Assembly: GCA_038250675.1 (NCBI GenBank) | Contig: JBBSCB010000012.1 | Coordinates: forward strand, 8,165 to 72,164 | Length of the DNA: 64,000 bases | Source: Gemmatimonadales bacterium | GTDB lineage: Bacteria > Gemmatimonadota > Gemmatimonadetes > Gemmatimonadales > GWC2-71-9 | Direction: 5' to 3' | Shown here: positions 1-64,000 of the stretch, in pieces | Layout of the letters: each line of letters starts with the position of its first letter | How positions within the stretch are numbered: position 1 is the first letter of the stretch | Position numbers and translations under genes: made by a program | The notes under the pieces: generated by a model | The model's input: only the letters and a program-made list of their open reading frames with translations | Databases searched by the model: none | Told to the model about the DNA's origin: nothing

Positions 1-3000
1 CACCGGCCTCCTGGCACTGGTGTGGCCCGACACCGCCGCGGCGCAGGGGCTGTTGATCCTGCTCGCGCTGATTCCGGTGAGCGAGATCGCGATCGGCACC
101 GCCAATCAGCTGGTCACGTTTCTGCTGCCCCCCGCCCGGCTCCCCAAGATGGAATTCCGCGAGCGCGGGCTGCCGGAGCAGTACCGCACCGTGGTCGTCG
201 TGCCGACCCTCCTGCCCAGTCTCGCCGTGGTGCACGAGCAGCTCGAGCACCTGGAAATCCAGTACCTGGCCAACCGCGATCCCAATCTGCAGTTCGCCAT
301 TCTGAGCGACTTCATCGACGCCGACGCCGAGCACACGCCCGGTGACGATGCGATCCTCGCGGCCGCGGCCGATGGCGTCCGCGCACTCAACCGGGCCTAC
401 GGCGGCGGCGCGGAACGCACCTTCTACCTGCTGCACCGGTCGCGGACCTGGAATCCGCGGCAGGGCGTCTGGATGGGCTGGGAACGCAAGCGCGGGAAGC
501 TCGCCCAGCTCAATGCCTTTTTGCTCGGTGGGCCGGAGACGCCGTTCACCACGATCGTCGGCGACCTCGCGCCGCTCCGCGGCGCCCGCTACGTGGTGAC
601 GCTCGATTCGGACACGACGCTGCCGCACGACACGGCCACATTGCTGGCCGGCACGCTGGCGCACCCGCTCAACCGCCCGCGGTACTCCGTCGAGGCCGGC
701 CGAGTCATCGACGGCTACGGCATCCTGCAGCCCCGCATCGGCGTGGCGCTCGCCAGCGCGTACCGCTCGCGGTTTGCCGCCATTCATTCGGGACACCCCG
801 GCGTCGACCCCTACACCACGGCCGTATCCGATGTCTACCAGGATCTCTATTGCGAGGGCAGCTACACCGGCAAGGGGATCTACGACGTCGAGACGTTCGA
901 GCGCGCCACCGCCGGCCGCTTTCCCGAGAACGCGCTCCTCAGCCATGACCTGATCGAGGGGGCCTTCGCGCGGGCCGCGCTGGCCACCGACCTCGAGCTC
1001 TTCGACGACTATCCCGCCAGCTATCTCTCGCACGCGCGACGCAAGCATCGCTGGATTCGGGGCGACTGGCAGCTCCTGCCCTGGCTCCGATCCCGGGTCC
1101 GCGGCGCCGCGGGTCCCGAGACCAACCCGCTGTCCACCATTTCCCGGTGGAAGATCCTGGACAACCTGCGGCGGAGTCTGCTGGAGCCGTCGCTGCTGGC
1201 GCTGCTGCTGGCGGGCTGGCTCCTGCTGCCCGGCTCCGCGCTCGTCTGGTGCGCTGTGGTGCTGGGCGTGCTGGCGTGGCCCTGGGCGTTCGGATTCTAT
1301 CTGGCGGCGATCCACCCGCCCTCCGACAAGTCGTGGCGCGGCTACTACGCGGCGGTGCTTCGCGATTTCCTGGCGAGCGGCCAGCAGTTTGTGCTCACCG
1401 CCATCTTCCTGCCGCATCAGGCGGCCCTCTCGGTCGACGCCATCGTCCGGACGCTGTACCGCCTGCGTGTCAGCCGGCGGCACCTCCTCGAATGGCAGAC
1501 CGCCTCACAGGTGGAACGGAAGGCGAGCGTGCTCCAGCGTGACGTGTGGCGGCGGATGGCCCCCGCACTCGCCATCGCGCTGGTAGTCGGCGCCATCGGT
1601 CTGCTGCGCGGCGATTTCCTCCCCATCCTCCCGCTGGCCGCGCTCTGGCTGGCATCACCGGCCATCGCGCGGTTCCTGGTGAAGCCGCCGCCGCAGCGTG
1701 AGCTCAGGCTTTCACCCAATGACCGGGTCACGGCGCGGCGCTACGCGCTCCTGCACTGGCGCTTCTTCGAGCAGTTCGTGACCGACGCCACCCACGGGCT
1801 CGCGCCGGACAACTTCCAGGAGACACCCGAACCGGTGGTCGCGGCCCGTACGTCGCCCACGAACATCGGACTGCAGCTCCTGTCCATCGTGACGGCGCGC
1901 GACCTGGGATTCATCACGACCCCAGGCATGATCGAGCGCCTGGAGGAAGTCTTCCGCTCGCTGCAGCGCATGCGCCGGCACCGGGGACACTTCTTCAACT
2001 GGTATGACCTCACCGATCTCCACGTGCTCGAGCCGGGCTATGTCTCCACGGTGGACAGCGGCAACCTCGCCGGCCACCTGCTCGCGCTGAAGCAGGCCTG
2101 CCTCGAGCCGGCCGACGAAGCGTCGCCCGCAACCATCCGCTCGGCCCTCCGCGCCGCGATCGGGCTCGCGCTGGAGCCGCTCGCCCAGCCACCGGCCGAC
2201 GACGGTGAGCCCCGGGAGCAGGCCCGGCTCCGCGCCCGGGCGCACGACGCGGCAGCGGATCAGCTGCGCGGGGCCCTCAAGGCGCTGGCCGGCTTTGAGC
2301 AGCCGGCGACGATGCGTGCTGCACTCGAGGGCGTACGCGATGCGGCGCGCGCCGCCGAGCGCGTGCTGGCCCCGGCGGACGATGCACCGGGCGCGGCCGT
2401 ACCCGATCATCTCTGGTGGATCCGCTGGGTGGTCGGCGCGTCGGAGCGTCGCCTCGCCGAACTGGGCCAGCCGGACGCCGCGCGCGAGGAGCGTACGGCG
2501 CGCCTCCGGGTGCTCGCGGCGCAGGCGCATGCGTACGCCATCGCGATGGACTTCCGCCTGCTGTTCGATCGTCGGCGCAAGCTCTTCTCGATCGGTTTCC
2601 GGGAGGCGACGGCGACACTCGATCCGTCGTACTACGACCTGCTGGCCTCGGAGGCGCGGCTCGCCAGCTTCGTCGCCATCGCCAAGGACGATGCCTCGCC
2701 GGAACACTGGTTCCGGCTCGGCCGCAGTCTCACGATGGAGCATGGAGCGACGGCGCTGGTGTCCTGGAGCGGCAGCATGTTCGAGTACCTCATGCCGCTG
2801 CTCGTCATGCGGGCGCTGCCCTACACGCTGCTCGATCAGACCCATCACGGCGCGGTCCGGCGGCACATGCTTTACGGCCGCGAGCAGGGCACGCCATGGG
2901 GGATCTCGGAGTCCGCCTACAACGTCCGCGACCGTCACGGCACCTACCAGTACCGGGCGTTCGGCGTCCCGGACCTGGCGCTCAAGCGGGGACTGGGCAA

Positions 3001-6000
3001 GGAGCTGGTTGTGGCTCCCTATGCGACGCTCCTCGCGCTGATGGTCGAGCCCCGCGCCGGCATGGAGAACCTCGGCGTGCTGGAGCGGGCCGGGACGCTG
3101 GGACCGTACGGGTTCCGCGATGCATTGGACTACTCGCGGCCGGAGCCGGAGACACGGGGCGGCACCGTGGTGTGCACCTACATGGCGCACCACATCGGCA
3201 TGGGGCTGGTGGCGCTGGCCAACGCGCTCGACGAGCAGCGGTGGCAGCGCCGCTTCCACTCCGACGCCCTGACCCGATCGGCCGAGCTGCTGCTGGCGGA
3301 GCGGATCCCGCGACGCTTCGTGGCGCAGGAGCCGCAGCCGGTGACAAGCACGGAAGGACGCGTGCGCGATGAGCGCGAGCGCCCCGCGGTCCGGGAATAC
3401 TCGACCGCCGACACCCGACAGCCGCAGGTGGCCCTCCTCGGCTCGCTGCCCTACACCGTCATGGTGACCAACGCGGGCGCGGGCTACAGCCGCTATGACC
3501 AGATGGCGGTGACCCGGTGGCGGGCCGACGGGACCCGCGACAATCATGGCCAGTGGTGCTACATCAAGGACCTGGACGACGGTCGCGTCTGGTCCGCGGG
3601 TCGCCAGCCGATAGGCGGCGAGCCGTCGAGCTATCACGCCGTGTTCGCCACTGATCGCGTCACGTTCCACCGGCGCGACGGCGACATCGAGACCCGGATG
3701 GAGATCGCCGTCGTGCCCGACGATCGCGCCGAGGTCCGCCGGATCACCCTCACCAATCATTCCTGGAGCCCGCGCGAGCTGGAGCTCACCAGCTACGGCG
3801 AGATCGTCCTGGAATCCCCCGATGCCGATCGAGCCCATCCCGCCTTCGGCAATCTCTTCGTCGAAACCGAATGGATCGCCACCCAGTCCGCCATTCTCGC
3901 CAGCCGCCGGCCCCGTTCGGCGCACGAAAACCGGCTCTGGTGCGCACACGTCGCCGCCGTCGAGCATGGCGCCCGCGGGGCGATCAGCTACGAGACCGAT
4001 CGCGCCCGGTTCATCGGCCGCGGGCGGACGGTGGCCAATCCCGCCGCGCTCGACGACGGCGCCCGGCTTTCCGGCTCGGCCGGCGCCGTGCTGGATCCGA
4101 TCTTTGCGCTCCGGGTCCGGGTGCGGGTGCCCGCGGGCCGCTCGGCCAAGGTGGCCTTCACCACGCTGGTGGACACCGAACGGGACCGCGCCATCGAGCT
4201 GGCCGACCGGTACAACGACCTCTACGGCGCGCAGCGCGCGTTCGACCTGTCGTGGACCCGCTCACAGATGGAGCTCCAGGACGTCGGCGCGAGCGCAACC
4301 GATGCGGCGCTCTTTCAGCAGATCGCCGGCTATCTGCTCTATCCGCATCCGGGTGTGCGTGCCTCGGCCGACGAGCTGGCGCGCAATACCCGCAGCCAGG
4401 AGGCGCTGTGGGCCTACGGCATCTCGGGCGATCTGCCCATCCTGCTGGCCCTCATTCATTCGCTGGACGGGATCGACAGCGTGCGCCAGCTGCTGAACGC
4501 GCACTACTACTGGCGGCTCCATGGCATGGCGGTGGACCTGGTCATCCTCAACACCAATCCGCCCACCTACCTCCAGGACCTGGCGGACGAGATCCTCTCG
4601 GTGGTGCGGAGCTCGACTGAGGCGGCCTATGCGGATCAGCCGGGCGGCGTGTTCATCCGCCGGCAGGAGCTGCTCTCGCCGGACGACGTGGCGCTGCTCC
4701 GCGCCGTGGCCCGCGTGCATATCGTCTGCGACGGCCTCGGCATCGGTGCCGTGCGCGACTTGCCGGACGCGCCGCTGGACTATCCGGCGCCGTTTACGCC
4801 GACGGCCGGCACGGCCGCCACCCGCAAGGTCCGCCGCGCCATCGCCGGCAATCCCGAGCCGGCCCCGCGAAGCGAGCAGCCGGCCCAGGCACTCTCGCTG
4901 TTCAACGGCACCGGCGGGCTCACGCCATCGCTCGGCTACGAGATCCGGCTGAGCGGCACGGCGCTGCCGCCCGCGCCCTGGGCCAACGTGGTGGCCAATC
5001 CGCGCGTCGGATTCGTCGTCACCGAAAGCGGCGGCGGCTTCACCTGGGTGGAGAACAGCTTCTTCTTCCGGCTGACCCCCTGGTCCAACGATCCGGTCAC
5101 CGACCCGCCGGCCGACATCATCTATCTCCGCGACGAAGACACCGGGGAGATCTGGAGCGCCACGCCGGCGCCCATCCGTCACCCCACGCCCTATGTCACG
5201 CGGCACGACGCCGGCGCCACGGTGTTTTCCCACGAGCACACCAATATCGCCACCACGCTGACGCTGGCCGTGCCGGAAGATGACCCGGTGCGCATCGGCC
5301 AGCTGGCCATCGCCAATCACGGCACCACGCCGCGGCGCATCGGCGTCGTGAGCTATCTCGAATGGACCCTCGGCGTCAATCGGGAACGGACGCAGTACAC
5401 GACGCAGACGCGGTTCGACCGGGCCAGCCAGGCGATCTTTGCGCAGAACTATTTCGAGAAACTGTTCGCCGACCAGGTGGCCTTCAGCTGGATGAGCGCG
5501 CCGCTGGTGAGTCATACCGCCGACCGCAGGGAATTCCTGGGACGCAACGGCAGCCCGGCGCAGCCGGACGGGCTGACGCGCCAGCGGCTGGCGGAGCGCA
5601 CCGGCGCCGACCTCGATCCGTGCGCCGCGCTCCAGAGCGTCCTGACCATTCCACCCGGCGGGGAGGTGGAAGTCGTGTTGCTCCTCGGTGCAGCCCGCGG
5701 CGTGGAGGCGGCGCGCGCGCTGATCGATCGCTACCGCCCGACGGGCGCGGCCGCGGCCGCCGTGGCGACGGCCGCACGCGCATGGGAACACCGGCTCGGC
5801 GTCATCCGGGTGCGGACGCCCTCGCCCGAGTTCGATGCCGTGCTCAACCGCTGGACGTTCTACCAGGCGCTCGCCTGCCGGATGTGGGCCCGCTCAGCCC
5901 TGTATCAGTCGAGCGGCGCCTACGGGTTCCGCGACCAGCTCCAGGACGGCATGGCCTTCGTGTACGCCGAGCCCGGCATCACGCGCGCGCACATCGTCGA

Positions 6001-7303
6001 ATCCGCGGGTCGTCAGTTCGTCGAGGGGGACGTGCAGCACTGGTGGCACCCGCAAAGCGGTCGCGGCGTCCGCACACGGTTCTCCGACGACCTGGTGTGG
6101 CTGGCCTTCTGCACCGAGCAGTACGTGCGCGTCACCGGCGATCAGTCGGTGCTCGATGAATCGGCGCCGTTCCTGCGCATGCGGGCGCTGGCCGAGGGTG
6201 AGGACGAAGCGTACGATCTGCCGCAGGACTCGGGTGAGCGGGGCACCGTGTATCAGCATTGCCTCCGGGCGCTTCGGAAGGCGGCCACCCGCGGCGTGCA
6301 TGGCCTGCCGCTCATCGGCTCAGGCGACTGGAACGACGGCATGAATCGCGTCGGGCACGAGGGGCGGGGCGAAAGCGTATGGCTCGCCTGGTTTCTCATC
6401 GATACGCTCCGCGGGTTCGCCGGCATCGCCGCCCGGCGCGGCGACGGCGCGGCCGCCGGCGAGCTCAACGGGATCGCCGATGGCTACACCGCCGCCGTGG
6501 ACAGCTCGGCCTGGGATGGCGCGTGGTACCGCCGGGCCTACTTCGATGACGGCACCCCGCTGGGCACCGTCGAGGCGGAGGAATGCCGGATCGACTCGAT
6601 CGCGCAGAGCTGGAGCGTCATCTCGGGCGCCGGCGCGGCCGAGCGGCAGAGTCAGGCGATGGCTTCACTCGAGACCAATCTCGTCCGGGACGACGCGCGG
6701 CTCATCATGCTGCTGACTCCGCCCTTCGACCACATGTCGCATGATCCGGGCTACATCAAGGGATACGTGCCCGGTGTGCGTGAGAACGGCGCGCAATACA
6801 CCCACGCCGCGCTCTGGGCCGTGCTTGCCACCGCGCTTCGCGGCGATGGCGAGCGCGCATTTGCTCTCTTCCAGATGCTCAACCCGTTCACCCACGCGGC
6901 CGACGCGGCAGCGGTGGACCGCTACAAGGTCGAGCCCTATGTCGTCGCTGCCGACATCTACACGGCCGACGGACACCTGGGACGCGGCGGCTGGACCTGG
7001 TATACCGGGTCCGCCGCGTGGATGTACCGCGTGGGACTCGAAGCCATCATGGGCTTCCTCAAGGAGGGCGAGACGCTCACGCTCGATCCGCATATTCCGG
7101 CCGCCTGGGACGGCTTCGAGCTGGAGTACCGGCACGGGCGTGCGACGTATGCGGTCTCGGTGCGGAATCCGGCCCATGTGACGGCCGGCGTTAGTCGGGT
7201 GGTCGCGGACGGCATCGAGCTGCCGAACGGACGGATCCCGCTGGCCGATGATGGTGCACGGCACGACGTCGAGGTCACGCTGGGGGCGCGCCGCGGCGCC
7301 TGA
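1..7303 (+). CDS. ndvB: Cyclic beta-1,2-glucan synthase / GH94 phosphorylase (NdvB/Cgs-like), 5' end outside the window
   Basis: >2400-aa ORF with GWERKRGKL, TLDSDT, SHDLIEG, RWIRGDWQL (GT84-like), LLASEARL, SWSGSMFEYLMP, then GH94-like GAYGFRDQLQD, GDWNDGMN, GVRENGAQYTH, GGWTWYTGSA. Confidence 0.88.
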   Translation, partial: TGLLALVWPDTAAAQGLLILLALIPVSEIAIGTANQLVTFLLPPARLPKMEFRERGLPEQYRTVVVVPTLLPSLAVVHEQLEHLEIQYLANRDPNLQFAILSDFIDADAEHTPGDDAILAAAADGVRALNRAYGGGAERTFYLLHRSRTWNPRQGVWMGWERKRGKLAQLNAFLLGGPETPFTTIVGDLAPLRGARYVVTLDSDTTLPHDTATLLAGTLAHPLNRPRYSVEAGRVIDGYGILQPRIGVALASAYRSRFAAIHSGHPGVDPYTTAVSDVYQDLYCEGSYTGKGIYDVETFERATAGRFPENALLSHDLIEGAFARAALATDLELFDDYPASYLSHARRKHRWIRGDWQLLPWLRSRVRGAAGPETNPLSTISRWKILDNLRRSLLEPSLLALLLAGWLLLPGSALVWCAVVLGVLAWPWAFGFYLAAIHPPSDKSWRGYYAAVLRDFLASGQQFVLTAIFLPHQAALSVDAIVRTLYRLRVSRRHLLEWQTASQVERKASVLQRDVWRRMAPALAIALVVGAIGLLRGDFLPILPLAALWLASPAIARFLVKPPPQRELRLSPNDRVTARRYALLHWRFFEQFVTDATHGLAPDNFQETPEPVVAARTSPTNIGLQLLSIVTARDLGFITTPGMIERLEEVFRSLQRMRRHRGHFFNWYDLTDLHVLEPGYVSTVDSGNLAGHLLALKQACLEPADEASPATIRSALRAAIGLALEPLAQPPADDGEPREQARLRARAHDAAADQLRGALKALAGFEQPATMRAALEGVRDAARAAERVLAPADDAPGAAVPDHLWWIRWVVGASERRLAELGQPDAAREERTARLRVLAAQAHAYAIAMDFRLLFDRRRKLFSIGFREATATLDPSYYDLLASEARLASFVAIAKDDASPEHWFRLGRSLTMEHGATALVSWSGSMFEYLMPLLVMRALPYTLLDQTHHGAVRRHMLYGREQGTPWGISESAYNVRDRHGTYQYRAFGVPDLALKRGLGKELVVAPYATLLALMVEPRAGMENLGVLERAGTLGPYGFRDALDYSRPEPETRGGTVVCTYMAHHIGMGLVALANALDEQRWQRRFHSDALTRSAELLLAERIPRRFVAQEPQPVTSTEGRVRDERERPAVREYSTADTRQPQVALLGSLPYTVMVTNAGAGYSRYDQMAVTRWRADGTRDNHGQWCYIKDLDDGRVWSAGRQPIGGEPSSYHAVFATDRVTFHRRDGDIETRMEIAVVPDDRAEVRRITLTNHSWSPRELELTSYGEIVLESPDADRAHPAFGNLFVETEWIATQSAILASRRPRSAHENRLWCAHVAAVEHGARGAISYETDRARFIGRGRTVANPAALDDGARLSGSAGAVLDPIFALRVRVRVPAGRSAKVAFTTLVDTERDRAIELADRYNDLYGAQRAFDLSWTRSQMELQDVGASATDAALFQQIAGYLLYPHPGVRASADELARNTRSQEALWAYGISGDLPILLALIHSLDGIDSVRQLLNAHYYWRLHGMAVDLVILNTNPPTYLQDLADEILSVVRSSTEAAYADQPGGVFIRRQELLSPDDVALLRAVARVHIVCDGLGIGAVRDLPDAPLDYPAPFTPTAGTAATRKVRRAIAGNPEPAPRSEQPAQALSLFNGTGGLTPSLGYEIRLSGTALPPAPWANVVANPRVGFVVTESGGGFTWVENSFFFRLTPWSNDPVTDPPADIIYLRDEDTGEIWSATPAPIRHPTPYVTRHDAGATVFSHEHTNIATTLTLAVPEDDPVRIGQLAIANHGTTPRRIGVVSYLEWTLGVNRERTQYTTQTRFDRASQAIFAQNYFEKLFADQVAFSWMSAPLVSHTADRREFLGRNGSPAQPDGLTRQRLAERTGADLDPCAALQSVLTIPPGGEVEVVLLLGAARGVEAARALIDRYRPTGAAAAAVATAARAWEHRLGVIRVRTPSPEFDAVLNRWTFYQALACRMWARSALYQSSGAYGFRDQLQDGMAFVYAEPGITRAHIVESAGRQFVEGDVQHWWHPQSGRGVRTRFSDDLVWLAFCTEQYVRVTGDQSVLDESAPFLRMRALAEGEDEAYDLPQDSGERGTVYQHCLRALRKAATRGVHGLPLIGSGDWNDGMNRVGHEGRGESVWLAWFLIDTLRGFAGIAARRGDGAAAGELNGIADGYTAAVDSSAWDGAWYRRAYFDDGTPLGTVEAEECRIDSIAQSWSVISGAGAAERQSQAMASLETNLVRDDARLIMLLTPPFDHMSHDPGYIKGYVPGVRENGAQYTHAALWAVLATALRGDGERAFALFQMLNPFTHAADAAAVDRYKVEPYVVAADIYTADGHLGRGGWTWYTGSAAWMYRVGLEAIMGFLKEGETLTLDPHIPAAWDGFELEYRHGRATYAVSVRNPAHVTAGVSRVVADGIELPNGRIPLADDGARHDVEVTLGARRGA

Positions 7304-7318
7304 GCCCGCGGCAACCCC

Positions 7319-7346
7319 TTGCATTTCGGGATTTGTTCGGTAAACT
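7319..7346 (+). promoter_or_regulatory. Putative sigma70 promoter of the radical SAM gene
   Basis: TTGCAT-16nt-TAAACT in an AT-rich patch upstream of ATG 7375. Confidence 0.35.
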
Positions 7347-7374
7347 GAGACCGGCCCCGAACCGCGAGATATCG

Positions 7375-8646
7375 ATGTCCCTGCCATCCCTGGAAGACCG
7401 CCTGAAGACCCTGATGGCGGATGCCGCTGATGACCGTGAGTCGGCCACTTCCCCCCGCCCCCTCCCTCCGCGGCTGCGGCACGCCGATGACGTGGGCGCC
7501 CTGCGTCCTCTCAATATCCGGGACCTCCGGGTGGGCGGCGGCCGGCGGCGGCTGCTCCGCATCCTGATGACCAACGCGTGCAGCTTCAACTGCCACTACT
7601 GCCCCATGCGTCGCGACCGCAACATGCCGCGGACGCTGCTCAAGCCCGCCGAGCTGGCGAGGATCTTTGCCGGGGCGGTGCGCCGCGGATGGTGCGACGG
7701 CCTGTTCGTCACCACCGGCATTCCCGGACGCCCGGTCAAGGTGATGGACGACCTGATCACGGCGCTCGAGCTCATTCGCGAGCGCGACCGCTTCACCGGC
7801 TACATCCACGTCAAGATCGTGCCCGGCGCCGAGGCCGCGCAGGTGGACCGGCTGACGCAGCTCGCCAGCCGGGCATCGGTCAATCTCGAGGCGCCGTGCG
7901 GCGCCTCGCTGGCCCAGATCGCCCCCGACAAGACGTTTGCCGTCACCCTGGCCGCGCTCGAGCGGGCCCGCGCGCAGGTCGTGGCCAACCGGGCGGAAGA
8001 GGCCGCCGGACGCCCGCGGGACCGCCTGCATCCGGGCGGCACCGCCGGCATCACGATGCAGTTCGTCGTCGGCGCCACACCGGACACCGATCGGACGATC
8101 CTGGATCGGGTTACCGGGCTCTATGCCGGCGGCGGCATGCATCACTCGCAGTTCAGCGCGTTCCGCCCCATTCACGACACACCAATGGAGGGCGTGCGCG
8201 CCACGCCGGCACTCCGCGAGCACCGGCTCTATCAGGCGGACCATCTGCTGCGGGGATATGGCTTCAGCGCGGATGAGGTTGTCTACGACGAGAGCGGCAA
8301 CCTGCCGCTCGCGGCAGACCCCAAGGCGGCATGGGCCCTCGCACACCCGGAGCGGTTTCCCATCGAGGTACGCACGGCGTCACGAGAGGAGCTGATCCGC
8401 GTCCCCGGCATCGGCCCGGGTACCGCCAGGCGCATCGTCACCGAGCGCGCGGCCACGCCCATCCGGTCTCTGGCTGACCTTCGCCACCTCGGCGCGGTCA
8501 CGGGCCGTGCCGCCGGGTTCATTACAATCGGCGGCCGGCTGATGCAGAACATCCGGTGGGCGGAACAGATGGGATTCTGGTCGGAAGATGAGGAGGCGGG
8601 ACGCTACCAGCTGACCTATAGCGTGAGCCCGGGCACCTTTCGCTGA
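7375..8646 (+). CDS. Putative DNA modification/repair radical SAM protein with C-terminal helix-hairpin-helix
   Basis: CxxxCxxC (CSFNCHYC), GYIHVKIVPGA, REHRLYQADHLLRGYGF, DPKAAWAL, HhH motif RVPGIGP. Confidence 0.85.
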   Translation: MSLPSLEDRLKTLMADAADDRESATSPRPLPPRLRHADDVGALRPLNIRDLRVGGGRRRLLRILMTNACSFNCHYCPMRRDRNMPRTLLKPAELARIFAGAVRRGWCDGLFVTTGIPGRPVKVMDDLITALELIRERDRFTGYIHVKIVPGAEAAQVDRLTQLASRASVNLEAPCGASLAQIAPDKTFAVTLAALERARAQVVANRAEEAAGRPRDRLHPGGTAGITMQFVVGATPDTDRTILDRVTGLYAGGGMHHSQFSAFRPIHDTPMEGVRATPALREHRLYQADHLLRGYGFSADEVVYDESGNLPLAADPKAAWALAHPERFPIEVRTASREELIRVPGIGPGTARRIVTERAATPIRSLADLRHLGAVTGRAAGFITIGGRLMQNIRWAEQMGFWSEDEEAGRYQLTYSVSPGTFR

Positions 8647-8732
8647 TCGCGACAGTCAGCGAACGATCTACCCAGCGGCAGGCCGGCCCGGACAGGTCCG
8701 CTGTCGGTGTCGCCGCTACTGCGGCCCGCGGC

Positions 8733-8993
8733 TCACGTGCAGTGCCACTCCGCCAGCCGCCGTGGCGCGCCGTGGCGGTTGTGGGTCCGGTCCCAGCGCA
8801 CATGACCGGTCTTTCCAGCCCAGACGTCGGCGGCGGCCTCGTCGGCATCCGGGTATGCGCCCAGCCATTCATCATCGAGCCAGAGCGTCACGCCGGCATC
8901 GGCCCGGGCGACGATCCGGAACGTGCCGATGCCGGTCGGAAAGCTGTAGGTGCCGGCGGCGTCAAAGACGTCGGTATTCTCGTGATCAGGCAT
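8733..8993 (-). CDS. Small hypothetical protein (86 aa)
   Basis: ATG at 8993; protein-like composition (LWLDDEWLGAYPDADEAAADVWAGKTG). Confidence 0.55.
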   Translation of the reverse strand: MPDHENTDVFDAAGTYSFPTGIGTFRIVARADAGVTLWLDDEWLGAYPDADEAAADVWAGKTGHVRWDRTHNRHGAPRRLAEWHCT

Positions 8994-9230
8994 CGGTACC
9001 CCCGTCGGCTGGTGCTGCGCTGGTCCGGAAATCGCAGAGTCGCGCTCCCCAGCCGCATCCCGCGCCCGCGCCGCCTGAAACCCTCGCCTTTCAATATACC
9101 GCAAGCGACGGCCTGGCGACGGCAGCGGCGCACAGCGGCGTCGCGCGAACCCCATCCCGGATTCCCCCGACTCGCGCCAGCCCGCCAGGATGCAGGGATC
9201 GAGCGGAGACCCAACGCTTTCGGGGATCGC

Positions 9231-9332
9231 GCCTTCGGCCGCTGGTTCTTCCGGATCGTGGTCAACCGCGCCACAACGCGCTGGCCGAGGTGGCCGGCAT
9301 GCTCGACATCACCGAGCCGGCGGTTCGCTCGA
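9231..9332 (+). pseudogene. Collapsed ECF sigma-70 factor remnant
   Basis: AFGRWFFRIVVNRA (region 2-like) followed, in another frame, by LAEVAGMLDITEPAVRS (region 4-like). Confidence 0.55.
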
Positions 9333-9411
9333 CCGGTGGGTGCGCCGGTCGCCACACGCCGAATCCGCAGCGCAGAGCTATGTTCCCTCGCCATCCCCCA
9401 CGGAGATCCGC

Positions 9412-10362
9412 ATGCGCTTCCGCCGTCTCGCCGGCTGGGTTGCCGTCACCGTCTGCCTCATTGCGGCCGCGCTGCTGGTGGCGTTCGCCGTGAAGGATCC
9501 CGAGCGCCGCACGCTCGACGCCAAGGCCCGCGAGGGAGTCGCTGGCAGTTTCGTCTCGCTGCAGGACGGCGTGACCCACTACGAGACGGCGGGGCCGGAC
9601 AGCGGGCGCGTCGTGGTGCTGGCCGCCGGCATGTCGGTCCCCGCGTACATCTGGGATCCACTCTTTCAGACGCTGGCCGACTCCGGCTACCGCGTCATCC
9701 GCTACGACTACTATGGGCGCGGCTGGTCCGACCGGCCGGCCATCGACTATTCGCAGGATCTGTACGTGCGGCAGCTCGCCGGCCTCCTGGATTCGCTGGG
9801 TGTGCCGGGCCCGGTCACGCTGGGCGGCGTGTCGTTCGGCGGCAGCGTGATCACGGGGTTTGCCGCGCGACACCCCGATCGTGTGCGGTCGCTCATCTAC
9901 GTCGATCCGGGCATCGTGGCGCCGTTCACGCCGCCATTGAAGCTCCGCTCATCGCTGCGCTGGAACATCGACATGATCCTGGGCGGCGGCAGCGATGCGA
10001 TGGCCACCGGTCAGCTCGACGACTTCCTCCATCCGGAGCGGCAGCCAGATTGGGTCGCGCGCTATCGAGTGCAGCAGCGGCTCAAGGGAACGCGGGCCGC
10101 GATCCGTGCGGCGCGAATGGGCATTGCCACCGGGCCGGATGTACGGGAGCAGCTCCGCCGGGTCGGCACGGTGGCGCGGCCGGTGCTGCTCATCTGGGGC
10201 CGGGAAGATCACACCGTGCCGATCGCCCGGAGCGATTCGGTGCGCGCCGCCCTTCCGCTGGCGGTGTGGGTGCCGGTCGACTCCGCGGGGCACCTGCCGT
10301 TCATCGAGCGGCCCGACGTGGTGGTACCGGCGGTGATGGCCTTTCTTCGGGCCGGCGGGTGA
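9412..10362 (+). CDS. Alpha/beta fold hydrolase with N-terminal membrane anchor
   Basis: YDYYGRGWS, nucleophile elbow GVSFGG, WGRED, AGH. Confidence 0.88.
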   Translation: MRFRRLAGWVAVTVCLIAAALLVAFAVKDPERRTLDAKAREGVAGSFVSLQDGVTHYETAGPDSGRVVVLAAGMSVPAYIWDPLFQTLADSGYRVIRYDYYGRGWSDRPAIDYSQDLYVRQLAGLLDSLGVPGPVTLGGVSFGGSVITGFAARHPDRVRSLIYVDPGIVAPFTPPLKLRSSLRWNIDMILGGGSDAMATGQLDDFLHPERQPDWVARYRVQQRLKGTRAAIRAARMGIATGPDVREQLRRVGTVARPVLLIWGREDHTVPIARSDSVRAALPLAVWVPVDSAGHLPFIERPDVVVPAVMAFLRAGG

Positions 10363-10363
10363 C

Positions 10364-11650
10364 TCAGCGTACCCGCACGCCATCCTTGTAAACCGCCGCG
10401 ACCCGGCGGAGCGCCGTGATGTCCCGGGTGGGGTCGCCCGTCACGGCGACGAGATCGGCCAGGTAACCGGGCACGATCCGCCCCAGCCGATCGTCGACGT
10501 GAAAGGTCCTGGCGTTGCCGCTCGTGGCGGACCGGAGCGCCGCCAGCGGCGTCATGCCGTATTCCACCATGAGCTCGAGTTCGTGTACGTTCTCGCCGTG
10601 GGCAAAGACGCCTACGTCACCCCCGAAACAGATGTTCACGCCCGCATCGAGCGCCGCCTTGAAGCTGGCGTGCTTCTCGGTCACGCTGCGCGGCACCGCC
10701 CCCTGCCCCTTCCTCCAGCCCTGGAAATAATCGGCGTAGGCCTCGCCCGCGGCGAGCGTGGGACAGAGCGTGACGCCGTGCTCCTTCATGAGCCGGAAGA
10801 CATCGGGTGTGCCCGCATCGCCATGCTCGACGGTCTCGACGCCGGCGAGAATCGCGCGGCGCATACCCTCCGCCGTCGTTGCGTGCGCCGCCACCGGGCG
10901 GCCGTAGCCGCGTGCGGTCTCCACTGCCGTGCGCAGCTCGTCGAGGGTGAACGTCGCCATCGCCTGGCCGCTGGGGCCGACGCCGTAGTCGGCGTAGACC
11001 TTTACCCAGTCCGCGCCCCGTCCGATCTGGCTTCGCACCAGCCGCGCGATCTCGTCGCTCCCGCTCGCCTCCTCAGCCCCCTGGGGCGGGTCGAAGGCGT
11101 AGTTGGCCCGGCGGGGCCCGTAGGCGCCGGTCGCCACGATGGCACGGGTGACCACGATCATGCGCGGCCCGGGCACCACCCCGCGCAGGATGGCGCGCTT
11201 GAGCTGCACGTCGTTGTCCAGCGCGCCCTCGGTTCCCAGATCACGCGTCGTGGTAACGCCGGCGCGGAGCGTCGCCGCGGCGTGCGCGACCGCTTCCGCC
11301 ATCCGGTAGCCCAGCGGCTCCTTCAGCACCTGATCGTCCCAGAGCGTCTCGTTGTACGGGTGCAGAAAGAGATGCGAATGTCCCTCGATCAGGCCCGGTA
11401 TGAGCGTCGTGCCCGGCAGCACGATACGCTCGGCGCCGGCGGCAGCGACGCGGTCGGCCGGGCCCGCCGCCTCGATCCGATTCCCGGCAAGCATCACCAC
11501 CCAGCCGCGCTCGGGGGCGTTGGCCGCGCCGTCCCAGACGGCATCGGGCACCAGGAGCACATGGCGCGTGGAGTCGGCGGCACGAGCCGGCTGCTGGGCG
11601 AGCGCAGGAACGGCACAGGCGAGGAGCAACGCGAGGGGACGGCACATCAT
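10364..11650 (-). CDS. Secreted amidohydrolase (Xaa-Pro dipeptidase-like)
   Basis: Signal peptide; [45 protein letters not shown]. Confidence 0.88.
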
Positions 11651-11742
11651 ATGAGAATCCTGGCGGCTGGGGTGATACAATTTACGCCGTCGGCAGCGAG
11701 GCGCACCGGGCCCGCCCCTTTTCCCTGGCGAACGGACATCCG

Positions 11743-12204
11743 ATGACATTGCGAGAGGCACGACCCGACGACTGGCCCGCGATCGAGGAGCTCACGCGGC
11801 GCCTCGCCGATTTTGAGCGTCCACCGGGTCGCACCGCCCGCGAGATCTCGGTGGCGGATCACGCCATCCTTCGGGCGCAGTTCGCCGCTCCCGATGCCGC
11901 GGTGCTGTTTCTGGTGTGGGCTGCGCCTGACGGAGAGGTGCTGGGTACCGTGTTTGCCAACACCCGGCGCGACTACTTCACCGGAAATGCGCACGCCTAT
12001 GTCGAGGTCCTGGCTGTGGCCGAGTGGGCCGCCGGCCGCGGGGTGGCGCGGGCGCTGATGGAAGCGGTGGAGGCGTGGGGACGTGGGCTGGGCATGGTGC
12101 GGGTGGATCTCTCGGTGTTCGCGGCCAATCGCCGGGCACGCGGGCTGTACGAGCACCTGGGGTACCACGCAGAAATCGTGAGGTACGCCAAGCCGCTCGG
12201 GTAG
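11743..12204 (+). CDS. GNAT family N-acetyltransferase
   Basis: [17 protein letters not shown] acetyl-CoA motif; [13 protein letters not shown]. Confidence 0.88.
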
Positions 12205-12287
12205 CGGATCGCATCGACGACCCTCATACATGCAACCTTCTTCCGGCAAAGGGCGTCATATGTGAAGACACCTTCCGGGACTCGTGC

Positions 12288-14984
12288 ATGCGCGGTTACT
12301 TCGGAATCGTCGCGGCGCTCGCCGCGGCCGGGCCGCTCTGTGCCCAGCAGGCCGCCATCCATCCAACGCCACCGCCCCAGGTCGGTGCCGTGCGGCTGTC
12401 CACTCCGATCACGCTCGATGGCCGCCTCGATGAGGAGGCCTGGCATACCGCGCCCGCCGCCAGCGGCTTCCTCCAGAGCCAGCCGCATCAGGGCGAGCCA
12501 GCGGTCGAGCGCACCGAGGTCCGGTTCGCCTTCGACGACGAGGCGCTCTACATCGGTGCGCGGATGTACGACACGGAGGGGGCGCGTGGCGTGCAGACCC
12601 GGCTGGTCCGCCGCGATGCCGAAGCCGATGCCGACTTCCTCGAGATCATCTTTGACACGTTCCACGATCACCTCGGTCGCACCATCCTTCAGGTCAATCC
12701 ATCGGGCGTCCGCACCGACGCGTACGGGCCGGGCGGCTCGAATCCCGATCCCTCATGGGACCCGATCTGGACGGTGCGGACCCGGATCGACTCGCTCGGC
12801 TGGACCGCCGAGATCCGCATCCCCTTCTCGCAGGTCCGCTACCCAGGGACTCCGGACCAGACCTGGGGGCTTGAGATCTGGCGCCAGGAAAATCGCACCA
12901 ACGAGTTGTCGCAGTGGTCGTTCTGGCGGCTCAACGAGAGCGGCGGCCCCCAGCGCTTTGGCCACCTCACCGGCCTGAAGATCTCGGCCTCGCCGGAGCG
13001 CGCGGAAATCCTGCCGTACGTCGTGGGCCGCTCCAGCAACCACCCGGCCGGCGACCCGGCCGACCCTTTCAACGACCCCCACAAGCTGGACGGGCGCATC
13101 GGTGTGGACGGGAAGGTGCTGCTCACGTCCAACCTCACCCTCAACGCGACAATCAATCCGGACTTTGGCCAGGTGGAGGTGGATCCGGCGGTGGTGAACC
13201 TGAGCGCATTCGAGACCTTCTTCGACGAGCGGCGGCCATTCTTCGTCGAGGGATCGGGGCTGTTCTCGTTCGGCGGGTTCAACTGCTTCTTCTGCTCCAA
13301 CGTGTCGGGCCTGTCGCTCTTCTACTCCCGCCGGATCGGCCGGAGCCCACAAAGCGCCGGCAATGCCTTCGCCGCCGGGCCCTACGCCGATGTGCCGGGA
13401 AACAGCACCATTCTCGGCGCCGCCAAGCTGACGGGGCGGACCCAGTCGGGCTGGTCCATCGGCGTGCTGGACGCGCTGACCGGCCAGGCCGACGCGACAG
13501 TGGCCCAGACCGACGGCAGTCGGAGAAGCGTCACCGTCGAGCCGCTGACCAACTACTTCGTGGCGCGTCTGGCCCGCGACCTCCGCGGCGGCAGCACCGT
13601 GATCCGGGGCATGGCCACGTCGGTCGTGCGGCGGCTCAACGATCCGCTCCTGGCGCGCGACCTGGGCAGCCACTCCGAGACCGCCGGGCTCTCGACCGAC
13701 TGGTGGTTCGGGAAGCGGGAGTACCGGCTGATGGCCCAGGCGGCGGTGAGCGACGTGAGCGGGTCCGCCACCGCGATCAATCGGCTGCAGCGCTCCAGCG
13801 CGCGGTACTTCCAGCGGCCCGATCGCGGCAATGGATCGAATGCCGTGTTCAGCAGTGCGTACGATTCAACGGCCACCTCGCTCCACGGCTATGCGGCCTA
13901 CGTGCGGTTCGGCAAGGCGGCGGGCGACTGGCTCTGGGAAGCGCAGACCAACATCCGCTCGCCCGGCTTCGAGAACAACGACATCGGGTTCCTCACCCGC
14001 GCCGGCTACATCTGGATGGGCGGCAACGTGCTGCGCCAGTACACCGAGCCGACCCGGACCTATCGCTCGCTGAATTTCACCGCCGGCGGCCAGCAACAAT
14101 TCAATTACGACTGGGACCGGACCGACCGTCAAACCCAGCTCTACGGCTCGATGCAGGCACTCAACTACTGGCAGGGATCGGCGTTCTGGATCCATCGGTG
14201 GACCAATCTCGATGACGGACTCACCCGCGGCGGCCCGGTGGTGAAGCGTCAGGGGTCCGATTTCTTCGAGAGCTCGATCTCGAGCGATTCGCGCAAAAGC
14301 GTGGTCATCAACACCGACGCGTCATACGGCATCGGCCGTGAGGGAACCCATGGCTGGTCGGTGAGCACTGTGCTGCAGTGGCGGCCGGTGTCCAATCTCC
14401 TGCTTTCGGCGGGCCCCGGGTACAGCTACGACGAGACCCCGGCCCAGTACGTCACCGCGGTGAATGATCCAACTGCGACGGCGTTCTACGGCCGGCGCTA
14501 CGTTTTTGCCAGCGTCGCCCAGCGAACGCTCTCCATGGACACACGGGTCAACGTCACCTTCACGCCCAATCTGACGCTCGAGCTGTTCGCGCAACCGTTC
14601 GTCGCAAGCGGCGCGTACGACCGATACAAGGAATTCGCCGCGCCACGGGAACTACGAAAGGTGGTGTACGGTCAGGACGCCGGTACGATTACGTCGGCCG
14701 ACAACAACGGCACCCGGCAGTTCACGGTGGATCCGGACGGCGGCGGCCCGGCGGCGCCGTTCACCTTCAACGATCCCAACTTCACGGTGCGCTCACTCCG
14801 CGGCAACGCCGTGCTCCGCTGGGAGTACCGGCCGGGCTCGACCCTCTTCCTGGTCTGGACCCAGTCGCGCGGGGACCAGCTGGCGGCAGGGAATCTCCAG
14901 GTGGGGCGCGACGTCGGCGCGCTCTTCAGCGCACCGGCCGAAAACATCTTCCTGGTTAAGGTCAACTGGTGGCTGGGACTGTGA
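12288..14984 (+). CDS. Secreted/outer-membrane CBM9-like + DUF5916-like protein
   Basis: Signal peptide; ITLDGRLDEEAW, GWTAEIRIPF, INPDFGQVEVD, FFDERRPFFVEG, LRWEYRPGSTLFLVW. Confidence 0.8.
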   Translation: MRGYFGIVAALAAAGPLCAQQAAIHPTPPPQVGAVRLSTPITLDGRLDEEAWHTAPAASGFLQSQPHQGEPAVERTEVRFAFDDEALYIGARMYDTEGARGVQTRLVRRDAEADADFLEIIFDTFHDHLGRTILQVNPSGVRTDAYGPGGSNPDPSWDPIWTVRTRIDSLGWTAEIRIPFSQVRYPGTPDQTWGLEIWRQENRTNELSQWSFWRLNESGGPQRFGHLTGLKISASPERAEILPYVVGRSSNHPAGDPADPFNDPHKLDGRIGVDGKVLLTSNLTLNATINPDFGQVEVDPAVVNLSAFETFFDERRPFFVEGSGLFSFGGFNCFFCSNVSGLSLFYSRRIGRSPQSAGNAFAAGPYADVPGNSTILGAAKLTGRTQSGWSIGVLDALTGQADATVAQTDGSRRSVTVEPLTNYFVARLARDLRGGSTVIRGMATSVVRRLNDPLLARDLGSHSETAGLSTDWWFGKREYRLMAQAAVSDVSGSATAINRLQRSSARYFQRPDRGNGSNAVFSSAYDSTATSLHGYAAYVRFGKAAGDWLWEAQTNIRSPGFENNDIGFLTRAGYIWMGGNVLRQYTEPTRTYRSLNFTAGGQQQFNYDWDRTDRQTQLYGSMQALNYWQGSAFWIHRWTNLDDGLTRGGPVVKRQGSDFFESSISSDSRKSVVINTDASYGIGREGTHGWSVSTVLQWRPVSNLLLSAGPGYSYDETPAQYVTAVNDPTATAFYGRRYVFASVAQRTLSMDTRVNVTFTPNLTLELFAQPFVASGAYDRYKEFAAPRELRKVVYGQDAGTITSADNNGTRQFTVDPDGGGPAAPFTFNDPNFTVRSLRGNAVLRWEYRPGSTLFLVWTQSRGDQLAAGNLQVGRDVGALFSAPAENIFLVKVNWWLGL

Positions 14985-15003
14985 GGCGGACGGTGGCGTT
15001 CCG

Positions 15004-15633
15004 CTAATCCAGGAAGGTCCGCGTGCGGACGTGCGCGACGTCCACGATGCGCTCGCCCTCGGCGGTCACGATGGCGAGCGCCCGCTCGGTACTCCAGCGG
15101 GAGTCCACCAGATACCACACGTTTTCATCCAGCATGCGGTAGGCCCAGGCAAAGGCGGGCCGCACCCGGGCCTCGATCCGGAGCCCGTGCGGCCGCTCGG
15201 CGTGGATCGGCTGGTTCTGGTAGTCGGTGAGGAGCGTCAGCAGCTCATCGTCGGAAAAGGCGTCCAGATTGGGGCGGCCACTTGGCACGAGCGCGTATGC
15301 CCCGATGGACGAGACGAATCGCAGCCACCGCGTCGTCACGCCGTCCTGGTCGAACGGCACCATTCCGGCCACCCATTGCGTGCCGTCCGGGTTCCGCAGA
15401 ATCCGCGCGCCGTCGCCGCGGCAGAGCTCCACCATGCTCGGTGCCAGCGGAATGTAGGTTTCGGCGTCGTCCGGCATCGCGTCGAACGGCCGCACGAGGA
15501 TCCGCCCGTCCGGCAGCGCCGGGGTGAGCCCGTCGCCCAGCACGTCGTACCACGCGCCGTGCGCAAGATGGTAGACGTCAGGCGCGTCGAGCCGCAGTCG
15601 TGCCCGCGTCTGCGGGCGTCCCGGGAGCGTCAA
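15004..15633 (-). CDS. Hypothetical protein (209 aa)
   Basis: TTG start overlaps the TGA stop of the upstream lipoprotein (TTGA coupling); globular composition. Confidence 0.6.
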   Translation of the reverse strand: MTLPGRPQTRARLRLDAPDVYHLAHGAWYDVLGDGLTPALPDGRILVRPFDAMPDDAETYIPLAPSMVELCRGDGARILRNPDGTQWVAGMVPFDQDGVTTRWLRFVSSIGAYALVPSGRPNLDAFSDDELLTLLTDYQNQPIHAERPHGLRIEARVRPAFAWAYRMLDENVWYLVDSRWSTERALAIVTAEGERIVDVAHVRTRTFLD

Positions 15634-16415
15634 TACGACACCGCGTAGCGGCTGAAGCCGGGAATGTCGGCGCGAACCGTCTGGGTCGATGGGGCAATGG
15701 CGGAGGCCAGCCGCAGGAACAGCCCGCCGGCCGTCGCCTGGTGCCAGATGCCGAAGTGGGCCACCAGCGCCGAATCGGCCGCGTCCACCTGGCCGTCCTG
15801 ATTCAGGTCGCCGCCGGCCACCCCGTAGTTGATCCGGAGCTCCGCCGGCTTTGACGCCGTGAAGCGGAGACCGGACGGCTCAAACTCGAAGAGGAGCTGT
15901 GTGCGATCCACCAGCCGGACCGTGATCAGCACGGAATCGCCGGCCACGAACGGGCGACCGTCCGGCCATGCGAGCAGCGAGTTCTTCCAGACAGTCAGCC
16001 GCACGTACTCCGAGCCCAGCGGCGAGCCGGGCGCGCCGGCATCCTGATTTCCGTTGCCGTTGCCGCCATTCCCATTTCCATCCCCGTGGCCGTGGCCGTC
16101 GTCATGCTCGTGGTCTCCGCCGTCGAACGCCGGCGATCCCGCCGGGTTGGCAAAGAACAGGCTCACGCTGCGGTCCTGGTCGTTCCGCGCATAGAAGCTC
16201 GCGGTGTCGTAGACGGGAGCAGGTGCCGAGGCGGACACCGCCACTGGGTGCATGGCCGTATCGGGCAGCTCGACGGGACCGAGTGGGGTCGTTGCGGTGA
16301 ACGTTTCCGGCGACGAGGGAGCGCCCGAACTCGGACTGAAGCCGTCCGAGGCGCAGGCCGCCACAGCGGCCAGTGTCAGGACGAGGATGGCGCGGTGACA
16401 GGATACGGCGGACAT
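15630..16415 (-). CDS. Hypothetical lipoprotein with His/Gly-Asn-rich insert and an EF-hand-like loop
   Basis: Lipobox VAAC; GDHEHDDGHGHGDGNGNGGNGNGN; GDLNQDGQVDAAD. Confidence 0.7.
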   Translation of the reverse strand: MSAVSCHRAILVLTLAAVAACASDGFSPSSGAPSSPETFTATTPLGPVELPDTAMHPVAVSASAPAPVYDTASFYARNDQDRSVSLFFANPAGSPAFDGGDHEHDDGHGHGDGNGNGGNGNGNQDAGAPGSPLGSEYVRLTVWKNSLLAWPDGRPFVAGDSVLITVRLVDRTQLLFEFEPSGLRFTASKPAELRINYGVAGGDLNQDGQVDAADSALVAHFGIWHQATAGGLFLRLASAIAPSTQTVRADIPGFSRYAVSY

Positions 16416-16976
16416 CGGGTCTTTCCTTTCAGCCAGCGGGCTCAACGAAAGAAACGCGGTACCTCCACAGGGCACTGGGGCCGAGGGAAGCACCGCGCGA
16501 GGCGCGTTGCGGATCCACCTTCGGCACCGAGCTATCTCGCGGCGACGATCGCCCCTCGAGACCTCAAGTTTTGCGGCCCCGGATCACTCCGGGTGTGCTC
16601 TTATCGGGTAGAACTATTTTTTTGACCATGGCAACGACTGTCGCTGCCGGGCCGATGGATATGCAAAAAGGAAACCGCGGCCGGCCGCGGGAGTGACCCG
16701 TTTCTTGACACGCCAACGTCTGCAGCCAGCCAAGTCCAAGCGGGAGCGGGCGCTGGGCCGCGCACGCGCCTGGTCGCGCTGCGCATAACCGTCGCGAAGG
16801 CAGTCAGCGGCAGCGCCATCGGCGGGGCGATGCGTCTGACCGCGCTGCACCGATTCGGTCAGGGTGCCGCACCAGTGCCGCGACACCGTTGTCCGCCGGC
16901 TTTCATTATGTTTCCGATCGTTGCCGTCCTGCGCCCGCCAGTCACCGGCTGACCACACGAGACAGGGGTACTCGAA

Positions 16977-19900
16977 GTGACGCCTCATACGCCCGGTCAG
17001 CCCACCTGGCCGTCGCCCCGCCTTGAGCGGGCCCGTGATCTACGCGGCCGCCCGGCACTGGCTTATCCGCTGGCGGTTGTGCTGATCGTCGCCGCCACGC
17101 TCCTGCGCCAGTTCCTGAGCCGCTGGATCGGTCCGGTCGACCTGCCGTTCCTCACCCTGTTTCCCGCCCTCATCATTGCGGCCTGGCTGCTCGGTTCCGG
17201 GCCGACACTTCTGGCGCTGGTGCTGGGGCTCGCGAGCGCCGACTTCTTCTTTCTCGCACCAGTGGGCACCTTCTTCCAGTGGACGCCGGTATCGCTCGTC
17301 GGCCTCACCATGTTCGCGGTCGTTGGCGTGGGGCTCGCGGTCCTCGGCGATCGCGAGCACCGCGCCCGGCGAGCCGCCGAGCTCCAGGCGGACGAGAACA
17401 TCCGGCTCCGCGACCTGGCCGAGGAAGCGGCCTCGCAGGCGGAAGAGGAAGCGTCGCGCGCCGAGGAAGAAGGGATGCGCGCCGAGGAGAATGCGGAGCA
17501 GGCTCGCGCACTGGTGGCGGAACGGGAGCAGGGCGCAGCCGCACTCCGCTTTCTGGGTGAGGCCAGCGCCGCCCTCGGTGGATCGCTCGAGTACGAGACC
17601 ACGCTCGCGACGGTCGCGCGCCTCGCGATCCCCGCCCTGGCCGACTGGTGCGCCATCGACCTGGCGCAGCCCGACGGCACGCTGCGCCGAATCGCCATCA
17701 CGCATGTCGACCCCGCACGAGAGGCCTGGGGCTGGGAGCTGGAGCGACGCTTTCCGCCCCAGCCGGGCGAAGGGGGCTCGTACGACGTGCTCCGCAACGG
17801 CCAGTCACGATACGTGCCGGACATCACACCCGACATGCTCGACATGCCCGGCCGCGACCCGGAGTACCTCCGAATTCTTCGCGAGCTGGGACTCGTTTCC
17901 TATATCGGCGTGCCGCTGATCGCGCACGGCGCGGTGTTCGGCGTTCTGAGCTTCCTGATGTCCGAATCGGGCCGGCACTATACCTCCAGCGACCTGCGGC
18001 TCGCCGAGGTGCTGGGTGAGCGCGCCGCCGTGGCGGTGGACAACGCGCAGCGTCACCGGGAATCGGTCGAGAGCGTCAACATGCTGCAGGCAGTCCTCGC
18101 GGCATCACCGGTGGGGCAGGCCTTTGTGGACCAGGAGCTTCGCTATGTCCAGGTCAACCCGGCGCTGGCCGCGTTGCATGGCGTGCCGGTCGAGACGCAT
18201 GCCGACCGCCGGATTCGTGATGTGCTCCCCGCGTGGGCCGAGGTGCTGGAGCCGCTGCACCGCCAGGTCTTCGAGACCGGCCAGCCGATCCTCGACCACG
18301 CGATCACCGTCGCGGCACCCAGTGGCGGCGACTACGAACTGATGGTGAGCTGCTTTCCGGTCCGGGACGCGGAAGGTGTCATCCGCTGGGTCGGCGTCAC
18401 CAAGGCCGATGTCACCGAGCAGCGTGCCGGCGTGCGCGCGCTCAGGGCCAGCGAGGCCCGGCTCCGCCGCGTCGTGGAATCGCCGCTCATCGGCATCGGT
18501 TTCTATGATCACGATGGGCGGATCACCGGCGCCAACGGCGCGTTGTGCGATCTCCTGGGGTATACGCCCCGGGAGATCGAGGCGGGAGCGCTCCGCTGGG
18601 ACACGAATCTGACACCGCCGGAGTTTCGCGACCGGGACGAGCGCGCCGCCCGGGAAATCCGGGAGACAGGCGCGAGCCGCGCGTACGAGAAGGAGATGCT
18701 GCGGAAGGACGGCTCGCGCGTACCGGTGCTGGTCGGCGGCAGCCGGCTCGACGAGGAGGGCAACGCCGGCGTGTTCTACGTGCTCGATCTCACCGAGCGC
18801 CGCCGGGTGGAGGAGCAGGCGCAGGCAGCGCAGCGGCTCGAGGCGGTCGGCCGGCTGGCCGGCGGCGTGGCACACGAGATCAACAACGCACTGCAGGGCG
18901 TGATCGGCTTCAATGGCTTCATCCTCAATCGCACCCGGCCCGGCGAGCCGCTCCGGGACGACGCCGAGAAGGTGCAACGCTCGGCGGAGCGGGCGGCGCG
19001 GATCACCCAGCAGCTGCTGGCCTACAGCCGCCGCCAGGTGCTCCAGCAGGTGGACCTCGACCTCACGCGGGTGGTGAACGACTTCTCGCCGATGCTGCGC
19101 CAGGCGCTTGGGCCCGATCGGGATTTGGTGGTGACCCACCCCCGCGGCGCCGCCATGGTGCACGCCGACCGCACCCAGTTGGAGCAGGTGCTGCTCAATC
19201 TCGCCCTCAACGCACGCGACGCCATGGTCGATGGCGGCCGGCTCACCATCGCGATCGAGCGGACTGCGGTGTCCCAGTTCCGGCCGTCTCAGCACGGCGG
19301 CGGACGGCTGGAGCCGGGCGACTACGTCCAGCTCACCGTGACCGACGCCGGCATCGGCATGGATCCGGCCACGCGCGCGCGGGTCTTCGAACCGTTCTTC
19401 ACCACCAAGCCGGTCGGCCACGGCACCGGGCTCGGGCTGTCGGTGGTGCATGGCATCGTCCGGCAGACCGGCGGCCATGTCTGGATCTACGGTGAGCCGG
19501 GTGAGGGCACGACGGTGAGCATCCTGCTCCCGGACGCCGGCGTCGCCGCGGCTGACCGCGAGGCGACGCTCGCCGACGCCCGCGCGAACGCCGTCTCGCC
19601 CGCCGGCGGCAGCGAGCGCATTCTCGTGGTGGACGATGAGCCGGTCGTGCTGGGGTATCTGGCGGAGCTGCTGCGGAAGGCGGGATACGAGGTGCTCCAG
19701 GCGACCCACGGCGAGCAGGCGCTCGAGCTGTTTCGCGCGCGATCCGACGGAGCCGAGCCGGCGGCGCTCGTGATCACCGATCTCGTGATGCCGGGTATCG
19801 GAGGCCGCGCGCTGGGCGAGGCGCTGGCCGCGGTCGCGCCCGGGGTGCCGATCCTCTACTCCTCGGGGTACACCGGCGACGAAGTGGCCCGGCGCGGACT

Positions 19901-20000
19901 GATCGCGGAGGGCTCGGAGTTCATGCCGAAGCCGTTCCTGCCCGATGAACTGTTATTGCGAGTGCGGCAGATGCTGGACCGGCGCGGGGGCGACGAGTAG
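16977..20000 (+). CDS. Hybrid sensor histidine kinase/response regulator (membrane DUF4118-like, GAF, 2x PAS, HisKA, HATPase, REC)
   Basis: AGGVAHEINN, LNLALNARDAM, DAGIGM, FFTTKPVGHGTGLGL, ILVVDDE, TDLVMPG, KPF. Confidence 0.93.
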   Translation: MTPHTPGQPTWPSPRLERARDLRGRPALAYPLAVVLIVAATLLRQFLSRWIGPVDLPFLTLFPALIIAAWLLGSGPTLLALVLGLASADFFFLAPVGTFFQWTPVSLVGLTMFAVVGVGLAVLGDREHRARRAAELQADENIRLRDLAEEAASQAEEEASRAEEEGMRAEENAEQARALVAEREQGAAALRFLGEASAALGGSLEYETTLATVARLAIPALADWCAIDLAQPDGTLRRIAITHVDPAREAWGWELERRFPPQPGEGGSYDVLRNGQSRYVPDITPDMLDMPGRDPEYLRILRELGLVSYIGVPLIAHGAVFGVLSFLMSESGRHYTSSDLRLAEVLGERAAVAVDNAQRHRESVESVNMLQAVLAASPVGQAFVDQELRYVQVNPALAALHGVPVETHADRRIRDVLPAWAEVLEPLHRQVFETGQPILDHAITVAAPSGGDYELMVSCFPVRDAEGVIRWVGVTKADVTEQRAGVRALRASEARLRRVVESPLIGIGFYDHDGRITGANGALCDLLGYTPREIEAGALRWDTNLTPPEFRDRDERAAREIRETGASRAYEKEMLRKDGSRVPVLVGGSRLDEEGNAGVFYVLDLTERRRVEEQAQAAQRLEAVGRLAGGVAHEINNALQGVIGFNGFILNRTRPGEPLRDDAEKVQRSAERAARITQQLLAYSRRQVLQQVDLDLTRVVNDFSPMLRQALGPDRDLVVTHPRGAAMVHADRTQLEQVLLNLALNARDAMVDGGRLTIAIERTAVSQFRPSQHGGGRLEPGDYVQLTVTDAGIGMDPATRARVFEPFFTTKPVGHGTGLGLSVVHGIVRQTGGHVWIYGEPGEGTTVSILLPDAGVAAADREATLADARANAVSPAGGSERILVVDDEPVVLGYLAELLRKAGYEVLQATHGEQALELFRARSDGAEPAALVITDLVMPGIGGRALGEALAAVAPGVPILYSSGYTGDEVARRGLIAEGSEFMPKPFLPDELLLRVRQMLDRRGGDE

Positions 20001-20108
20001 CCAAGACTGATCTCGCCGCACCGGGGCAACTTGCCTCGCCATGGCGAACGGCGTGGACACGATCCAGGAGGCCACCTTTGGCGCGGCTGCGGGAACAGTC
20101 GGGCTGAT

Positions 20109-21278
20109 TCAGCTGCCCGGCACAATCTCGGGCGAGGCCGCGTCGCTGTGGCCTTGTCCCAACTGGCCCTCGGTACCGCGTCCCCAGCAGTACAGTGATC
20201 CGTCGGTCGAGGTGCCGCAGTAGTTGCTGCCGCCGCCAACGATTGAAGCGAATCGCAGCGTGCCGGTGATTTGCGTCGGCTCGTCGTAACGGCCATGGAA
20301 TGTGGGATCACCGCTTGCCAGCTCGCTCGCCACGTCCGCCCCCCAGCACAGGACCCGCCCCTGAGTGTCGAGCCCGCATGCCGAGAAGCGCGCAGCGCGA
20401 ATCGCAGTGAAGTGATGCGCGCCGTTCACCGGCACCGGGTGATCGGCCTCGAGTATGGCCGGCCCGGCACCGACGGCGTCGATTCCCCAGCAGTACGCGA
20501 CATCATCGCGCCCGATGCCGCAGGTGTGATATCCGCCAGCACTGAGTGATGCAAAGCGCAGTGCACCTCCGAATGACTGCGTGTCCGGCAGAAAAGCGGC
20601 ATTATTGTGCTGGCCCGCGACCGGCAGCCCGTTGTACCCCCAGCAGACGGCACGCCCGCCAAGGTCGATGCCGCAAACGTGGGCATACCCCGTGGTGATG
20701 CTGGTGAACGAAACTCCGGCCGCGGCCCGGATCGGTGTGGGCGAGCAGCGAATGCCGCCGCAGGTCGTATCTTCGCGGCTGCCGAGCTGGCCCTGATCGT
20801 TCAGTCCCCAGCAATAGGCGCCGCCATCGGTCGCGATGCCGCAGGTGAAGTTCCGGCTGGCGGCGAGTGAGCGGAAGCGGATCGCGGTGTTGACCGCGAC
20901 CGGGCTCGCGCGGCACGTCGCGGCGCCGCACACCGCGCCGGCCTGGTCACCGGTGCCGAGCTCTCCGTAGCCATTCGAGCCCCAGCACCAGGCCGTGCCA
21001 TCGGCGTCCAGCGCGCAGGTATGTGTGGTGCCGGCGGCCAGCGATGTGAACGCCGCGCCGGACGTCAGGGCGGTGGGTGGCGCATCGGCCGGCGTAGTTC
21101 CGATGCCAAGCTGCCCCTCCGCCCCGCGGCCCCAGCAGCGGGTACCGGCAGCGGTGATCTGGCAGCTATGCGTGGGGCCGATGGCGAGCGCGGCCGCACC
21201 GGCGCCGCCGGATGGACCGGTGGAATCGCCGCACGCGGCGCCAAGGCAGGCGATGACGCAGAAGATTGAATTGCGCAT
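20109..21278 (-). CDS. RCC1-repeat lipoprotein
   Basis: Lipobox GAAC; repeated HTC..DG.AxCWG.N..GQLG units. Confidence 0.88.
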   Translation of the reverse strand: MRNSIFCVIACLGAACGDSTGPSGGAGAAALAIGPTHSCQITAAGTRCWGRGAEGQLGIGTTPADAPPTALTSGAAFTSLAAGTTHTCALDADGTAWCWGSNGYGELGTGDQAGAVCGAATCRASPVAVNTAIRFRSLAASRNFTCGIATDGGAYCWGLNDQGQLGSREDTTCGGIRCSPTPIRAAAGVSFTSITTGYAHVCGIDLGGRAVCWGYNGLPVAGQHNNAAFLPDTQSFGGALRFASLSAGGYHTCGIGRDDVAYCWGIDAVGAGPAILEADHPVPVNGAHHFTAIRAARFSACGLDTQGRVLCWGADVASELASGDPTFHGRYDEPTQITGTLRFASIVGGGSNYCGTSTDGSLYCWGRGTEGQLGQGHSDAASPEIVPGS

Positions 21279-21492
21279 GCCGGGTGAGACGAGCGGGCGG
21301 CATCGGCTCGCACACGTGGGCTCGCTCCCGCGCGCTATCCCTCGCTGAGCCCCGCACTCACCCGGAACGTGTGCCCGTCCGGGTGCCTCAGGTGAAACTC
21401 GCGCACATTCCACGGCTCGGGGCCGCCGCGTGATCCCTGCGCGCCGAGGCACAGCAAGATCTCGACGGCGCCACTGCCCACCGCGCCGAACG

Positions 21493-22497
21493 TCAGAAGT
21501 GCGGCCTCTTGATGAGGCCCTTGATCTTGTTCTTGGCGCCCTGCTCGGCCTCGTTCTGCTTTTCCTTGAGCGCTTCCTTCACCGCATCGGCCACAACGCG
21601 GTTGGTCGCCGCCTTCATTTCCTTGCCCAGGTCGAAGTTCTTGAGCGCCTCGCAGGCCTGCTTGGCCTGCGCCTTCTCCTCCGGAGTGAGCTGGCGGGTC
21701 GACGCGGGGGAGGCCGCCGTGCCCTCGGGCTGCGCAGACGCCATCTTCGCCTTCGCGGCGGCCAGCGAGTCGGCCAGCTCCTGGCTCGCGAGATAGGTGA
21801 CATAGCCGTGGGCCACCGAGTCGACGTCCGCCACCATCGTGTTCTGGAATGTCACCCCTGCCGGCGGCGAAAACGCCGAGGCCGGCGGCTCACCCTTCCG
21901 GACGGCGGTGGCGGTCTGCTCGTAGTTGACGCAGAGGAGGCTGCCGCTGACGTGCAGCGGAACACCGGGCGTTCCCTGCATCGAGCAGATGGTAAACGTA
22001 CCGAACGTCCGCTCGTCGCACTTCTCGCCGGCGTAGGTCCGGGTCTCACCCTTCTGGCCGGCCATGAGGGTCCCGGTGCCAAACGCGCGTGAGATCATTT
22101 GGGACATCTCCTGCATGTTCTGATGCAGCCGCTGTTTGCCCGCGCCATCCAGCCCATCGTACGCCTTCGCCATGGCGGGCAGCATGTTTGGCATCCGGGT
22201 GCCGGTCTTCTTGGTGAGGTCGGCGGTGTACATCGAGTCCGGCGTCATCAGCGTCCAGGTGTCGTGCGTGGACGTCTTGCCGAAGAACTTGCCGGTGGTC
22301 GTCTCATGACTGGCCACCCGGTCGCCGGCGATGCTGCGCTGGCCGGTGCCGGTCAGATCGCCGGCATAGGTGTAGTCCACCTGGATGGCGGACACCTTGT
22401 TTTTGGGCAGTTTGAACGGATTGGCCTGCGCGACGAGCGGCGACGCGACGAGGAGGAGCCCGGTCGCGAACGCTGCGGTGGTGATGCTGCGGTCCAT
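21493..22497 (-). CDS. Secreted hypothetical protein
   Basis: Signal peptide (…SPLVAQ); Lys/Met-rich protein-like composition. Confidence 0.7.
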   Translation of the reverse strand: MDRSITTAAFATGLLLVASPLVAQANPFKLPKNKVSAIQVDYTYAGDLTGTGQRSIAGDRVASHETTTGKFFGKTSTHDTWTLMTPDSMYTADLTKKTGTRMPNMLPAMAKAYDGLDGAGKQRLHQNMQEMSQMISRAFGTGTLMAGQKGETRTYAGEKCDERTFGTFTICSMQGTPGVPLHVSGSLLCVNYEQTATAVRKGEPPASAFSPPAGVTFQNTMVADVDSVAHGYVTYLASQELADSLAAAKAKMASAQPEGTAASPASTRQLTPEEKAQAKQACEALKNFDLGKEMKAATNRVVADAVKEALKEKQNEAEQGAKNKIKGLIKRPHF

Positions 22498-22638
22498 GGG
22501 GAGCCTCGGAGAGGGATGGGACGAGGCTAACATGCGCGCTGGTTCCGGGGTGCGCAAGCGGCGGCGGCGGCTTTCGCCGCCGGGCTCGCCGCCGTAGGTT
22601 CCCCATCACCACTCCGCACCTCACCCTGCCGCATCGGA

Positions 22639-25269
22639 ATGCCTGTGGCCGATCGCCTGGCCGAGCTTCGTGCCGGCCTTTCGACAACCTATGTCATCGA
22701 CCGCGAGCTCGGCCGGGGCGGCATGGCGACCGTCTACCTCGCGCGCGACCTGCGTCACGACCGGCCGGTGGCGCTCAAGGTGCTCCACCCCGAGCTGGCC
22801 ACCGCACTCGGCGGCGAACGGTTCCAGCGCGAGATCCGGCTTGCAGCCCGCTTCCAGCACCCGCATATCCTGACGGTCCACGATTCGGGCGAGACCGCGG
22901 GCCAGCTCTGGTTCACCATGCCGTATGTGGATGGCGAGTCGCTCCGCGAGCGGCTCAACCGTGAGCGGCAGCTCCCGGTGGCCGATGCGCTTCATATTGC
23001 GGGCGAGGTGGCGGACGCGCTCGACTACGCGCACCGGCAGGGCGTGGTGCATCGCGACATCAAGCCCGAAAACATCCTCCTGAGCGGCGCGCACGCGCTG
23101 GTGGCCGACTTCGGGATCGCGCGGGCACTGGCCGCGGTGGACGAGGAGCGCCTCACCGGCACCGGCATCGCGGTCGGCACCGCGGCGTATATGAGCCCGG
23201 AGCAGGCAGCCGGCGACCGCGCGCTCGACGGGCGGACCGATATCTACAGTCTGGCAACGGTCCTCTACGAGATGCTGGCGGGGCAGACGCCGTTCGCGGC
23301 GGCGACACCGCAGCAGTCCATCGGGCGCCGTTTCGTCGAGACGCCGCGGCCGCTCACCGAAACCCGCGAGTCGGTGTCGCCGGCGGTGGCGGACGCGGTG
23401 CACCGGGCGCTGGCCCGGACGCCGGCCGACCGGTTTGCCACCGCGGCCGAGTTTGCCCAGGCGTTTGGTGCCGGCGCGACGGCGACTCCCGCGCTCCCGG
23501 CGGCGGGCGCCCATGGCCGGCCGCCGGCACCTCGGCGCCTGCGGACGATCCTGATGGTCGCGGGACTCGCCGTGCTTATCGCGTTCGTGGTGCTGTTCGC
23601 CTGGCGCCGCTCGCGCACGGGCGTCACATCCAGCGGCCCGCACCTGCTCGCGGTGCTTCCCTTCGAGAACATCGGTGCGCCTGACGACCAGTATTTCACC
23701 GATGGCGTCACCGACGCCGTCCGCGGCAAGCTCACCGGTGTGCCCGGACTCCGCGTCACGGCCTCGGCCAGCTCGAACGGATACCGCGGCAGCACCAAAC
23801 CGCTGCGTGAGATTGCCCACGAGCTGGGCGTCACCTATCTGCTGGTGGGCAAGGTCCGCTGGGCGCGGCAACCTGACGGCACCAGCCGGGTGCAGGTCAG
23901 CCCCGAGCTGATCGAGGCGGGCACCGCTGCTTCGCTCTGGCAGCAGCCGTTCGACGCGACGCTCACCGACGTGTTCGAGGTGCAGTCCAGAATCGCGGGG
24001 GAGGTGGCCGGCGCGCTCGATCTGGCGCTGGGTGACAGCGCCCGGCAACAGCTCGCTCATCGGCCCACCGGCAACCTGGCCGCCTACGACGCCTACCTGC
24101 GCGGGGAACAGGCCTCGAACGGCGGCGCCGCCGGCGACCCCGCCTCGGTGAGCCGCGCGGCCGGCTACTACGAACAGGCAACGGCACTCGACCCCGGCTT
24201 CGCACTGGCGTGGGCACGACTCTCGGAGATGCACTCGTGGCTGTATGGCATCTTTGACCCCAAGGCGACGAGCCGCACCATGGCACAGCATGCCGCGGAG
24301 CGCGCCGTCGCGCTCGCGCCGGACGCCGCCGAAGGGCACGCGGCGACGGCGCTCTACTACCAGCTTGTCGTAAAGGATCCAGTGCGGGCGGCGGCCGCCG
24401 CCGCGACCGGACTGCGGCTCGCGCCGGAGGACGCGGCGCTGCTTACCGCGGACGCCTCCATTGAGGCCAGTCTCGGACAGTGGGATTCGGCGGTGGTTCA
24501 CCTGCGGAGTGCGGCCGCACTTGACCCGCGCTCGCCGCTGATCGCGCACCGGCTGGGCACGACGCTCCGGTGGATGCGGCGCTTTCCGGAGGCCGAGGCG
24601 GTGCTGGATCGAGGCCTGGAGCTGGCGCCGACCGATCTCATCATGCGGGTCGAGCGGATGATGGTCGAGCTCGGGCGGGGCGATTTGCCGGCGGCGCGGG
24701 CCATCCTCGGGCAGGTACCGCGCGAGGTAGATCCCACGGCGGTGGTAGCGTTCGTGGCGACCTGGTCGGATCTCTACTGGGTGCTCGACGAGGAGCAGCA
24801 GCAACTCCTGCTGCGGCTCCGGCCCAGTGCCTTCGAGAACGATGCGAACTGGGCCATCGTGCTGGCCCAGACGTACCATCTGCGCGGCGACTCGGCGCGA
24901 ACCCGGATCTACGCCGATTCCGCCCGGATCGCCTTTACCCGCCTGGCAGCGGTCGCACCACAGGACGCGCAGCAGCACCTCTTCCTCGGGCTGGCGCTGG
25001 CCATGCTCCACCGCAACGCCGAGGCGATCGCGGAAGGGGAACGCGGCGCGGCGCTGCTGCCGATCTCACGTGATGCGAACTACGGTGCCTACATGCAGCA
25101 CCAGCTGGTGCGCATCTACGTCCTCACCGGCAACACGAATGCGGCGCTGGACCGCCTCGAACCGCTGCTCCGGGTGCCGTATGACCTCACGCCGGCGTGG
25201 CTCCGGATCGACCCGCGATTCGACCCGCTCCGTGGAATCCCGCGGTTCGAGGCGCTTGTGGGGCGATAG
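22639..25269 (+). CDS. Ser/Thr protein kinase - TM - TolB-N/TPR (K0)
   Basis: GRGGMATVY, VALK, HRDIKPEN, DFG, YMSPEQ; LAVLPFENIG..DQYFTDG; TPR helices. Confidence 0.93.
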   Translation: MPVADRLAELRAGLSTTYVIDRELGRGGMATVYLARDLRHDRPVALKVLHPELATALGGERFQREIRLAARFQHPHILTVHDSGETAGQLWFTMPYVDGESLRERLNRERQLPVADALHIAGEVADALDYAHRQGVVHRDIKPENILLSGAHALVADFGIARALAAVDEERLTGTGIAVGTAAYMSPEQAAGDRALDGRTDIYSLATVLYEMLAGQTPFAAATPQQSIGRRFVETPRPLTETRESVSPAVADAVHRALARTPADRFATAAEFAQAFGAGATATPALPAAGAHGRPPAPRRLRTILMVAGLAVLIAFVVLFAWRRSRTGVTSSGPHLLAVLPFENIGAPDDQYFTDGVTDAVRGKLTGVPGLRVTASASSNGYRGSTKPLREIAHELGVTYLLVGKVRWARQPDGTSRVQVSPELIEAGTAASLWQQPFDATLTDVFEVQSRIAGEVAGALDLALGDSARQQLAHRPTGNLAAYDAYLRGEQASNGGAAGDPASVSRAAGYYEQATALDPGFALAWARLSEMHSWLYGIFDPKATSRTMAQHAAERAVALAPDAAEGHAATALYYQLVVKDPVRAAAAAATGLRLAPEDAALLTADASIEASLGQWDSAVVHLRSAAALDPRSPLIAHRLGTTLRWMRRFPEAEAVLDRGLELAPTDLIMRVERMMVELGRGDLPAARAILGQVPREVDPTAVVAFVATWSDLYWVLDEEQQQLLLRLRPSAFENDANWAIVLAQTYHLRGDSARTRIYADSARIAFTRLAAVAPQDAQQHLFLGLALAMLHRNAEAIAEGERGAALLPISRDANYGAYMQHQLVRIYVLTGNTNAALDRLEPLLRVPYDLTPAWLRIDPRFDPLRGIPRFEALVGR

Positions 25270-25279
25270 TAAGGACAGT

Positions 25280-25480
25280 TGGGGTCGTGTCGAGATCGGT
25301 GCGTCAGCTGGGCTCTGGCCCCTTCGCTTCGCTCAGGGTGACATTCGGGGTCGCGTTGGGATTGGTGCGTTAACCGCGGCTCTGGCCACTTCGCTTTGCT
25401 CGGGGCGACATCCGGAATGGCGTTGGAACTGGTGTGTCAACTGCGGCTCTGGTCCCCTCGCTTTGCTCGGGGCGACGTTC
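25280..25480. repeat. Three degenerate 67-bp tandem units, each ending in a reverse REP-like palindrome
   Basis: REP copies at 25317-25343, 25384-25410, 25451-25477; the sequence between copies is also homologous. Confidence 0.85.
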
Positions 25481-25556
25481 GAGTGTAGGTGAGCTCCGGT
25501 GTCGCTGGATCGGCATCGATCGAGGCCCAGACCTCGGAGCGACGGATGGACCCAGA

Positions 25557-26017
25557 TGTCACCCTGAGCGCAGCGAGGGGGCCGAGCCACCGCCGATGCC
25601 GAGTTCCAGACTCAGGTCCCGCCATTCCGGATTCGCCCCGTCCACCAGTCTCAGCTTGCGCCCGCGCCGATACCCCTTGAGGTGCTTCTCGCGCGTGATC
25701 GCCGCAGCCGCGTTCGGCGCGACTTCGACATAGACCAACCGGTCGACCCTTCGCGCCGACGCATAACCGGGTGTCGCGCCCGTGCGATGCTGCTGGAGTC
25801 GGACCGCAAGCCGGCTGGTCACGCCAACGTACAGTTGCCGCGATTCGTTGGACAGGATGTAGACGACGAATGTCTTGGGCACGCTCCAGACTCGCGTGGT
25901 GTGCGACGAGCGCTGGATCGGATTGTTGCGCGCCGGGTGAGAATTGTGCGGGCGGCGCGTGGCGCCGGCCCCGATTGTGGGGCGTGGGTCCGGCCCCCTC
26001 GCTTCGCTCAGGGTGAC
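25557..26017 (-). mobile_element. GIY-YIG gene bracketed by inverted REP-like repeats (element A)
   Basis: TGTCACCCTGAGCGCAGCGAGGGGGCC (25557-25583) and its inverse GGCCCCCTCGCTTCGCTCAGGGTGAC (25992-26017). Confidence 0.6.
25559..25882 (-). CDS. Small stand-alone GIY-YIG nuclease family protein (107 aa)
   Basis: GTG start; FVVYILSNESRQLYVGVT…RLQQH…LVYVE…AITREKHLKGYRRGRKLRLV…NPEWRDL. Confidence 0.88.
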   Translation of the reverse strand: MPKTFVVYILSNESRQLYVGVTSRLAVRLQQHRTGATPGYASARRVDRLVYVEVAPNAAAAITREKHLKGYRRGRKLRLVDGANPEWRDLSLELGIGGGSAPSLRSG

Positions 26018-26054
26018 GGGCGGTGAATCGAGACCGGTGCGGCGGGGTGGGTTT

Positions 26055-26196
26055 GGCCCCCTCGCTGCGCTCAGGGTGACCTCCTGGTGCAGGTGACGTC
26101 CAGTGTCCCCGACGTCTCTGGATCGGCATCGATCAGGCCCCGCGCATCGGAGCGACGGATAGACCCAAATGTCACCCTGAGCGCAGCGAGGGGGCC
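26055..26196. repeat. Divergent REP-like pair (REPIN-like)
   Basis: Reverse copy 26055-26080, forward copy 26170-26196; 26091-26198 is a near-direct repeat of 25487-25585. Confidence 0.85.
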
Positions 26197-26217
26197 GAAG
26201 CGCGGGCAGGCACGGCC

Positions 26218-26805
26218 TTATGTGTGCCGCCGCAGCTGCCCGATCCGCTGCCCCGCCGCCGAGTCGGCCACGAGCGTCGCAAACCGCTTGCGCCGGGTGG
26301 CGTCCTGCTTGGCGCTGAGCACCCACCAGGCCGCGGTGCGCTGATATCCCGGCGGCTGTGCCGAATGGAACGCCCACGCCGCCCGGTTCCGCTTGAACTC
26401 GCGCACCAGATCGTCCGGGAGCGCTGCCGCTTTCCGATCCTGCTCGTACGCATAGATCGCGGACTTCGCGGCGGTGCGCCGAGCATACGCCGCAAGCCCC
26501 GCCGGTGCCACCACCCCGTCGCGGATCAGCGCTTCGAGGCGCCGGATGTTCACCGCGCTCCAGATGCTCCCCTGGCGCCGGGGCGTGAAGCGGATGACGT
26601 AGCTCGTCTCGCCCAGCGATTTCCGAATGCCGTCGATCCACCCAAAGCAGAGCGCCTGATCCACCGACTCGGGCCAGGTGATGCTGGGATGGCCGTTGGC
26701 CTTCTTGTGGAACCCCACCCAGAGCTCGTTCTGCCGACCGTGGTTCCGCTCGAGCCACGCCCGCCAGCGTGCCGGCGTCGCAAAGAAGGTGGGCTCTCCG
26801 GTCAC
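26218..26805 (-). CDS. YdeI/OmpD-associated family protein
   Basis: WRAWLERNH, SITWPESVDQALCFGWIDG, RFTPRRQGSIWSAVN, SAKQDATRRKR. Confidence 0.88.
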   Translation of the reverse strand: MTGEPTFFATPARWRAWLERNHGRQNELWVGFHKKANGHPSITWPESVDQALCFGWIDGIRKSLGETSYVIRFTPRRQGSIWSAVNIRRLEALIRDGVVAPAGLAAYARRTAAKSAIYAYEQDRKAAALPDDLVREFKRNRAAWAFHSAQPPGYQRTAAWWVLSAKQDATRRKRFATLVADSAAGQRIGQLRRHT

Positions 26806-26809
26806 ACCA

Positions 26810-28477
26810 CTACTGGCGGCAGACGGCGTGGGGATCTCCCTTCGGCGCATCCAGTGCCGGCCGGTGATCGAGATTGGCGATCCGCAGCGCCGCGTCGTGC
26901 ACCATCGTCGACACCCGCGCCAGGTCGGCGTAGTCGATGTACTGCGCCTCGTCGGTCACCTGGTGGTAGTCCAGGTGCTCGCCCCGCGAGAACGCTACCG
27001 CCGGAATCGAGTAGCGCGCGTAGTTGTAGTGGTCCGCGCGACAGTAGTACTGCAGCGGATGGCCCGGCGCATCGAACTCGTAGTTGAAGACGAACGGTGT
27101 CGGCTGCGCCGCGTTGGCCGCTTCGAGAATGCCGCCGAACTCGCGCGACAGCCGCTTGGCACCCACCACCTCGAGATACGCCGGCCCGCCACCCGGCAGG
27201 TCCTCGGCCGTGCCCCGCCCTACCATGTCCTGATCGATCTCCGCCACGATCGAATCCCGCGGTACCGTCGGATGGTCGGTAAACCACGCCGAGCCCACCA
27301 GGCCATACTCCTCGCCGGTGTGCGAGACGAACAGGATCGAGCGCCGGATCTGGTTGCGCTCGTTCGCCATCCGCTCGGCGATCTCGAGGATCGACACCGT
27401 GCCGGTGCCATCGTCGTCGGCGCCGTTCCGGATCGAGTCGGCGCGCGCGGGACGGATCCGCCGCAGACTGTCAAGGATGTGCCGGATCCGCGGCGTCTCC
27501 TCGGCGGTGGCCGGCCGGTTGGGGCTGTCGGCGCCCATCGGCCGCACGACGCGGTCGAAGGCGCGGAGCGAGTCGTGGTCCACCGGCGCGTGATCGAACC
27601 CGACATGGTCGTTGTGCGCGGTGAGCGAGACATACTGATGCCGAAGCACCGGATCGTGACCCCGCAGCACGCCGACGACGTTGCGCGCGGCATAGGGCAG
27701 CACCATCACGGCAAAGCCCAGACTGCCGTCGATCGTCCGGCCGACGGTGCCCGGCGCGGTGCCGGCCACCGGCCGGCCCAGCATCGCCTCCGCAGCCGCC
27801 GGCGAAAGGAGAATGACGGGCGCCACCGGGCTCCGTACGGTGTCCACCGTGATCCGCCCCTCGCCGATCGCCGCCACCGTCTCCGGGCCGAGCAGGTCGA
27901 GCGCCTCGGCCGCGACCAGTGCGGCGCCGGCAAAGTGCCGGTTCCGGAGCCGGGCGCCGATGCCCCGCGTGGACCTGATGCCGTCGGGTCCCGGCGCAAT
28001 GCTCACGATTACGATGCGCCCGGCGAGCGATTCGGCTGGCGCCCACTGGGTGCTGTCGTTGATGGGCCCGCCGTAGACCGCCGTCAGGCCACTGAGATTG
28101 TGGTGCGAGACGGGCGCACCGCTCAGCAGGAAATCCCGCCCGCTCAGGAAGGTCCTGCCGCCGGCCACGATCCGGGTCGCGCTGTCCACCGCCACCCGGA
28201 AGAACGGCACCGTCTGGAACCAGCCGCCGTGCTCGCCGGCCGGCTCCAGACCCAGACGCCTGAACTCGGATGCGATATACTCGGCCGCCTGATAGTCGCC
28301 GATGCCGCCCGGCGCCCGGCCGCCCATCGAATCGTCGGCGATAAGATAGAGGCGGGTGCGGAGGTCGGCCGCGGTGATCGCGGGGTGGGTCCGGGTCGCC
28401 TGGGGTCGGGCCTGGGACGCGGCGCCCAGCGAGGCGAGCAGGACCAGCGCGATGCCACGGATCAGCGACTTCTGCAT
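26810..28477 (-). CDS. Secreted M28 family metallopeptidase
   Basis: Signal peptide; TAHNDH, GADDDGTG, HTGEEYGLVGS, DQDMVG, RADHY, DYHQVTD. Confidence 0.9.
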   Translation of the reverse strand: MQKSLIRGIALVLLASLGAASQARPQATRTHPAITAADLRTRLYLIADDSMGGRAPGGIGDYQAAEYIASEFRRLGLEPAGEHGGWFQTVPFFRVAVDSATRIVAGGRTFLSGRDFLLSGAPVSHHNLSGLTAVYGGPINDSTQWAPAESLAGRIVIVSIAPGPDGIRSTRGIGARLRNRHFAGAALVAAEALDLLGPETVAAIGEGRITVDTVRSPVAPVILLSPAAAEAMLGRPVAGTAPGTVGRTIDGSLGFAVMVLPYAARNVVGVLRGHDPVLRHQYVSLTAHNDHVGFDHAPVDHDSLRAFDRVVRPMGADSPNRPATAEETPRIRHILDSLRRIRPARADSIRNGADDDGTGTVSILEIAERMANERNQIRRSILFVSHTGEEYGLVGSAWFTDHPTVPRDSIVAEIDQDMVGRGTAEDLPGGGPAYLEVVGAKRLSREFGGILEAANAAQPTPFVFNYEFDAPGHPLQYYCRADHYNYARYSIPAVAFSRGEHLDYHQVTDEAQYIDYADLARVSTMVHDAALRIANLDHRPALDAPKGDPHAVCRQ

Positions 28478-28565
28478 GACAGCTCCTGGTGGGGGTGTGA
28501 CGCCGGCGGGCGAGGCGGAAACAATACCCGACGGATGAAGGCGCGGCCAGTGGGCCGGAGAGGGG

Positions 28566-28844
28566 GCGTGGGAAATCGAAATCGTCATCGGCGCAATGAA
28601 ACCGGAGCACCGCTTCTCGTTCCGCTGGCATCCGTACGCCATCGATCCCGCGGTGGACTACTCCAACGAACCGCGGACGCTCGTCGAGTTCACGCTCGAA
28701 GTGGCCGACGGCGGCACGCTGCTGACGGTGGTGGAGACCGGGTTCGACGCGATCCCGGCGGCGCGACGGGTCAAGGCGTTCGAGATGAATTCGAAGGGGT
28801 GGGCCGGGCAGATGAACAACATCCGGAAGTACGTCGAGGGCTGA
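28566..28844 (+). pseudogene. 5'-truncated SRPBCC/AHSA1-like gene
   Basis: Only the C-terminal half is present: RFSFRWHPYAIDP…TLVEFTLE…GTLLTVVETGFDAIP…GW; no room for the N-terminus before the divergent M28 gene. Confidence 0.7.
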
Positions 28845-28877
28845 CCGCACGGGGCGTCGGGGGCTGGGCGGTGTGTC

Positions 28878-28960
28878 GGCCCCCTCGCTGCGCTCGGGGT
28901 GACGTCGTGTCACAAACGGGTCGCACCAAACAAATGTCACCCTGACCGAAGCGAAGGGGC
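28878..28960. repeat. REP-like pair between convergent genes at the 3' end of the kinase array
   Basis: GGCCCCCTCGCTGCGCTCGGGGTGAC (28878-28903) and TGTCACCCTGACCGAAGCGAAGGGGC (28935-28960). Confidence 0.85.
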
Positions 28961-28980
28961 TGGTGCCCGCGGCTCGAGCG

Positions 28981-31656
28981 TCATCGCGGGGCCACGTCCG
29001 CCACCCAGATGTCCGCCTGATGTTCACCCGCCACGAAATAGAACCGCTTGCCATCGGTATCGGAGACGCCGCGGACCGTCCGCGCCTCGCCATGATCGAA
29101 GCTCACCACCTTGCGAAGCGCCCCGTTCCGGAGATCCACCGCCCAGTAGGCCGGGTCGCCGGTCGTGTCGCGGGAGAAGACGTACAGCGTCCGGCCGTCG
29201 GGCCCCATCCGGAGCCAGTTGGGCCGGAACCAGGGTGGAGGCTGGAAGAGACTCGCCGGTGCACCGCCGCCCGAGGGGATAGCGACAAACGCGTTGGTAC
29301 TGTCTTCGGTGACGCTGGCGTAGGCCAGGCGATCGTGGGTGACACCGCTCGTGATGCCCGAGCCGATTCGCGCTGGTTCCCCCCAGGGTGCAGAGCGCGA
29401 GGCCCGACGGATTTCCAGCAGGTCCGGGCTCGCTCCCTCTCCCCGGCTGAACGCGAGCGTGTTGTTGTCCGGTCCCCAGGCCGCGTACCAGTCGCTCAGC
29501 GTGTCGCGGGTGACCTGGGTCAGCCCGGTGCCGTCGGCGTTGATGACAAAGACATCCCGGTTGCCGGTGCGGAACGAGTGAAAGGCGATCTGGCTGCCGT
29601 CGGGAGACCAGTCGGCAGCGAGGTCGTCCGAAGGATCGTGCGTGAGCTGCCTCGGCGTGCCGCCCTCGGACGGCACGACGAAGAGATCGGCGTTGCCATT
29701 GAGGTCGGAGTCGTAGACCAGCCACTTGCCGTCCGGGGAGAGCCGCACCACTTCAGTGGCCTGGTTGCCCCGGGTGATCGGCACGGCGGAGCTGGCGCTA
29801 GCACTGCCTGTCGGAGGCAGCCGGACCATCCAGATGTTGAGATCGCGGCTGTACTTGGCATAGGCCAGGTGCTTCCCGTCCCGGGAGAGCGCGATGGTGT
29901 GCGCATCGAGCCCGGTGGTGATCCGGCGGGGGGCGCCGTCGGGCCGGCCGGCGCGGCCGATGGCCTGGCGATAGATGTCCCGGCCCCCACCACTGCTCGA
30001 GACGTAGAGCAGCCCGCTCCCATCGGGCAGCCAGACCGGCGAGACGTTGAGGGTGGTGGAGTCGCTCACCATGGTCGGCGCCCCGCCGGCGGCGGGGAGC
30101 ACGAAGACCGTGCTCGCGGCCAGGTTGCCGAACGAGCGCTGACCATACACGAAGTCCCGGTTGCCCCGTACCCCGGCCAGCCAGCGGCCGTCCGGCGACC
30201 ACGCCAGTGAGTGGACGGCACCGACCATTGCCAGCAGCGTCACCCCGCCGCCGTCGGCTCCCATGACCATGACGCTGTCACCCTGCTCGAAGGCGAGATG
30301 AGTTCCGTCAGGAGACCATTTGGGCGCGAGCGGGACACCGCCGTCATACGACGTGCGATAGAGCCGCCGGACATCGCCCCCGGTCGGAGGCATGACGGCG
30401 ATGCTGGCGCCGCCGGCCTCGTAGGAGACAAAGGCCAGCCGTCGGCCATCGGGTGACCAGTCCGGCGATGCCTGGGAGCCGGGCAGGCTGTCGGTGATGC
30501 TGATCGCGCGTCCCCCGTCGGTGGGTTGCAGGAAGATTTCCGCCCCGCCCGCGGCGTCCGCCACATAGGCCAGGAACTGGCCGTCAGGCGAGAGGGCGGG
30601 CAGCGTCTCCCTCCCCGGAGCGCTGGTGAGCCGGCTGGTCTTCGTCAGGCTCAGCTGCGTGGCGCCTGCGCCTCGCCGGGTCAGCAGCAGGATACCGCCC
30701 AGTGCGACGATCACGCCGAGTGCAATGAGGAGGCTTCGATTCCGTCCCACCGGTACCGATGGTGCCACGGCCGCGACGGGCATCGTGTGAGTCGGCGTCA
30801 TCCCGCCGCTCGGTGTCGCCAGCGGCTCCAGGTGCTGCAGCATCTCCTCGGCGGTCTGCCACCGGTCCGCCGGCCGCTTCTCCAGCGCCTTCATGATCAC
30901 GCCTGCCAGTGCCGGCGAGAGCGACGGCCGGTGGTTGGCCAGCGGCTCCGGCAGCTGCATCACGTGCGCCGCGAGGACCTGTTGCGGCGAGGCGCCGGTG
31001 AACGGGGGTCGACCCGCGAGCAGCTCGTACCCCATGACGCCGAGGGCGTAGATATCCACCCGGTGGTCGAGATGGGGATCCGCGCTCGCCTGTTCCGGCG
31101 CCATGTACGCCGGCGTCCCGAGGGCCACGCCGAGGGTGGTAAGCCGATTCTGCCCACTCGCTTCGTTTACGGCCTTGGCCACGCCGAAATCCATGACGAG
31201 GGCGTGGCGGCCGGAGAGCATGACGTTCTCCGGCTTGATGTCGCGATGCACCACGCCCCGGCTGTGCGCGTGACTCAGTGCGTCGGCGATCTCGATCAGC
31301 AGCCGCACCGCCTCGTGGACCGGGAGCTCGCCCTCCCGCGTGAGCCGCTCGCGCAGTGACTCGCCCTCCACGTACGGCATGACGTAGTAGAGAAACCCCT
31401 CGGCGCTGCCGGAATCGAAGACGCCGAGAATGTGCGGGTGCTGCAGCCGGGCCGCGATTTCGATCTCCTGGGTGAACCGGTCGGGACCGAGCGCCGCGGT
31501 GAGATCGGGGCGCAGCACCTTGATGGCCACCCGGCGGCGATGCTTCAGGTCCTCGGCGAGATAGACCGTCGCCATGCCGCCGGCGCCGAGTTCGCGCTCG
31601 ATGCGGTAGCGGTCGGCGAGTGACGCGGCGAGGCGCGTATCAGCGCCCATTCGCAT
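28981..31656 (-). CDS. Ser/Thr kinase - TM - TolB/PD40 beta-propeller (K1)
   Basis: GAGGMATVY, HRDIKPEN, DFG; many WSPDG repeats; start 31656 or 31650 overlaps the K2 stop. Confidence 0.93.
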   Translation of the reverse strand: MRMGADTRLAASLADRYRIERELGAGGMATVYLAEDLKHRRRVAIKVLRPDLTAALGPDRFTQEIEIAARLQHPHILGVFDSGSAEGFLYYVMPYVEGESLRERLTREGELPVHEAVRLLIEIADALSHAHSRGVVHRDIKPENVMLSGRHALVMDFGVAKAVNEASGQNRLTTLGVALGTPAYMAPEQASADPHLDHRVDIYALGVMGYELLAGRPPFTGASPQQVLAAHVMQLPEPLANHRPSLSPALAGVIMKALEKRPADRWQTAEEMLQHLEPLATPSGGMTPTHTMPVAAVAPSVPVGRNRSLLIALGVIVALGGILLLTRRGAGATQLSLTKTSRLTSAPGRETLPALSPDGQFLAYVADAAGGAEIFLQPTDGGRAISITDSLPGSQASPDWSPDGRRLAFVSYEAGGASIAVMPPTGGDVRRLYRTSYDGGVPLAPKWSPDGTHLAFEQGDSVMVMGADGGGVTLLAMVGAVHSLAWSPDGRWLAGVRGNRDFVYGQRSFGNLAASTVFVLPAAGGAPTMVSDSTTLNVSPVWLPDGSGLLYVSSSGGGRDIYRQAIGRAGRPDGAPRRITTGLDAHTIALSRDGKHLAYAKYSRDLNIWMVRLPPTGSASASSAVPITRGNQATEVVRLSPDGKWLVYDSDLNGNADLFVVPSEGGTPRQLTHDPSDDLAADWSPDGSQIAFHSFRTGNRDVFVINADGTGLTQVTRDTLSDWYAAWGPDNNTLAFSRGEGASPDLLEIRRASRSAPWGEPARIGSGITSGVTHDRLAYASVTEDSTNAFVAIPSGGGAPASLFQPPPWFRPNWLRMGPDGRTLYVFSRDTTGDPAYWAVDLRNGALRKVVSFDHGEARTVRGVSDTDGKRFYFVAGEHQADIWVADVAPR

Positions 31657-34315
31657 TCGCCATCAACGACCGCAGCTCGTTTCGCCACTGGTACACCACG
31701 AATAGCTCCGGATGCGTCGTGCTCTGCACCATGAGGAACCGGCTGCCGTCGGGGGAGACGTCGTAGTTGGCGTGCGGCGCCCGCGCAAAGCTGTAGTTAT
31801 CGGCAAAGAGGTCGGTCCGCCCGGTCACCGTGAACCCCGACGCGGTCGAGACCGACGCCGCGACCAGGTGGCGGCCGTCCCGGTAGAAGAGCCGCCGGCC
31901 GTCCCGCGCCCAGACCGGCTCGGACCCGCCGCCCACCGACACCTGCACCCTGCCGCCCGGCCCCGGGTACGGCTGCACCACGACCTCCGACCGGCCCGAT
32001 GCGTCGGTGACGTAGGCGATCCACTTCCCGTCCGGCGAGAAGCGCGGCTGGGCCTCGATGAACTGGGAGGCGGCCACCGGCCGCGACGCGGTGTCGCCGG
32101 CGACCGCCCCGACCCGCACATCCGCCTGGGTCCCGCCGCCGTCATCCACCTGGTAGACGACCGCGCTGCCATCAGGCGAGAGCACCCCCTCGTAGTAGTC
32201 GTGCGCGTCGGAGGCCAGGAGCGGCGCCGCCGGCGTGCTCAGGTCGGCCGGCTGCCACCAGATGGCGGTGCGCCGGCCCAGGTCGGTGCGGTAGAGGACG
32301 TGGGTGCCATCCGGCGACCATTCCGGCCGGTCGCTGACCCTCCCCGCGTTGGTGAGCCGGGAGAGCGTGGCGGAGGTGAAGTCGTAGAGCCAGACGTCGG
32401 ACCGGTCCCCGCTGCCCACCGCCACGGCGAACCGCCGGCCGTCGGGGGAGAGGCGGGGATAGGCATAGGCCTGCGCATCGTTCAGCACCGGCTCGAAGCG
32501 GTGCTGCAGGTTCACCCATCCGACCTGGCCGGCGGCGCCGGACGGCTGGTAGATCAGCGTCCCGGTCGCCGAGAGCGATGCCTTGCTCGCACCGGCAAAG
32601 GTCGTGGCCACGCTCGGTCCGAGCACGACTGGGGTGCCGGTGATCCGTCCCCGGCGGAGGTCAATGCTGACGCCCATGAGCGCACCCGAGGGCGCGACGT
32701 AGACCAGCGTCCCGTCAATGACGCCAAGCGGGTCCAGCGCGGCGATGCCGAACCGCGTCACCTTCCCCGATTCGAGCGACACCAGACCGATTCGGCTGAG
32801 CCCCACGCCGCCCGTCGGCGTGATCCCGACCATCGCCATCGCGCCGTTCGGCAGCGTCCGCGGCTGGTCGAAATAGAGCTCGCCGAGCGCCGAATCCGGC
32901 CGCGCGACCATCCGGGCCGCGCCGCCGCCGGCCGGCAGCGCCCCCAGCCCCTGGGTGGAGCCGACCAGGATCTGGCCGGACGCCGACCACGCTGTCCCCA
33001 GCGGCCCGGAGCCGGTCGGGCCCACCATCACCGGGGTGCCGCCGGTGACGGCGATCTTCCAGACCGTGCTCCCGACGAGGTAGGCGAGAGACCGCCCGTC
33101 AGGCGAGAAGGCGGGCTGCTGCGCCCCGTCAGTGCCGGCCACCGGCACCGCCGCGGCGTCGCTCATTCGCCGGACATACAGCGACGAGATGCCGCTGGCG
33201 CCTACGACGACGTACGCAATCGTGCTCCCGTCCGGCGACACCGCCACGTTGTTCCCCTCGGCGGCGTTGGTCACCAGCAGCGTGGAGGGCGGCAGGTCCA
33301 GGGTGAATCGCACCGCACCCGGCACCGGCGTCCGCTCCGCGGTCCGCCACTGGAACGCGGCAAGCACGAGTGCGGCGACCAGCGCCGCCGCGAGTCCCAG
33401 GACCAGCGGATGCCGGACCACTGCCCGGTGACCACCCGCCGTGCCGAACGCCGACCCCGGCCCCGCGGACGCCGTCCTGAATCCCGGATCCGCGAGCGCG
33501 TCGGCGAACTCCCTGGCGGTGGCAAAGCGGTCGGCGGGCACCTTCTCCAGCGCCCGGGCGAGGGCGGCGGCCACATTGGGCGTCACGCTCTTCCGGAGCG
33601 TCGTGATCGGGGCCGCGTTTTCCGTCACGATCTTCATGATGATCTGCTGGGCGGAGCTTCCGGTGTGCGGCGGGTTCCCCGCCAGCATCTCGTACAACAC
33701 GCTGGCCAGCGAGTAGATGTCGCTCCGGCCGGTGATCTCCTTGTCGGCCGTCGCCTGCTCGGGACTCATATAGTGCGGCGTCCCGAGCGAGAGACCGGTC
33801 TCGGTCATCCGGCCGCCGGCCGCGGCACTGAGTGCCAATGCGATGCCGAAGTCCATTACCATCGCCCGCCCGTCGTGCAGCAGGATGTTTTCCGGCTTGA
33901 TGTCGCGGTGGATCACGCCGTGGCGGTGCGCGTAGTCGAGCGCGTCGGCGACCTCGCGGGTGATGCGCACCGCTTCGTCGATGCCGAACTGGGTTTCACG
34001 GTTGAGCTTTTCGCGGATCGTCTCGCCCTCGATGTAGGGCATCACATAATAGAGCTGACCGTCGGCGCTGCCCGAGTCGAACAGTGGCAGAATGTGCGGA
34101 TGACTCAATGCGGCGGTGGTCTTGATCTCCTGCACGAACCGCTCGGCGCCGAGGACGGCGGCGAGTTCGGGCTTGAGGACCTTGAGGGCGACCTGGCGAT
34201 CGTGCTTGAGATCGTAGGCGAGGTAGACCGTGGCCATGCCGCCCTGGCCCAGCTCGCGCTCAATGCGGTAGCGGTCGGCGAGTGCCGCTTGGACGCGGTC
34301 GAGGCCGGCGCTCAT
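31640..34315 (-). CDS. Ser/Thr kinase - TM - beta-propeller (K2)
   Basis: MSAGLDR start overlaps the K3 stop (ATGA); kinase motifs; SPDG repeats. Confidence 0.93.
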   Translation of the reverse strand: MSAGLDRVQAALADRYRIERELGQGGMATVYLAYDLKHDRQVALKVLKPELAAVLGAERFVQEIKTTAALSHPHILPLFDSGSADGQLYYVMPYIEGETIREKLNRETQFGIDEAVRITREVADALDYAHRHGVIHRDIKPENILLHDGRAMVMDFGIALALSAAAGGRMTETGLSLGTPHYMSPEQATADKEITGRSDIYSLASVLYEMLAGNPPHTGSSAQQIIMKIVTENAAPITTLRKSVTPNVAAALARALEKVPADRFATAREFADALADPGFRTASAGPGSAFGTAGGHRAVVRHPLVLGLAAALVAALVLAAFQWRTAERTPVPGAVRFTLDLPPSTLLVTNAAEGNNVAVSPDGSTIAYVVVGASGISSLYVRRMSDAAAVPVAGTDGAQQPAFSPDGRSLAYLVGSTVWKIAVTGGTPVMVGPTGSGPLGTAWSASGQILVGSTQGLGALPAGGGAARMVARPDSALGELYFDQPRTLPNGAMAMVGITPTGGVGLSRIGLVSLESGKVTRFGIAALDPLGVIDGTLVYVAPSGALMGVSIDLRRGRITGTPVVLGPSVATTFAGASKASLSATGTLIYQPSGAAGQVGWVNLQHRFEPVLNDAQAYAYPRLSPDGRRFAVAVGSGDRSDVWLYDFTSATLSRLTNAGRVSDRPEWSPDGTHVLYRTDLGRRTAIWWQPADLSTPAAPLLASDAHDYYEGVLSPDGSAVVYQVDDGGGTQADVRVGAVAGDTASRPVAASQFIEAQPRFSPDGKWIAYVTDASGRSEVVVQPYPGPGGRVQVSVGGGSEPVWARDGRRLFYRDGRHLVAASVSTASGFTVTGRTDLFADNYSFARAPHANYDVSPDGSRFLMVQSTTHPELFVVYQWRNELRSLMANANGR

Positions 34316-36844
34316 CGCATCCCCGAGAAGGTGAACAGCAGCGAGAACCACTTCCGGGTCTCGTACACGTATGACCTTGGATCGTCCGCCAGCGATAGCC
34401 GCGCCGAGCTGAAGACCGTCGTGGGCGCATCGATCGTCAGCAGCGGCGTACGGCGACCGCTGGTAACGTCCACCCGGTCGACCCGTGGGCGGGACGGAGT
34501 CCCGGTCTGCACCCAGAGCGCTGCCCCGTCGGGACTCCACCGGATGACACTGTCGGCCCCGACGCCGCTGACCGGCGTCGGAGCGCCACCGCCGGCGGGA
34601 TATAGCGCGTGTTGCCCGTCCCGTCGGACAAGCACGGCGGCACCGTCGGGCCGGGGCAGTCCCGCACCGATGCCATCCGGCGTCATCGGCGTGAGCGTGG
34701 AGGCGTTCAGCGGGCTGCGATAGCATCGGGCGCCTCCACTCGCGGGGGTTCCGCACACGAAGAGCGAGCCGTCATCGGGGACAAATGCGACGGACGCGAC
34801 CGACTGGAGCCCAGCCCAGGTGAGCCGCCGCGCGTCCCCCGCGCCAGCGGGATAGAGCCAGAACTGCGGCGGCGTCGAGACGATCAGGCCGAGCACCCAG
34901 CGAGCGTCCGGGCTGATGCCGGTGGCCGTGCCCGGTCCCAACCGCACTGCGGGCGATCCGTCGGTCTTCCGAAGCATGACGGAATACTGGGCACCGCCGG
35001 CGATGTCGGTGAACGCGACCCAGTGGCCGTCGGCGGAGACGACCGGCAGAATCGAACTGTCGAGCCACGAGAGATCCCGGTCCGCCTCCGCTCCCGCCGA
35101 GCGCGCCACGAGCCCGTGGTTCTGATCGTCGCGGGTCACGAGCCACCGGCCCCCGGTCCTGACATCGTGCAGCGTCAGTGATCCCGGACTCGGCAGGACC
35201 AGCCGCGCGGTGCCGTCAAGGTCGGCTTCATGCACCTGCAACGCATCTCCGGTGCCCGATGCGGAGAACAGGAGCGATCGACCGTCGGGGCGCCAGGCCA
35301 GTCCCTCCAACCCGGAAAACTCCGGGGTCATCCGGCGCGCCTTGCCCGCGCGATCCACCACCATGGCCCAGCCCCGGTCGTCCCCCGCGAAGGTGTGCGT
35401 GAAGAAGGCGACCCGATCTCCTTGCGGTGACACCCGTGGATCCGAGAGGTAGCCACCAGCCAGGCTCCGGTACAGCACCGTGCCGGCGGGGTACTCGAGC
35501 TGGACGTACTCACCGGACGGGCGGATGATCGCGAGCTGCGCTCCGTCGGGCGACCAGTCGGCCTCGTGGACGTTCTCCATGATCTCCCGGGGAGCTCCGC
35601 CACCCAGCGGCATGCGCGCGAGGGTGCCGGTGAACACCCGGTGGTTGTCGTGGCGAGCGTGAGTGAGCAACGCCAGCTCGCCGGTGCTCGAGACGGCGAG
35701 GAGGTTGGCCGAGTCGGGGCCAAGAGCTTCCGGTTCGAGATAGTCGGGGCGAATGACGTAGAGCCGCGGCGTCGAGCCCTGCGCGCTGGCGCTGTAGACG
35801 ATGGTCTGTCCGTCGGGCGCCCAGCGCGCATTGATGATCGCCTCCTGCCGAAAACTGTGCTGCGTGACCGAGATGCGCCCGAGGTCGCCGGCGTCGGCCC
35901 GGTGCCGCAGCAACAGCCAGCCGCTCGCTGCGAGTGACACCGCAGCGACCGCGAGCGTGAGCCGGCTGCGCCAGTCGGCCAGCCAGGTCGGACCCCGATT
36001 GCGGGGCCGGATCGGACCCGGCCCGCTGAGCGCCGAACCGAACTCCGCCGCAGTGGCAAACCGGTCGGCCGGCAGCTTTTCCAGCGCGGTGAGCACCGCC
36101 TCCTCCACCGCGGGCGGGACGCTCTTCCGCTGCCCGATCAGCCCCGCCGGCTCCGCGGTCATCACCTTGGCCACGATGGCCTGCGCGGTCGGGCCAGTGA
36201 AGGGCGGCTCGCCCACCAGCATCTCGTAGGTCATGGCGCCGAGCGCATAGACATCGGAGCGCGCCGTGATCTCCCGCTCGCCCATGGCCTGCTCGGGCGA
36301 CATGTAGTGCGGTGTGCCGAGCGACATCCCGGTCTCGGTCATGCGCGAGCCGCCACCGGCGCTCGACACCGCCAGCGCAATGCCGAAGTCCGCGACCAGC
36401 GCGGACCCGTCGTGCAGCATCACGTTTTCCGGCTTGATGTCGCGGTGGATCACGCCCCGGCGATGGGCATAGTCCAGCGCGCCGGCCACCTCGCTGGCGA
36501 TCCGGACCGCGTCGGCAATGGGGAGCTGCTTGTCCCGGTTCAGCCGATCGCGCAACGACTCGCCCTCCACGTAGGGCATGACGTAGTAGGCCGTGCCCTG
36601 CACCTCGCCGCTGTCGATCAATCCCAGGATGTGCGGGTGCTGGAGGTTGGCGATCGTCTGGATCTCGCGCAGGAAGCGCTCGGCGCCGATGACGGCGGCG
36701 AGCTCCGGCCGGAGCACCTTGATGGCCACCTTGCGATGATGCTTCAGGTCCTCGGCCAGATAGACCGTGGCCATGCCACCGGCGCCCAGCTCGCGCTCGA
36801 TGAGGTACCGGTCGGCGAGGGCCTCAGCGAGGCGCGTCGAGACG

Positions 36845-36852
<8 letters not shown>
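34312..36852 (-). CDS. Ser/Thr kinase - TM - beta-propeller (K3)
   Basis: MSDVSTRL start overlaps the K4 end; kinase motifs; ARWAPDG, ADWSPDG, DLSWLD. Confidence 0.93.
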
Positions 36853-39544
<2,692 letters not shown>

Positions 39545-39565
39545 CGATTCGCCGCGTCCGTCATC

Positions 39566-41968
39566 TCAGCCGCCGCCCTGCAGGCCGAGCCGTCTGAGCA
39601 GGGCGCCGAATCGGGGGTCCCGCTGGAACGCCGGGTTCAGAATCTCCCCGCGTACCAGCGGCAACAGCATCGACCGCTCCTGAACCGCGAGGTCCAGATC
39701 ATGAAAGGCCCCATCAAAGTCGCCCAGCTCCGCTCGCCAGTCGGCCCGCTCGAACCACAGCTTGCCGGCGGTGAATGCCTCGATCTGCTTCCGACAGACC
39801 GCGTCGTGTCCGCCCGACTGCCAGGCGCGCCGCAGCACGGCAGCCGGCGCGCCGGCGCGGGTCGAGTTGGCCTGGAGACGCTCCTGCGCCGCGAAGAACG
39901 CCGCGGTGTCACCCCGCACGAAATAGATCCGCGCGATCCAGCGGAGCGCGAGCGGCAGCGTGGGATCGAGTTCCAGCGCCTTCGTCAGCCGAATCATCGC
40001 CTGGGCTGTATCGCCTTGCGCGAGGAAGATTTTGCCGAGGTTCGTGTTGGTGATGGCCGAGAGCGGATCCAGTTGCAGTGCCCTCGTGAACGACTCCAGC
40101 GCCCGGTCCGTCTGCCCCGCGGCGTCCAGCACATCGGCGTACCATTTGTGAGCGTTGACGTACCCTGGGCTCAACTCGATGGCTCGACGAAAGGCAGTGT
40201 CCGCCTTCGGCAAATCCCAATCCTGCAGCAGCAGCAGATAGGCCCGGGTCGTCACGGCCTCGCCGAAGTCGGGATCGATCGCCAGGGCCCGATCGACGGC
40301 CGTCCTGGCCTGGGCGAGGGTGGCGATGGAGGGCACGTTGGAATAGAAGCCAAGCACGATGTAAGCGTCGGCAAGACCGGTCCATGCCTGCACGAAGAGG
40401 GAATCCCGCGCCAGCGCCTGTTGGAACAGGCCGATCGCACGTTCGACGTCGATCGTGGTGCGCTTGGCCTGGTAGAAACGACCCTGCAGGTACAGGTCGT
40501 ACGCCTCGGGATCGCGGGTCGCGGTCCCCGCCCCACGGACCGCGCCGGCAAGGACTCGACCTCGAAGGGCCGCGATCACCGCTCGGGCGACTTCATCCTG
40601 AACGGCGAAAATGTCGGTGGTGCTTCGATCGAAGGTCTCCGACCAGAGACTGACGCCGTCCGCGGCCTTCACCAGCTGGGCCGTGATCCTGAGCTTGTCT
40701 CCTGCCCGCTGGACGCTCCCCTCGAGGACCGTCGAGACGCCTAATGAAGCCCCGATCTCCCGTACATCCACGTTCTTGCCCCGAAACGAGAACGCCGAGG
40801 TCCGCGCGGCCACGTCCAGGCCGGGCACGTTGCCGAGCGCGCTGATCAGGGTTTCGGCGATCCCGTCGCCGAAGTATTCGTTGGTGCGGTCGGCGCTCAG
40901 GTCAGAGAACGGCAACACCGCGACCGATGCGTTCTCGGCCGGCGCCACTCCTGGCCGGGCAGGCCGCCCCCAGACGATCACCGCCGCGAGGATCGCCACG
41001 ACCGCGATCGCCGCCGCGATGAAACCAAGCGGCCCTCGGCGCCGGCCCAGGACCGCCTCGGGAGGCAGCGGAGCCCGTTCTTCCCGGGCGGCCAGTGCCC
41101 CGGCGAACTCACCGCACCCGGCCCACCGATCCGCCGGCGACTTGGCGAGGGCGCGCTGCACCGCGGCGTCGACACCGGCGGGTACCTCAGGGCGGACGCT
41201 CCGAATCGGCCGCGGCGTCTCGGTCATCAATCGGGAAATGACGACCCGCGCCGTCGCGCCGGTGTGGGGCGGTTCTCCGGTCAGCATTTCGTAGGCTATG
41301 GCACCCAGCGCGTATTGATCGGCCCGGGCATCGACGCTGCGTTCCCCGGCCGCCTGCTCGGGGCTCATGTAGCGCGGCGTGCCCAGGGAGAGGCCGGTCT
41401 GGGTCAGTCGCTCGCCGCCGGCCTCGGCGACGGCCAGGGCAATTCCGAAGTCCGCGATGACGGGCTGCCCCGACTGGAGCAGGATGTTCTCGGGCTTGAG
41501 GTCGCGATGGACGATCCTCTGGGCGTGGGCATAGTCGAGCGCGTTGGCCAGCAGCCCGATCAGGCGGACCACTTCATCGACGGGCAACTGGGAGGCCGCG
41601 TCCAAACGGGCCCGGAGGGTTGGCCCTTCGATATAGGGCATGACGTAGTAGAGGAACGAACGAGGCCCTTCGCTGCGCTCGGAATGGTCGGCGAACACTT
41701 CGCCCGAGTCGAACAGTGGAAGGAGATTCGGATGCCGAAGGTTGGCGGTGACCTTGATCTCGGCGAGGAATCGGTCGGCGCCGAGCACGGCGGCGAGTTC
41801 GGGCTTGAGGACCTTGATGGCCACCTGGCGATCGTGCTTGAGGTCGCGCGCCAGATAGACCGTGGCCATGCCACCCTGACCGAGCTCGCGCTCGATGCGA
41901 TACCGGTCCGCAAGCGCGCTCGCGAGCCGGTCCGCCGCCACATTCGCGAACCGTGATTCGTCACTCAT
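39566..41968 (-). CDS. Ser/Thr kinase - TM - TolB-N/TPR (K5), with REP-derived insert
   Basis: HRDLKPEN, DFG; SVAVLPFSDLS..NEYFGDG; insert VFADHSERSEGPRS; ATGA overlap with K6. Confidence 0.93.
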   Translation of the reverse strand: MSDESRFANVAADRLASALADRYRIERELGQGGMATVYLARDLKHDRQVAIKVLKPELAAVLGADRFLAEIKVTANLRHPNLLPLFDSGEVFADHSERSEGPRSFLYYVMPYIEGPTLRARLDAASQLPVDEVVRLIGLLANALDYAHAQRIVHRDLKPENILLQSGQPVIADFGIALAVAEAGGERLTQTGLSLGTPRYMSPEQAAGERSVDARADQYALGAIAYEMLTGEPPHTGATARVVISRLMTETPRPIRSVRPEVPAGVDAAVQRALAKSPADRWAGCGEFAGALAAREERAPLPPEAVLGRRRGPLGFIAAAIAVVAILAAVIVWGRPARPGVAPAENASVAVLPFSDLSADRTNEYFGDGIAETLISALGNVPGLDVAARTSAFSFRGKNVDVREIGASLGVSTVLEGSVQRAGDKLRITAQLVKAADGVSLWSETFDRSTTDIFAVQDEVARAVIAALRGRVLAGAVRGAGTATRDPEAYDLYLQGRFYQAKRTTIDVERAIGLFQQALARDSLFVQAWTGLADAYIVLGFYSNVPSIATLAQARTAVDRALAIDPDFGEAVTTRAYLLLLQDWDLPKADTAFRRAIELSPGYVNAHKWYADVLDAAGQTDRALESFTRALQLDPLSAITNTNLGKIFLAQGDTAQAMIRLTKALELDPTLPLALRWIARIYFVRGDTAAFFAAQERLQANSTRAGAPAAVLRRAWQSGGHDAVCRKQIEAFTAGKLWFERADWRAELGDFDGAFHDLDLAVQERSMLLPLVRGEILNPAFQRDPRFGALLRRLGLQGGG
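41663..41689 (-). repeat. Intragenic in-frame REP-like copy in K5
   Basis: Coding strand GACCATTCCGAGCGCAGCGAAGGGCCT matches the intergenic consensus GTCAyCCTGAGCGCAGCGAAGGGGCC. Confidence 0.75.
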
Positions 41969-44697
41969 CGATTCGCGGCGTCCACGGCGGCTTCCATCTG
42001 CCTGACCCAGTTGGGGATGACCCGCAGGAAGGAGGGATGGGCCTGTTCGGGACTCTGAACATAGATGATCCCGCCGTCATATGAGGGGCGATTCGACCAA
42101 CCAGAGGTATCCGAGAAGCGGGGGTCACGGGCCCAGAAGGTCCCCGCACCAAGCGGCTCCCCGGTCTCGGGGTTGACCCGGGCCAGGTACCACGAGACAC
42201 CGAGCCGGTAGAGGATCTCGGAGGAGGAGAGAAAGAGCGGCTCGACGCCCTGGGTGGCGATCTGCCACTGGCGCCCCGCCCGGGGGAACGTGGTCACGAT
42301 GATGCGACCGCCCTCCAGCGACTGGTACACGACCAGCTTCTGGTTGGGAGAGACTGAGGGGAAACGCGCGCCGGTGAGCACGGTATCGAAGGTGGGATGT
42401 GCGACGCTCGGGTTGAACCGCACCACGATCGACCGGCCCCAGTCCTGGGCCACCGCAAGCGTATCGTCAGGGTAGCCCACCGGATCGAACGACTGGGGAA
42501 GGCTCGCCTGGTTGAAGGCGCCGGTGTCCACCGGGAAGCGCGCCAGGGTGTCGACCGATCCGCCCGACCCCGGAGCGCCGCGAAGGACGTACCACCGGAT
42601 CTTGTCGTGCGCCTGGTAGATCACCTGCTGGCCGTCGGGACTCCAGAGCGGGTGGCGCATCACCTCCGCCCGCTGCCAGACGTAGTGCTGGCCGTCCCGG
42701 AGATCATAGACCCGCAGCTCGTTCAGGTCGGGTCCCTGCACCACCGCCACCAGCCAGCGCCCATCGCGAGTGAGGTCGTAGCGCTGGAAGTCTCCCGCCT
42801 CCATCGGCAGCGCCTCGGGCGCGTGGCCGGGGCGCAGCCGGACCACATGGCCGACACTGGCATCGATGCCGGGGGCAAAGAGCAGGGTGCCATCCGCCGA
42901 AAGGTCGAACTGACTGGACCCGAGCGGTTCACGTCGCACCCCGGTCAGGAGGCTCACCGATCGATAGGCCAGATGCTTCACCGGATCGTACCGCGCCCCC
43001 GTGAGCGATCCGTCGGCCGCGATGAACAGGAGGTAGCGCCGCTCGACCACCCGGAAGGCGGAGCCGGCGACGGGGCTCCCCGGCGTGCCATCTGCCTGGA
43101 CCGTGCGGATGGGCCACACCGCCCCCGACTCCGGGTTCATCATCTGGGCGGTTCCGTTGAAGGAACAGATCAACTCACCGAGATCCGGCTCGTAAGTGCC
43201 GATCACACAGCGGCCAACCGACTTGGTGCGGGGCACCCCGCCCCCCGGTTCGATCCAGTTGATGCGATAGCCATCGTCGTCGACGAGAATGAGTTGCCTG
43301 GACGACACCCAGCTCACCAGCGTCGCGTTCACCGCCGTCCCCGCGGGCCGTGACTCGCCGCCCGCAACGGGCGCCAGCATGATCTGCCCATGGGCCACGT
43401 AACTCACCTGGGCGCCATCGGGAGAGATCCGCGGGATCGTGGCGCCGAGGGTCCCGGCCAGCGGGCGTGCCTCAGCAGTCCGGAGACTGCGGTACCAGAG
43501 CGTGGTGGAGTCGCCGATCGCGGCCGCGTAGACGGCGAACTCCCCATTCGCGGCGATCGAGAGATTGCGGATCGCCGTCCCGTACGGCCCGGCGCTCGAG
43601 GAGCCGGGCGCAAAGCTCATCAACGCGCTGTCGGGGAGGCCCACGTCGAACACCGCGGGCCCGGCGTATGGCGCCGGGCGAAGCAAGGCCCATGCGGCAA
43701 TCGCGGCAGTGCTGAGCGTGGCCACCCCGAGCACGATTGCGATGCGCCGCCACGACCGTCCGGACCCACCCACCGCACGAGCCGAGCGGGTCCGCGTGCG
43801 AGGCACGGCATCGTCGCGCAGTGCCGCGGCAAAGTCGGCGGCGGTCGCGAAACGATCGACCGGCAGCTTGGCGAGGGCGGTGAGCACCGCGTCCTCCACG
43901 TTCTCGGGGACGGTATCGCGCGTGGCCGTCGGTGCCGTCGGCTTCTCGGTCATGACCTTGGCGACGATCGCCTGCACTGACGCGCCGTTGAACGGTGGCT
44001 CGCCGGTGAGCATCTCGTAGAGGACGCAGCCGAGCGCATACACATCGCTGCGCGCGTCGAGATCGCGCTGCCCCATCGCCTGCTCGGGGCTCATGTAGTG
44101 CGGGGTGCCGAGCGACATCCCGGTCTCGGTCATCCGGGACCCGCCGTCGGTGCGGCTGGCGGCCAGGGCAATGCCGAAATCGGCCACCAGCGCCTGGCCG
44201 TCGTGCAGCAGGATGTTCTCCGGCTTGATGTCGCGGTGGATCACGCCGTGCCGATGGGCGTAGTCGAGGGCACTCGCCACTTCGGTGGCAATCCGCACCG
44301 CTTCCGGAATGGCGAGCTGCTTTTCGCGGGTGAGCCGGTCACGCAACGACTCGCCGGTGACGTACGGCATCACGTAGTACACGAGGGTGAGAGGTCCTTC
44401 GACTTCGCGACCCTGCGGGTCGCTCCGCTCAGGATGACTCAGGCGCACAGCGCCTGAGTCAAACAGCGGCAGGATGTGGGGGTGCTGCAGGTTGGCCGTC
44501 GTCTTGATCTCGACCAGGAAGCGCTCGGCGCCGATGACGGCGGCGAGTTCCGGGCGCAGCACCTTCAGCGCGACCTGGCGGTCGTGCCTGAGGTCGTGGG
44601 CGAGGTAGACGGTGGCCATGCCGCCGGCGCCAAGCTCGCGCTCAAGGGTGTAGCGGTCGGCGAGGGCGGCCGAGAGTTGGTCAAGCGCTTCGGTCAC
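41965..44697 (-). CDS. Ser/Thr kinase - TM - beta-propeller (K6), with REP-derived insert
   Basis: Kinase motifs; insert AVRLSHPERSDPQGREVEGPLT after DSG. Confidence 0.93.
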   Translation of the reverse strand: MTEALDQLSAALADRYTLERELGAGGMATVYLAHDLRHDRQVALKVLRPELAAVIGAERFLVEIKTTANLQHPHILPLFDSGAVRLSHPERSDPQGREVEGPLTLVYYVMPYVTGESLRDRLTREKQLAIPEAVRIATEVASALDYAHRHGVIHRDIKPENILLHDGQALVADFGIALAASRTDGGSRMTETGMSLGTPHYMSPEQAMGQRDLDARSDVYALGCVLYEMLTGEPPFNGASVQAIVAKVMTEKPTAPTATRDTVPENVEDAVLTALAKLPVDRFATAADFAAALRDDAVPRTRTRSARAVGGSGRSWRRIAIVLGVATLSTAAIAAWALLRPAPYAGPAVFDVGLPDSALMSFAPGSSSAGPYGTAIRNLSIAANGEFAVYAAAIGDSTTLWYRSLRTAEARPLAGTLGATIPRISPDGAQVSYVAHGQIMLAPVAGGESRPAGTAVNATLVSWVSSRQLILVDDDGYRINWIEPGGGVPRTKSVGRCVIGTYEPDLGELICSFNGTAQMMNPESGAVWPIRTVQADGTPGSPVAGSAFRVVERRYLLFIAADGSLTGARYDPVKHLAYRSVSLLTGVRREPLGSSQFDLSADGTLLFAPGIDASVGHVVRLRPGHAPEALPMEAGDFQRYDLTRDGRWLVAVVQGPDLNELRVYDLRDGQHYVWQRAEVMRHPLWSPDGQQVIYQAHDKIRWYVLRGAPGSGGSVDTLARFPVDTGAFNQASLPQSFDPVGYPDDTLAVAQDWGRSIVVRFNPSVAHPTFDTVLTGARFPSVSPNQKLVVYQSLEGGRIIVTTFPRAGRQWQIATQGVEPLFLSSSEILYRLGVSWYLARVNPETGEPLGAGTFWARDPRFSDTSGWSNRPSYDGGIIYVQSPEQAHPSFLRVIPNWVRQMEAAVDAANR
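44392..44460 (-). repeat. Intragenic REP-like copy plus 25-bp hairpin in K6
   Basis: Coding strand GTCATCCTGAGCGGAGCGACCCGCAGGGTCGCGAAGTCGAAGGACCT, preceded by GACTCAGGCGC-TGT-GCGCCTGAGTC. Confidence 0.8.
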
Positions 44698-44814
44698 GTG
44701 CAGCTCCCGTGGGACCGGCGGAGCGACTCCGGCTGGGCGAAAGTCGCGGAAGAGCGACTGGAGGAATCCTTACAAAATAGTGATATCAGGAAGAGGTATG
44801 GCGGATTCGGCGAT

Positions 44815-45243
44815 TCACGCCAACGGGTGGCACCACCGCAATTCGGGGAATCGCGCGAAGTCACGGTCCGTGGTCACGAACTCGCAGCCGGATTCGATCG
44901 CCAGAGCCGCGAGCCAGGCATCGGGAACAAGATTTCCTTTCGCGCCAGCTTCCCGACAGAGCCGCTGGAAGATCTCCCAGTGGCGGAGTCCAGGAGCGAT
45001 CATCACCGCGTTCGGTTGGGTGCGAAATGCATTCGCAAAGCCCAGCGCCGCATCGATGGGTGTCGGCGGATGGAAGATGCGCGGGTGGGTCGCAATGCGG
45101 AGAAAGCTGGCGAGCACCTGATCGGATACGGCGTAGGCTTCATCTGACCGAACCAATGCGTCGAGCCACGCCCGATGCGCCGTATGCTCAGGGGCGCCTT
45201 CCCTGAAGGCGTGGACGAGGATGTTGACGTCAACGAGTCGCAG
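44815..45243 (-). CDS. vapC: VapC-family PIN-domain toxin (probable CTG start, 142 aa)
   Basis: LVDVNILVHAF…FLRIATHPRIF…GNLVPDAWLAALAIE…TTDRDFARF; GAGGA 8 nt upstream of CTG; in-frame stop just further upstream. Confidence 0.88.
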   Translation of the reverse strand: MRLVDVNILVHAFREGAPEHTAHRAWLDALVRSDEAYAVSDQVLASFLRIATHPRIFHPPTPIDAALGFANAFRTQPNAVMIAPGLRHWEIFQRLCREAGAKGNLVPDAWLAALAIESGCEFVTTDRDFARFPELRWCHPLA

Positions 45244-45541
45244 TGGGGCTATCCTCGTCCATCAGGTCGAGAAGTGCCGCGCTGTCGTCGAGATCGACCC
45301 CCGGAGCGAGTACACCACCGGCAAAGGTCGGCAGTGGCGTTCTCCCGCCCTCGGCCGCGCCCGGGCGCGTGGACGTCTGGGCCTCGAGTGCTTCCAAGCC
45401 ACGACGGAGGATGTCTGACTTGGTCGTGCCGAGGCGCGCGGTGAGCCGTTCCAATCGCTCGCGGTCTGGTGGCTGCAGGTAGACCTGCACCGGCTCAGCC
45501 ACGCGGGACGGCCGTTTAGGCGGTTCATGACGATATGTCAT
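45230..45541 (-). CDS. Ribbon-helix-helix (CopG-like) antitoxin, VapB-type
   Basis: VQVYL…RLERLTARLGTTKSDILRRGLEAL; C-terminal PGVDLDDSAALLDLM; overlaps vapC. Confidence 0.8.
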   Translation of the reverse strand: MTYRHEPPKRPSRVAEPVQVYLQPPDRERLERLTARLGTTKSDILRRGLEALEAQTSTRPGAAEGGRTPLPTFAGGVLAPGVDLDDSAALLDLMDEDSPTATR

Positions 45542-45576
45542 GAAATCATGATATGATTGGGAGCGTCCGCTGTCAA
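45524..45576 (-). promoter_or_regulatory. Sigma70 promoter (leaderless) and palindromic operator of vapBC
   Basis: TTGACA (45576-45571) -17nt- TATCAT (45553-45548), 6 nt before ATG; palindrome TTCATGAC-5-GTCATGAA at 45524-45544. Confidence 0.8.
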
Positions 45577-45624
45577 GTCGGCCTGTTACGGGGCGCAACC
45601 ATGATGCTCACCGCTCCAGCCCCG

Positions 45625-46116
45625 TCAGTAGGGACGATCCAGCGTGTGTGCCCCAACTCGAACAAGTGCCGCGACATCTTCGAGTTGTCGCGCCGAGCCA
45701 CCGAGCCGAGCCCACTCGAGTTTCGAGATGATGATGTCCTCGGCTGTAGCGACCCACAGGTGAATACCATCGAAGTCGATAGCTTCGCGACGGGAGAATT
45801 CCAGCTGACTGAAGGGACGTGACTTGCAGAGGATCACGTCCGCTTTCCATCCGGTTTCGGTGTCGACAATGTTGAACATCGATTCGTGGGCCAGGGCCTC
45901 GAGCGCCGCATCGCGCGAGATGTACAGGCCCGGGCCGTCCAGCGCATCGACTGCGGCTCCCAGCTGTGCCGCGCTCGCCTGGATCACCATATCCACGTCC
46001 ATCGTCGCTCGACCGGCACCGTGCACCGCGGCCCCGACTGACCCGGTCAACATGAACGGCACCTCGTGTGCGTTCAGGGCGGACACGATCGATCGCAATA
46101 GTCCGGCAAGACTCAC
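45625..46116 (-). CDS. Pol-beta-superfamily nucleotidyltransferase (DUF6036/AbiEii-like toxin), C-terminus possibly truncated
   Basis: MLTGSVGAAVHGAGRATMDVDMV (GS + DxD), TAEDIIISKLEW, RQLEDV; GTGA coupling to the upstream gene. Confidence 0.75.
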   Translation of the reverse strand: MSLAGLLRSIVSALNAHEVPFMLTGSVGAAVHGAGRATMDVDMVIQASAAQLGAAVDALDGPGLYISRDAALEALAHESMFNIVDTETGWKADVILCKSRPFSQLEFSRREAIDFDGIHLWVATAEDIIISKLEWARLGGSARQLEDVAALVRVGAHTLDRPY

Positions 46117-46616
46117 CGGCGGTGGCTCGCGGGCACCAGCCGGACACCCAGCAACAGCTCGACAAGTTCGAGATCACTCTGGCCCGGTCGACCCTTGCGC
46201 AGTCCGGCAAGCGTCACGACGCGCATCGCATCGCTCAACGCCAGCGCCTGTCGCAATCGGTCGACTCGGGGGCGGCCCCGTACCGCCTTCAGGCGAATGA
46301 TCTCTGCCGCGGATGTCGTGTCCGAGAAAGGCCACCCTCGGCTGGCGCTGCCGGGAGCGAGGAGGCGCGCGCCGGTCTGCCGCGCATTGTCCTGCCCGTA
46401 CCCGATCAAGCGCTCGGCGACCCAGGGGATGTCGTCCTTCGCAAGGATGCGATCAGCGGGGAAGGACGGGAAACACTCATCATGGAAACGACGGAAGGCC
46501 CGGCGTGCCTCGCGGAGCCGGACCATTTGGCGTGCGGTCTCCGGGTCGAGGGTTCGGCGGCTTTTGAGGCCGCCCCGCCGGCCGATGGCGGCGAGATATT
46601 TGCTCACCTTTGACAT
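46113..46616 (-). CDS. Putative antitoxin/partner of the nucleotidyltransferase, apparently two fused modules
   Basis: N-part IGRRGGLKSRR…EARRAFRRFHDECF…WVAERL; C-part SDTTSAAE…RLRQALALSD…AGLR. Confidence 0.65.
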   Translation of the reverse strand: MSKVSKYLAAIGRRGGLKSRRTLDPETARQMVRLREARRAFRRFHDECFPSFPADRILAKDDIPWVAERLIGYGQDNARQTGARLLAPGSASRGWPFSDTTSAAEIIRLKAVRGRPRVDRLRQALALSDAMRVVTLAGLRKGRPGQSDLELVELLLGVRLVPASHRR

Positions 46617-46622
46617 CCAAAT

Positions 46623-46651
46623 ATCATAATCCGCTTATGATGTAAGTTCAA
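46623..46651 (-). promoter_or_regulatory. Sigma70 promoter (leaderless) with palindromic operator
   Basis: TTGAAC (46651-46646) -17nt- TATGAT (46628-46623), 6 nt before ATG 46616; palindrome ATCATAA-5-TTATGAT at 46623-46641. Confidence 0.75.
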
Positions 46652-46695
46652 GTGTTAGAGTGCTGTACGATGATCATCGTGCGCTGACGCCGTGA

Positions 46696-49359
46696 TCACC
46701 GCACCCCATCCACCACGAAGAGCGTCGAGGCATAGCCGAGGGCAATGACTGCGTACGTCCGCCCATCGTCCGCGAGGCGCAGATACTGGTATTGCCGCAC
46801 CCCGGCGCGTCCCGGCGGAGCAATGTCGATGAGTGGCGAGCGTTGGCCAGTGGCGGGATTCACTCGTTCGACCCGCACCGCGAGGTCGCCGGGCCGCCAG
46901 ACCCAGAGCTCGCGTCCATCCGGACTCCAGCGCACCAGGTGGTCGTGAGGACGCAACCCGCGCGCTGGCTGTGACGGGCCTCCGGCAACGGCGATGAGCA
47001 CGAAGCTGTCCCGCACCTGGGCGGCGATGCGCGTGCCATCGGGGGAGAGCGCCGCCTGGAGAGTGCCTTCCGGCGTGACCGGCGTGAACGTGCCGCCGGC
47101 GGTGGTCGCGATGTAGCATCGCACCGAGTGGCCCGCCTGACTGCCGCACATGAAGACGCGCTGGTCATCGACGAACTGCCCGGTGACGTACGATATCGTT
47201 TCGAACTGTCCCTGATCCAGCCGGCGTGGTTCTCCCGGGCCGGTGGGATAGATCATCAGCCGCGGCGGCACCGAGGGGACGATCGCGAGCACCGATTGCC
47301 CGTCGCGCGACAGTGCCATCGGCTCGCCGTCGCCGAGCCGCGCCGCCGGCGAACCGTCGGTCTTGCGCAGCAGGAGACCGTAGTTGAGGCCCCCGGTCAC
47401 ACCCTGGTCGGCGAATGCAACCAGCTTTCCATCGGCGCTGATCACGGGCGTCTCCGAGACATCCAGCCAACTCAGGTCCCGTTCATGATCCGGCTCCGGA
47501 CCTCCAACCAGCAATCGATAGGGCAGGTCATCGTGGGTGACCAGCCATCGGTTACTGGCCGAGATGTCCTGCAGCGTGATGCCGCCGGCGCTGGCGAGTG
47601 CGAGTTGCATGCGGCCATGCAGGTCCATCGAGTACGCGGTCAGCGCGGTGTACGACCCATTCGTCGCCGTCGAACCGGTGTACATCACGCGATCCGGCTC
47701 CCGTGACCATGCCAGCCCTTCCAGCGCCCAATGCACCGGCGACCGGGCGAGCACAGCACCGTTGCGACCCAGGATCACGACGGTGCCTCGATCGTCGTAC
47801 AGCGCCTGGTGATCGAAGAGCGCCACCTGGTCCCCGGTTGGCGACACGCGGATGTCGGAGAAATACCCGGCCGAGCGAGCCAGCACCGTGCCGATGGGAT
47901 ACTCCACCCGGTCCTCATCGTCGACCCGATGGATGATCGCGAGTGTCTTGCCATCGGGCGACCAATCCGCCTCGCGAACGCCGGCGAGCAGCGCGCGCGG
48001 CGCCCCGGGTCCGAGCGGCAGGGAGGCAAGCGTGCCCTCGAACAGGCGGTGGTTCGCGTAGACCGCGCCAGTAAGGACGGCCAGCGTACCGGTCGACGAG
48101 ATCGCCAGCAGGTGGGTGGAGTCCGGTCCCAGCGGCTGTGGCTCTGGGTAGTCGGGGCGGATGACGTACAAATGGGGAACGGTGCCGCTGGCGCCGGTGG
48201 AACTGAAGACGACGGTCTTGCCGTCGGGGGCGAACCGCGCGGTGAAGATCGCCTCCGGGCGGTAGGTCTGCTGCGTGAATCGCACGTCGGTCAGGGTACC
48301 GGCGGCGCGGCGCTGGGTCAGCATCACGAGGAGCAGTGCCGCGACGATCGCGGCCATGCCCCACGACCAGGGATTGGCCAGCCAGGCGGCGAGTCTTCGC
48401 GTTGGCGCAGTGACTGCGCGGCCCGCGGCGGACCGCCGGCCTGCCACTCCCGGGGTACCGAGCGCGTCGGCGAATCCCTTCGCGCTCTCGAACCGATCGG
48501 CCGGCAGCTTCTGCAGTGCGACGTGCACCGCATCGGCGACGTGCGGCGGCACGGTGCGGCGCAGGGTGGTGAGCTCCGGCGCGTCGGCCGTCATGATCTT
48601 CGCGACGATCGCTTGCGCCGTCGGACCCGAGAACGGCGGCTCGCCGGCCAGCATCTCGAACGTCACGCAGCCGAGCGCGTAGATGTCGCTGCGGGCGTCG
48701 AGCTCGCGCTCCCCCATCGCCTGTTCGGGCGACATGTATTGTGGTGTGCCGAGCGACATGCCGGTCTCGGTCATCCGGTTGCCCGCGGTGCTCGCGGCGA
48801 TGGCGATCCCAAAATCGGCCACCAGCGCGCTGCCGTCGTGCAGCATCACATTTTCCGGCTTGATGTCGCGATGGATCACGCCGTGGCGATGGGCGTAATC
48901 GAGCGCGCTGGCCATCTCGGACGCGATGCGGACCGCGTCGCCAATCGGCAGTTGCTTCTCACGCGTGAGACGGTCGCGCAACGATTCGCCCTGCACGAAC
49001 GGCATCACGTAGAACAACACGCTTCGTGGTCCCTCGACTTCGCCGTCGTCCGGATCCCCATGCTCAGGCTGACCCAGGCGAACCGCTCCTGAGTCGAAGA
49101 GCGGCAGGATGTGCGGATGCTGCAGGTTCGCGGTGGTCCTGATCTCCGCCAGGAAGCGCTCGGCGCCGATCACGGCCGCGAGCTCGGGCCGCAGGACTTT
49201 CACCGCCACCTTGCGGCCATGCTTGATGTCGTGTGCGAGGTAGACCGTGGCCATGCCACCGGCGCCCAGCTCGCGCTGGATGGTATAGCGGTCGGCGAGG
49301 GCGCTGGCCAAACGGCCGACTCCGCCCATGGACGGAGACGGCGGCACCGGAGTGGTCAC
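46696..49359 (-). CDS. Ser/Thr kinase - TM - beta-propeller (K7), with decayed REP-derived insert
   Basis: GTG start overlaps the K8 stop (GTGA); insert AVRLGQPEHGDPDDGEVEGPRS; sensor paralogous to K3. Confidence 0.93.
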   Translation of the reverse strand: MTTPVPPSPSMGGVGRLASALADRYTIQRELGAGGMATVYLAHDIKHGRKVAVKVLRPELAAVIGAERFLAEIRTTANLQHPHILPLFDSGAVRLGQPEHGDPDDGEVEGPRSVLFYVMPFVQGESLRDRLTREKQLPIGDAVRIASEMASALDYAHRHGVIHRDIKPENVMLHDGSALVADFGIAIAASTAGNRMTETGMSLGTPQYMSPEQAMGERELDARSDIYALGCVTFEMLAGEPPFSGPTAQAIVAKIMTADAPELTTLRRTVPPHVADAVHVALQKLPADRFESAKGFADALGTPGVAGRRSAAGRAVTAPTRRLAAWLANPWSWGMAAIVAALLLVMLTQRRAAGTLTDVRFTQQTYRPEAIFTARFAPDGKTVVFSSTGASGTVPHLYVIRPDYPEPQPLGPDSTHLLAISSTGTLAVLTGAVYANHRLFEGTLASLPLGPGAPRALLAGVREADWSPDGKTLAIIHRVDDEDRVEYPIGTVLARSAGYFSDIRVSPTGDQVALFDHQALYDDRGTVVILGRNGAVLARSPVHWALEGLAWSREPDRVMYTGSTATNGSYTALTAYSMDLHGRMQLALASAGGITLQDISASNRWLVTHDDLPYRLLVGGPEPDHERDLSWLDVSETPVISADGKLVAFADQGVTGGLNYGLLLRKTDGSPAARLGDGEPMALSRDGQSVLAIVPSVPPRLMIYPTGPGEPRRLDQGQFETISYVTGQFVDDQRVFMCGSQAGHSVRCYIATTAGGTFTPVTPEGTLQAALSPDGTRIAAQVRDSFVLIAVAGGPSQPARGLRPHDHLVRWSPDGRELWVWRPGDLAVRVERVNPATGQRSPLIDIAPPGRAGVRQYQYLRLADDGRTYAVIALGYASTLFVVDGVR
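49028..49095 (-). repeat. Decayed intragenic REP-like copy in K7
   Basis: Coding strand GACTCAGGAGCGGTTCGCCTGGGTCAGCCTGAGCATGGGGATCCGGACGACGGCGAAGTCGAGGGACC, collinear with the K6 insert. Confidence 0.65.
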
Positions 49360-52214
49360 CGCACCGGCCCGAGATATTTGTCGAACCACTTCAGCGTCTC
49401 GGAGATCAGCGCGGTGCGCGGGACATCATGGCCGCCCTCGTAGACGATCCATTTCTTCTCATCGCTCGGGGTGCCGAGCAGTTCGAAGAACGGCTTCTGG
49501 GCCAGCTCGAGCGGGAAGAAGAAGTCGTACTTGCCGTTGAGCATCAGCACCGGCTGCTTCACGCGAGGCAGAAAGTTGAGCGGATCGACCTCGGGCCGCC
49601 CGAGCTCCATGGTGAGGCCCGCCACGTAGAGCACCGCCGCCTTGAACCGCGGTTCGATTGCCAGGTTGATCGGTGCCTGGTTGGAGCCCCAGCTATAGCC
49701 GAAGTAGGCAAACCTGGTCGAGTCCATGTCGGGCCGGCTGGAGAGGTAGTCCAGCGTGCGGCGCATGTCCTGGGACCACATCACCACGTGCTGTCGCCAG
49801 AAGATCGAGCTGTCGGGCAGGTCACTGTGGAGCGAGTCGCGCCGTTCGTAGGTGCTCTTGAGGATCGGCAGGATGAAGGCGCGGCCGTTCTGGGCGAGGA
49901 ATCCCGGCACCAGGTCGCTTCGCGCCACGCGATCGCTGAAGATCACCCCTGAGCCGGGAAACTCGACGACCGGCTGCAGCGGCTGGTCATGGTGCTTCGG
50001 CGTCAGGATCACGGCCTCGACGCGTTCACTGCCATAGGCCGCGTCGAAGCTGACCCGCTCCATGTTCCACGCTTCCTCGGTGGTGTCGCGCGACTCCACC
50101 TTGGCGTTCAGCGGCCGGCGGTCGTAGTCGAAGATCGGGCGGTAGCTGGCGAACACCTCATCCGATACCGGCTTCTCCCTGGTGTAGTCACGAAAGGCTC
50201 GGGTCATCGGCAGGCGGGCCCTGGCGAGCGCCGAGTCGTCGTCGCGGTACCTCACCAGCCGAATCCCGTTGATCGCCGAGCGGTCCATCGACGCCTGGGC
50301 GTAGCCGTCGGTAAAGCCGTACTTCGGGTCGCTCCACCCACCACCGAGGATGAAGTGCTCGTCACCGCCGGCAGCGTTCTCGCACCACTCGCGCACGTTG
50401 CCGGCCATGTCGAAGACACCGTAGTAGCTCAGGCCGCGCGGCGTGGTGACCGGCATCGGCCCGGTGCCGCCGAGGTTGCTCCCCGGCACGACATACTTGG
50501 CGGCGGCAACGTTGGCGGCGCGCGCCCAGCTGTAGATGGTCGGCAGCGACTTGCCGGCGAACCGGGCGTAGGCGGCCGCCTCGTACCAGCTCACGCCGCC
50601 GACCGGCTCGTCACCCTGATCGTTCGGGTAGCTGCCCGCCTCCCAGGTGGATGGACCGGACTGCCCGGTCTTGTCGCGCAACATGGACATCGCCGCGTCC
50701 CAGGTGAGCGTCTTCGCGCCATCCTGGAACTCCGTCGGCCAGTATTCCCTCCTGGTGTACCCGCCCGAATCCACGAACGCCTTGAATTGCCGATTGCTGA
50801 TCTCGTGCATGTCCATCTGGAAGTCGGCGAGCGACAGCTCGTCATGTCCGTCGAGCCCGACCAGGAAGACGCCGTAGGTGCCGGGCGAAAGGTGCACCAT
50901 GTCGCTGTCGGCGGATCCCACCGAGTCGAGCATGAAGGTGCGGTTGCCGTTGCCGATCAGTCCCCGAAAGGCCCGGAATCCCGGCTTCTCCACCCGCACC
51001 ATTCCGTACTGCGACGGCAGCCGCAGGGTGTCGGTGGGCGTGGTGCCGAGCAGGACCCAATGGGTGGTGTCATCGAAGGAGGCCCGATAGATCCGGGCGC
51101 CTTCGGGGGTCGAATGGATCACGGCGTTGCGGGAGAGCCGGGGCCAGAGTGTCGCGAGGGCGGAGTCGCCGGGGACGATCGCCTCGGCCCGCTGCGCCAA
51201 TGTCCAGGCACTGTCGATCTGGGCCACATCGAGATGCGCCTTGATCTGCGGGATCGCCTCGTTGCGCACCCAGCGCCGTGCCCGCATCCCCGAGGTGCCG
51301 AACCAGACGGCCACCGCCAGGACGGCAGCGGCACCGAGCCAGGCCAGGAGCCGTCCCGACCGCGCGGGGGCGGTACTGGCACTGGCCTCGAGGTCGGTGA
51401 GGAGGGCATCGGCGGTCTGATAGCGCGCCGCCGGGTTCTTGGCGAGGCACTTCATCACCGCGCGCGCGAGCGCAGGCGGCAGATCGGGACGGTTGGTGAT
51501 CGGGGCGGGTACGGTGCTGATGTGAGCCGCCATGATCGCCTGCGGCGTGCCCGCGAAGGGAGCCTTGCCGCTCAACATCTCGTAGGCCAGGACGCCCAGG
51601 GAGTAGATGTCGGCGCGGTGATCGAGGTCGGGGTCGGCGGCCACCTGCTCCGGCGACATGTAGGCGGCGGTACCAACCGATGTACCCATCTGGGTAAGCG
51701 TTACGGCATCTGCACTGACCCGGGCGGCATCGAGCGCCTTGGCGATGCCGAAGTCGGTGACCTCGGCGGCGCCATGCGAAAGCAGGACGTTGTCTGGCTT
51801 GATGTCGCGATGCACCACCCCGTGCTGGTGGGCATAACTCAACGCCCGCGTCACGTCACGGAGGATGCTGAGGCACTCGGCGAGCGGGAGCGGAACGCCG
51901 GTCGCGAGTCGGACCCGGAGCGACTCCCCTGCCACGTAGGGCATGGTGAAGTATGGCAGGCCGTCCATGTCGCCGGCGGTGAGGAGGGGGACGATGTTGG
52001 CCTGCTGCAGCGCTGCCACCACCCGGATCTCGCGCTCGAAGCGCTCGGCATTGATGCCGGCGGCGAGGTCGGGCGGCAGCACCTTCACCACGACGGTGCG
52101 ACCGAGGCGGGTGTCCTCGGCAAGGAAGACGCGCGACATCCCTCCGCCACCGAGCTCGCGCCCAAGCAGATAGGACTGGCCGAGGGTTGCCTGCAACTGT
52201 TCCCTGAGGTCCAT
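49356..52214 (-). CDS. Ser/Thr kinase - TM - FGE-sulfatase domain - alpha/beta hydrolase (K8)
   Basis: GGGGMSRVF, HRDIKPDN; PVGGVSWYEAAAYARF, DMAGNVREW, GGGW; GYSWG, NGKYD, GGH triad. Confidence 0.92.
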   Translation of the reverse strand: MDLREQLQATLGQSYLLGRELGGGGMSRVFLAEDTRLGRTVVVKVLPPDLAAGINAERFEREIRVVAALQQANIVPLLTAGDMDGLPYFTMPYVAGESLRVRLATGVPLPLAECLSILRDVTRALSYAHQHGVVHRDIKPDNVLLSHGAAEVTDFGIAKALDAARVSADAVTLTQMGTSVGTAAYMSPEQVAADPDLDHRADIYSLGVLAYEMLSGKAPFAGTPQAIMAAHISTVPAPITNRPDLPPALARAVMKCLAKNPAARYQTADALLTDLEASASTAPARSGRLLAWLGAAAVLAVAVWFGTSGMRARRWVRNEAIPQIKAHLDVAQIDSAWTLAQRAEAIVPGDSALATLWPRLSRNAVIHSTPEGARIYRASFDDTTHWVLLGTTPTDTLRLPSQYGMVRVEKPGFRAFRGLIGNGNRTFMLDSVGSADSDMVHLSPGTYGVFLVGLDGHDELSLADFQMDMHEISNRQFKAFVDSGGYTRREYWPTEFQDGAKTLTWDAAMSMLRDKTGQSGPSTWEAGSYPNDQGDEPVGGVSWYEAAAYARFAGKSLPTIYSWARAANVAAAKYVVPGSNLGGTGPMPVTTPRGLSYYGVFDMAGNVREWCENAAGGDEHFILGGGWSDPKYGFTDGYAQASMDRSAINGIRLVRYRDDDSALARARLPMTRAFRDYTREKPVSDEVFASYRPIFDYDRRPLNAKVESRDTTEEAWNMERVSFDAAYGSERVEAVILTPKHHDQPLQPVVEFPGSGVIFSDRVARSDLVPGFLAQNGRAFILPILKSTYERRDSLHSDLPDSSIFWRQHVVMWSQDMRRTLDYLSSRPDMDSTRFAYFGYSWGSNQAPINLAIEPRFKAAVLYVAGLTMELGRPEVDPLNFLPRVKQPVLMLNGKYDFFFPLELAQKPFFELLGTPSDEKKWIVYEGGHDVPRTALISETLKWFDKYLGPVR

Positions 52215-52304
52215 GCCCGGTGCTCCGGTCAGAGATGGGTGGCTAGAATCTGAAGTTACGAGTTCCCGGGAGCGACCGCCACCAATTTCCGCGGTTCAGC
52301 GAAG

Positions 52305-52365
52305 GCTCGCGCTCGATGCGGTAGCGGTCGGCCAGCGCCGTGGTTAGGCAATCACTCGTCGTCAC
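52305..52365 (-). pseudogene. Orphan kinase 5' stub (~20 codons)
   Basis: GTG overlaps the K9 stop (GTGA); VTTSDCLTTALADRYRIERE, then homology ends. Confidence 0.75.
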
Positions 52366-54728
52366 CGCGTGAAATGCATCCGGCGCATCAGGGCGATGAA
52401 CCGCGGCTCCCGGCGGAGCGGATCGTAGATCGCGTCCTCCTTGAGCCAGACCAGCGACTGGGCATTGGCCGCGAAGGCCCGTTCCAGATAGTCGAGCGCC
52501 TGCACCGTGTCGTTCTGGCCCAGATAGAAGAGCGCCAGGTCGAAGGGCAACCCGTTGCCGCTGCGCGACATTTTTTTCAGGTCGGCCAGCGTGGCCAATG
52601 CGCGCGCCCGGTCCCCCGCCTTGCCGTAGGTATAGGCGAGGTACGCGGTGACAAACGACGGCGCGTCCATGCTGCGCGCCTTTTCCAGCAGCGGCACCGC
52701 CTCCCGGAATCTGCCCAACTGCAGGTCGAGCAAGCCCTCCTCCAGGGAGGGAAAGTAGAAGGTGGGGTCGAGTTCGGCCGCGCGCTGCGCCAGCGCATGG
52801 GCAGCCGGCAGGTTGTGCTGAAACTGAAACGGGGTAAGCGCGTCGATCAGGATCGAGGGCGAGAGCGGATCCAGTGCCATCGCCCGCTTGCCCTCGGCGA
52901 TCGCCTCGTCGAGCCGCCCCAGGATGGCGAGCATCAATCCGAACTGATCGTGTGCGAACGCGTAGTTGGGGTTCAGCGCGATCGCATGGCGAAGCTCCCG
53001 CTCGCTGCCGGGCCAGTCATGGGCGAACCACGCCAGCCAGGTGCCGAGCGACGCGTGGCCCTCGGCGGCGCTGCTGTCGAGCTGCACCGCCCGCTCCGCG
53101 GCCGCCTGCGACCTGGGCGCGGCCTCGAGGGGACCGATGAATCCGTCGTTGAACGCCGCCCACAGATACGCATCGGACAGGCCGGACCATGCGGGCGCAA
53201 AGCCCGGGCTCAGCCGGACCGCCTCGTTGAACTGCGCGATCGCCTTCTCCAGGTTCTGGTCGCTGGGCCGGGCGAAGAAATAGCGCCCCTTGAGATACGC
53301 ATCGTGCGCCGCGGGGTCGACCGTCGGTGCCGCGGCCAGACGGGTCTGCTCCCCCGGCGTCAACTGGACGTTGACCGCCTCGGCGATGGCCGACGCCAGT
53401 TCCGCCTGCAGGGCCAGCACGTCGCTGGAGTTGCGCTCGAAGCTCTGGGCCCAGAGGTGGCGGTCCGCCCGCGCATCGATCAACTGCGCCGTGATCCGGA
53501 CCTTGTCCCCCGCCCGCGTCACCGAGCCCTCGACGATCGCATCCACGTTCAACGCCCGGGCAATCTCGGGCGTGGGCGGCCGATTCCTCCCCGCGTACTG
53601 CATCGTGGAGCCGCGGGAGATGACGCGGAGCGAGCTGATCGTCGCGAGGTCGGTGGTCAGCTCGTCCGTCATGCCCTCGGCGAAGTAGGCCTGGGTGGAA
53701 TCGGCGGAATAGTTGTCGAGCGGCAGCACCGCGATGGACCGATAGGCCGCCGGGCTCGTCGGGCCTGCCGCCGCCGGCTTCGTGCGCCACGGGGCCAGCA
53801 TCAGAATCACCACGGCACCGATGCCGACCGCGGCGAGGCCGGCGAGCGCCAGCTTCCGCCTCAAGTCGGTCGCCCGGCGCGGGGACTTCATGGCCGGCGC
53901 GCCAAGTGCGTCGGCAAAGGCGCGCGCGGTGGCGAAGCGATCGGCCGGGGCCTTGGCCAGCGCGCGCATGATGGCGGCCTCGGACGGCGGCGGAACACCG
54001 TCGCGCAGCACGCGAAGCGGTGCGGGGCGCTCGGTCATCAGCTTCGCGATGAGCGCCTGCACGCTGGCGCCGGTGACCGGCGGCTCGCCGGCGAGCATCT
54101 CGTAGGCGACGGCGCCGAGCGAATAAATATCGCTCCGCGCGTCCACGGCCCGGTCGCCCGCCGCCTGCTCGGGGCTCATGTAGCTCGGCGTGCCGAGCGA
54201 CAGCCCGGTGCCGGTGAGGCGGTCGCCGCCGGCCTCGGTCACGGCGAGCGCGATGCCGAAGTCGGCCAGCACGGCCTCGCCTTCGTGCAGCAGGATGTTT
54301 GCCGGCTTGATGTCACGGTGGATCACCCCCTGGCGGTGGGCATAGTCCAGGGCCGCGGCGACCTGCCGGGAGATGTCGAGCGCCGTGTCGATGGGAAGCT
54401 GACGTTCGCGGGCGAGGCGGTCCCGGAGCGACTCGCCGCGGACGAACGGCATCACGTAGAACAGCGTGCCGTCCACGTCGCCCGAATCGATCAGGGTCAG
54501 GATGCGGGGATGATCGAGCTGCGCGGTGATGCGCACTTCCGCGAGGAAGCGTTCCGCGCCGAGCGCGGCGGCGAGCTCGGGCCGGAGGACCTTGATCGCG
54601 ACGTCGCGGCCGTGCCGGAGATCGTGGGCGAGATAAACCGTGGCCATGCCGCCGGCGCCGAGCTCGCGCTCGATGCGGTAGCGGCCGGCCAGACTCGTGG
54701 TCAGCCGTTCGATAACCGAGGGCAACAT
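52362..54728 (-). CDS. Ser/Thr kinase - TM - TolB-N/TPR (K9)
   Basis: MLPSVIERL start; HRDIKPAN, DFG; SIAVLPLDNYS..QAYFAEG; TPRs. Confidence 0.93.
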   Translation of the reverse strand: MLPSVIERLTTSLAGRYRIERELGAGGMATVYLAHDLRHGRDVAIKVLRPELAAALGAERFLAEVRITAQLDHPRILTLIDSGDVDGTLFYVMPFVRGESLRDRLARERQLPIDTALDISRQVAAALDYAHRQGVIHRDIKPANILLHEGEAVLADFGIALAVTEAGGDRLTGTGLSLGTPSYMSPEQAAGDRAVDARSDIYSLGAVAYEMLAGEPPVTGASVQALIAKLMTERPAPLRVLRDGVPPPSEAAIMRALAKAPADRFATARAFADALGAPAMKSPRRATDLRRKLALAGLAAVGIGAVVILMLAPWRTKPAAAGPTSPAAYRSIAVLPLDNYSADSTQAYFAEGMTDELTTDLATISSLRVISRGSTMQYAGRNRPPTPEIARALNVDAIVEGSVTRAGDKVRITAQLIDARADRHLWAQSFERNSSDVLALQAELASAIAEAVNVQLTPGEQTRLAAAPTVDPAAHDAYLKGRYFFARPSDQNLEKAIAQFNEAVRLSPGFAPAWSGLSDAYLWAAFNDGFIGPLEAAPRSQAAAERAVQLDSSAAEGHASLGTWLAWFAHDWPGSERELRHAIALNPNYAFAHDQFGLMLAILGRLDEAIAEGKRAMALDPLSPSILIDALTPFQFQHNLPAAHALAQRAAELDPTFYFPSLEEGLLDLQLGRFREAVPLLEKARSMDAPSFVTAYLAYTYGKAGDRARALATLADLKKMSRSGNGLPFDLALFYLGQNDTVQALDYLERAFAANAQSLVWLKEDAIYDPLRREPRFIALMRRMHFTR

Positions 54729-54882
54729 GGCGCCTTGCGGGGGAAGTAAGCCCCGCAAGGATAAGGCGATATCCGAGCCTCGGCTAGGGCGGAACAGGTG
54801 CATCGAGCGCCCGCACCGGCGAGATTGCGGTCACCCGCCAATGACCTCGCATTGCGCCGGGCGGCGGCGTCCCGGAGAGCGC

Positions 54883-55686
54883 ATGAATTCAGGCGACCTC
54901 ATCCACACATCGGAAGCACCGCTGGTGGCGTGGCTGTCCCTCGGCGCGCTCGCGGCGGTTCACGTATTCACCCCATCATTGCGCTTTCTGAGGGGAACCC
55001 CCCGAAGCATCTGGCTCTCGCTCTTCGGCGGGGTGTCCGTCTCCTATGTGTTTATCCACCTCCTGCCGGACCTTGCCGAAGGCCAGAAGCAGTTTACCCG
55101 GGCGCTGAGCGGCGGTAGCACCGACATCGCATTCGCCGAACGTCACGTCTACCTGGTCGCGCTGGTGGGACTCGCGGCGTTTTACGGACTCGAGCGGCTG
55201 GCCAAGCTCGATCGGAGCCGGCGGGAGGGCGCACAGGTGACCGGCGGGCGCGGTGGCGAATCGAACGCCGCCGCCTCCACCAGCGCCGGCGTGTTCTGGA
55301 TTCACATGGCCAGCTTCAGCGTGTACAACGCGCTCATCGGCTATCTGCTGGTGCACCGTCCGGTCACCACCACGCGTTCGCTGGTCTTCTTCGCGATCGC
55401 CATGGCCCTGCATTTCGTGGTGACCGATTACGGACTCGATGAGGATCACCAGGCCCGGTTCCGCCGCTTCGGACGGTGGGTACTGGCGGCAGCCGTCGCG
55501 ATCGGGTTTGCGACGGGAATGGCCGCGAAAGTTCCGGAGGTTGCGCTGGCGGTGCTGGTTGCGTTTCTGGCCGGCGGTGTGATCCTCAACGTGCTCAAGG
55601 AAGAGGTTCCGTCCGAGCGGCAGAGCCGGTTCTGGGCCTTTGCCGCCGGGCTCGCCGCCTACGCCGCGCTGCTGCTCGCGTTCTGA
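54883..55686 (+). CDS. Multi-pass membrane protein, ZIP metal-transporter-like
   Basis: About 7-8 hydrophobic segments; GGVSVSYVFIHLLP, AMALHF, AFLAGGVILNVLKEEVP. Confidence 0.65.
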   Translation: MNSGDLIHTSEAPLVAWLSLGALAAVHVFTPSLRFLRGTPRSIWLSLFGGVSVSYVFIHLLPDLAEGQKQFTRALSGGSTDIAFAERHVYLVALVGLAAFYGLERLAKLDRSRREGAQVTGGRGGESNAAASTSAGVFWIHMASFSVYNALIGYLLVHRPVTTTRSLVFFAIAMALHFVVTDYGLDEDHQARFRRFGRWVLAAAVAIGFATGMAAKVPEVALAVLVAFLAGGVILNVLKEEVPSERQSRFWAFAAGLAAYAALLLAF

Positions 55687-55704
55687 CGCCGTGACGGGCG
55701 TGCG

Positions 55705-57594
55705 TCAGCGCACGTGCACCGCCACGTGAACCAGCGGCGGCACCTGGGCCGACGGTGCTGAGGGCTGGGGATATCCGAACGCCAGGGAATATTCGCCCGC
55801 AGCCGGGGCGCGGTACTCGAAGTCGTAGATCTCGCCGGGATCGAAGGTCAGCGTCGCCGGGTGGGTCACGGCCTGGGCGGCGGGCAGCGGGTACCCGTCC
55901 TTGGCGATCGCTCGCCACCGGACCGGCTGGCCGCGATGGAGCAGGGTTACATACGTGGGACTGTCGCCGGCAAGGTTGAAGAACCGAAAGCGATACCGCG
56001 TGCCGGCGTGCAGGGTCATCGGCGCCGGGTGGGCGCTGCCGTTCAGCAGGACGGTTGGCGGCGGCACCAGGAAGGACAGTATCGCGCCCGCAGTGCCGAA
56101 GAAGAAGGTGCGGTCGCGTTCGGGATCGTAGGTCTGCCCCGGCTCCAGGACGATGATGGGACCGTAGAGGCCGCCGCCCATCTGCTGCGACTCGTTGAAG
56201 TGCGAGTGGTACATGAACGAGCCGGCGCGCCTCGGCGTCCAGCGCACCGTGAGCGAGTCGTGCGGCGCGATCGGCGGATAGAGCTCGGCACCGGCCCCGC
56301 TCCACCCCGGCACGCCGTCGGGATAGCTGCTTTCCAGCTCGATCCCGTGCCAGTGGATGGCGGCGTGCTGGTCCGAGGCGTTGACCAGCGTGACTTCGAC
56401 CCGCTTGCCGCGCTCGAGTACCAGGATGGGGCCCGGAATCGGCAACGCCGCCGAGTCCGCCGGCCTGGTGTCCGAGATCAGATAGGCGAGCCCGGGTTGG
56501 GTGCCGTAGACGCCGGCTTTCTCTCGCTGCTCGATCCGGATGCGCCGGCTCGGTTCCGCCGCGACGACCGCGGGCCCCCGCGGCGTGATGGTAATTCCGG
56601 TCACCAGGCCGTACATCTGATGCGGGCGGTCCGAGGGATGGCGCAGCTTCGCCATCGTGTCGAGCACGCCGTGCCGGGTATCCAGGGTGACGAACGCCGA
56701 GACGTGCGTGGCATAGTGGCAGTGAAAGATCCAATTGCCCGGCCGGTCCGCCTGCCATGCCAGCTCCACCGCCGAAAACGGCTCGACCATCTCCGTCACC
56801 GCCATCCGGCGCTGCGCCGGCGAGTAGATCGTATCGATGCCGCCGCCGCTGCGCGAATCCACCCGGAAATAGAACCCGTGCAGGTGCATCGGGTGATCGC
56901 CTTCTGTGAGATTCACGACCCGCCAGTGCACCGAATCGCCCTGGGCATAGGTGAGCCGCTCGGTGTGCGGCCAGCCGAGGCCGTTGATCGTCATCACGCC
57001 GACGCCGACGCCGGTCGGGCTCGTGGAATCGCCAGTGAAGTACCAGCTGATGGCGAGGATCCGGTCCGGCGGCGGGTTCGGGCCGTCCACCACGATCACG
57101 CCGTTGAGTTGCGATTCGCCGGCGGCGCGTCCCTTCGCCGGATCGATACGGGAGTGCGCCGAGTAGATGTAGGTGCCGGGTGCGCTCGCGCGGAAGTCGA
57201 ATGGGATCGTGGCGCCCGCTCCGACGATCAGACTGTCGGACAACGCCCGCGACCGGCCCAGCCCGATCACCGTGAGGGGAAGGCCGAGGGTGTTGTGCAG
57301 TGTGCCACGCACATCGGTCCCCACCGGCACGCGGATCAGCGGCCCCGGGGTGGTGCCGTCGTGGCCGGACTCGGCAAAGGCGGCCACGCTGTCGAGCGAC
57401 CGACCGCCGGGGCCCTCCGGATGCCAGGTGCCGGGCCGGATCTCGAGGGCGAGCGACAGCACACCGCTGCTGAGGGTGCCGGCGGGATGCGTGTTGTCGT
57501 TTGGGGCGACATCCACGGTGCGGCGCGGCGGCGCGGCGGAGGTGAGACCGAGACACCATGCTGCGCCCAGCGCGATCACTACGATCCGTTTCAT
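55705..57594 (-). CDS. Secreted multicopper oxidase domain protein
   Basis: Signal peptide MKRIVVIALG…; HPMHLHGF, WIFHCHYATH, IHWHG, FMYHSH. Confidence 0.88.
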   Translation of the reverse strand: MKRIVVIALGAAWCLGLTSAAPPRRTVDVAPNDNTHPAGTLSSGVLSLALEIRPGTWHPEGPGGRSLDSVAAFAESGHDGTTPGPLIRVPVGTDVRGTLHNTLGLPLTVIGLGRSRALSDSLIVGAGATIPFDFRASAPGTYIYSAHSRIDPAKGRAAGESQLNGVIVVDGPNPPPDRILAISWYFTGDSTSPTGVGVGVMTINGLGWPHTERLTYAQGDSVHWRVVNLTEGDHPMHLHGFYFRVDSRSGGGIDTIYSPAQRRMAVTEMVEPFSAVELAWQADRPGNWIFHCHYATHVSAFVTLDTRHGVLDTMAKLRHPSDRPHQMYGLVTGITITPRGPAVVAAEPSRRIRIEQREKAGVYGTQPGLAYLISDTRPADSAALPIPGPILVLERGKRVEVTLVNASDQHAAIHWHGIELESSYPDGVPGWSGAGAELYPPIAPHDSLTVRWTPRRAGSFMYHSHFNESQQMGGGLYGPIIVLEPGQTYDPERDRTFFFGTAGAILSFLVPPPTVLLNGSAHPAPMTLHAGTRYRFRFFNLAGDSPTYVTLLHRGQPVRWRAIAKDGYPLPAAQAVTHPATLTFDPGEIYDFEYRAPAAGEYSLAFGYPQPSAPSAQVPPLVHVAVHVR

Positions 57595-57701
57595 GCCCGG
57601 CTCCCGGTGCGAGGTACCGCGCGCAGAAGCGCGGCGGATATCGGTCGTACGGAGAATTGACTGGCGATGACGCATCGATCGGCGCGACTCGTCGTCAGCC
57701 C

Positions 57702-57822
57702 CGACCTGGCGGTCGTGCCTGAGATCGTGGGCGAGATAAACCGTGGCCATGCCGCCGGCGCCAAGCTCGCGCTCGATTCGGTACCGGTCGGCGAGTGCCG
57801 CGGTCAGGCGCTCGAGGCTCAC
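57702..57822 (-). pseudogene. Orphan kinase 5' stub (~40 codons), in frame with the downstream multicopper oxidase
   Basis: GTGA overlap with the K10 stop; MSLERLTAALADRYRIERELGAGGMATVYLAHDLRHDRQV, ending before the catalytic Lys. Confidence 0.8.
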
Positions 57823-60509
57823 CGGGTTCCCCCCGCCCTGGTCTTCATCTTCGTGGCCAGGTCGGCGAGGAAGTTCTCGATGTAGACGGCTTCGGGAATC
57901 GGCCCGGCATCCGGCTCGCGGATCATCAGGAAGCGGCGGTCATCCGGGGCCACGTTGTACTGCGGCCGATTGTTCGCGGCAGCGTACCCATCCAGCGAGA
58001 AGAGCGGGCGCGGGATGCCCGGGCTGAAGGCCGCTCCGGGAGCCACCGGCACGCTGACCAGCTTGCCGCCGCTCTTGAAGAAGAGTTCCCGGCCGCTGTG
58101 CGCCCAGCGCGGCTCGGTCCCGCCGCCTTGCGAGACCTGCATGCGCACCTTCATGTCGGGAAAGGAACCGACATACACCTCCGAGGCACCCGAGATGTCG
58201 GAGGTGAACGCCAGCCATCGCGCGTCAGGAGAGAGGGCGATCTGGGTGGTGAAGCTGCCGTCATCGAGGATGGTGCGGAGCGTGGTGTCGCCCCGGAGCC
58301 GCCGGGCGAGGACGACGCCGTACGAGCCGGACTTGTCCCGACGGATGACCTGCCACTGGCCGTCCCGCGAGTATTCCGCCTCCCAGATCCCACCATCGAC
58401 GTGGAGCGTCCGCCGTGGGGGCGAACTGCCATCGGCGGGGCTCTCGTACAGATCATTTCCCGACCCCGCCGAGCCCGACTTCGCGACACCTAGCGTGGTC
58501 ACGAAGGAAAAGGCGCGTCCGTCCGGCGTCCATGCCGCCCGCCAGGTGCCATCGTCACCGACCGAGACCTTTCTCCGGGAGCCGTCGGCCCGGCGGATCC
58601 AGAGCTGGGTGAAGGCGCCTCGGACACTCACCGCCAGGGTACGGCCATCCGGGGCGAGCGCCGGATACTCGAACGCCGCCTGCCAATCGGCGGCAAATGG
58701 CTCCGTCGTACCGTCCCGAGCGACCCACACGAGTCGTGAGTCGTTCAGGTTGCGAGTGCCGACGGAGTACACGGCGTTCCCCGAGCGCGAAAGCGCAAAC
58801 CGTGACGGTGCCACACCCGAGATCACCGGGATGGCCCCCGAGGTGATCCGCATCCGGCCGAGATCGAACCCCGCCGCGTACAGGCCGCCGTCACGCGTGG
58901 TATACAGGAGGTAGCCGTTCGGGGCGTACCAGGCCCCGCTGGCGTTGTCCACCAGCAGCTGGGTGCTGTCGGTCCGGAAGTCGTAGGCATAGATCGCCGA
59001 CCCGCTGGCGCAGTTCCCGGGACAGCCGGTGAAGAGAACGCCGTGGCTGCCGGGAAGTGCGGCGAGCGCGGTCGGGTCGATCCGACCGCTGGAGGAGGGC
59101 TTCCGCGCGATGGAGGTGGGACCGCCATCGCCGGAGACTCGACGCAGCGAGTTGGTTTGGCCGACGTAGACGATGGTGTTGTCGTCCAGCCAGTCTCCAA
59201 CCAGGTAGGTGGCGTTGGCGCTGTCCGCCAGCGGCACCGTCCCGCCGCCTGACACCGGGACCTTCCGGAGCCGGCCGCCGGCATCGAAGTACGCGATCCA
59301 CTTGCCATCGGGCGAATAGAAGGGAGACATGGCGCCCTCGGTTCCGGCGATCGGCGTGGCGTCCACCTGATCGCGGAGCTTGAGCATCAGCTGCGACGTT
59401 GCACCGACCGAATCCGAGAAGACGATGCTCGAGCCGTCCGGTGCAATGGCAACCTGCGACTGCACCCGGGCGGTGCCCGGCGCCAGGAAGTCCCCCACGC
59501 CATGGTGCCACAACACCACCCGCTGGTAGGTCGGTCCCACGGCGGGCCTCGGCCTCGTCCACCCCCACAGGGCGGCGAGCGCCAGCAGGGCAGCCGCAAC
59601 CGGCCAGGCGAATCGCACCGGCGAGGGTGCCTTCGGCGGGCGGGGCGCCGCGCGAGTCGTTCTCCCGCTCGCGGCCGCCTCGCCGGCCAGCGCGGCGGCA
59701 AACTCCCTGGCCGTCGCATAGCGGTCAGCGGGCAGTTTCTCCAGTGCCCGAAGCACCGCGACCTCGACCGACTCCGGCACCGCCTTTCGCTGGATGCTGA
59801 TCGCCCGCGGTTCGTCGGTCACCAGCCGGGCGACGATGGCCTGCACACTCGGCCCCGTGAACGGCGGCTCACCCACCAGCATCTCGTAGGTCACGACGCC
59901 GAGGGCGTAGATGTCGCTCCGCGCGTCGATCGAGCGTTCACCCATGGCCTGCTCGGGACTCATGTACTGCGGTGTGCCCAGCGAGAGCCCGGTCTGGGTC
60001 ATCCGCGCGCCGGCGGCGGTCTGCACGGCGAGCGCGATGCCGAAATCCGCCACCAGCGCATGTCCGCCCTGCAGCAGGATGTTCTCCGGCTTGATGTCGC
60101 GGTGCACCACGCCGAGTCCGTGGGCGTATCCGAGGGCGTCGGCCACCTCCCGGGCAATAAGCACCGCGGCGTCGATAGGAAGCTGGCGCTCCCGCACGAG
60201 GCGGGCCCGGAGCGTCTCGCCGGTGACGAGCGGCATCACGTAGTAGAGCAGCCCGTCGGCCTCGCCGGAATCGAGCAACGGCAGGATGTGCGGGTGCTGG
60301 AGCCGGGCGGTGGTGCGGATCTCGGAGAGGAACCGTTCCCCGCCCAGGGCGGCGCCAAGGTCGGGGTGGAGGACCTTGATGGCGACGTCGCGATCGTGCT
60401 TGAGGTCGTGGGCCAGGTAGACGGTCGCCATCCCGCCCTGGCCCAGCTCACGCTCGATGCGATACCGGTCAGCCAGCGCCGCGGTGAGGCGGTTGGGCGT
60501 CGGAGGCAT
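57819..60509 (-). CDS. Ser/Thr kinase - TM - beta-propeller (K10)
   Basis: Kinase motifs intact; SPDG repeats; start ATG 60509 or GTG 60515. Confidence 0.93.
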   Translation of the reverse strand: MPPTPNRLTAALADRYRIERELGQGGMATVYLAHDLKHDRDVAIKVLHPDLGAALGGERFLSEIRTTARLQHPHILPLLDSGEADGLLYYVMPLVTGETLRARLVRERQLPIDAAVLIAREVADALGYAHGLGVVHRDIKPENILLQGGHALVADFGIALAVQTAAGARMTQTGLSLGTPQYMSPEQAMGERSIDARSDIYALGVVTYEMLVGEPPFTGPSVQAIVARLVTDEPRAISIQRKAVPESVEVAVLRALEKLPADRYATAREFAAALAGEAAASGRTTRAAPRPPKAPSPVRFAWPVAAALLALAALWGWTRPRPAVGPTYQRVVLWHHGVGDFLAPGTARVQSQVAIAPDGSSIVFSDSVGATSQLMLKLRDQVDATPIAGTEGAMSPFYSPDGKWIAYFDAGGRLRKVPVSGGGTVPLADSANATYLVGDWLDDNTIVYVGQTNSLRRVSGDGGPTSIARKPSSSGRIDPTALAALPGSHGVLFTGCPGNCASGSAIYAYDFRTDSTQLLVDNASGAWYAPNGYLLYTTRDGGLYAAGFDLGRMRITSGAIPVISGVAPSRFALSRSGNAVYSVGTRNLNDSRLVWVARDGTTEPFAADWQAAFEYPALAPDGRTLAVSVRGAFTQLWIRRADGSRRKVSVGDDGTWRAAWTPDGRAFSFVTTLGVAKSGSAGSGNDLYESPADGSSPPRRTLHVDGGIWEAEYSRDGQWQVIRRDKSGSYGVVLARRLRGDTTLRTILDDGSFTTQIALSPDARWLAFTSDISGASEVYVGSFPDMKVRMQVSQGGGTEPRWAHSGRELFFKSGGKLVSVPVAPGAAFSPGIPRPLFSLDGYAAANNRPQYNVAPDDRRFLMIREPDAGPIPEAVYIENFLADLATKMKTRAGGTR

Positions 60510-60578
60510 GGTCACCTGGTACGGGGATGTAGCTGGGACGTGGTAATTAAGGATAGGGGCAACGGAACGGACGGGGAA

Positions 60579-60683
60579 GGACGGCTGGGACGGCTGGGAC
60601 GGCTGGGACGGCTGGGACGGCTGGGACGGCTGGGACGGCTGGGACGGCTGGGACGGCTGGGACGGCTGGGACGGCTGGGACGG
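60579..60683 (+). repeat. Perfect 9-bp tandem repeat (GGACGGCTG), 11 copies plus a partial
   Basis: Read directly from the sequence. Confidence 0.97.
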
Positions 60684-60706
60684 ACGGTGCGTCGCAAGGC
60701 CACCAT

Positions 60707-61122
60707 TGTCATCCCGAGCGACCCTGAGCGCAGCGAAGGGGAGTCGAGGGATCTACTCCGCGTGAAATCGACACCAGTCTGAGGCGACGGCCTGCGGACT
60801 CCTCGGCGCGATGTTCGGGAATCGCTCGGCACTTCCACGTCTACATCTGAGCCAGCCGCGCGCAAACCTTCTACGTCGGCGTCACGGGCAATCTCCTGCG
60901 CCGGTTAGCCCAGCACCGAAACGGCTCATCGGAATTTACGGCCCGGTACCGGGTGGATCGCCTGGTGTACTACGACGAGACGGCGGACGCGCGGCAGAAG
61001 AACGTCCAGCTGATCGAGCGATCGAACGCCCGCTGGCTGGACCTCGCCCGGAATTGGTTCGGCCCTGTGCCTGAGTAGATCCCTCGACTCCCCTCGCTGC
61101 GCTCGGGTCGCTCGGGATGACA
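60707..61122 (+). mobile_element. TIR-bounded GIY-YIG element, decayed (element B)
   Basis: ~50-bp near-perfect inverted repeats at 60707-60758 and 61073-61122, differing by two 1-nt indels, enclosing a GIY-YIG pseudogene. Confidence 0.75.
60821..61078 (+). pseudogene. GIY-YIG nuclease pseudogene
   Basis: IARHFHVYI*ASRAQTFYVGVTGNLLRRLAQH…FTARYRVDRLVYYDE…NARWLDL; no ATG (ATC), TGA at 60848-60850, AIxREKxxKGW segment deleted. Confidence 0.85.
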
Positions 61123-61174
61123 CCGTGGGGCATGGCGCTCCGTGCGGGACCGTCCGACGGCGCCGATCGTCCCG

Positions 61175-61284
61175 TCGATTCGACGCATCGACCGCGGCTT
61201 TCATGTGTCTGACCCAGGTACCACGAGACACCGAGCCGGTAGAGCACCTCGGAGGGCGAGAGAAAGAGCGGCTCGACCCCCTGG
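61175..61284 (-). pseudogene. Collapsed 3' remnant of a K6-like kinase gene
   Basis: QGVEPLFLSPSEVLYRLGVSWYL (matches 42183-42253) joined to WVRHMKAAVDASNR (matches 41968-42010). Confidence 0.8.
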
Positions 61285-61307
61285 CGTCACGGTATGCACC
61301 GGGTCCA

Positions 61308-64000
61308 TCAATGCACCCCCAGCGGCTGATACTTGTCCAGCCACGCAAGCGCCTCCTGAATCATCCGCACCCGCGGAACGAAGTGGCTGCCCTCCTCGAT
61401 CACGTGGCGCTTGTCCGCCTCCGGCGTGCCCAGCAGCCGAAACATCGGGAGCTGGGACGTGGCGATCAGGAAATAGAAATCGTAGCGGCCGTTGACCATC
61501 AGTGTGGGAATCCGGATGCGGGGGAGAAAGTTGACCGGATCCACCTCGGGTTGCGCCGCCGCGAAGGAGAGACCGGCGACCTGGAGAATGCTGACCTTGA
61601 TCCGCGGCTCGATCGCGGGCATCAGCCCGCCCATCTCGCCGCCCCAGCTCACACCGTAGTAGGCGAGCTGCGCCGTCGTGACCTCCGGGATCGTTTCCAG
61701 ATAATCCACCGCGCGCCGCAGGTCCTTGCCCCACATCACGACATGGTCACGATAGAATCGGCTCGAGTCGCTCGCATCGCTTTGCAGCGAGTCGCGGCGC
61801 TGGTAGGTCCCCTTGTAGACAGGGTACACGACCGCCCGCCCGCTCTTCAGGATGAAATCGAACAACGAGGTTTGGGCGTCGGGCGGCACCGGAAGCGTGA
61901 TCGCGCTGCCGGGCGGAAAGAAGACGACGGCGGGCGCCGGGTGGGGCGCTCGTCGCGGCAGATAGAGATAAAGCAGGAGACTGTCCCCAGCGTACGCGGC
62001 ATCGAGTTGGACCAGCCGGCGGGTCCACTCGCCCTCGTCCACCGTCTCGAGGGTCCGCGCGTGAACCGGTTTCCGATCGTATTCGTACATCTGGCGATAG
62101 GCCGCGAACACCGCGTCCTCCACCGGCTTCGCGTGCACGAGGTCGCGCAGGCGCTCGGTCACCGGCGCCGAGGCCCGCGCCAGGTTCGGCTCCGACGCCG
62201 CGTAGCGCACCAGGCGAATGCCGTTGAGCGCCGAGCGATCGAACGGGTCCTGCGCGTAAGAGTCGTTGAAGCGGTAGGGCGGATCCTCCCACCCGCCGCC
62301 CAGGATGAAGTGCTGGGTACCACTCGAGTTCAGGCACCACTCGCGGACGTTCCCGGCCATGTCGTACGTCCCGAACGCGCTGATGGACCGCGTGCTGCCG
62401 ACCGGCGCCGCACCCCGCCCGGAGAAATTGGCGGCCGGCACCATCCACGCGCTGTTCCGGATGCTGGCGGCGCGGCTCCAGTGCACGACGGTCGGGAGCT
62501 GCTTGCCACGGAAGCGCGCGTAGGCCATCGCCTCGTACCAGCTCACCCCGCCGACCGGCTCGTTCTCGCGGCCGCTCGGCGGCTCACCCGCTTCCCACGT
62601 GGCCGGGCCGGTGCGGCCGGTGCGATCGGTCATCAGCGCCATCGCGTCCTTCCAGGGGATCACCCGGCCGTCCTTCGACATCGCCTCGGTCCACAGCTCC
62701 GGCCGGCGATACCCGCCGCTATCCACGAAGCTCCGGAACTCGCGATTGGTGATCTCGTAGCGATCCATCAGGTAATCACCGAGCGCGATCGGAGCGGTGT
62801 TGTCGAATTCGGGATAGTCGGCTTGCAGCAAGCCGCCGCCCACGCGCACCATCTCGGCCGGAATGGCCGAGTCCCGGTCGAGCGTGATCGCTGAATCCTG
62901 AAACGGCATTCCAACCAGCTCCAGCGTCCGGTATCCCGGGCTCTCGATACGAAGGCGATTGGCATCGAGCAATCGGCCGCCCGGCCCGCTGAGTGCGACG
63001 AGCGCACTGTCGAGTGGCGTCCGCCCGAGCAGTTGCCAGGCTGAGTCGGGAGCGCCATACGCCTTGCGCCAGACACTGGCGCCCTCGGGCACTGTATGGA
63101 TCGGGTAGCGGCGGGCAAACCGCGACAGCAGCGCCTCGAAGAGTGAGTCGCCGGGTGCGCGCTGCTCGACCGTTTTCGCGAGTGCGTACGCCCCCTCCCA
63201 GTCGGCCGAATCCGCCAGCGCCTGCAGGCGGGGGATCGCGGTGTCGCGCACCCATGTGCGGTTCCGCCACCGGGCGATCGGGCCGGCCCAGGCCCACGCG
63301 GCAAGCAGGACCACGGCGGCCGCGGCCGCGACCCACCAGCGCCGCTGCCGAGGGGCAGCCGGTGCGACCGCCGGTTCGAGTGTGCGAATCAGCGATTCCG
63401 CCGTCTGCCAGCGATCCGCCGGATCCTTTGCCAGGCAGCGCATGATGGCCGCGGCGAGCGGCGGCGGCACGGCGGGATCGAGCGACGAAAGCGACGCGGG
63501 GGTCCGCGTCACGTGGCCGGCGATGATCGCCTGCGGTGTCGTGCCGGCGAAGGGGGTGTGTCCGCTCAGCATCTCGTAGCCGACCACGCCGGTGGCGTAC
63601 AGATCGGTCCGGCCGTCGATCTCGGCCTGCCCGAGCGCCTGCTCCGGCGCCATGTACGCCGGCGTGCCGATGGCAAGCCCGATGGTGGTGAGCGCCGTCG
63701 CGGCGGCCGGGCTCGCCGCGATCGCCTTGGCCACGCCAAAGTCCACCACGAGCGCATGCCGGCCGGACAGCATGATGTTCTCCGGCTTGATGTCGCGATG
63801 CACGATGCCATGCTGGTGAGCATGGGCCAGCGCATCCAGCACCTCACGAAGGAGCGGCATCGCCTCCGCCGCCGGCAGCGTACCGTCGCGCGTAAGGCGT
63901 GCGCGCAGACTCTCGCCCTCGACGAACGGCATCACGTAATACAGGAGTCCGGGACTCGCGCCATCCTCGGACGGCACCTCGCCGGAATCGATGAGCGTGA
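61308..64000 (-). CDS. Ser/Thr kinase - TM - FGE-sulfatase - alpha/beta hydrolase (K11), 5' end outside the window
   Basis: HRDIKPEN, DFG; VSWYEAMAYARF, DMAGNVREW; GVSWG, NGRYD, GSH. Confidence 0.92.
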   Translation of the reverse strand, partial: TLIDSGEVPSEDGASPGLLYYVMPFVEGESLRARLTRDGTLPAAEAMPLLREVLDALAHAHQHGIVHRDIKPENIMLSGRHALVVDFGVAKAIAASPAAATALTTIGLAIGTPAYMAPEQALGQAEIDGRTDLYATGVVGYEMLSGHTPFAGTTPQAIIAGHVTRTPASLSSLDPAVPPPLAAAIMRCLAKDPADRWQTAESLIRTLEPAVAPAAPRQRRWWVAAAAAVVLLAAWAWAGPIARWRNRTWVRDTAIPRLQALADSADWEGAYALAKTVEQRAPGDSLFEALLSRFARRYPIHTVPEGASVWRKAYGAPDSAWQLLGRTPLDSALVALSGPGGRLLDANRLRIESPGYRTLELVGMPFQDSAITLDRDSAIPAEMVRVGGGLLQADYPEFDNTAPIALGDYLMDRYEITNREFRSFVDSGGYRRPELWTEAMSKDGRVIPWKDAMALMTDRTGRTGPATWEAGEPPSGRENEPVGGVSWYEAMAYARFRGKQLPTVVHWSRAASIRNSAWMVPAANFSGRGAAPVGSTRSISAFGTYDMAGNVREWCLNSSGTQHFILGGGWEDPPYRFNDSYAQDPFDRSALNGIRLVRYAASEPNLARASAPVTERLRDLVHAKPVEDAVFAAYRQMYEYDRKPVHARTLETVDEGEWTRRLVQLDAAYAGDSLLLYLYLPRRAPHPAPAVVFFPPGSAITLPVPPDAQTSLFDFILKSGRAVVYPVYKGTYQRRDSLQSDASDSSRFYRDHVVMWGKDLRRAVDYLETIPEVTTAQLAYYGVSWGGEMGGLMPAIEPRIKVSILQVAGLSFAAAQPEVDPVNFLPRIRIPTLMVNGRYDFYFLIATSQLPMFRLLGTPEADKRHVIEEGSHFVPRVRMIQEALAWLDKYQPLGVH

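What the first reader, a model, noticed from the sequence alone, without database searches (positions are those of the whole stretch)
25557..26017. Candidate REP-mobilising element with a GIY-YIG nuclease instead of a RAYT transposase
Seen: an intact 107-aa GIY-YIG gene lies between inward-facing copies of a 27-bp palindrome (TGTCACCCTGAGCGCAGCGAGGGGGCC), and its stop codon is supplied by the repeat. Seven copies cluster within 900 bp. A second, independent locus (60707-61122) has the same layout, again with the stop inside the repeat. Known: GTAG-type REPs are associated with HUH/Y1 RAYT transposases flanked by their REPs. Inference: this GTCA-tagged family may instead be recognised and spread by a small GIY-YIG nuclease, as a minimal ~420-460-bp autonomous unit with non-autonomous REP/REPIN derivatives. 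No transposase is present in the window.
Basis: partly seen in the sequence, partly recalled or inferred. Interest (0 to 1): 0.85.

Follow-up and report, generated by a model that had tools for sequence, protein, structure and literature searches.

The report
Ssn-type nuclease gene with hairpin repeats
A small GIY-YIG nuclease gene sits between inverted copies of its own hairpin repeat, which is real and non-random but belongs to the Ssn nuclease/repeat system published in 2025, so it is a new member rather than a new kind of element.

Summary
An intact 107-aa GIY-YIG gene (25559-25882, minus strand) lies between inward-facing copies of a GTCA-tagged hairpin repeat, and the repeat supplies its stop codon. 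Seven copies lie within 880 bp. The second locus (60707-61122) has the same layout, but its gene is dead and its repeat is a different, composite hairpin.

The association is general. In 54 of 78 homologous loci from many phyla the gene is flanked by inverted repeats, against 1 of 286 shifted controls. The hairpin stem shows compensatory changes, and hairpin type follows the nuclease tree. RAYT transposases in this genome and its relatives carry different repeats.

The system is already published. Chenal et al. 2025 (Nat Commun 16:2388) described the Ssn family: small GIY-YIG enzymes that cut only single-stranded DNA, bind a (C)GTC-tagged hairpin repeat flanking their own gene, and cut just upstream of it. 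The repeats match the "CGTC-tagged REPs" of Di Nocera et al. 2013.

What is new here:
- a Gemmatimonadota-type member;
- a hairpin class that the published search motif misses;
- comparative hints of gain, loss and deletion derivatives.

That the nuclease spreads the repeats remains unproven.

The parts
25559..25882 (-). Intact 107-aa single-domain GIY-YIG (Ssn-like) gene, type A. The GTG start is assumed.
   Evidence: ORF. Pfam PF01541 at E 1.8e-12. Catalytic Y8, Y18 and E65 are conserved. It is 47% identical (E 3e-24) to a Sphingomonas homologue flanked by NTS-like repeats.
25557..25583 (+). Hairpin repeat (SRM/CGTC-REP type, TGTCACCC...) at the 3' end of the gene. It carries the stop codon.
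   Evidence: inverted pair I3 with 25981-26017
25992..26018 (-). Hairpin repeat upstream of the gene; the partner arm of 25557-25583. The unit 25557-26018 is 462 bp.
   Evidence: Units of this kind have a median span of 460 bp in 54 other loci.
26055..26081 (-). Second upstream copy of the hairpin repeat.
   Evidence: 1 mismatch
26170..26196 (+). Further copy, inside the 90-nt direct repeat 26109-26198 that duplicates 25496-25585.
   Evidence: D3, 87%
25311..25503 (-). Three tandem 67-nt units, each holding one hairpin repeat. The cores lie at 25320-25338, 25387-25405 and 25454-25472; the last two are degenerate.
   Evidence: D1, D2
28878..28961 (.). Back-to-back pair of the same repeat: a - copy at 28878-28904 and a + copy with its core at 28940-28958.
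60707..60758 (+). Left arm of the type-B unit: a composite hairpin, GTCATCCCGAGCG[ACCCTGAGCGCAGCGAAGGGG]AGTCGAGGGATC plus TACTC.
   Evidence: Homology to the copy on contig C42 begins exactly here.
60821..61078 (+). Type-B GIY-YIG pseudogene. The start is lost, there is an in-frame TGA, and a 42-bp deletion removes the REK catalytic segment.
   Evidence: (1 TGA)
61073..61122 (-). Right arm of the type-B unit. It contains the TAG stop.

Best explanation
The locus is a member of the published Ssn system: a small single-domain GIY-YIG nuclease gene flanked by inverted copies of its own recognition hairpin. These hairpins are the Ssn-related motifs of Chenal et al. 2025, which correspond to the CGTC-tagged REPs of Di Nocera et al. 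2013.

By homology, the 107-aa protein should bind the repeat only when the DNA is single-stranded and folded. The repeat has the form 5'-(T/C)GTC, interrupted stem-loop, then C. The protein should cut that strand a few nucleotides 5' of the GTC tag, which falls just outside the 462-bp unit on each strand. The other ~20 copies in the genome, several arranged as REPIN-like doublets, are further sites for the same enzyme.

Shown here:
- the anatomy;
- the non-random association of gene and repeat across phyla;
- base-pair covariation in the hairpin;
- co-variation of nuclease and hairpin;
- independence from RAYT.

Taken from the paper, for homologues only: cleavage restricted to ssDNA, and the roles of the GTC tag and the closing C.

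Inferred: that this protein has the same activity, and that it is linked to the spread and turnover of the repeats.
For: Anatomy and chance.

This genome:
- It has 5 GIY-YIG matches: type A, two type B, one unflanked UPF0213-like copy, and UvrC.
- It holds 20 copies of the repeat pattern, against 0 for the reversed-pattern control.
- Two type-B copies on different contigs are 86-88% identical, and their homology starts and ends at the outer GTCAT/ATGAC.
- There is a type-B deletion derivative and a solo end on contig C31.
- There are type-A REPIN doublets on C31, C58 and C3.

Across phyla:
- Inverted-repeat score >=14 in 54/78 loci against 1/286 shifted controls.
- The canonical GTC + stem + C site lies upstream in 53/93 loci and downstream in 66/93, against 18/618 control regions.
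- Of the 54 arms, 37 contain the GTC word, 28 of them within 3 nt of the outer end.

Hairpin covariation: 57 distinct hairpins are 96.2% paired against 84.4% when shuffled. There are 70 double-change cells against 21.7, and 5 of 7 pairs are compensatory; slid controls give 13-53%.

Co-variation with the nuclease:
- Hairpin class changes 31 times on the nuclease tree, against a mean of 51.0 (minimum 45) in 300 shuffles.
- In a nuclease clade of 9 rows spanning Bacteroidota, Pseudomonadota, Gemmatimonadota and a CPR genome, all 8 rows with a detected hairpin share the ATTGC stem.
- One Sphingomonas genome has 8 such genes. Most carry their own GTC-tagged hairpin pair; two (L150, L153) lack the GTC tag. 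That genome holds 409 + 81 dispersed repeats.
- Its REPIN doublets have the same ATGCT/ACCCT asymmetry as the ends of the matching gene unit.

Published mechanism and architecture: PMC11893778, abstract and sections 7, 8, 10, 12 and 17 read.

Homology: 47% identity (E 3e-24) to a homologue whose flanking repeat matches the published SRM search pattern and resembles the NTS consensus.
Against: - Membership in cd10448 and homology to the N. meningitidis enzyme could not be tested directly.
- The published SRM search pattern finds 0 sites in the window. In the genome it finds 32, which is chance level (28-39 in five simulations). The hairpin here is therefore a variant outside that definition.
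- Folding energy of the window's hairpin is no better than shuffles.
- Copy number is low (about 20) compared with hundreds in the published cases.
- Three relatives (G022, G024, G007) hold 20, 13 and 11 repeats but no gene of this class, so the repeats can persist without it.
- No activity was measured for this protein.
Confidence: 0.8

Rival explanations
1. This is the first reader's model: an autonomous IS-like element. The GIY-YIG nuclease would act as the mobilising enzyme of its own 420-460-bp inverted-repeat-bounded unit and, in trans, of the non-autonomous REP/REPIN copies.
For: - The unit is bounded exactly by the inverted repeats in two diverged copies in one genome.
- Internally deleted, MITE-like derivatives keep both ends. 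One is at contig C31:28996-29120; another lies next to the full element in L119.
- REPIN doublets share the asymmetry of the element's ends.
- Distribution is patchy and multi-copy: 1-6 matches per genome, and 70 of 201 genomes in the phylum sample have a match.
- One Bradyrhizobium intergenic site is empty, holds a REPIN only, or holds the gene in either orientation.
- Chenal et al. themselves note the IS-like architecture (section 12).
Against: - GIY-YIG enzymes hydrolyse DNA and form no covalent intermediate (established knowledge), so strand transfer would need host functions.
- The published enzyme cuts only the GTC-first strand, which gives one cut per strand per unit.
- At the Bradyrhizobium site, gene identity falls in step with flank identity (90.6/95.0, 84.2/92.8, 78.3/89.2, 76.9/87.1 and 76.1/84.1%). 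This fits one old insertion followed by losses and an inversion better than repeated insertion.
- Two Sphingomonas species hold the gene at the same site.
- No near-identical copies were seen (86-88% in G000, <=75% in the Sphingomonas genome).
- No empty allele appeared in two metagenome runs.
Confidence: 0.35
2. This is a domesticated host system. The nuclease and its dispersed sites would serve the cell, for example by restricting or trimming incoming or replicative single-stranded DNA near marked genes. In Neisseria the system modulates natural transformation.
For: - That function has been shown for the N. meningitidis homologue (abstract and section 12).
- The gene persists at a syntenic site across Bradyrhizobium species with an intact frame in most. 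It was found in 6 of 13 other loci, 1 of them frameshifted.
- Each lineage is single-copy, with many dispersed sites.
Against: - One of the two lineages in this genome is dead, and its repeats are few.
- Presence among close relatives is patchy.
- Nothing is known about competence in this organism.
- No enrichment around particular genes was tested here.
Confidence: 0.3
3. The repeats belong to a RAYT or another transposase, or are simply terminator-like hairpins, and the GIY-YIG genes sit among them by chance.
For: - One Y1 transposase exists in the genome.
- The repeats lie in intergenic regions and at the 3' ends of genes.
Against: - The RAYT on contig C31 is flanked by different repeats, found at only about 4 loci.
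- Seven RAYT loci in four relatives carry 0 GTCA-type motifs.
- Flanking by inverted repeats is 54/78 against 1/286.
- No T-run terminator was predicted in 25200-26300.
- Di Nocera et al. also found no transposase linked to CGTC repeats (passages).
Confidence: 0.03

Closest known systems
Ssn family of site-specific ssDNA endonucleases (cd10448, GIY-YIG_unchar_3) with NTS/SRM hairpin repeats; Chenal et al., Nat Commun 2025;16:2388 (PMC11893778)
   Same: - A small single-domain GIY-YIG protein (94 aa there, 107 aa here) with the Tyr/Tyr/Glu catalytic residues.
- The gene is flanked on both sides by inverted hairpin repeats carrying a 5' (C/T)GTC tag and a C after the stem.
- The same repeat is dispersed in the genome.
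- Each nuclease lineage has its own hairpin.
   Different: - The hairpin here has an interrupted stem (tandem G.A and a GNA mini-loop, GAGCGNAGCGA) and is missed by the published SRM search pattern (0 hits in the window).
- There are about 20 copies rather than hundreds.
- The host comes from a lineage whose search for related loci relatives are labelled Gemmatimonadota. That phylum is not mentioned in the paper's main text; the supplements were not seen.
- No biochemistry exists for this member.
CGTC-tagged REP superfamily; Di Nocera, De Gregorio, Rocco, BMC Genomics 2013;14:522 (PMC3733652)
   Same: - Short palindromic repeats with an unpaired (C)GTC tag at one end.
- They often occur as inverted dimers.
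- They are present in Bradyrhizobium and other Alphaproteobacteria, as in the loci examined here.
   Different: - That paper reports that these repeats 'apparently lack a dedicated transposase'.
- It does not mention GIY-YIG; a search for GIY-YIG together with 'repetitive extragenic palindromic' returned 0 papers.
- Its four families were not compared base by base with the window's repeat.
RAYT/REP/REPIN systems (Nunvar et al. 2010; Bertels and Rainey 2011; both recalled and seen only as citations)
   Same: - One resident gene is flanked by its own tagged hairpin repeats.
- There are many dispersed singlets and inverted doublets.
- Several gene/repeat lineages occur per genome.
- Recognition is of a folded single strand.
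   Different: - The enzyme there is an HUH Y1 transposase with a covalent intermediate and a GTAG tag. Here it is a GIY-YIG hydrolase with a GTC tag.
- The RAYT of this genome has separate repeats.
UPF0213/YhbQ-like bacterial GIY-YIG proteins (PDB 1zg2, 1ywl) and eukaryotic SLX1
   Same: They are the nearest solved structures by sequence: 1zg2 at E 5.6e-10 and 1ywl at E 6.1e-06, with SLX1 weak at E 0.022. They share the minimal GIY-YIG fold.
   Different: - They form a separate clade (SH-aLRT 99).
- The UPF0213-like copies in this genome and its relatives are not flanked by these repeats (inverted-repeat scores 7-10).

Membership tests
Ssn (cd10448) nuclease with SRM repeats | Single-domain GIY-YIG protein of about 90-150 aa | tested here: met
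   The protein is 107 aa. The only Pfam family is PF01541, covering residues 6-73. No NCBIfam model matches.
Ssn (cd10448) nuclease with SRM repeats | Catalytic Tyr, Tyr and Glu (Y6, Y17, E64 in the N. meningitidis enzyme) | tested here: met
   Y8, Y18 and E65 are invariant in 12 sequences.
Ssn (cd10448) nuclease with SRM repeats | CDD assignment to cd10448, or blast E < 1e-10 to N. meningitidis SsnA | not testable with these tools
   No CDD and no Neisseria sequence are held. The indirect evidence is 47% identity (E 3e-24) to a Sphingomonas homologue whose flanking repeats hit the published SRM pattern. The protein also falls in one clade with such homologues, split from the UPF0213-like class at SH-aLRT 99.
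Ssn (cd10448) nuclease with SRM repeats | Gene flanked 5' and 3' by inverted hairpin repeats with a GTC tag upstream of the stem and a C after it | tested here: met
   for the window; 54/78 relatives against 1/286 controls.
Ssn (cd10448) nuclease with SRM repeats | Repeats fit the published degenerate SRM search sequence | tested here: not met
   There are 0 hits in the window. The genome has 32 hits against 28-39 in five Markov simulations. Only 10 of 95 homologous loci have a hit within 500 bp. The pattern was copied from the paper's Methods text.
Ssn (cd10448) nuclease with SRM repeats | Binds and cuts only ssDNA, a few nucleotides 5' of the motif | not testable with these tools
   This needs a biochemical assay. 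It has been shown for four homologues in the paper.
RAYT/REP (REPtron) | An HUH Y1 transposase gene flanked by the repeat family, with a GTAG tag | tested here: not met
   The only Y1_Tnp gene (contig C31) has other repeats. Seven RAYT loci in relatives carry 0 GTCA-type motifs. The tag here is GTC(A), not GTAG.
CGTC-tagged REP superfamily | A short palindrome with an unpaired CGTC-like tag at one end, often in inverted dimers | tested here: met
   The tags are TGTC, CGTC or GGTC. Inverted doublets occur on contigs C31, C58 and C3. Assignment to one of the paper's four families was not attempted.
Autonomous insertion sequence | Several near-identical copies with target-site duplications, and an enzyme capable of strand transfer | tested here: not met
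   The copies are 86-88% or <=75% identical. No formal search for target duplications was made. GIY-YIG chemistry is hydrolytic (established knowledge).

The most novel reading that the evidence does not exclude
Ssn-type GIY-YIG nucleases may be the long-missing enzyme behind the whole CGTC-tagged REP superfamily. In this reading they work as a RAYT-like REPIN system: single-strand cuts next to the hairpins, followed by host repair or annealing, generate, delete and occasionally copy the repeats and the gene unit. The system would reach well beyond Pseudomonadati, with hairpin classes (tandem G.A type) that current search motifs miss. The 2013 paper left the enzyme open. The 2025 paper raises the IS analogy but does not cite the CGTC-REP work or mention REPINs.
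Probability: 0.4. Interest if true: 0.65.

Novelty: new member of a known kind. Interest (0 to 1): 0.4.

Why it matters
As found, the locus adds a member of the Ssn nuclease/repeat system from a poorly studied phylum. Its recognition hairpin falls outside the published search motif.

This has a practical side. The family is being developed as programmable single-strand DNA cutters, and each new nuclease/hairpin pair is a new specificity.

It also links two literatures that do not cite each other: CGTC-tagged REPs "without a transposase" (2013) and Ssn nucleases (2025).

The comparative data gathered here make the open question directly testable, namely whether the nuclease drives repeat spread. 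Those data are deletion derivatives, REPIN doublets that mirror the ends of the gene unit, and one intergenic site that is empty, REPIN-only or gene-bearing in related species.

Tried and rejected
- **RNA and protein family libraries.** Rfam gave no match in 25000-29500 at E <= 1. NCBIfam gave no family for four proteins.
- **Folding energy.** The window's hairpins are not more stable than shuffles (z +0.38, +0.10, -0.18; the composite arms +0.67 and +1.24). Only the alphaproteobacterial hairpins are (z -3.73 and -2.24). Structure therefore rests on covariation, not on energy.
- **Promoters and terminators.** No promoter-like site lies between the upstream repeat and the start codon, and no T-run terminator was found.
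- **Empty-site test in reads.** Two runs of one study were laid. X1 may be the source sample. X2 holds only short identical pieces. No contig bridges an empty site, and the listed joints come from other repeat copies. This says nothing either way.
- **Empty-site test in the same genus.** The neighbouring YdeI-like gene has relatives in 5 of 5 genomes (55-59% identity at best), but neither the kinase, the M28 peptidase nor the GIY gene is found in the five fetched loci, which reach about 1.5 kb to each side of it. No comparison was possible.
- **Failed pattern.** A first fixed-length pattern for the Sphingomonas and Bradyrhizobium genomes was badly designed and found almost nothing. Searches replaced it.
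- **Loose hairpin criterion.** A generic 'GTC + 5-bp stem' test was too permissive: 85 of 93 loci against 128 of 309 controls had a site on at least one side. The stricter test replaced it.
- **Literature.** Seven searches found nothing relevant. A search for six 13-mers of the repeat found only an unrelated cell-biology paper. The CGTC-REP paper came up and the decisive paper (GIY-YIG + 'extragenic'). Supplementary files of PMC11893778 (Data 3-5, lists of homologues and SRM counts) could not be seen. They may already list genomes of this phylum or this hairpin type.
- **RAYT as the enzyme.** Considered and rejected.
- **Unused tools.** Structure prediction, complex prediction, the search for homologous proteins, the search of protein representatives and the protein-atlas search were not used. 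The paper reports a monomer, and these tools could not have changed the verdict.
- **Unpublished genomes.** G019, G079 and G198 and G240 are counted in those tallies. L010 (G019) is one background-level row. L129 (G240) is one of the six Bradyrhizobium loci with the gene.
Full report
**1. Observation**

- An ORF of 107 aa on the minus strand (25559-25882) matches Pfam GIY-YIG at E 1.8e-12.
- The 27-mer has 6 matches at up to 3 mismatches where shuffles give none. A 19-nt core pattern has 13 matches against 0.41 expected. Seven of these lie between 25317 and 26196.
- The gene lies between a + copy (25557-25583) and a - copy (25992-26018), so the GTCA tags face outward.
- The stop TGA is the complement of the tag's TCA.
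- The cluster also holds three tandem 67-nt units and a 90-nt direct repeat spaced 613 bp apart.

The second locus (60707-61122) is bounded by a 50-52-nt inverted repeat that contains the TAG stop. Its gene is dead, however. Relative to the intact copy on contig C42, the start codon is lost, there is an in-frame TGA, and a 42-bp deletion removes the catalytic segment. Its repeat is a composite, with a type-A-like hairpin nested in a second hairpin.

**2. The genome**

The window lies on contig C12 of a 3.2-Mb, 69% G+C assembly.

GIY-YIG matches number five:
- the focal gene (type A);
- two type-B copies;
- an unflanked UPF0213-like copy;
- UvrC.

Other features of the genome:
- The two type-B copies are 86-88% identical. 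Their homology begins at TGTCATCCC and ends at GGGATGAC, so the inverted repeats delimit a discrete unit of about 460 bp.
- A type-B internally deleted derivative and a solo end lie on contig C31.
- Type-A repeats number 16 by a strict pattern. A looser pattern gives 20, with 0 for the reversed control.
- Several type-A repeats form inverted doublets with a shared interior.
- The single Y1 transposase is flanked by unrelated repeats present at about four loci.

**3. Relatives**

With the focal protein, 17 of 41 related genomes match. The split is 16 of 24 in the same family and 0 of 16 in two sister families. The best identity is 56%.
- Of the 15 strongest hits, 9 have a flanking inverted repeat scoring >=14.
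- Of the 15 weaker hits, only the window's own pseudogene does.

Two classes separate on a tree with SH-aLRT 99: this class and a UPF0213-like class.

A scan of species-representative genomes found 589 relatives among 600 candidate stretches. The best 80 come from many phyla, including Acidobacteriota, Chloroflexota, Pseudomonadota, Cyanobacteriota and Verrucomicrobiota.

Flanking repeats in this sample:
- Inverted repeats scoring >=14 occur in 54 of 78 analysable loci, against 1 of 286 shifted windows.
- The median span is 460 bp.
- Of the 54 arms, 37 contain GTC(A/G)(T/C), 28 of them within 3 nt of the outer end.
- A canonical site (tag, >=5-bp stem starting at the fourth base, then C) is present upstream in 53 of 93 loci and downstream in 66 of 93, against 18 of 618 control regions.

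**4. Structure and co-variation**

Fifty-seven distinct 27-nt hairpins were chosen by a pattern that left the variable stem positions free. Their statistics:
- 96.2% paired, against 84.4% in shuffles;
- 70 double-change cells, against 21.7;
- compensatory changes at 5 of 7 pairs;
- slid controls at 13-53%.

Hairpin class is clustered on the nuclease tree: 31 changes against a mean of 51.0 and a minimum of 45 in 300 shuffles. In one nuclease clade of 9 rows spanning Bacteroidota, Pseudomonadota, Gemmatimonadota and a CPR genome, all 8 rows with a detected hairpin share the ATTGC stem.

One Sphingomonas genome shows the pattern within a single host:
- It carries eight such genes. Most have their own GTC-tagged hairpin pair, though two lack the tag, and the genes are <=75% identical to each other.
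- It holds 409 and 81 dispersed copies of two hairpin classes.
- The doublets of the second class pair an ATGCT arm with an ACCCT arm, exactly as the ends of the matching gene unit do.

**5. Gain and loss**

One Bradyrhizobium intergenic site was compared in 14 fetched loci out of 61 genomes searched.
- It is empty or nearly so (47-209 bp) in five.
- It holds a REPIN only in one.
- In the query genome it holds the gene unit next to an internally deleted derivative.
- It holds the gene in six of the other 13 genomes. One of these is frameshifted and one is in the opposite orientation.

Gene identity to the query falls in step with flank identity. That favours one old insertion followed by losses and an inversion, rather than repeated insertion. 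Two Sphingomonas species also share a site.

Against a strict dependence of the repeats on the gene, three relatives hold 20, 13 and 11 repeats without a gene of this class. RAYT loci in relatives carry other repeats.

**6. What is known**

Early literature searches found nothing. Two papers then settled the matter.

Di Nocera et al. 2013 (passages read) defined CGTC-tagged REPs and stated that they apparently lack a dedicated transposase.

Chenal et al. 2025 (abstract and sections 7, 8, 10, 12 and 17 read) described the Ssn family (cd10448). Its main points are:
- The N. meningitidis enzyme is 94 aa. It binds the hairpin repeat NTS only as ssDNA and cuts a few nucleotides upstream.
- The three bases before the stem matter for cleavage, and the C after the stem matters for binding.
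- 71% of homologues have a related motif nearby, and 42% have one on both sides.
- Four homologues each cut their own motif.
- The authors note that the NTS-ssnA-NTS architecture looks like an insertion sequence, and they propose domestication.

Their main text does not mention the 2013 paper, REPINs, Gemmatimonadota or Acidobacteriota. The supplements were not available.

**7. Membership**

The window's protein meets these criteria:
- single-domain and of the right size;
- catalytic residues conserved;
- flanking tagged hairpins on both sides.

It is also 47% identical to a Sphingomonas homologue whose repeats hit the published motif.

Direct assignment to cd10448 could not be tested. The published degenerate motif does not find the window's repeats: 0 hits in the window, and chance level in the genome. 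The hairpin, with its tandem G.A pairs and GNA mini-loop, is therefore a variant outside that definition. The stability of GNA mini-hairpins is recalled knowledge, not a tool result.

**8. Verdict**

The claim that the nuclease spreads the repeats remains a hypothesis. The deletion derivatives, the mirror-image REPINs and the variable site give it some comparative support. The syntenic persistence of the gene, the old copies and the gene-less repeat-bearing genomes count against a simple IS model.

Noticed in passing
window 60571-60690; G000 contig C42 on both sides of the type-B unit; L018, L008, L020, L026; L138, L142 and L144 next to RAYT genes: Long tandem arrays of 7-9-nt units lie directly beside the nuclease units and beside RAYT genes in this bacterial family. 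Examples are GGACGGCTG here, GGGACGG on C42 and TTGGCTA in G022. On C42 they flank the unit in inverted orientation. They may be a general feature of intergenic DNA in these genomes or a preferred landing zone.
   Followed up: no
G000 contig C31:24397-24738 (outside the window): A RAYT-like Y1 transposase is flanked by its own, different palindromic repeats (GGCGGCTGAAGCCGCC and GGGCCCTGAAGGGCC types), present at only about four loci. Two independent gene-plus-hairpin systems therefore coexist in one genome.
   Followed up: partly
L154 (Sphingomonas genome G221, contig C8:121117-122574): A GIY-YIG gene that scored far below the other eight copies in that genome (70 bits against 96-112) is also flanked by an inverted palindromic repeat, but with a different head (GTTCGCCCTGAGCTTGTCGAAGGGC). 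It was not placed on the tree. A second GIY-YIG subfamily may have its own repeat family.
   Followed up: no
window 22639-25269 and about 60400-60520; G000 contig C42 about 19500 onward: All three nuclease units in this genome lie next to Ser/Thr protein kinase genes. The two type-B copies lie beside the 5' ends of paralogous kinases, about 77% identical at the DNA level.
   Followed up: no
G022 contigs C1 and C8: A 98%-complete relative has 20 repeats, 16 of them exact matches to the pattern, clustered in two regions. It has no gene of this nuclease class. Either the repeats outlive the gene or something else maintains them.
   Followed up: partly
L120 (Bradyrhizobium genome G231): The nuclease gene at the shared intergenic site is split into two reading frames, a probable frameshift. 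It sits in a tandem array of four repeat-bounded units whose spacers duplicate the ends of both flanks.
   Followed up: partly

Follow-up and report, generated by a model that had tools for sequence, protein, structure and literature searches.

The window, a stretch of 64,000 nt from a contig of a Gemmatimonadales bacterium, carries between positions 28981 and 64000 a succession of 11 co-oriented genes for Hanks-type Ser/Thr kinases, all on the minus strand; 12 long minus-strand ORFs lie in this interval and 11 of them match Pkinase above the Pfam gathering score. The host is a soil or sediment organism with a small (3 Mb) genome and belongs to a poorly studied phylum. An earlier note on this DNA had described 11 co-oriented kinases running off the window, a count that is borne out but understates the array: past the window end follow K12, a stub of 132 aa, K13 and a 14th gene truncated by the contig end, so that the contig (C12) holds 13 full kinase genes, two 5' stubs and the truncated 14th gene. 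The 13 full, adjacent paralogues and the two stubs are all on one strand and span 44.8 kb. The features of the window are:

22639..25269, plus strand: extra receptor kinase with TPR sensor, upstream of the array and on the opposite strand (Pfam, kinase HMM match)
K1, 28981..31656, minus strand: kinase, transmembrane (TM) segment and PD40/TolB-like propeller sensor (Pfam Pkinase 177 bits, PD40 159 bits)
K2, 31640..34315, minus strand: kinase, TM and PD40 sensor (Pfam); ATG at 34315 overlaps the K3 stop (ATGA)
K3, 34312..36852, minus strand: kinase, TM and PD40 sensor (Pfam)
K4, 36845..39544, minus strand: kinase, TM and PD40 sensor (Pfam)
K5, 39566..41968, minus strand: kinase, TM and TPR sensor of the TolB_N/TPR cluster (Pfam)
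K6, 41965..44697, minus strand: kinase, TM and diverged propeller-class sensor (Pkinase by Pfam, sensor by BLASTP only)
44815..45598, minus strand: PIN and ribbon-helix-helix (RHH) pair, a toxin-antitoxin-like insert (PIN 44815-45156, Pfam E 2.8e-9; RHH 45230-45598, Pfam RHH_1 E 3.6e-4)
K7, 46696..49359, minus strand: kinase, TM and PD40 sensor (Pfam); GTG at 49359 overlaps the K8 stop, alternative ATG at 49329
49264..49292, minus strand: crossover interval in the Gly-loop coding stretch of K7 (three-way alignment)
K8, 49356..52214, minus strand: kinase, TM and FGE-sulfatase-like plus dienelactone-hydrolase-like (DLH) sensor (Pfam)
K9, 52362..54728, minus strand: kinase, TM and TolB_N plus TPR sensor (Pfam); alternative start at 54803
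55705..57594, minus strand: multicopper oxidase, cargo (Pfam Cu-oxidase_2 and Cu-oxidase_3); own Met and signal-peptide-like N-terminus
57703..57822, minus strand: kinase 5' stub of ~40 codons (HMM positions 1-32, 40 bits); its GTG overlaps the K10 stop and it ends just past the Gly loop
K10, 57819..60515, minus strand: kinase, TM and PD40 sensor (Pfam)
K11, 61308..64000, minus strand: kinase, TM and FGE-like sensor (Pfam); extends past the window, with its start 238 bases beyond the end

Start and stop codons overlap by four bases at five junctions (K3/K2, K6/K5, K8/K7, K10/stub and K12/K11), and neighbouring genes overlap by 8–17 nt at K2/K1 and K4/K3, in agreement with the coupling by ATGA/GTGA or short overlaps proposed earlier. 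Scans for promoters and terminators are uninformative on operon structure because they do not rise above what shuffled sequence returns: 2–3 promoter-like sites against 1.3–1.4 expected, and nine and five terminator-like sites against 6.4 and 5.7 expected.

The stubs, toxin-antitoxin module and cargo said to be interspersed among the kinases are recognizable as the kinase stub, the PIN/RHH pair and the multicopper oxidase. The stretch of ~2 kb that holds the PIN/RHH pair has no counterpart on the related contig G003:C50 discussed below. Three small ORFs (54976-55449, 60512-60865 and 60926-61348) have no Pfam or PADLOC match and a fourth (45625-46116) has a sub-threshold DUF6036 match only. The claim that the array lacks a phosphatase or FHA gene likewise holds: FHA and PP2C_2 have no Pfam match on the array contig, and the seven FHA and five PP2C_2 matches of the genome are all located on other contigs.

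Kinase domains, sensors and the kinome

All 11 window kinases match Pkinase (PF00069) with 114–177 bits against a cut-off of 31.7. The Gly loop, VAIK Lys, alphaC Glu, HRD, DFG and APE motifs are intact in 14 of 14 kinases on the contig and in 63 of the 64 full kinases genome-wide. A hydrophobic 19-mer (Kyte-Doolittle mean 1.62–3.02) is found 8–33 aa past the kinase domain in all 14; the motif check and the hydrophobicity scan thus confirm the intact HRD/DFG motifs and TM helix attributed to every array kinase. The array members are receptor-type, single-pass Hanks-type Ser/Thr kinases, predicted to be active from their intact motifs.

The sensors, 500–680 aa long, are C-terminal to the kinase and to one TM segment and fall into the three classes originally described: propeller (K1–4, K6, K7 and K10), TolB_N/TPR (K5 and K9) and FGE with or without hydrolase (K8 and K11). 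Pfam detects PD40 repeats in K1–K4, K7 and K10, TPR in K5, TolB_N and TPR in K9, FGE-sulfatase and DLH in K8, and FGE only in K11. Within this scheme K6 is placed by BLASTP and K11 by alignment to K8, the hydrolase of K11 having no Pfam match. The K6 C-terminus, which has no Pfam sensor match, resembles PD40-bearing paralogues over ~560 aa (BLASTP E 2.6e-21) and matches the TolB propeller model weakly, and the K11 sensor is 44% identical to that of K8 over 650 aa. The TM segment and the periplasmic-type families (PD40, TolB_N) indicate that the sensors are probably extracytoplasmic and the N-terminal kinases cytoplasmic.

Membership of three named families was rejected. The PknB/Stk1 PASTA kinase model (NCBIfam NF033483) yields 275–309 bits against a cut-off of 450 and is matched at positions 3–275 only, with no PASTA domain; PknD (NCBIfam NF009651) yields 133–174 bits against 839, with a match to the kinase domain only and no NHL domain; and TolB (TIGR02800), considered for the propeller sensors, reaches 196 bits in K1 and 25 bits in K6 against 343. 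The predicted propeller sensors are relatives of PD40 repeats, not TolB.

The array is one of several kinase arrays in the genome. The 3.2 Mb assembly contains 75 Pkinase matches and about 64 full kinases, whose stop-to-stop ORFs account for 5.1% of the assembly. The expansion is order-wide, with Pkinase matches in 31 of 31 genomes and between 14 and more than 58 per genome. Near-complete assemblies of the order harbour 6–8 co-oriented kinases on one contig (G021:C4) and five on another (G020:C1), and seven of 22 metagenome loci of at least 8 kb have at least three kinases, 4–5 of them co-oriented in four of these seven loci.

Histories of the kinase and sensor halves

The locus is probably an operon-like tandem array of single-pass receptor Ser/Thr kinases, in a lineage with a greatly expanded kinome, the units of which have been reshuffled by recombination. 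Separate trees for kinases and sensors, a check suggested at the outset, are incongruent: the kinase alignment rejects three clades of the sensor tree (AU tests, p 0.026, 0.003 and 1.5e-6), the sensor alignment rejects three clades of the kinase tree (p 3e-5, 0.003 and 1.7e-4), and p values for the six tests range from 0.026 to 1.5e-6. The nearest paralogue of the K1 kinase is C42_7711 (89% aa), whose TolB_N/TPR sensor is unrelated to the K1 propeller; the alignment of the two proteins, 82% over 326 aa, stops just before the TM segment, with no similarity beyond. The K2 kinase groups with K4 and K12 (82–87% aa), while their sensors are 34–36% identical. The K3 sensor groups with that of K7 (100 SH-aLRT) and the K3 kinase with C42_13415, the sensors of the latter pair being 27% identical; K10 and C42_5090 share 89% identity in their kinases and 36% in their sensors. 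Identity drops sharply past the kinase domain, which could also reflect unequal constraint. Mapped on the kinase tree, sensor class changes at least 10 times, and for each of the two big classes at least four changes are forced by starred branches.

These trees support separate histories for the two halves of the proteins, and the AU tests in both directions, together with the K1 and C42_7711 pair, sustain the notion of a receptor-kinase repertoire with interchangeable sensors. The alternative of static ancient tandem duplicates, in which old duplications were followed by divergence only, with kinases conserved and sensors drifting in the absence of meaningful recombination, is unlikely. Congruence is rejected in six of six AU tests, a single kinase lineage is joined to two unrelated sensor folds in K1 and C42_7711, a one-cassette difference with a mapped crossover exists, K7 and K8 have different neighbours in two relatives, and patches of 86–98% identity occur inside otherwise diverged neighbouring genes. 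What this alternative does explain is the clustering of sensor class on the kinase tree (10 changes, where shuffling gives 20.6 on average), the distance between paralogues (57–83% nt identity among the 13 array kinases, with exact runs of at most 44 nt), the synonymous sites near baseline (four-fold-site identity of the closest paralogue kinases pooled at 0.58, against 0.49–0.50 for distant kinase pairs) and an orthologue dN/dS of 0.1–0.36, below 0.4 in both halves and indicative of purifying selection.

These last observations also bear on the age of the reshuffling. With such identities and such short exact runs, most of the 800 bp of kinase sequence is a poor present-day substrate and recombination among the 13 copies should be rare; synonymous sites near the domain baseline suggest that most duplications and swaps are old. 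Most recombination events visible within this genome are thus inferred to be old. Recent conversion-like patches exist in kinase domains elsewhere in the genome: in tandem-neighbour kinases of C54 and C42, a sharply delimited patch of ~360 nt is 86–98% identical, against 18–64% for the rest of the gene pair. No conversion tract was found within the window's own 11 kinase genes. Seven of 12 intragenomic repeat pairs (at least 200 nt, at least 88%) lie within kinase domains, and of 928 exact runs of at least 20 nt shared by paralogues, 349, the largest number, fall at the HRD loop and 80 at the Gly loop.

A synonymous-site test for kinases younger than their sensors was discarded: kinases pooled at 0.57 and sensors at 0.40, but distant kinase pairs already reach 0.49–0.50, so that the gap mostly reflects position-specific codon choice and is unusable as evidence. 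Diversifying selection on sensors left no sign, orthologous sensors having a dN/dS of 0.13–0.36 at whole-domain resolution.

A cassette difference and its crossover

Array content and order, another comparison that had been recommended, differ among relatives, as the neighbours of K7 and K8 are not the same in two of them. The same-genus contig G003:C50 is colinear with K5 to K8 at 89–94% nt and includes one extra kinase gene, Kx, of which this genome has no close copy. The one-cassette difference is a 2403-nt unit, with the switch point at 49264-49292, within the part of K7 that encodes the Gly loop. In a three-way alignment, the informative sites left of 49300 agree with the K7 orthologue of G003 in 144 cases and with Kx in 10; to the right of 49345, one site agrees with the K7 orthologue and 59 with Kx. 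K7 matches G003:C50 at 93.8% nt over 46677-49303, and the gene adjoining K7 on G003:C50 sits on a different contig in this genome (90.5% nt). Orthologues of K8 are 93% identical (nt) on G003:C50 and 87% on locus L017, where 2-oxoacid:ferredoxin oxidoreductase genes and no kinase are found upstream. The best match of K6 in four same-genus genomes is 68% nt.

Two further block edges are located at the start of a kinase domain. K5 is 89% identical (nt) to G003:C50 over 39735-41917, homology ending at the first kinase-domain codon, and homology to the K9 orthologue on G003:C11 (86.7% nt) extends from the stop codon as far as the first codon of the kinase domain; these edges fit a crossover model without proving it. 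The K7 case, based on two MAG assemblies, supports the view that crossing-over has taken place in conserved kinase sequence. It is the one case in which both parental forms of a crossover are visible, and G003:C50 is a short MAG contig that may be mis-binned. Resolved breakpoints are at the kinase 5' edge and at the kinase/TM boundary, rather than spread over the whole domain. The proposal of the earlier note that the ~800-bp kinase sequence is itself the recombination site therefore survives in part: the K7 Gly-loop crossover and the kinase-domain repeat pairs and patch speak for it, whereas the divergence of the array copies and the position of breakpoints at domain edges speak against it.

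G003:C50 shares 89–94% nt with this genome, compared with 72–78% nt for the G003 backbone. Similarly, dS relative to G003 is 0.12–0.33 for K5, K7, K8 and C49_6308 and 0.93–0.96 for three backbone genes, and a low cassette dS beside a high backbone dS fits recent interspecies exchange. The non-kinase block adjoining the K9 orthologue has a dS of 0.31–0.59, so exchange may not be kinase-specific, and the idea of kinase-specific interspecies exchange is weakened by this similarly close block. The proposal that entire kinase-plus-sensor units are acquired, deleted or transferred between arrays, and between congeneric species too, through homologous recombination at the conserved kinase 5' segment is tentative and rather doubtful.

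All compared genomes are MAGs, and an assembly or binning artefact would make the array or its differences chimeric joins at kinase repeats or mis-assigned contigs. Several contigs of the assembly do end inside kinase domains, but each array gene is unique and the longest exact runs are well below the contig-end overlaps of 141 nt, which indicate the assembly k-mer. At the K7/K8 junction, none of the 32 Logan pieces listed (of more than 12,000) bridges 48772-50085 in run X1, the contigs breaking in kinase domains; the X4 and X5 pieces over 49252-49862 begin at the crossover and do not discriminate between the two junction forms; and a metagenome scan with K7 returned a best full-length relative 52% identical and no independent junction copy. 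On the other hand, the unique sensor parts of K5 to K10 are each covered by run X1 contigs at 12–16x with 0–7 differences, and 5–8 co-oriented kinases are present in 4- and 10-contig genomes of the order, with arrays on four metagenome contigs as well. The closeness of G003:C50 relative to its backbone is as expected of a mis-binned contig, but mis-binning changes the owner of the contig and not the cassette difference between two arrays that are 92–94% identical. An artefact is, on balance, very improbable. The existence of such arrays accounts for the interruption of this lineage's metagenome assemblies at kinase genes.

Defence kinases of the PD-T4-6/Stk2 type are cytoplasmic. An anti-phage defence island, with such kinases clustered with toxin-antitoxin genes, is hardly credible: the PADLOC PD-T4-6 models, which have no cut-off, match K1, K5 and K8 (E 1e-84 to 1e-92) and a PIN/RHH pair and variable content among relatives would suit such an island, but those matches span only the generic kinase domain (residues ~8–295) that PknB, PknD and other kinase models also match, none of seven small ORFs tested matches PADLOC, the large predicted extracytoplasmic sensors are unlike cytoplasmic defence kinases, and the kinases, at 75 copies, are common to the whole order.

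Proposed mode of action and comparison with known systems

In the reading as a recombining receptor-kinase array, and by analogy with PknB and PknD, each sensor may bind a different periplasmic or envelope ligand, and binding would drive kinase dimerisation and autophosphorylation. Their signals might converge on a few PP2C phosphatases and FHA-type readers that the kinases share and that are encoded away from the array. Whole kinase-plus-sensor units would be added, deleted and re-paired as conserved kinase segments undergo unequal homologous recombination and gene conversion, and rarer breaks at the kinase/TM boundary would swap sensors.

Bacterial Hanks-kinase expansions are usually reported as gene counts. 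Gene order, module histories and one mapped crossover together offer a concrete view of how a kinome grows and is reshuffled in a 3 Mb genome. If cassette exchange is true, the set of envelope sensors would vary from population to population within a single Gemmatimonadales genus, making the arrays the prokaryotic equivalent of plant receptor-like kinase (RLK)/NLR clusters, and they would become a tractable system for studying how bacteria diversify extracytoplasmic sensing and for asking how dozens of near-identical kinase domains avoid cross-talk with few phosphatases.

Mycobacterium tuberculosis kinases of the PknD/PknB type combine an N-terminal Hanks kinase and a single TM segment with a sensor outside the cytoplasm, which in PknD is a beta-propeller. 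The domain layout is the same here and the mode of ligand-dependent dimerisation and autophosphorylation is likely shared, but the array kinases have no PASTA or NHL domains. Plant RLK/NLR clusters are tandem arrays in which the signalling module is constant and the recognition module varies; unequal crossing-over alters their copy number, and conversion tracts occur. The parallel is no more than an analogy: the domain order is reversed, the origins are unrelated, the array sensors carry no signal of diversifying selection (dN/dS as above) and there is no evidence here for recognition of biotic ligands.

A literature search found no paper on kinase arrays in Gemmatimonadota, subscription papers and supplements being out of view. 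Expansions of kinases whose sensors are periplasmic repeats have been described before. According to the accessible part of the published account, the planctomycete 'Ca. Uabimicrobium amorphum' has a large lineage-specific Hanks-kinase expansion, mostly of membrane proteins that combine a kinase in the cytoplasm with WD40 or TPR arrays in the periplasm, and its species-specific kinase clades are ascribed to duplication and/or recombination (PMC11032199). The two cases are alike in kinase expansion and periplasmic repeat sensors but belong to different phyla, with PD40/TolB-type propellers, TolB_N plus TPR and FGE plus hydrolase here and WD40 there; 'tandem' in the portion of that account available refers to repeats within a protein, and long operon-like arrays, mapped crossovers and incongruence tests do not appear in it (PMC11032199). 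The myxobacterial kinome, as cited in the same source, comprises many kinase paralogues per genome, some of them adjacent duplicates read as products of tandem duplication (Perez et al. 2008, cited in PMC11032199). As far as that citation allows comparison, the genomes considered here are smaller, 3–4 Mb as opposed to 9–15 Mb, so that 75 Pkinase matches in 3.2 Mb represent a high kinase density, and the arrays reach 13–14 co-oriented genes with 4-nt overlaps.

Composition of the array

Contig C12 of the studied Gemmatimonadales assembly G000 (3.2 Mb in 92 contigs, 91% complete, ∼69% G+C) is 81,986 bp long; the window covers its positions 8165–72164. Window positions 28981–64000 harbour 12 long minus-strand open reading frames (ORFs), 11 of which, designated K1–K11, match Pkinase far above the Pfam threshold. 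The remaining ORF is a multicopper oxidase with a Met of its own and a signal-like N-terminus. Each kinase gene joins an N-terminal Hanks-type kinase domain and a transmembrane helix to a C-terminal sensor. All 14 kinases on the contig have complete catalytic motifs, as do 63 of the 64 full kinases across the genome, and every C12 kinase has one hydrophobic segment, 8–33 residues past the kinase domain. The sole full kinase without HRD and Gly-loop signatures, G000:C20:50350-51984 (−), is likely a pseudokinase and adjoins an intact kinase.

Sensor classes assigned by Pfam
K1–K4, K7, K10: PD40-repeat sensors
K5, K9: TPR sensors, with or without TolB_N
K8, K11: FGE-sulfatase sensors, with a dienelactone-hydrolase match in K8

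The K8 and K11 sensors share 44% identity across 650 aa. The C-terminus of K6 has no Pfam sensor match and aligns full length with PD40-bearing paralogues (E 2.6e-21). Start and stop codons overlap by 4 nt at five junctions and by 8–17 nt at two others, counted from the start codon closest to the conserved N-terminus; this tight coupling suggests co-transcription. A PIN/RHH pair lies between K6 and K7, and a kinase 5′ stub of 40 codons follows the K10 stop, ahead of the multicopper oxidase. Pfam, motif and hydrophobicity checks thus confirm the 11 co-oriented, intact receptor kinases described in the earlier note, and its short overlaps and interspersed stubs, toxin–antitoxin-like pair and cargo are likewise present. 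The sensors likewise fall into its three classes.

Only two sigma-70-like promoter matches occur on the array gene strand, a number no higher than chance, and one of them scores 11/12 positions. Both fall in a small-ORF island: 45548–45576 (−), within the RHH ORF or upstream of it, and 46623–46651 (−), upstream of ORF 46113–46616.

Features flanking the array
20–7303, +: 2427-aa protein extending beyond the window start, with glucoamylase-like, two GH94 supersandwich and GH94 catalytic domains; the architecture looks like that of a cyclic beta-1,2-glucan synthase or phosphorylase
16977–20000, +: hybrid histidine kinase (DUF4118-GAF-PAS-HisKA-HATPase-REC)
20109–21452, −: RCC1-repeat propeller protein
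22639–25269, +: further kinase
25559–26758, −: GIY-YIG nuclease-domain protein

In G003, a metagenome-assembled genome (MAG) of the same genus, orthologues of 16977–20000 and 26810–28642 are adjacent, so that ∼6.8 kb including the plus-strand kinase is absent there.

As claimed earlier, the array lacks phosphatase and FHA genes: contig C12 contains no PP2C_2 or FHA match. Genome-wide there are 5 PP2C_2 and 7 FHA matches, and the ∼64 kinases would share these few partners. The PP2C_2 genes at G000:C1:35368-35913 and G000:C6:14794-15387 lie within or immediately next to further arrays of kinase genes (C1, 30–39 kb; C6, 15.5 kb). In a scheme modelled on receptor-type bacterial kinases, a periplasmic or envelope ligand would be sensed through the propeller, TolB_N-TPR or FGE-hydrolase domain, and the signal would be passed by dimerisation and autophosphorylation.

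Extent of the array and its occurrence in the lineage

A kinase HMM built from G000 extends the array by K12, a stub of 132 aa, K13 and a 14th kinase domain of which the contig end leaves only the 3′ part. The C12 array comprises 13 full genes and two stubs on a single strand over 44.8 kb. Across the assembly there are 75 Pkinase matches and 64 ORFs with a near-complete domain, whose stop-to-stop ORFs occupy 5.1% of the sequence; contigs C42, C49, C52 and C54 consist of kinase genes nearly throughout.

Several contigs terminate within kinase domains. C54 and C42 share 99 exact bases of overlap and are therefore neighbours. Many other contig ends overlap another by exactly 141 identical bases (C1/C36, C6/C34, C12/C17, C55/C56 and others), the left end of C12 joining C17, so the assembly could be scaffolded further. 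Read cover of the unique sensor parts is even at 12–16x, and reads did not bridge the K7/K8 junction. The C12 array is real. Every one of the 31 genomes sampled across the order has kinase matches, 14 to >58 per genome. A 4-contig genome has 6–8 co-oriented kinases inside 31 kb and a 10-contig genome five inside 16 kb. Among 22 metagenome loci of at least 8 kb found with K7, nine carry at least two kinases and seven at least three, with 4–5 co-oriented kinases in four. These few-contig genomes and metagenome loci establish tandem kinase arrays as a real feature of the lineage.

Cassette differences and a crossover in K7

All genomes compared are MAGs. Over 60 kb tested, the G000 backbone is 67–81% identical in DNA to G003 and to G001, another same-genus MAG, one 405-nt piece of the G001 match reaching 85%. 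One entire contig of G003, C50 (13,995 bp), is colinear with K5 to K8 at identities well above the backbone: 89% for K5, 93.8% for K7 and 92.9% for the 5′ end of K7 together with the 3′ part of K8. Between its K7 and K8 orthologues lies Kx, a TPR-kinase gene of 819 aa that is extra relative to G000, where no close copy is found in the assembly; the best match is 80% and limited to the kinase domain. In a three-way alignment, K7 of G000 matches the G003 K7 orthologue at 144/154 informative sites left of 49300 and Kx at 59/60 right of 49345. The switch point, 49264–49292, falls in the Gly-loop coding stretch, where the three sequences are nearly identical. Such a pattern is the mark of a crossover in which the 5′ segments of two tandem kinases recombined, with removal or addition of one 2403-nt unit.

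Order and content vary elsewhere too, as the comparison across relatives envisaged in the earlier note reveals. In the K5–K7 interval, K6 and the PIN/RHH stretch are replaced on G003:C50 by two different kinase genes, of which one is apparently frameshifted; the G003 gene adjoining K7 is 90.5% identical to one on G000 contig C49. L017, a third MAG, has its K8 orthologue (87% nt) next to 2-oxoacid:ferredoxin oxidoreductase genes, and the 6 kb upstream contain no kinase gene. The K5 and K9 homology blocks with G003 both stop where the kinase HMM match begins, at its first codon. K6, K7 and the G003 K7 orthologue share an N-lobe insert of ∼18 codons in the kinase domain (48996–49095 in K7), which is missing from Kx and most paralogues.

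NG86 dS, G000 versus G003
K5, K7, K8 and C49_6308 (a kinase gene on contig C49): 0.12–0.33
K9: 0.36–0.46
Three backbone genes: 0.93–0.96

A non-kinase block adjoining the K9 orthologue (L010, i.e. G003:C11, 11609–16001, against G000:C3:138824-141767 and C58; ∼85% nt identity) has dS of 0.31–0.59, with 0.71 for a further gene; other backbone genes show 72–78% nt identity (dS about 0.93). The two genomes have thus diverged in a mosaic fashion, and low values are not kinase-specific. G003:C50 may belong to a closer relative and have been mis-binned, in which case the evidence for interspecies exchange would be lost; the cassette difference stays.

Recent events are visible within G000 as well, where 7 of 12 repeat pairs (at least 200 nt and at least 88% identity) lie inside kinase domains. 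Tandem neighbours on C54/C42 are 86–98% identical across ∼360 nt of kinase domain and 18–64% elsewhere, and over 267 nt the 132-aa stub is 88% identical to the 5′ part of K12, its neighbour. Exact runs of at least 20 nt among paralogues (n=928) include 349 in the HRD loop, 93 in the APE region and 80 in the Gly loop. The idea that the kinase sequence is itself the recombination site gains from the K7 crossover, but the array kinases are old paralogues (pairwise 44–87% protein and 57–83% DNA identity), with exact runs of 13–44 nt.

Kinase and sensor histories

Among 22 propeller-class genes of G000, median identity is 67% for kinases and 30% for sensors, the two being nearly uncorrelated (r = 0.13, 231 pairs). 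Separate trees for this propeller class, as proposed earlier, prove incongruent: AU tests reject three sensor-tree clades on the kinase alignment (p 0.026, 0.003, 1.5e-6) and three kinase-tree clades on the sensor alignment (p 3e-5, 0.003, 1.7e-4). On the 64-kinase tree five sensor classes require at least 10 changes, against a possible minimum of 4 and a shuffled mean of 20.6, so class is partly conserved yet has changed repeatedly. The clearest case of sensor change is K1 and C42_7711, a kinase gene on contig C42: the kinase domains are 89% identical, or 82% over 326 aa with the juxtamembrane linker, similarity ends immediately ahead of the transmembrane helix, and one sensor is PD40, the other TolB_N/TPR. 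The sensors of a small class, C3, probably represent diverged propellers, so the contrast between K10 and C42_10632 is not counted as a fold change. A synonymous-site comparison of kinase and sensor in paralogues was uninformative against baseline. The suggestion of diversifying sensors finds no sign in domain-wide dN/dS (NG86), which at 0.08–0.21 for kinase halves and 0.14–0.36 for sensor halves places both under purifying selection.

The array proteins are Hanks kinases outside the PknB-PASTA and PknD equivalogs, and their PADLOC PD-T4-6 matches are confined to the generic kinase domain. A literature search for kinase arrays returned nothing specific to Gemmatimonadota. PD40 is listed among common kinase-tethered domains (PMC2877116); for Planctomycetota, PMC11032199 describes an expansion of membrane kinases bearing WD40 or TPR arrays in the periplasm, and it also cites tandem kinase duplicates in myxobacteria. 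Kinase expansion as such is already known, and the interest of the present array lies in recombination mechanics that are directly visible.

What the first reader, a model, noticed from the sequence alone, without database searches (positions are those of the whole stretch)
41655..49095. REP palindromes inserted in frame into the same kinase loop and turned into protein
Seen: most kinases have 5 residues between DSG and LYY. K5 has +11 aa (…DHSERSEGP…, 41663-41689), K6 +18 aa (…SHPERSDPQGREVEGP…, 44392-44438) and K7 +18 aa (decayed, 49028-49073); K11 has +7 aa of unclear origin. The K5 insert matches the short REP of element A. The K6/K7 insert resembles the longer form seen in element B's TIR. 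Known: Rickettsia palindromic elements insert into coding genes and add surface loops; this position is the exposed beta4-beta5 turn of the N-lobe. Inference: at least two independent insertions at one hotspot, followed by domestication (K7 lost the DNA symmetry but kept frame and length). This directly links the REP/GIY-YIG element to kinase diversification.
Basis: partly seen in the sequence, partly recalled or inferred. Interest (0 to 1): 0.85.

Follow-up and report, generated by a model that had tools for sequence, protein, structure and literature searches.

The report
REP repeats built into kinase loops
A short palindromic DNA repeat that normally lies between genes has been built, in frame, into the same surface loop of several signalling kinases of a Gemmatimonadota bacterium and its relatives, so a selfish repeat has become part of working proteins.

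Summary
K5, K6 and K7 carry 16-, 23- and 23-residue loops where 38 of 44 kinases of this genome have 5 residues.

The insert DNA is REP DNA. K5 ranks 26th of 6.43 million positions against a profile built from 23 REP copies that excluded the kinases. K6 is the only site besides the six long REPs that carries both long-REP ends.

In 30 distinct kinase loops from other assemblies that encode HPERSEG, the synonymous codons follow the REP consensus rather than host usage: Ser AGC 30 of 30, Gly GGA 27 of 30. Two hairpin pairs covary at third codon positions.

An AlphaFold model puts the insert at the tip of the beta4-beta5 hairpin.

The inserts are derived and lineage-specific. K5's nearest paralogues are exactly 33 nt shorter. 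Long loops occur in 1 of 53 kinase matches in two REP-poor sister families.

- Independent origin of the K5 and K6/K7 inserts is not shown. Near-identical loop cassettes sit in divergent kinase backbones, and a gene-conversion tract spans one insert.
- REPs also sit in frame in an NrdJ-like reductase and a fused aldehyde dehydrogenase.
- An unrelated palindromic repeat family occupies the same kinase loop in another genome.

This is a new variant of Rickettsia-type in-frame palindromic elements.

The parts
39566..41968 (-). K5, Ser/Thr kinase with TPR C-terminal part (800 aa)
   Evidence: Translation; Pkinase E 8.7e-41 and TPR families
41654..41701 (-). K5 beta4-beta5 loop, 16 codons; REP core (DHSERSEGP) at 41663-41689
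   Evidence: matrix score 15.7 bits, rank 26 of 6.43 M; exactly 33 nt longer than the nearest paralogues
41965..44697 (-). K6, Ser/Thr kinase (910 aa)
   Evidence: Translation; Pkinase E 2.9e-46; PknB 3f69 E 1.7e-58
44383..44451 (-). K6 loop, 23 codons
   Evidence: AlphaFold model has strands 80-86 and 103-111 with coil between them, pLDDT about 53 for residues 91-100
44393..44438 (-). K6 long-REP-like unit, 46 nt: both ends as in the long REP, with a different inner hairpin
   Evidence: The only non-REP place among 7 two-block hits in the genome
44407..44423 (-). Inner 7-bp hairpin (GCGACCC GCA GGGTCGC) nested in the REP loop; part of the 21 nt that K6/K7 have beyond the K5 form
44435..44461 (-). 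Perfect 12-bp inverted repeat joining the F-D-S-G-A codons (with rare TTT and TCA) to the R-L-S-H codons of the insert
   Evidence: (K6 region -41.9 kcal/mol, z -4.54, 0 of 200 shuffles)
46696..49389 (-). K7, Ser/Thr kinase with PD40/TolB-like part (897 aa)
   Evidence: Translation; Pfam
49018..49086 (-). K7 loop, 23 codons; decayed copy of the K6-type insert
   Evidence: fold z -0.15; orthologues with the insert in G003 and G001
63945..63980 (-). K11 loop, 12 codons; origin unclear, not REP-like by the matrix
25317..26196 (.). Seven short REP copies (25317-25343, 25384-25410, 25451-25477, 25557-25583, 25992-26018, 26055-26081, 26170-26196) around a GIY-YIG gene
25562..25879 (-). Small GIY-YIG nuclease gene flanked by the REPs
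   Evidence: PF01541 E 1.7e-12
28878..28961 (.). Inverted pair of short REPs (28878-28904 and 28935-28961)
   Evidence: (I23)
60708..61121 (.). Two long REPs in inverted orientation (60708-60753 +, 61078-61121 -) around a GIY-YIG remnant with an internal TGA (60830-60991)

Best explanation
A REP family (core GTCAYCCYGAGCGNAGCGARGGRNC, a weak hairpin) is dispersed between genes and flanks small GIY-YIG nuclease genes. Copies of it have been inserted into the DNA that encodes the beta4-beta5 turn of the N-lobe in members of the large Ser/Thr kinase family of this Gemmatimonadota lineage. Read in its one hydrophilic open frame, the repeat gives (S)HPERSEG(P/S). The kinase stays intact, and the flanks of the insert lengthen the two strands while the REP core forms a flexible tip. 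K5 carries the 33-nt form. K6 and K7 carry that form with a further 21-nt hairpin nested in the REP loop, the same nesting seen in the long REPs that flank GIY-YIG genes. Shown here: the REP origin, the frame, the position, the derived state, and persistence of K5 in a same-genus genome where this insert is the only REP match. Inferred: the site recurs because it tolerates insertions and is bracketed by the two most conserved DNA stretches of the family. An insert that arises once can therefore be copied between tandem paralogues by short-tract gene conversion, and new insertions of this and other palindromic repeats add to the set. The hairpin pairing is still kept inside coding sequence, either by selection on DNA or RNA structure or by conversion from genomic REPs.
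For: REP identity of the DNA: K5 rank 26 of 6.43 M; K6 matches a REP at 20 of 21 nt, E 0.009; K6 is the only non-REP place among 7 two-block hits. Codon evidence: 30 distinct kinase loops encoding HPERSEG were retrieved with a fully degenerate pattern (40 loci; 37 kinase hits, 3 non-kinase). Ser is AGC in 30 of 30 (host usage 0.28), Gly GGA in 27 of 30 (0.12), His CAT in 25 of 30 (0.34), Pro CCG in 0 of 30 (0.50). Covariation at third codon positions: Pro3-Glu3 is UA 12, CG 11, UG 1, other 2; His3-Gly3 is UA 21, CG 3, other 2, among 26 distinct rows; 0 of 500 shuffles reach the observed score. Derived state: K5's nearest relatives G000:C52 (80% identical) and G003:C35 (78%) are 228 nt against 261 nt over the same query span and group with K5 at SH-aLRT support of 100%. 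Long loops occur in 1 of 53 kinase matches with E at most 1e-13 in eight genomes of families f2 and f3, against 9 of 21 in G012, 2 of 14 in G007 and 6 of 44 in G000 (I counted these from match lengths). Persistence: G003 has one REP-core match in the whole genome, which is the K5 orthologue's insert. Not one vertical origin: the AU test rejects a single clade of 14 REP-loop kinases among 58 rows (p 3e-41, log-likelihood difference 290). Conversion: EVLVEH[PS]E[RQ]SEGPRSF sits in K5, P0030 and P0061, whose domains are 58-61% identical to K5, while each has closer short-loop relatives at 73-82%. Two tandem paralogues in G012:C138 share a 300-nt tract of 100% identity across the insert, flanked by 77-95%. 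Position: the PknB alignment and the AlphaFold model, mean pLDDT 85.6. Tolerance is not limited to kinases: REP lies in frame in an NrdJ-like reductase (a 20-aa insert absent from the same-genus orthologues in G003 and G004) and in the linker of a fused aldehyde dehydrogenase.
Against: No insertion event was caught with an empty site in the same kinase orthologue; the empty sites are paralogues. The 30 loops are related to one another, so the binomial tails overstate significance. The covariation may be inherited from two REP variants (T-A and C-G) rather than maintained in place. The short REP alone does not fold better than shuffles (z -0.19), nor do the K5 (z +0.38) or K7 (z -0.15) regions. 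The K5 insert is no better conserved than its flanks between G000 and G003 (0.92 against 0.88 overall). Only one clear conversion tract was seen. The sample was drawn using words from the K6 loop and is biased towards long loops. Tolerance plus conversion does not by itself explain why 40 HPERSEG-like motifs lie in the loop and 0 lie elsewhere in 123 kinases (107,398 residues), which include long linkers; the 'inside' count is biased, the 'outside' count is not.
Confidence: 0.72

Rival explanations
1. Site-specific targeting: the machinery that moves these repeats (the GIY-YIG nuclease, or hairpin-directed insertion) recognises the DNA of this turn, so each insert class is a separate targeted event and gene conversion plays a minor part.
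For: Heterogeneous junctions: loop lengths of 13, 14, 16 and 20 residues and about 18 different flanks by my count among 30 distinct loops. No HPERSEG-like motif lies outside the loop in 107,398 residues of these kinases. A second, unrelated palindromic family occupies the same loop in at least 4 kinases of G012. Nesting of a hairpin inside the REP loop in K6/K7 and in the long REPs suggests insertion into hairpin tips. In 7 of 30 loops the 5' end of the insert is complementary over 6-12 bp to the DSG codons.
Against: That complementarity is absent in 23 of 30 loops. The palindromy of the ancestral 5-codon loop is explained by its peptide alone: observed 3.47 pairs of 7, null 3.35, with 318 of 2000 null draws as high. 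REPs in NrdJ and the aldehyde dehydrogenase show no such target. Identical cassettes, non-REP flanks included, occur in divergent backbones. No biochemical data exist.
Confidence: 0.2
2. The inserts are kept because they are useful to the protein: they enlarge a hairpin next to the N-lobe back-to-back dimer surface and tune which of the roughly 60 paralogues pair, so positive selection rather than mutational bias makes the site recur.
For: The Asp of DSG aligns with the Asp of PknB's YDTG, which I take to be Asp76. D76A together with L33D is used to break the back-to-back dimer (passage in PMC13434768). The peptide is conserved across the EVLVE group while 6 of 11 codons differ synonymously between K5 and L060 (my count). 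Several unrelated repeats have been fixed at the same site.
Against: The tip is predicted with low confidence. No dimer model or assay was made. Residue numbering is inferred from an offset in the chain. Conservation at synonymous sites and hairpin covariation point to nucleic-acid rather than protein constraint.
Confidence: 0.15
3. The loop peptides are an old feature of the kinase family or a peptide-level convergence, and their likeness to the REP is coincidental.
For: The K5 and K7 inserts are shared with same-genus genomes, one nearly REP-free. The 16-residue length is common: 36 of 123 stored proteins.
Against: Synonymous codons match the REP, not host usage. The matrix rank. Nearest paralogues lack the insert. 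Sister families have 1 long loop in 53 matches. The same REP occurs between genes in an Ignavibacteria and an Alphaproteobacteria assembly.
Confidence: 0.03

Closest known systems
Rickettsia palindromic elements (RPEs) inserted in frame into protein-coding genes
   Same: A dispersed palindromic repeat occurs both between genes and inside ORFs. It is read in frame, leaves the host protein intact and sits where the fold tolerates it (review PMC10969869, passages seen; the original Ogata et al. papers are recalled, not read).
   Different: RPEs are about 150 bp and were reported in unrelated genes at unrelated sites. Here the unit is 27-33 nt (up to 69 nt when nested) and adds 9-18 residues. It recurs at one turn of one paralogous family, appears to move between paralogues by conversion, and keeps hairpin covariation at synonymous sites. 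Sequence relation to RPEs was not tested.
REP / REPIN sequences mobilised by RAYT (Y1) transposases
   Same: Short, imperfectly palindromic, dispersed, often in inverted pairs, patchy among close genomes, and flanking a small nuclease gene.
   Different: The flanked gene is a GIY-YIG nuclease, not a tyrosine transposase. The consensus shows no GTAG or CGTC end tag (family definition taken only from the title and the start of the abstract of PMC3733652). RAYT genes were not searched for. REPs are by name extragenic, whereas these are coding.
MITEs that create in-frame fusions (BOX, ERIC and others listed in the review)
   Same: A non-autonomous repeat gives extra peptide inside genes (PMC10969869).
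   Different: No terminal inverted repeats or target-site duplication could be defined for the kinase inserts, and they are far shorter.
The variable beta4-beta5 loop of Hanks-type kinases such as PknB
   Same: Same structural position; PknB itself has a longer turn than the 5-residue form here.
   Different: Here the extra residues can be traced to identifiable repeat DNA.

Membership tests
Hanks-type Ser/Thr protein kinase | Pkinase domain above the curated threshold | tested here: met
   PF00069 scores 140.5, 158.5 and 155.7 bits for K5, K6 and K7 against a cut-off of 31.7
Hanks-type Ser/Thr protein kinase | Catalytic Lys, HRD Asp and DFG Asp present | tested here: met
   K45, H154-R155-D156 and D173-F174-G175 are invariant in the 25-sequence alignment A1
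Hanks-type Ser/Thr protein kinase | Sequence likeness to a solved kinase over the whole domain | tested here: met
   PknB 3f69_A, E 1.7e-58, query residues 11-293
REP (repetitive extragenic palindromic) sequence | Short unit (20-40 nt) in many dispersed copies, mostly between genes | tested here: met
   23 seed copies and 6 long copies in a 3.2-Mb draft. Of the 33 sites examined (30 from the scan at 12 bits or more, plus 3 long-REP left ends), five lie in a long frame with coding-like GC3 on both sides. Three of those are true REPs (K5, NrdJ, aldehyde dehydrogenase); the other two are weak matches of 12-13 bits that I take for chance
REP (repetitive extragenic palindromic) sequence | Imperfect palindrome able to form a stem-loop | tested here: inconclusive
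   A 4-5 bp plus 2 bp hairpin is predicted but is no better than shuffles (z -0.19). Two pairs covary, with 0 of 500 shuffles as high
REP (repetitive extragenic palindromic) sequence | Patchy copy number among close relatives | tested here: met
   Matches per genome: G000 30, G012 45, G007 13, G005 9, G011 8; the other 16 genomes have 1-5, against reversed-pattern controls of 0-5
REP/RAYT (REPIN) system | Associated Y1 (RAYT) transposase and a GTAG or CGTC end tag | tested here: not met
   The flanked ORF is GIY-YIG and the consensus has no such tag. Presence of a RAYT gene elsewhere in the genome was not tested
RPE-like in-frame palindromic element | The same repeat found between genes and inside intact ORFs, in frame | tested here: met
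RPE-like in-frame palindromic element | Insertion at a surface site compatible with the fold | tested here: met
   AlphaFold model of K6 residues 1-300: coil between strands 80-86 and 103-111, with the rest of the domain confident
RPE-like in-frame palindromic element | Element of about 100-150 bp encoding a conserved peptide of tens of residues | tested here: not met
   27-33 nt; 54 nt longer than the 5-codon loop in the nested form
RPE-like in-frame palindromic element | Sequence homology to the Rickettsia RPE families | not tested
   No RPE sequence was at hand; no Rfam family matched the REP region
MITE | Terminal inverted repeats and target-site duplication at the insertion | tested here: inconclusive
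   A 5-nt direct repeat flanks the K5 core in both G000 and G003 (my reading), but no consistent duplication is seen across the 30 loops

The most novel reading that the evidence does not exclude
The beta4-beta5 turn of this kinase family may act as a cassette site. Dispersed palindromic repeats of at least two unrelated families would be captured there, kept as nucleic-acid hairpins inside the coding sequence, nested within one another, and shuffled between tandem paralogues by gene conversion. This would give each paralogue a different extension beside the N-lobe dimer surface and so insulate some 60 kinases per genome from cross-pairing, with the REP-associated GIY-YIG nuclease supplying the breaks that drive both insertion and conversion.
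Probability: 0.15. Interest if true: 0.85.

Novelty: new variant of a known kind. Interest (0 to 1): 0.66.

Why it matters
Most examples of selfish repeats becoming protein come from Rickettsia and involve long elements at scattered sites. Here a 27-33-nt REP is traceable at single-base resolution in one defined turn of a highly expanded kinase family.

Several features make it a good natural system for asking how repeats are exapted, whether hairpins are selected inside coding DNA or mRNA, and how paralogue families diversify a regulatory surface:
- filled and empty paralogues exist side by side
- there are older and decayed copies (K5, K7) next to a copy that still folds strongly as a hairpin (K6)
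- hairpin covariation falls on synonymous sites
- a conversion tract spans an insert
- a second repeat family has been captured at the same site.

It also gives an independent handle on the little-studied pairing of this REP family with small GIY-YIG nuclease genes, seen here in Gemmatimonadota and in an Alphaproteobacteria assembly.

A practical point: HPERSEG-type peptides in annotated proteins flag REP DNA, which may be genuine (as here) or spurious ORFs.

Tried and rejected
1. Palindromic target idea. The 5-codon loop (often EADGL/F) is the most palindromic position of the region, with a mean of 3.5 of 7 pairs over 81 distinct loops. Redrawing codons for the same peptides gives 3.35, and 318 of 2000 draws are as high. 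There is therefore no codon-level signal, and I dropped this as evidence.

2. Target mimicry, meaning that the REP 5' end is complementary to the DSG codons. Stems of 6 bp or more occur in only 7 of 30 loops, from 3 junction classes. It is real for the K6 class but not general.

3. Extra DNA conservation of the K5 insert between G000 and G003. Identity is 0.92 in the loop window against 0.88 overall, which is no signal.

4. Local excess of K6-K7 identity around the loop. None is clear: 0.73-0.85 against 0.69-0.88 for other paralogues.

5. Rfam. No family matches the REP region at E up to 1. The whole window at gathering scores gives only a riboswitch.

6. Sequencing runs. 21 runs were listed and only Logan contigs are held. 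Laying four of them mostly recruited kinase paralogues of other organisms. One contig of run X1 covers 44353-44530 with no differences, but that run may be the source sample and so is not independent. No excision variant can be read from contigs.

7. Literature. In the held library I found no paper with the peptide words HPERSEG, PERSEGS, HPERSEGS or SFRAQRGI (the 2 hits are unrelated). No bacterial GIY-YIG-plus-REP paper appeared among the 15 listed of 49. Nothing relevant appeared among the 10 listed of 20 for Gemmatimonad + palindromic + kinase. The Minerva preprint does not mention GIY-YIG.

8. Not run: complex prediction, fold search, the search of protein representatives and the protein-atlas search. 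The REP-origin claim does not depend on them.

9. K11 and the 19-residue loop at G000:C12:79677-79787 ('QAIVPPLHEGEPGIGGEAF') were not explained. Both contain small palindromes by eye, but no REP match.
Full report
**Setting.** The window is G000:C12:8165-72164, from a 3.2-Mb draft of 92 contigs with 69% G+C. Source names of close protein hits place it in Gemmatimonadota/Gemmatimonadales. The minus strand carries a tandem array of about a dozen Ser/Thr kinase genes. K5, K6 and K7 have Pkinase domains far above threshold, joined to TPR or PD40 parts. K6 aligns with PknB over residues 11-293 at E 1.7e-58.

**The observation.** Between the conserved DSG and [LVF][YF]YVMP, K5 has 16 residues, K6 and K7 have 23, and K11 has 12. 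In the whole genome, 39 of 45 kinases found with a strict motif have 5 residues; with a looser motif that requires a complete domain the figure is 38 of 44.

**The repeat family.** The core CCTGAGCGNAGCGAAGG with up to 3 mismatches occurs 15 times in the window against 1.67 expected. Genome-wide there are three forms:
- a short form, GTCACCCTGAGCGNAGCGARGGGGCC
- a rarer GTCATCC...GGATCT form
- a 44-46-nt long form, in which a short core is nested inside the loop of the GTCATCC...GGATC form; its six copies lie in three inverted pairs.

Seven short copies surround a small ORF at 25562-25879(-), which is a GIY-YIG domain protein (PF01541, E 1.7e-12). Homologues of that ORF lie between the long-REP pairs. 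One is intact (G000:C42:18974-19234). The one in the window (60830-60991) carries a TGA. No Rfam family matches.

**Are the inserts REP DNA?**
- A weight matrix built from 23 REP copies, kinases excluded, ranks the K5 insert 26th of 6,426,454 positions. Only the seeds and two REP-like sites rank higher.
- The K6 loop matches a GTCATCC-type REP at 20 of 21 nt. K6 is also the only place apart from the six long REPs that has both long-REP ends 10-40 nt apart (7 hits in all; each block alone gives 68 and 58 hits).
- An alignment shows K6/K7 as the K5-type insert plus 21 nt placed inside the REP loop. This is the same kind of nesting as in the long REP, although the nested sequence differs.

**An independent test from other assemblies.** I searched two public collections with a pattern that fixes only the peptide HPERSEG (all synonymous codons allowed), followed 9-18 nt later by YVMP codons.
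- Of 40 loci, 37 are kinases with the peptide in this loop, all named ones being Gemmatimonadota. Thirty are distinct. Three are non-kinase REP copies, including one in an Ignavibacteria and one in an Alphaproteobacteria assembly.
- In the 30 distinct loops, Ser is AGC in 30 of 30 (host usage 0.28), Gly is GGA in 27 of 30 (0.12), His is CAT in 25 of 30 (0.34), and Pro is never CCG (0.50).
- The loops are related to one another, so the binomial tails overstate significance, but the direction is unambiguous: the codons are those of the REP.
- Two stem pairs covary, both at third codon positions. Pro3-Glu3 is UA 12, CG 11, UG 1, other 2. His3-Gly3 is UA 21, CG 3, other 2, among 26 distinct rows. 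No shuffle of 500 reaches the observed score, and sliding the partner drops pairing from 94% to 17-49%.

**Derived or ancestral?**
- K5's nearest relatives in its own genome (C52, 80% identical over the query) and in G003 (C35, 78%) are exactly 33 nt shorter. They form a clade with K5 and its G003 orthologue at 100% SH-aLRT support.
- K5 and K7 orthologues that carry the inserts exist in same-genus genomes G003 and G001.
- G003 has a single REP-core match in the whole genome, and it is that K5 insert. Its reversed-pattern controls gave 3 and 2 matches. The insert therefore outlives the repeat family.
- In eight genomes of the two sister families f2 and f3, REP counts are at control level and no GIY-YIG homologue was found with this query (0 of 8). 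Only 1 of 53 kinase matches with E at most 1e-13 has a long loop. The comparison figures are 9 of 21 in G012, 2 of 14 in G007 and 6 of 44 in G000 (I counted these from match lengths).

**How many events?**
- A FastTree of 177 kinase domains with the loop removed needs 23 changes of the short-REP label, at least 13 of them on starred branches.
- On an IQ-TREE of 58 rows, the AU test rejects one clade of the 14 REP-loop kinases (p 3e-41). K6 and K7 are not sisters, although their loops are plainly homologous.
- This does not prove separate insertions. The cassette EVLVEH[PS]E[RQ]SEGPRSF, non-REP flanks included, sits in K5, P0030 and P0061. Their domains are only 58-61% identical to K5, and each has closer short-loop relatives at 73-82%.
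- Two tandem paralogues in G012:C138 share 300 nt of 100% identity spanning their insert, between stretches of 77-95%. Gene conversion between paralogues therefore moves loop cassettes.
- For K5 versus K6/K7, one insertion followed by conversion and divergence is as good an account as two insertions. Intermediate junctions (EVRLE, EVRLS) exist.
- Separate events are better shown by four other lines:
  - loop lengths of 13, 14, 16 and 20 residues with about 18 flank types by my count
  - a tandem REP duplication within one loop (L059)
  - a second, unrelated heptamer-based palindromic family with 111 matches in G012; its near-full-length matches lie in the two C138 kinases, in two further kinase loops and at one intergenic site
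  - two non-kinase genes of G000.

**Non-kinase genes.** Of the 33 REP sites examined in G000, five lie in a long frame with coding-like third-position G+C on both sides. Three of these are true REPs, namely K5 and two others; the remaining two are weak matches of 12-13 bits that I take for chance.
- One lies in an NrdJ-like ribonucleotide reductase, where a 20-residue segment (...HPSHPDRTPSHPERSEGS...) is absent from the same-genus orthologues of G003 and G004.
- One lies in the interdomain linker of a fused aldehyde dehydrogenase, preceded by an SPSPSPSP run made of the REP's own 5' hexamer.
- A peptide scan of 846,962 residues of coding-like ORFs finds only these two and K6. K5's ORF fell below the GC3 cut-off used in that scan.
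- REP insertion into genes is therefore not kinase-specific. The hydrophilic HPERSEG frame in variable linkers is what survives.
- Within 123 kinases (107,398 residues, long linkers included), all 40 HPERSEG-like motifs lie in this loop and none elsewhere. The site is thus favoured beyond simple tolerance, whether by conversion, targeting or selection.

**Structure, protein and nucleic acid.**
- The AlphaFold model of K6 residues 1-300 (25-row alignment, mean pLDDT 85.6) has strands at 80-86 and 103-111 with coil between them. The 91-100 block has pLDDT 53. The flanks of the insert lengthen the hairpin and the REP core forms a floppy tip.
- The Asp of DSG aligns with the Asp of PknB's YDTG. 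I take this to be Asp76, one of two residues mutated to break the back-to-back N-lobe dimer (passages of PMC13434768). The numbering is my inference from a three-residue offset in the chain.
- As RNA, the K6 region folds into a 12-bp hairpin that pairs the F-D-S-G-A codons (using rare TTT and TCA) with the R-L-S-H codons, plus a nested 7-bp hairpin. The energy is -41.9 kcal/mol, z -4.54, and 0 of 200 shuffles fold as well.
- K5 (z +0.38) and K7 (z -0.15) have lost such structure.

**Comparison with what is known.** In-frame palindromic repeats are established for Rickettsia RPEs and some MITEs (PMC10969869, passages). The present case differs in five ways:
- unit size (27-33 nt)
- recurrence at one turn of one paralogous family
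- apparent cassette exchange between paralogues
- hairpin covariation at synonymous sites
- the associated gene, a GIY-YIG nuclease rather than a tyrosine transposase. A GIY-YIG homologue (41% identical, E 2e-16) also lies next to REP copies in an Alphaproteobacteria contig.

I found no description of this in the held library.

**Verdict.** The REP origin of the inserts is well supported. The count of independent events for K5 versus K6/K7 and the causal role of the GIY-YIG element are not shown. I file this as a new variant of a known kind, of moderate to high interest.

Noticed in passing
window 16520-16609 (-): c-di-GMP-I riboswitch aptamer, 44.7 bits against a gathering score of 35.
   Followed up: no
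window 60561-60701: Array of about 11 or more copies of a 9-nt unit (GGACGGCTG) just upstream of the long-REP pair (family D11). In one frame it reads as LGR repeats at the end of a long spurious ORF.
   Followed up: no
window about 61100-61300 (-): Short frames read ...LYRLGVSWYL... and ...WVRHMKAAVDASNR..., resembling the C-terminal end of K6 (...ILYRLGVSWYLARV...NWVRQMEAAVDAANR). This is probably a remnant of a kinase 3' end beside the GIY-YIG/long-REP element.
   Followed up: partly
window 44698-46695: A 2-kb gap between K6 and K7 with lower G+C (0.645) holds a PIN-domain ORF (44815-45156, PF01850, E 2.8e-09) and two ORFs with no Pfam match. In G003 the syntenic stretch instead holds two short-loop kinases.
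   Followed up: partly
G000:C14:15322-15348 (-), locus L080/L082: REP in frame in an NrdJ-like ribonucleotide reductase (906-aa frame), with a partial tandem duplication of the REP 5' part. The 20-residue insert is absent from the G003 and G004 orthologues.
   Followed up: yes
G000:C6:118636-118662 (+), locus L081/L090: REP in frame in the interdomain linker of an 815-aa fused aldehyde dehydrogenase, preceded by four tandem copies of the hexamer CCGAGT (SPSPSPSP). The G003 and G004 matches to the same 627-nt query stretch span 33 nt less, although the linkers cannot be aligned.
   Followed up: yes
G012: L033 720-794 and 3407-3481; L077; L078; L076: A second dispersed repeat family built of GACCCTC-type heptamers in palindromic arrangement has 111 matches in G012. 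Among its six strongest matches, it fills the same kinase loop in at least 4 kinases and also lies between genes upstream of a gap-like gene.
   Followed up: partly
L033 (G012:C138): Two tandem kinase paralogues share a 300-nt tract of 100% identity spanning the loop insert, flanked by 77-95% identity. This looks like a gene-conversion tract.
   Followed up: partly
L047 3862-4303 (Alphaproteobacteria MAG contig): Two REP copies of the same family (3862+, 3944-) lie directly beside a GIY-YIG homologue (3995-4303, 41% identical, E 2e-16). A low-G+C copy of the REP lies between genes in an Ignavibacteria contig (L035). The REP/GIY-YIG pairing therefore crosses phyla.
   Followed up: partly
L036 1716-1781: A kinase loop made of tandem heptamers (TCACGAC-type), read as IASLTTHDSRLTDSLNTHDSRL. 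This suggests that the 'HESRV...DSRL' loops of many other kinases (17 of 177 rows) are direct and inverted copies of a heptamer resembling the D-S codons.
   Followed up: no
L037 / L044 (same contig), and the AARLS group L046, L054, L064, L073: Inserts with identical flanks differ in the Pro3-Glu3 pair: T-G against T-A in the first pair, and T-A against C-G in the second group. This looks like compensatory change or REP-templated conversion within one insert lineage.
   Followed up: partly
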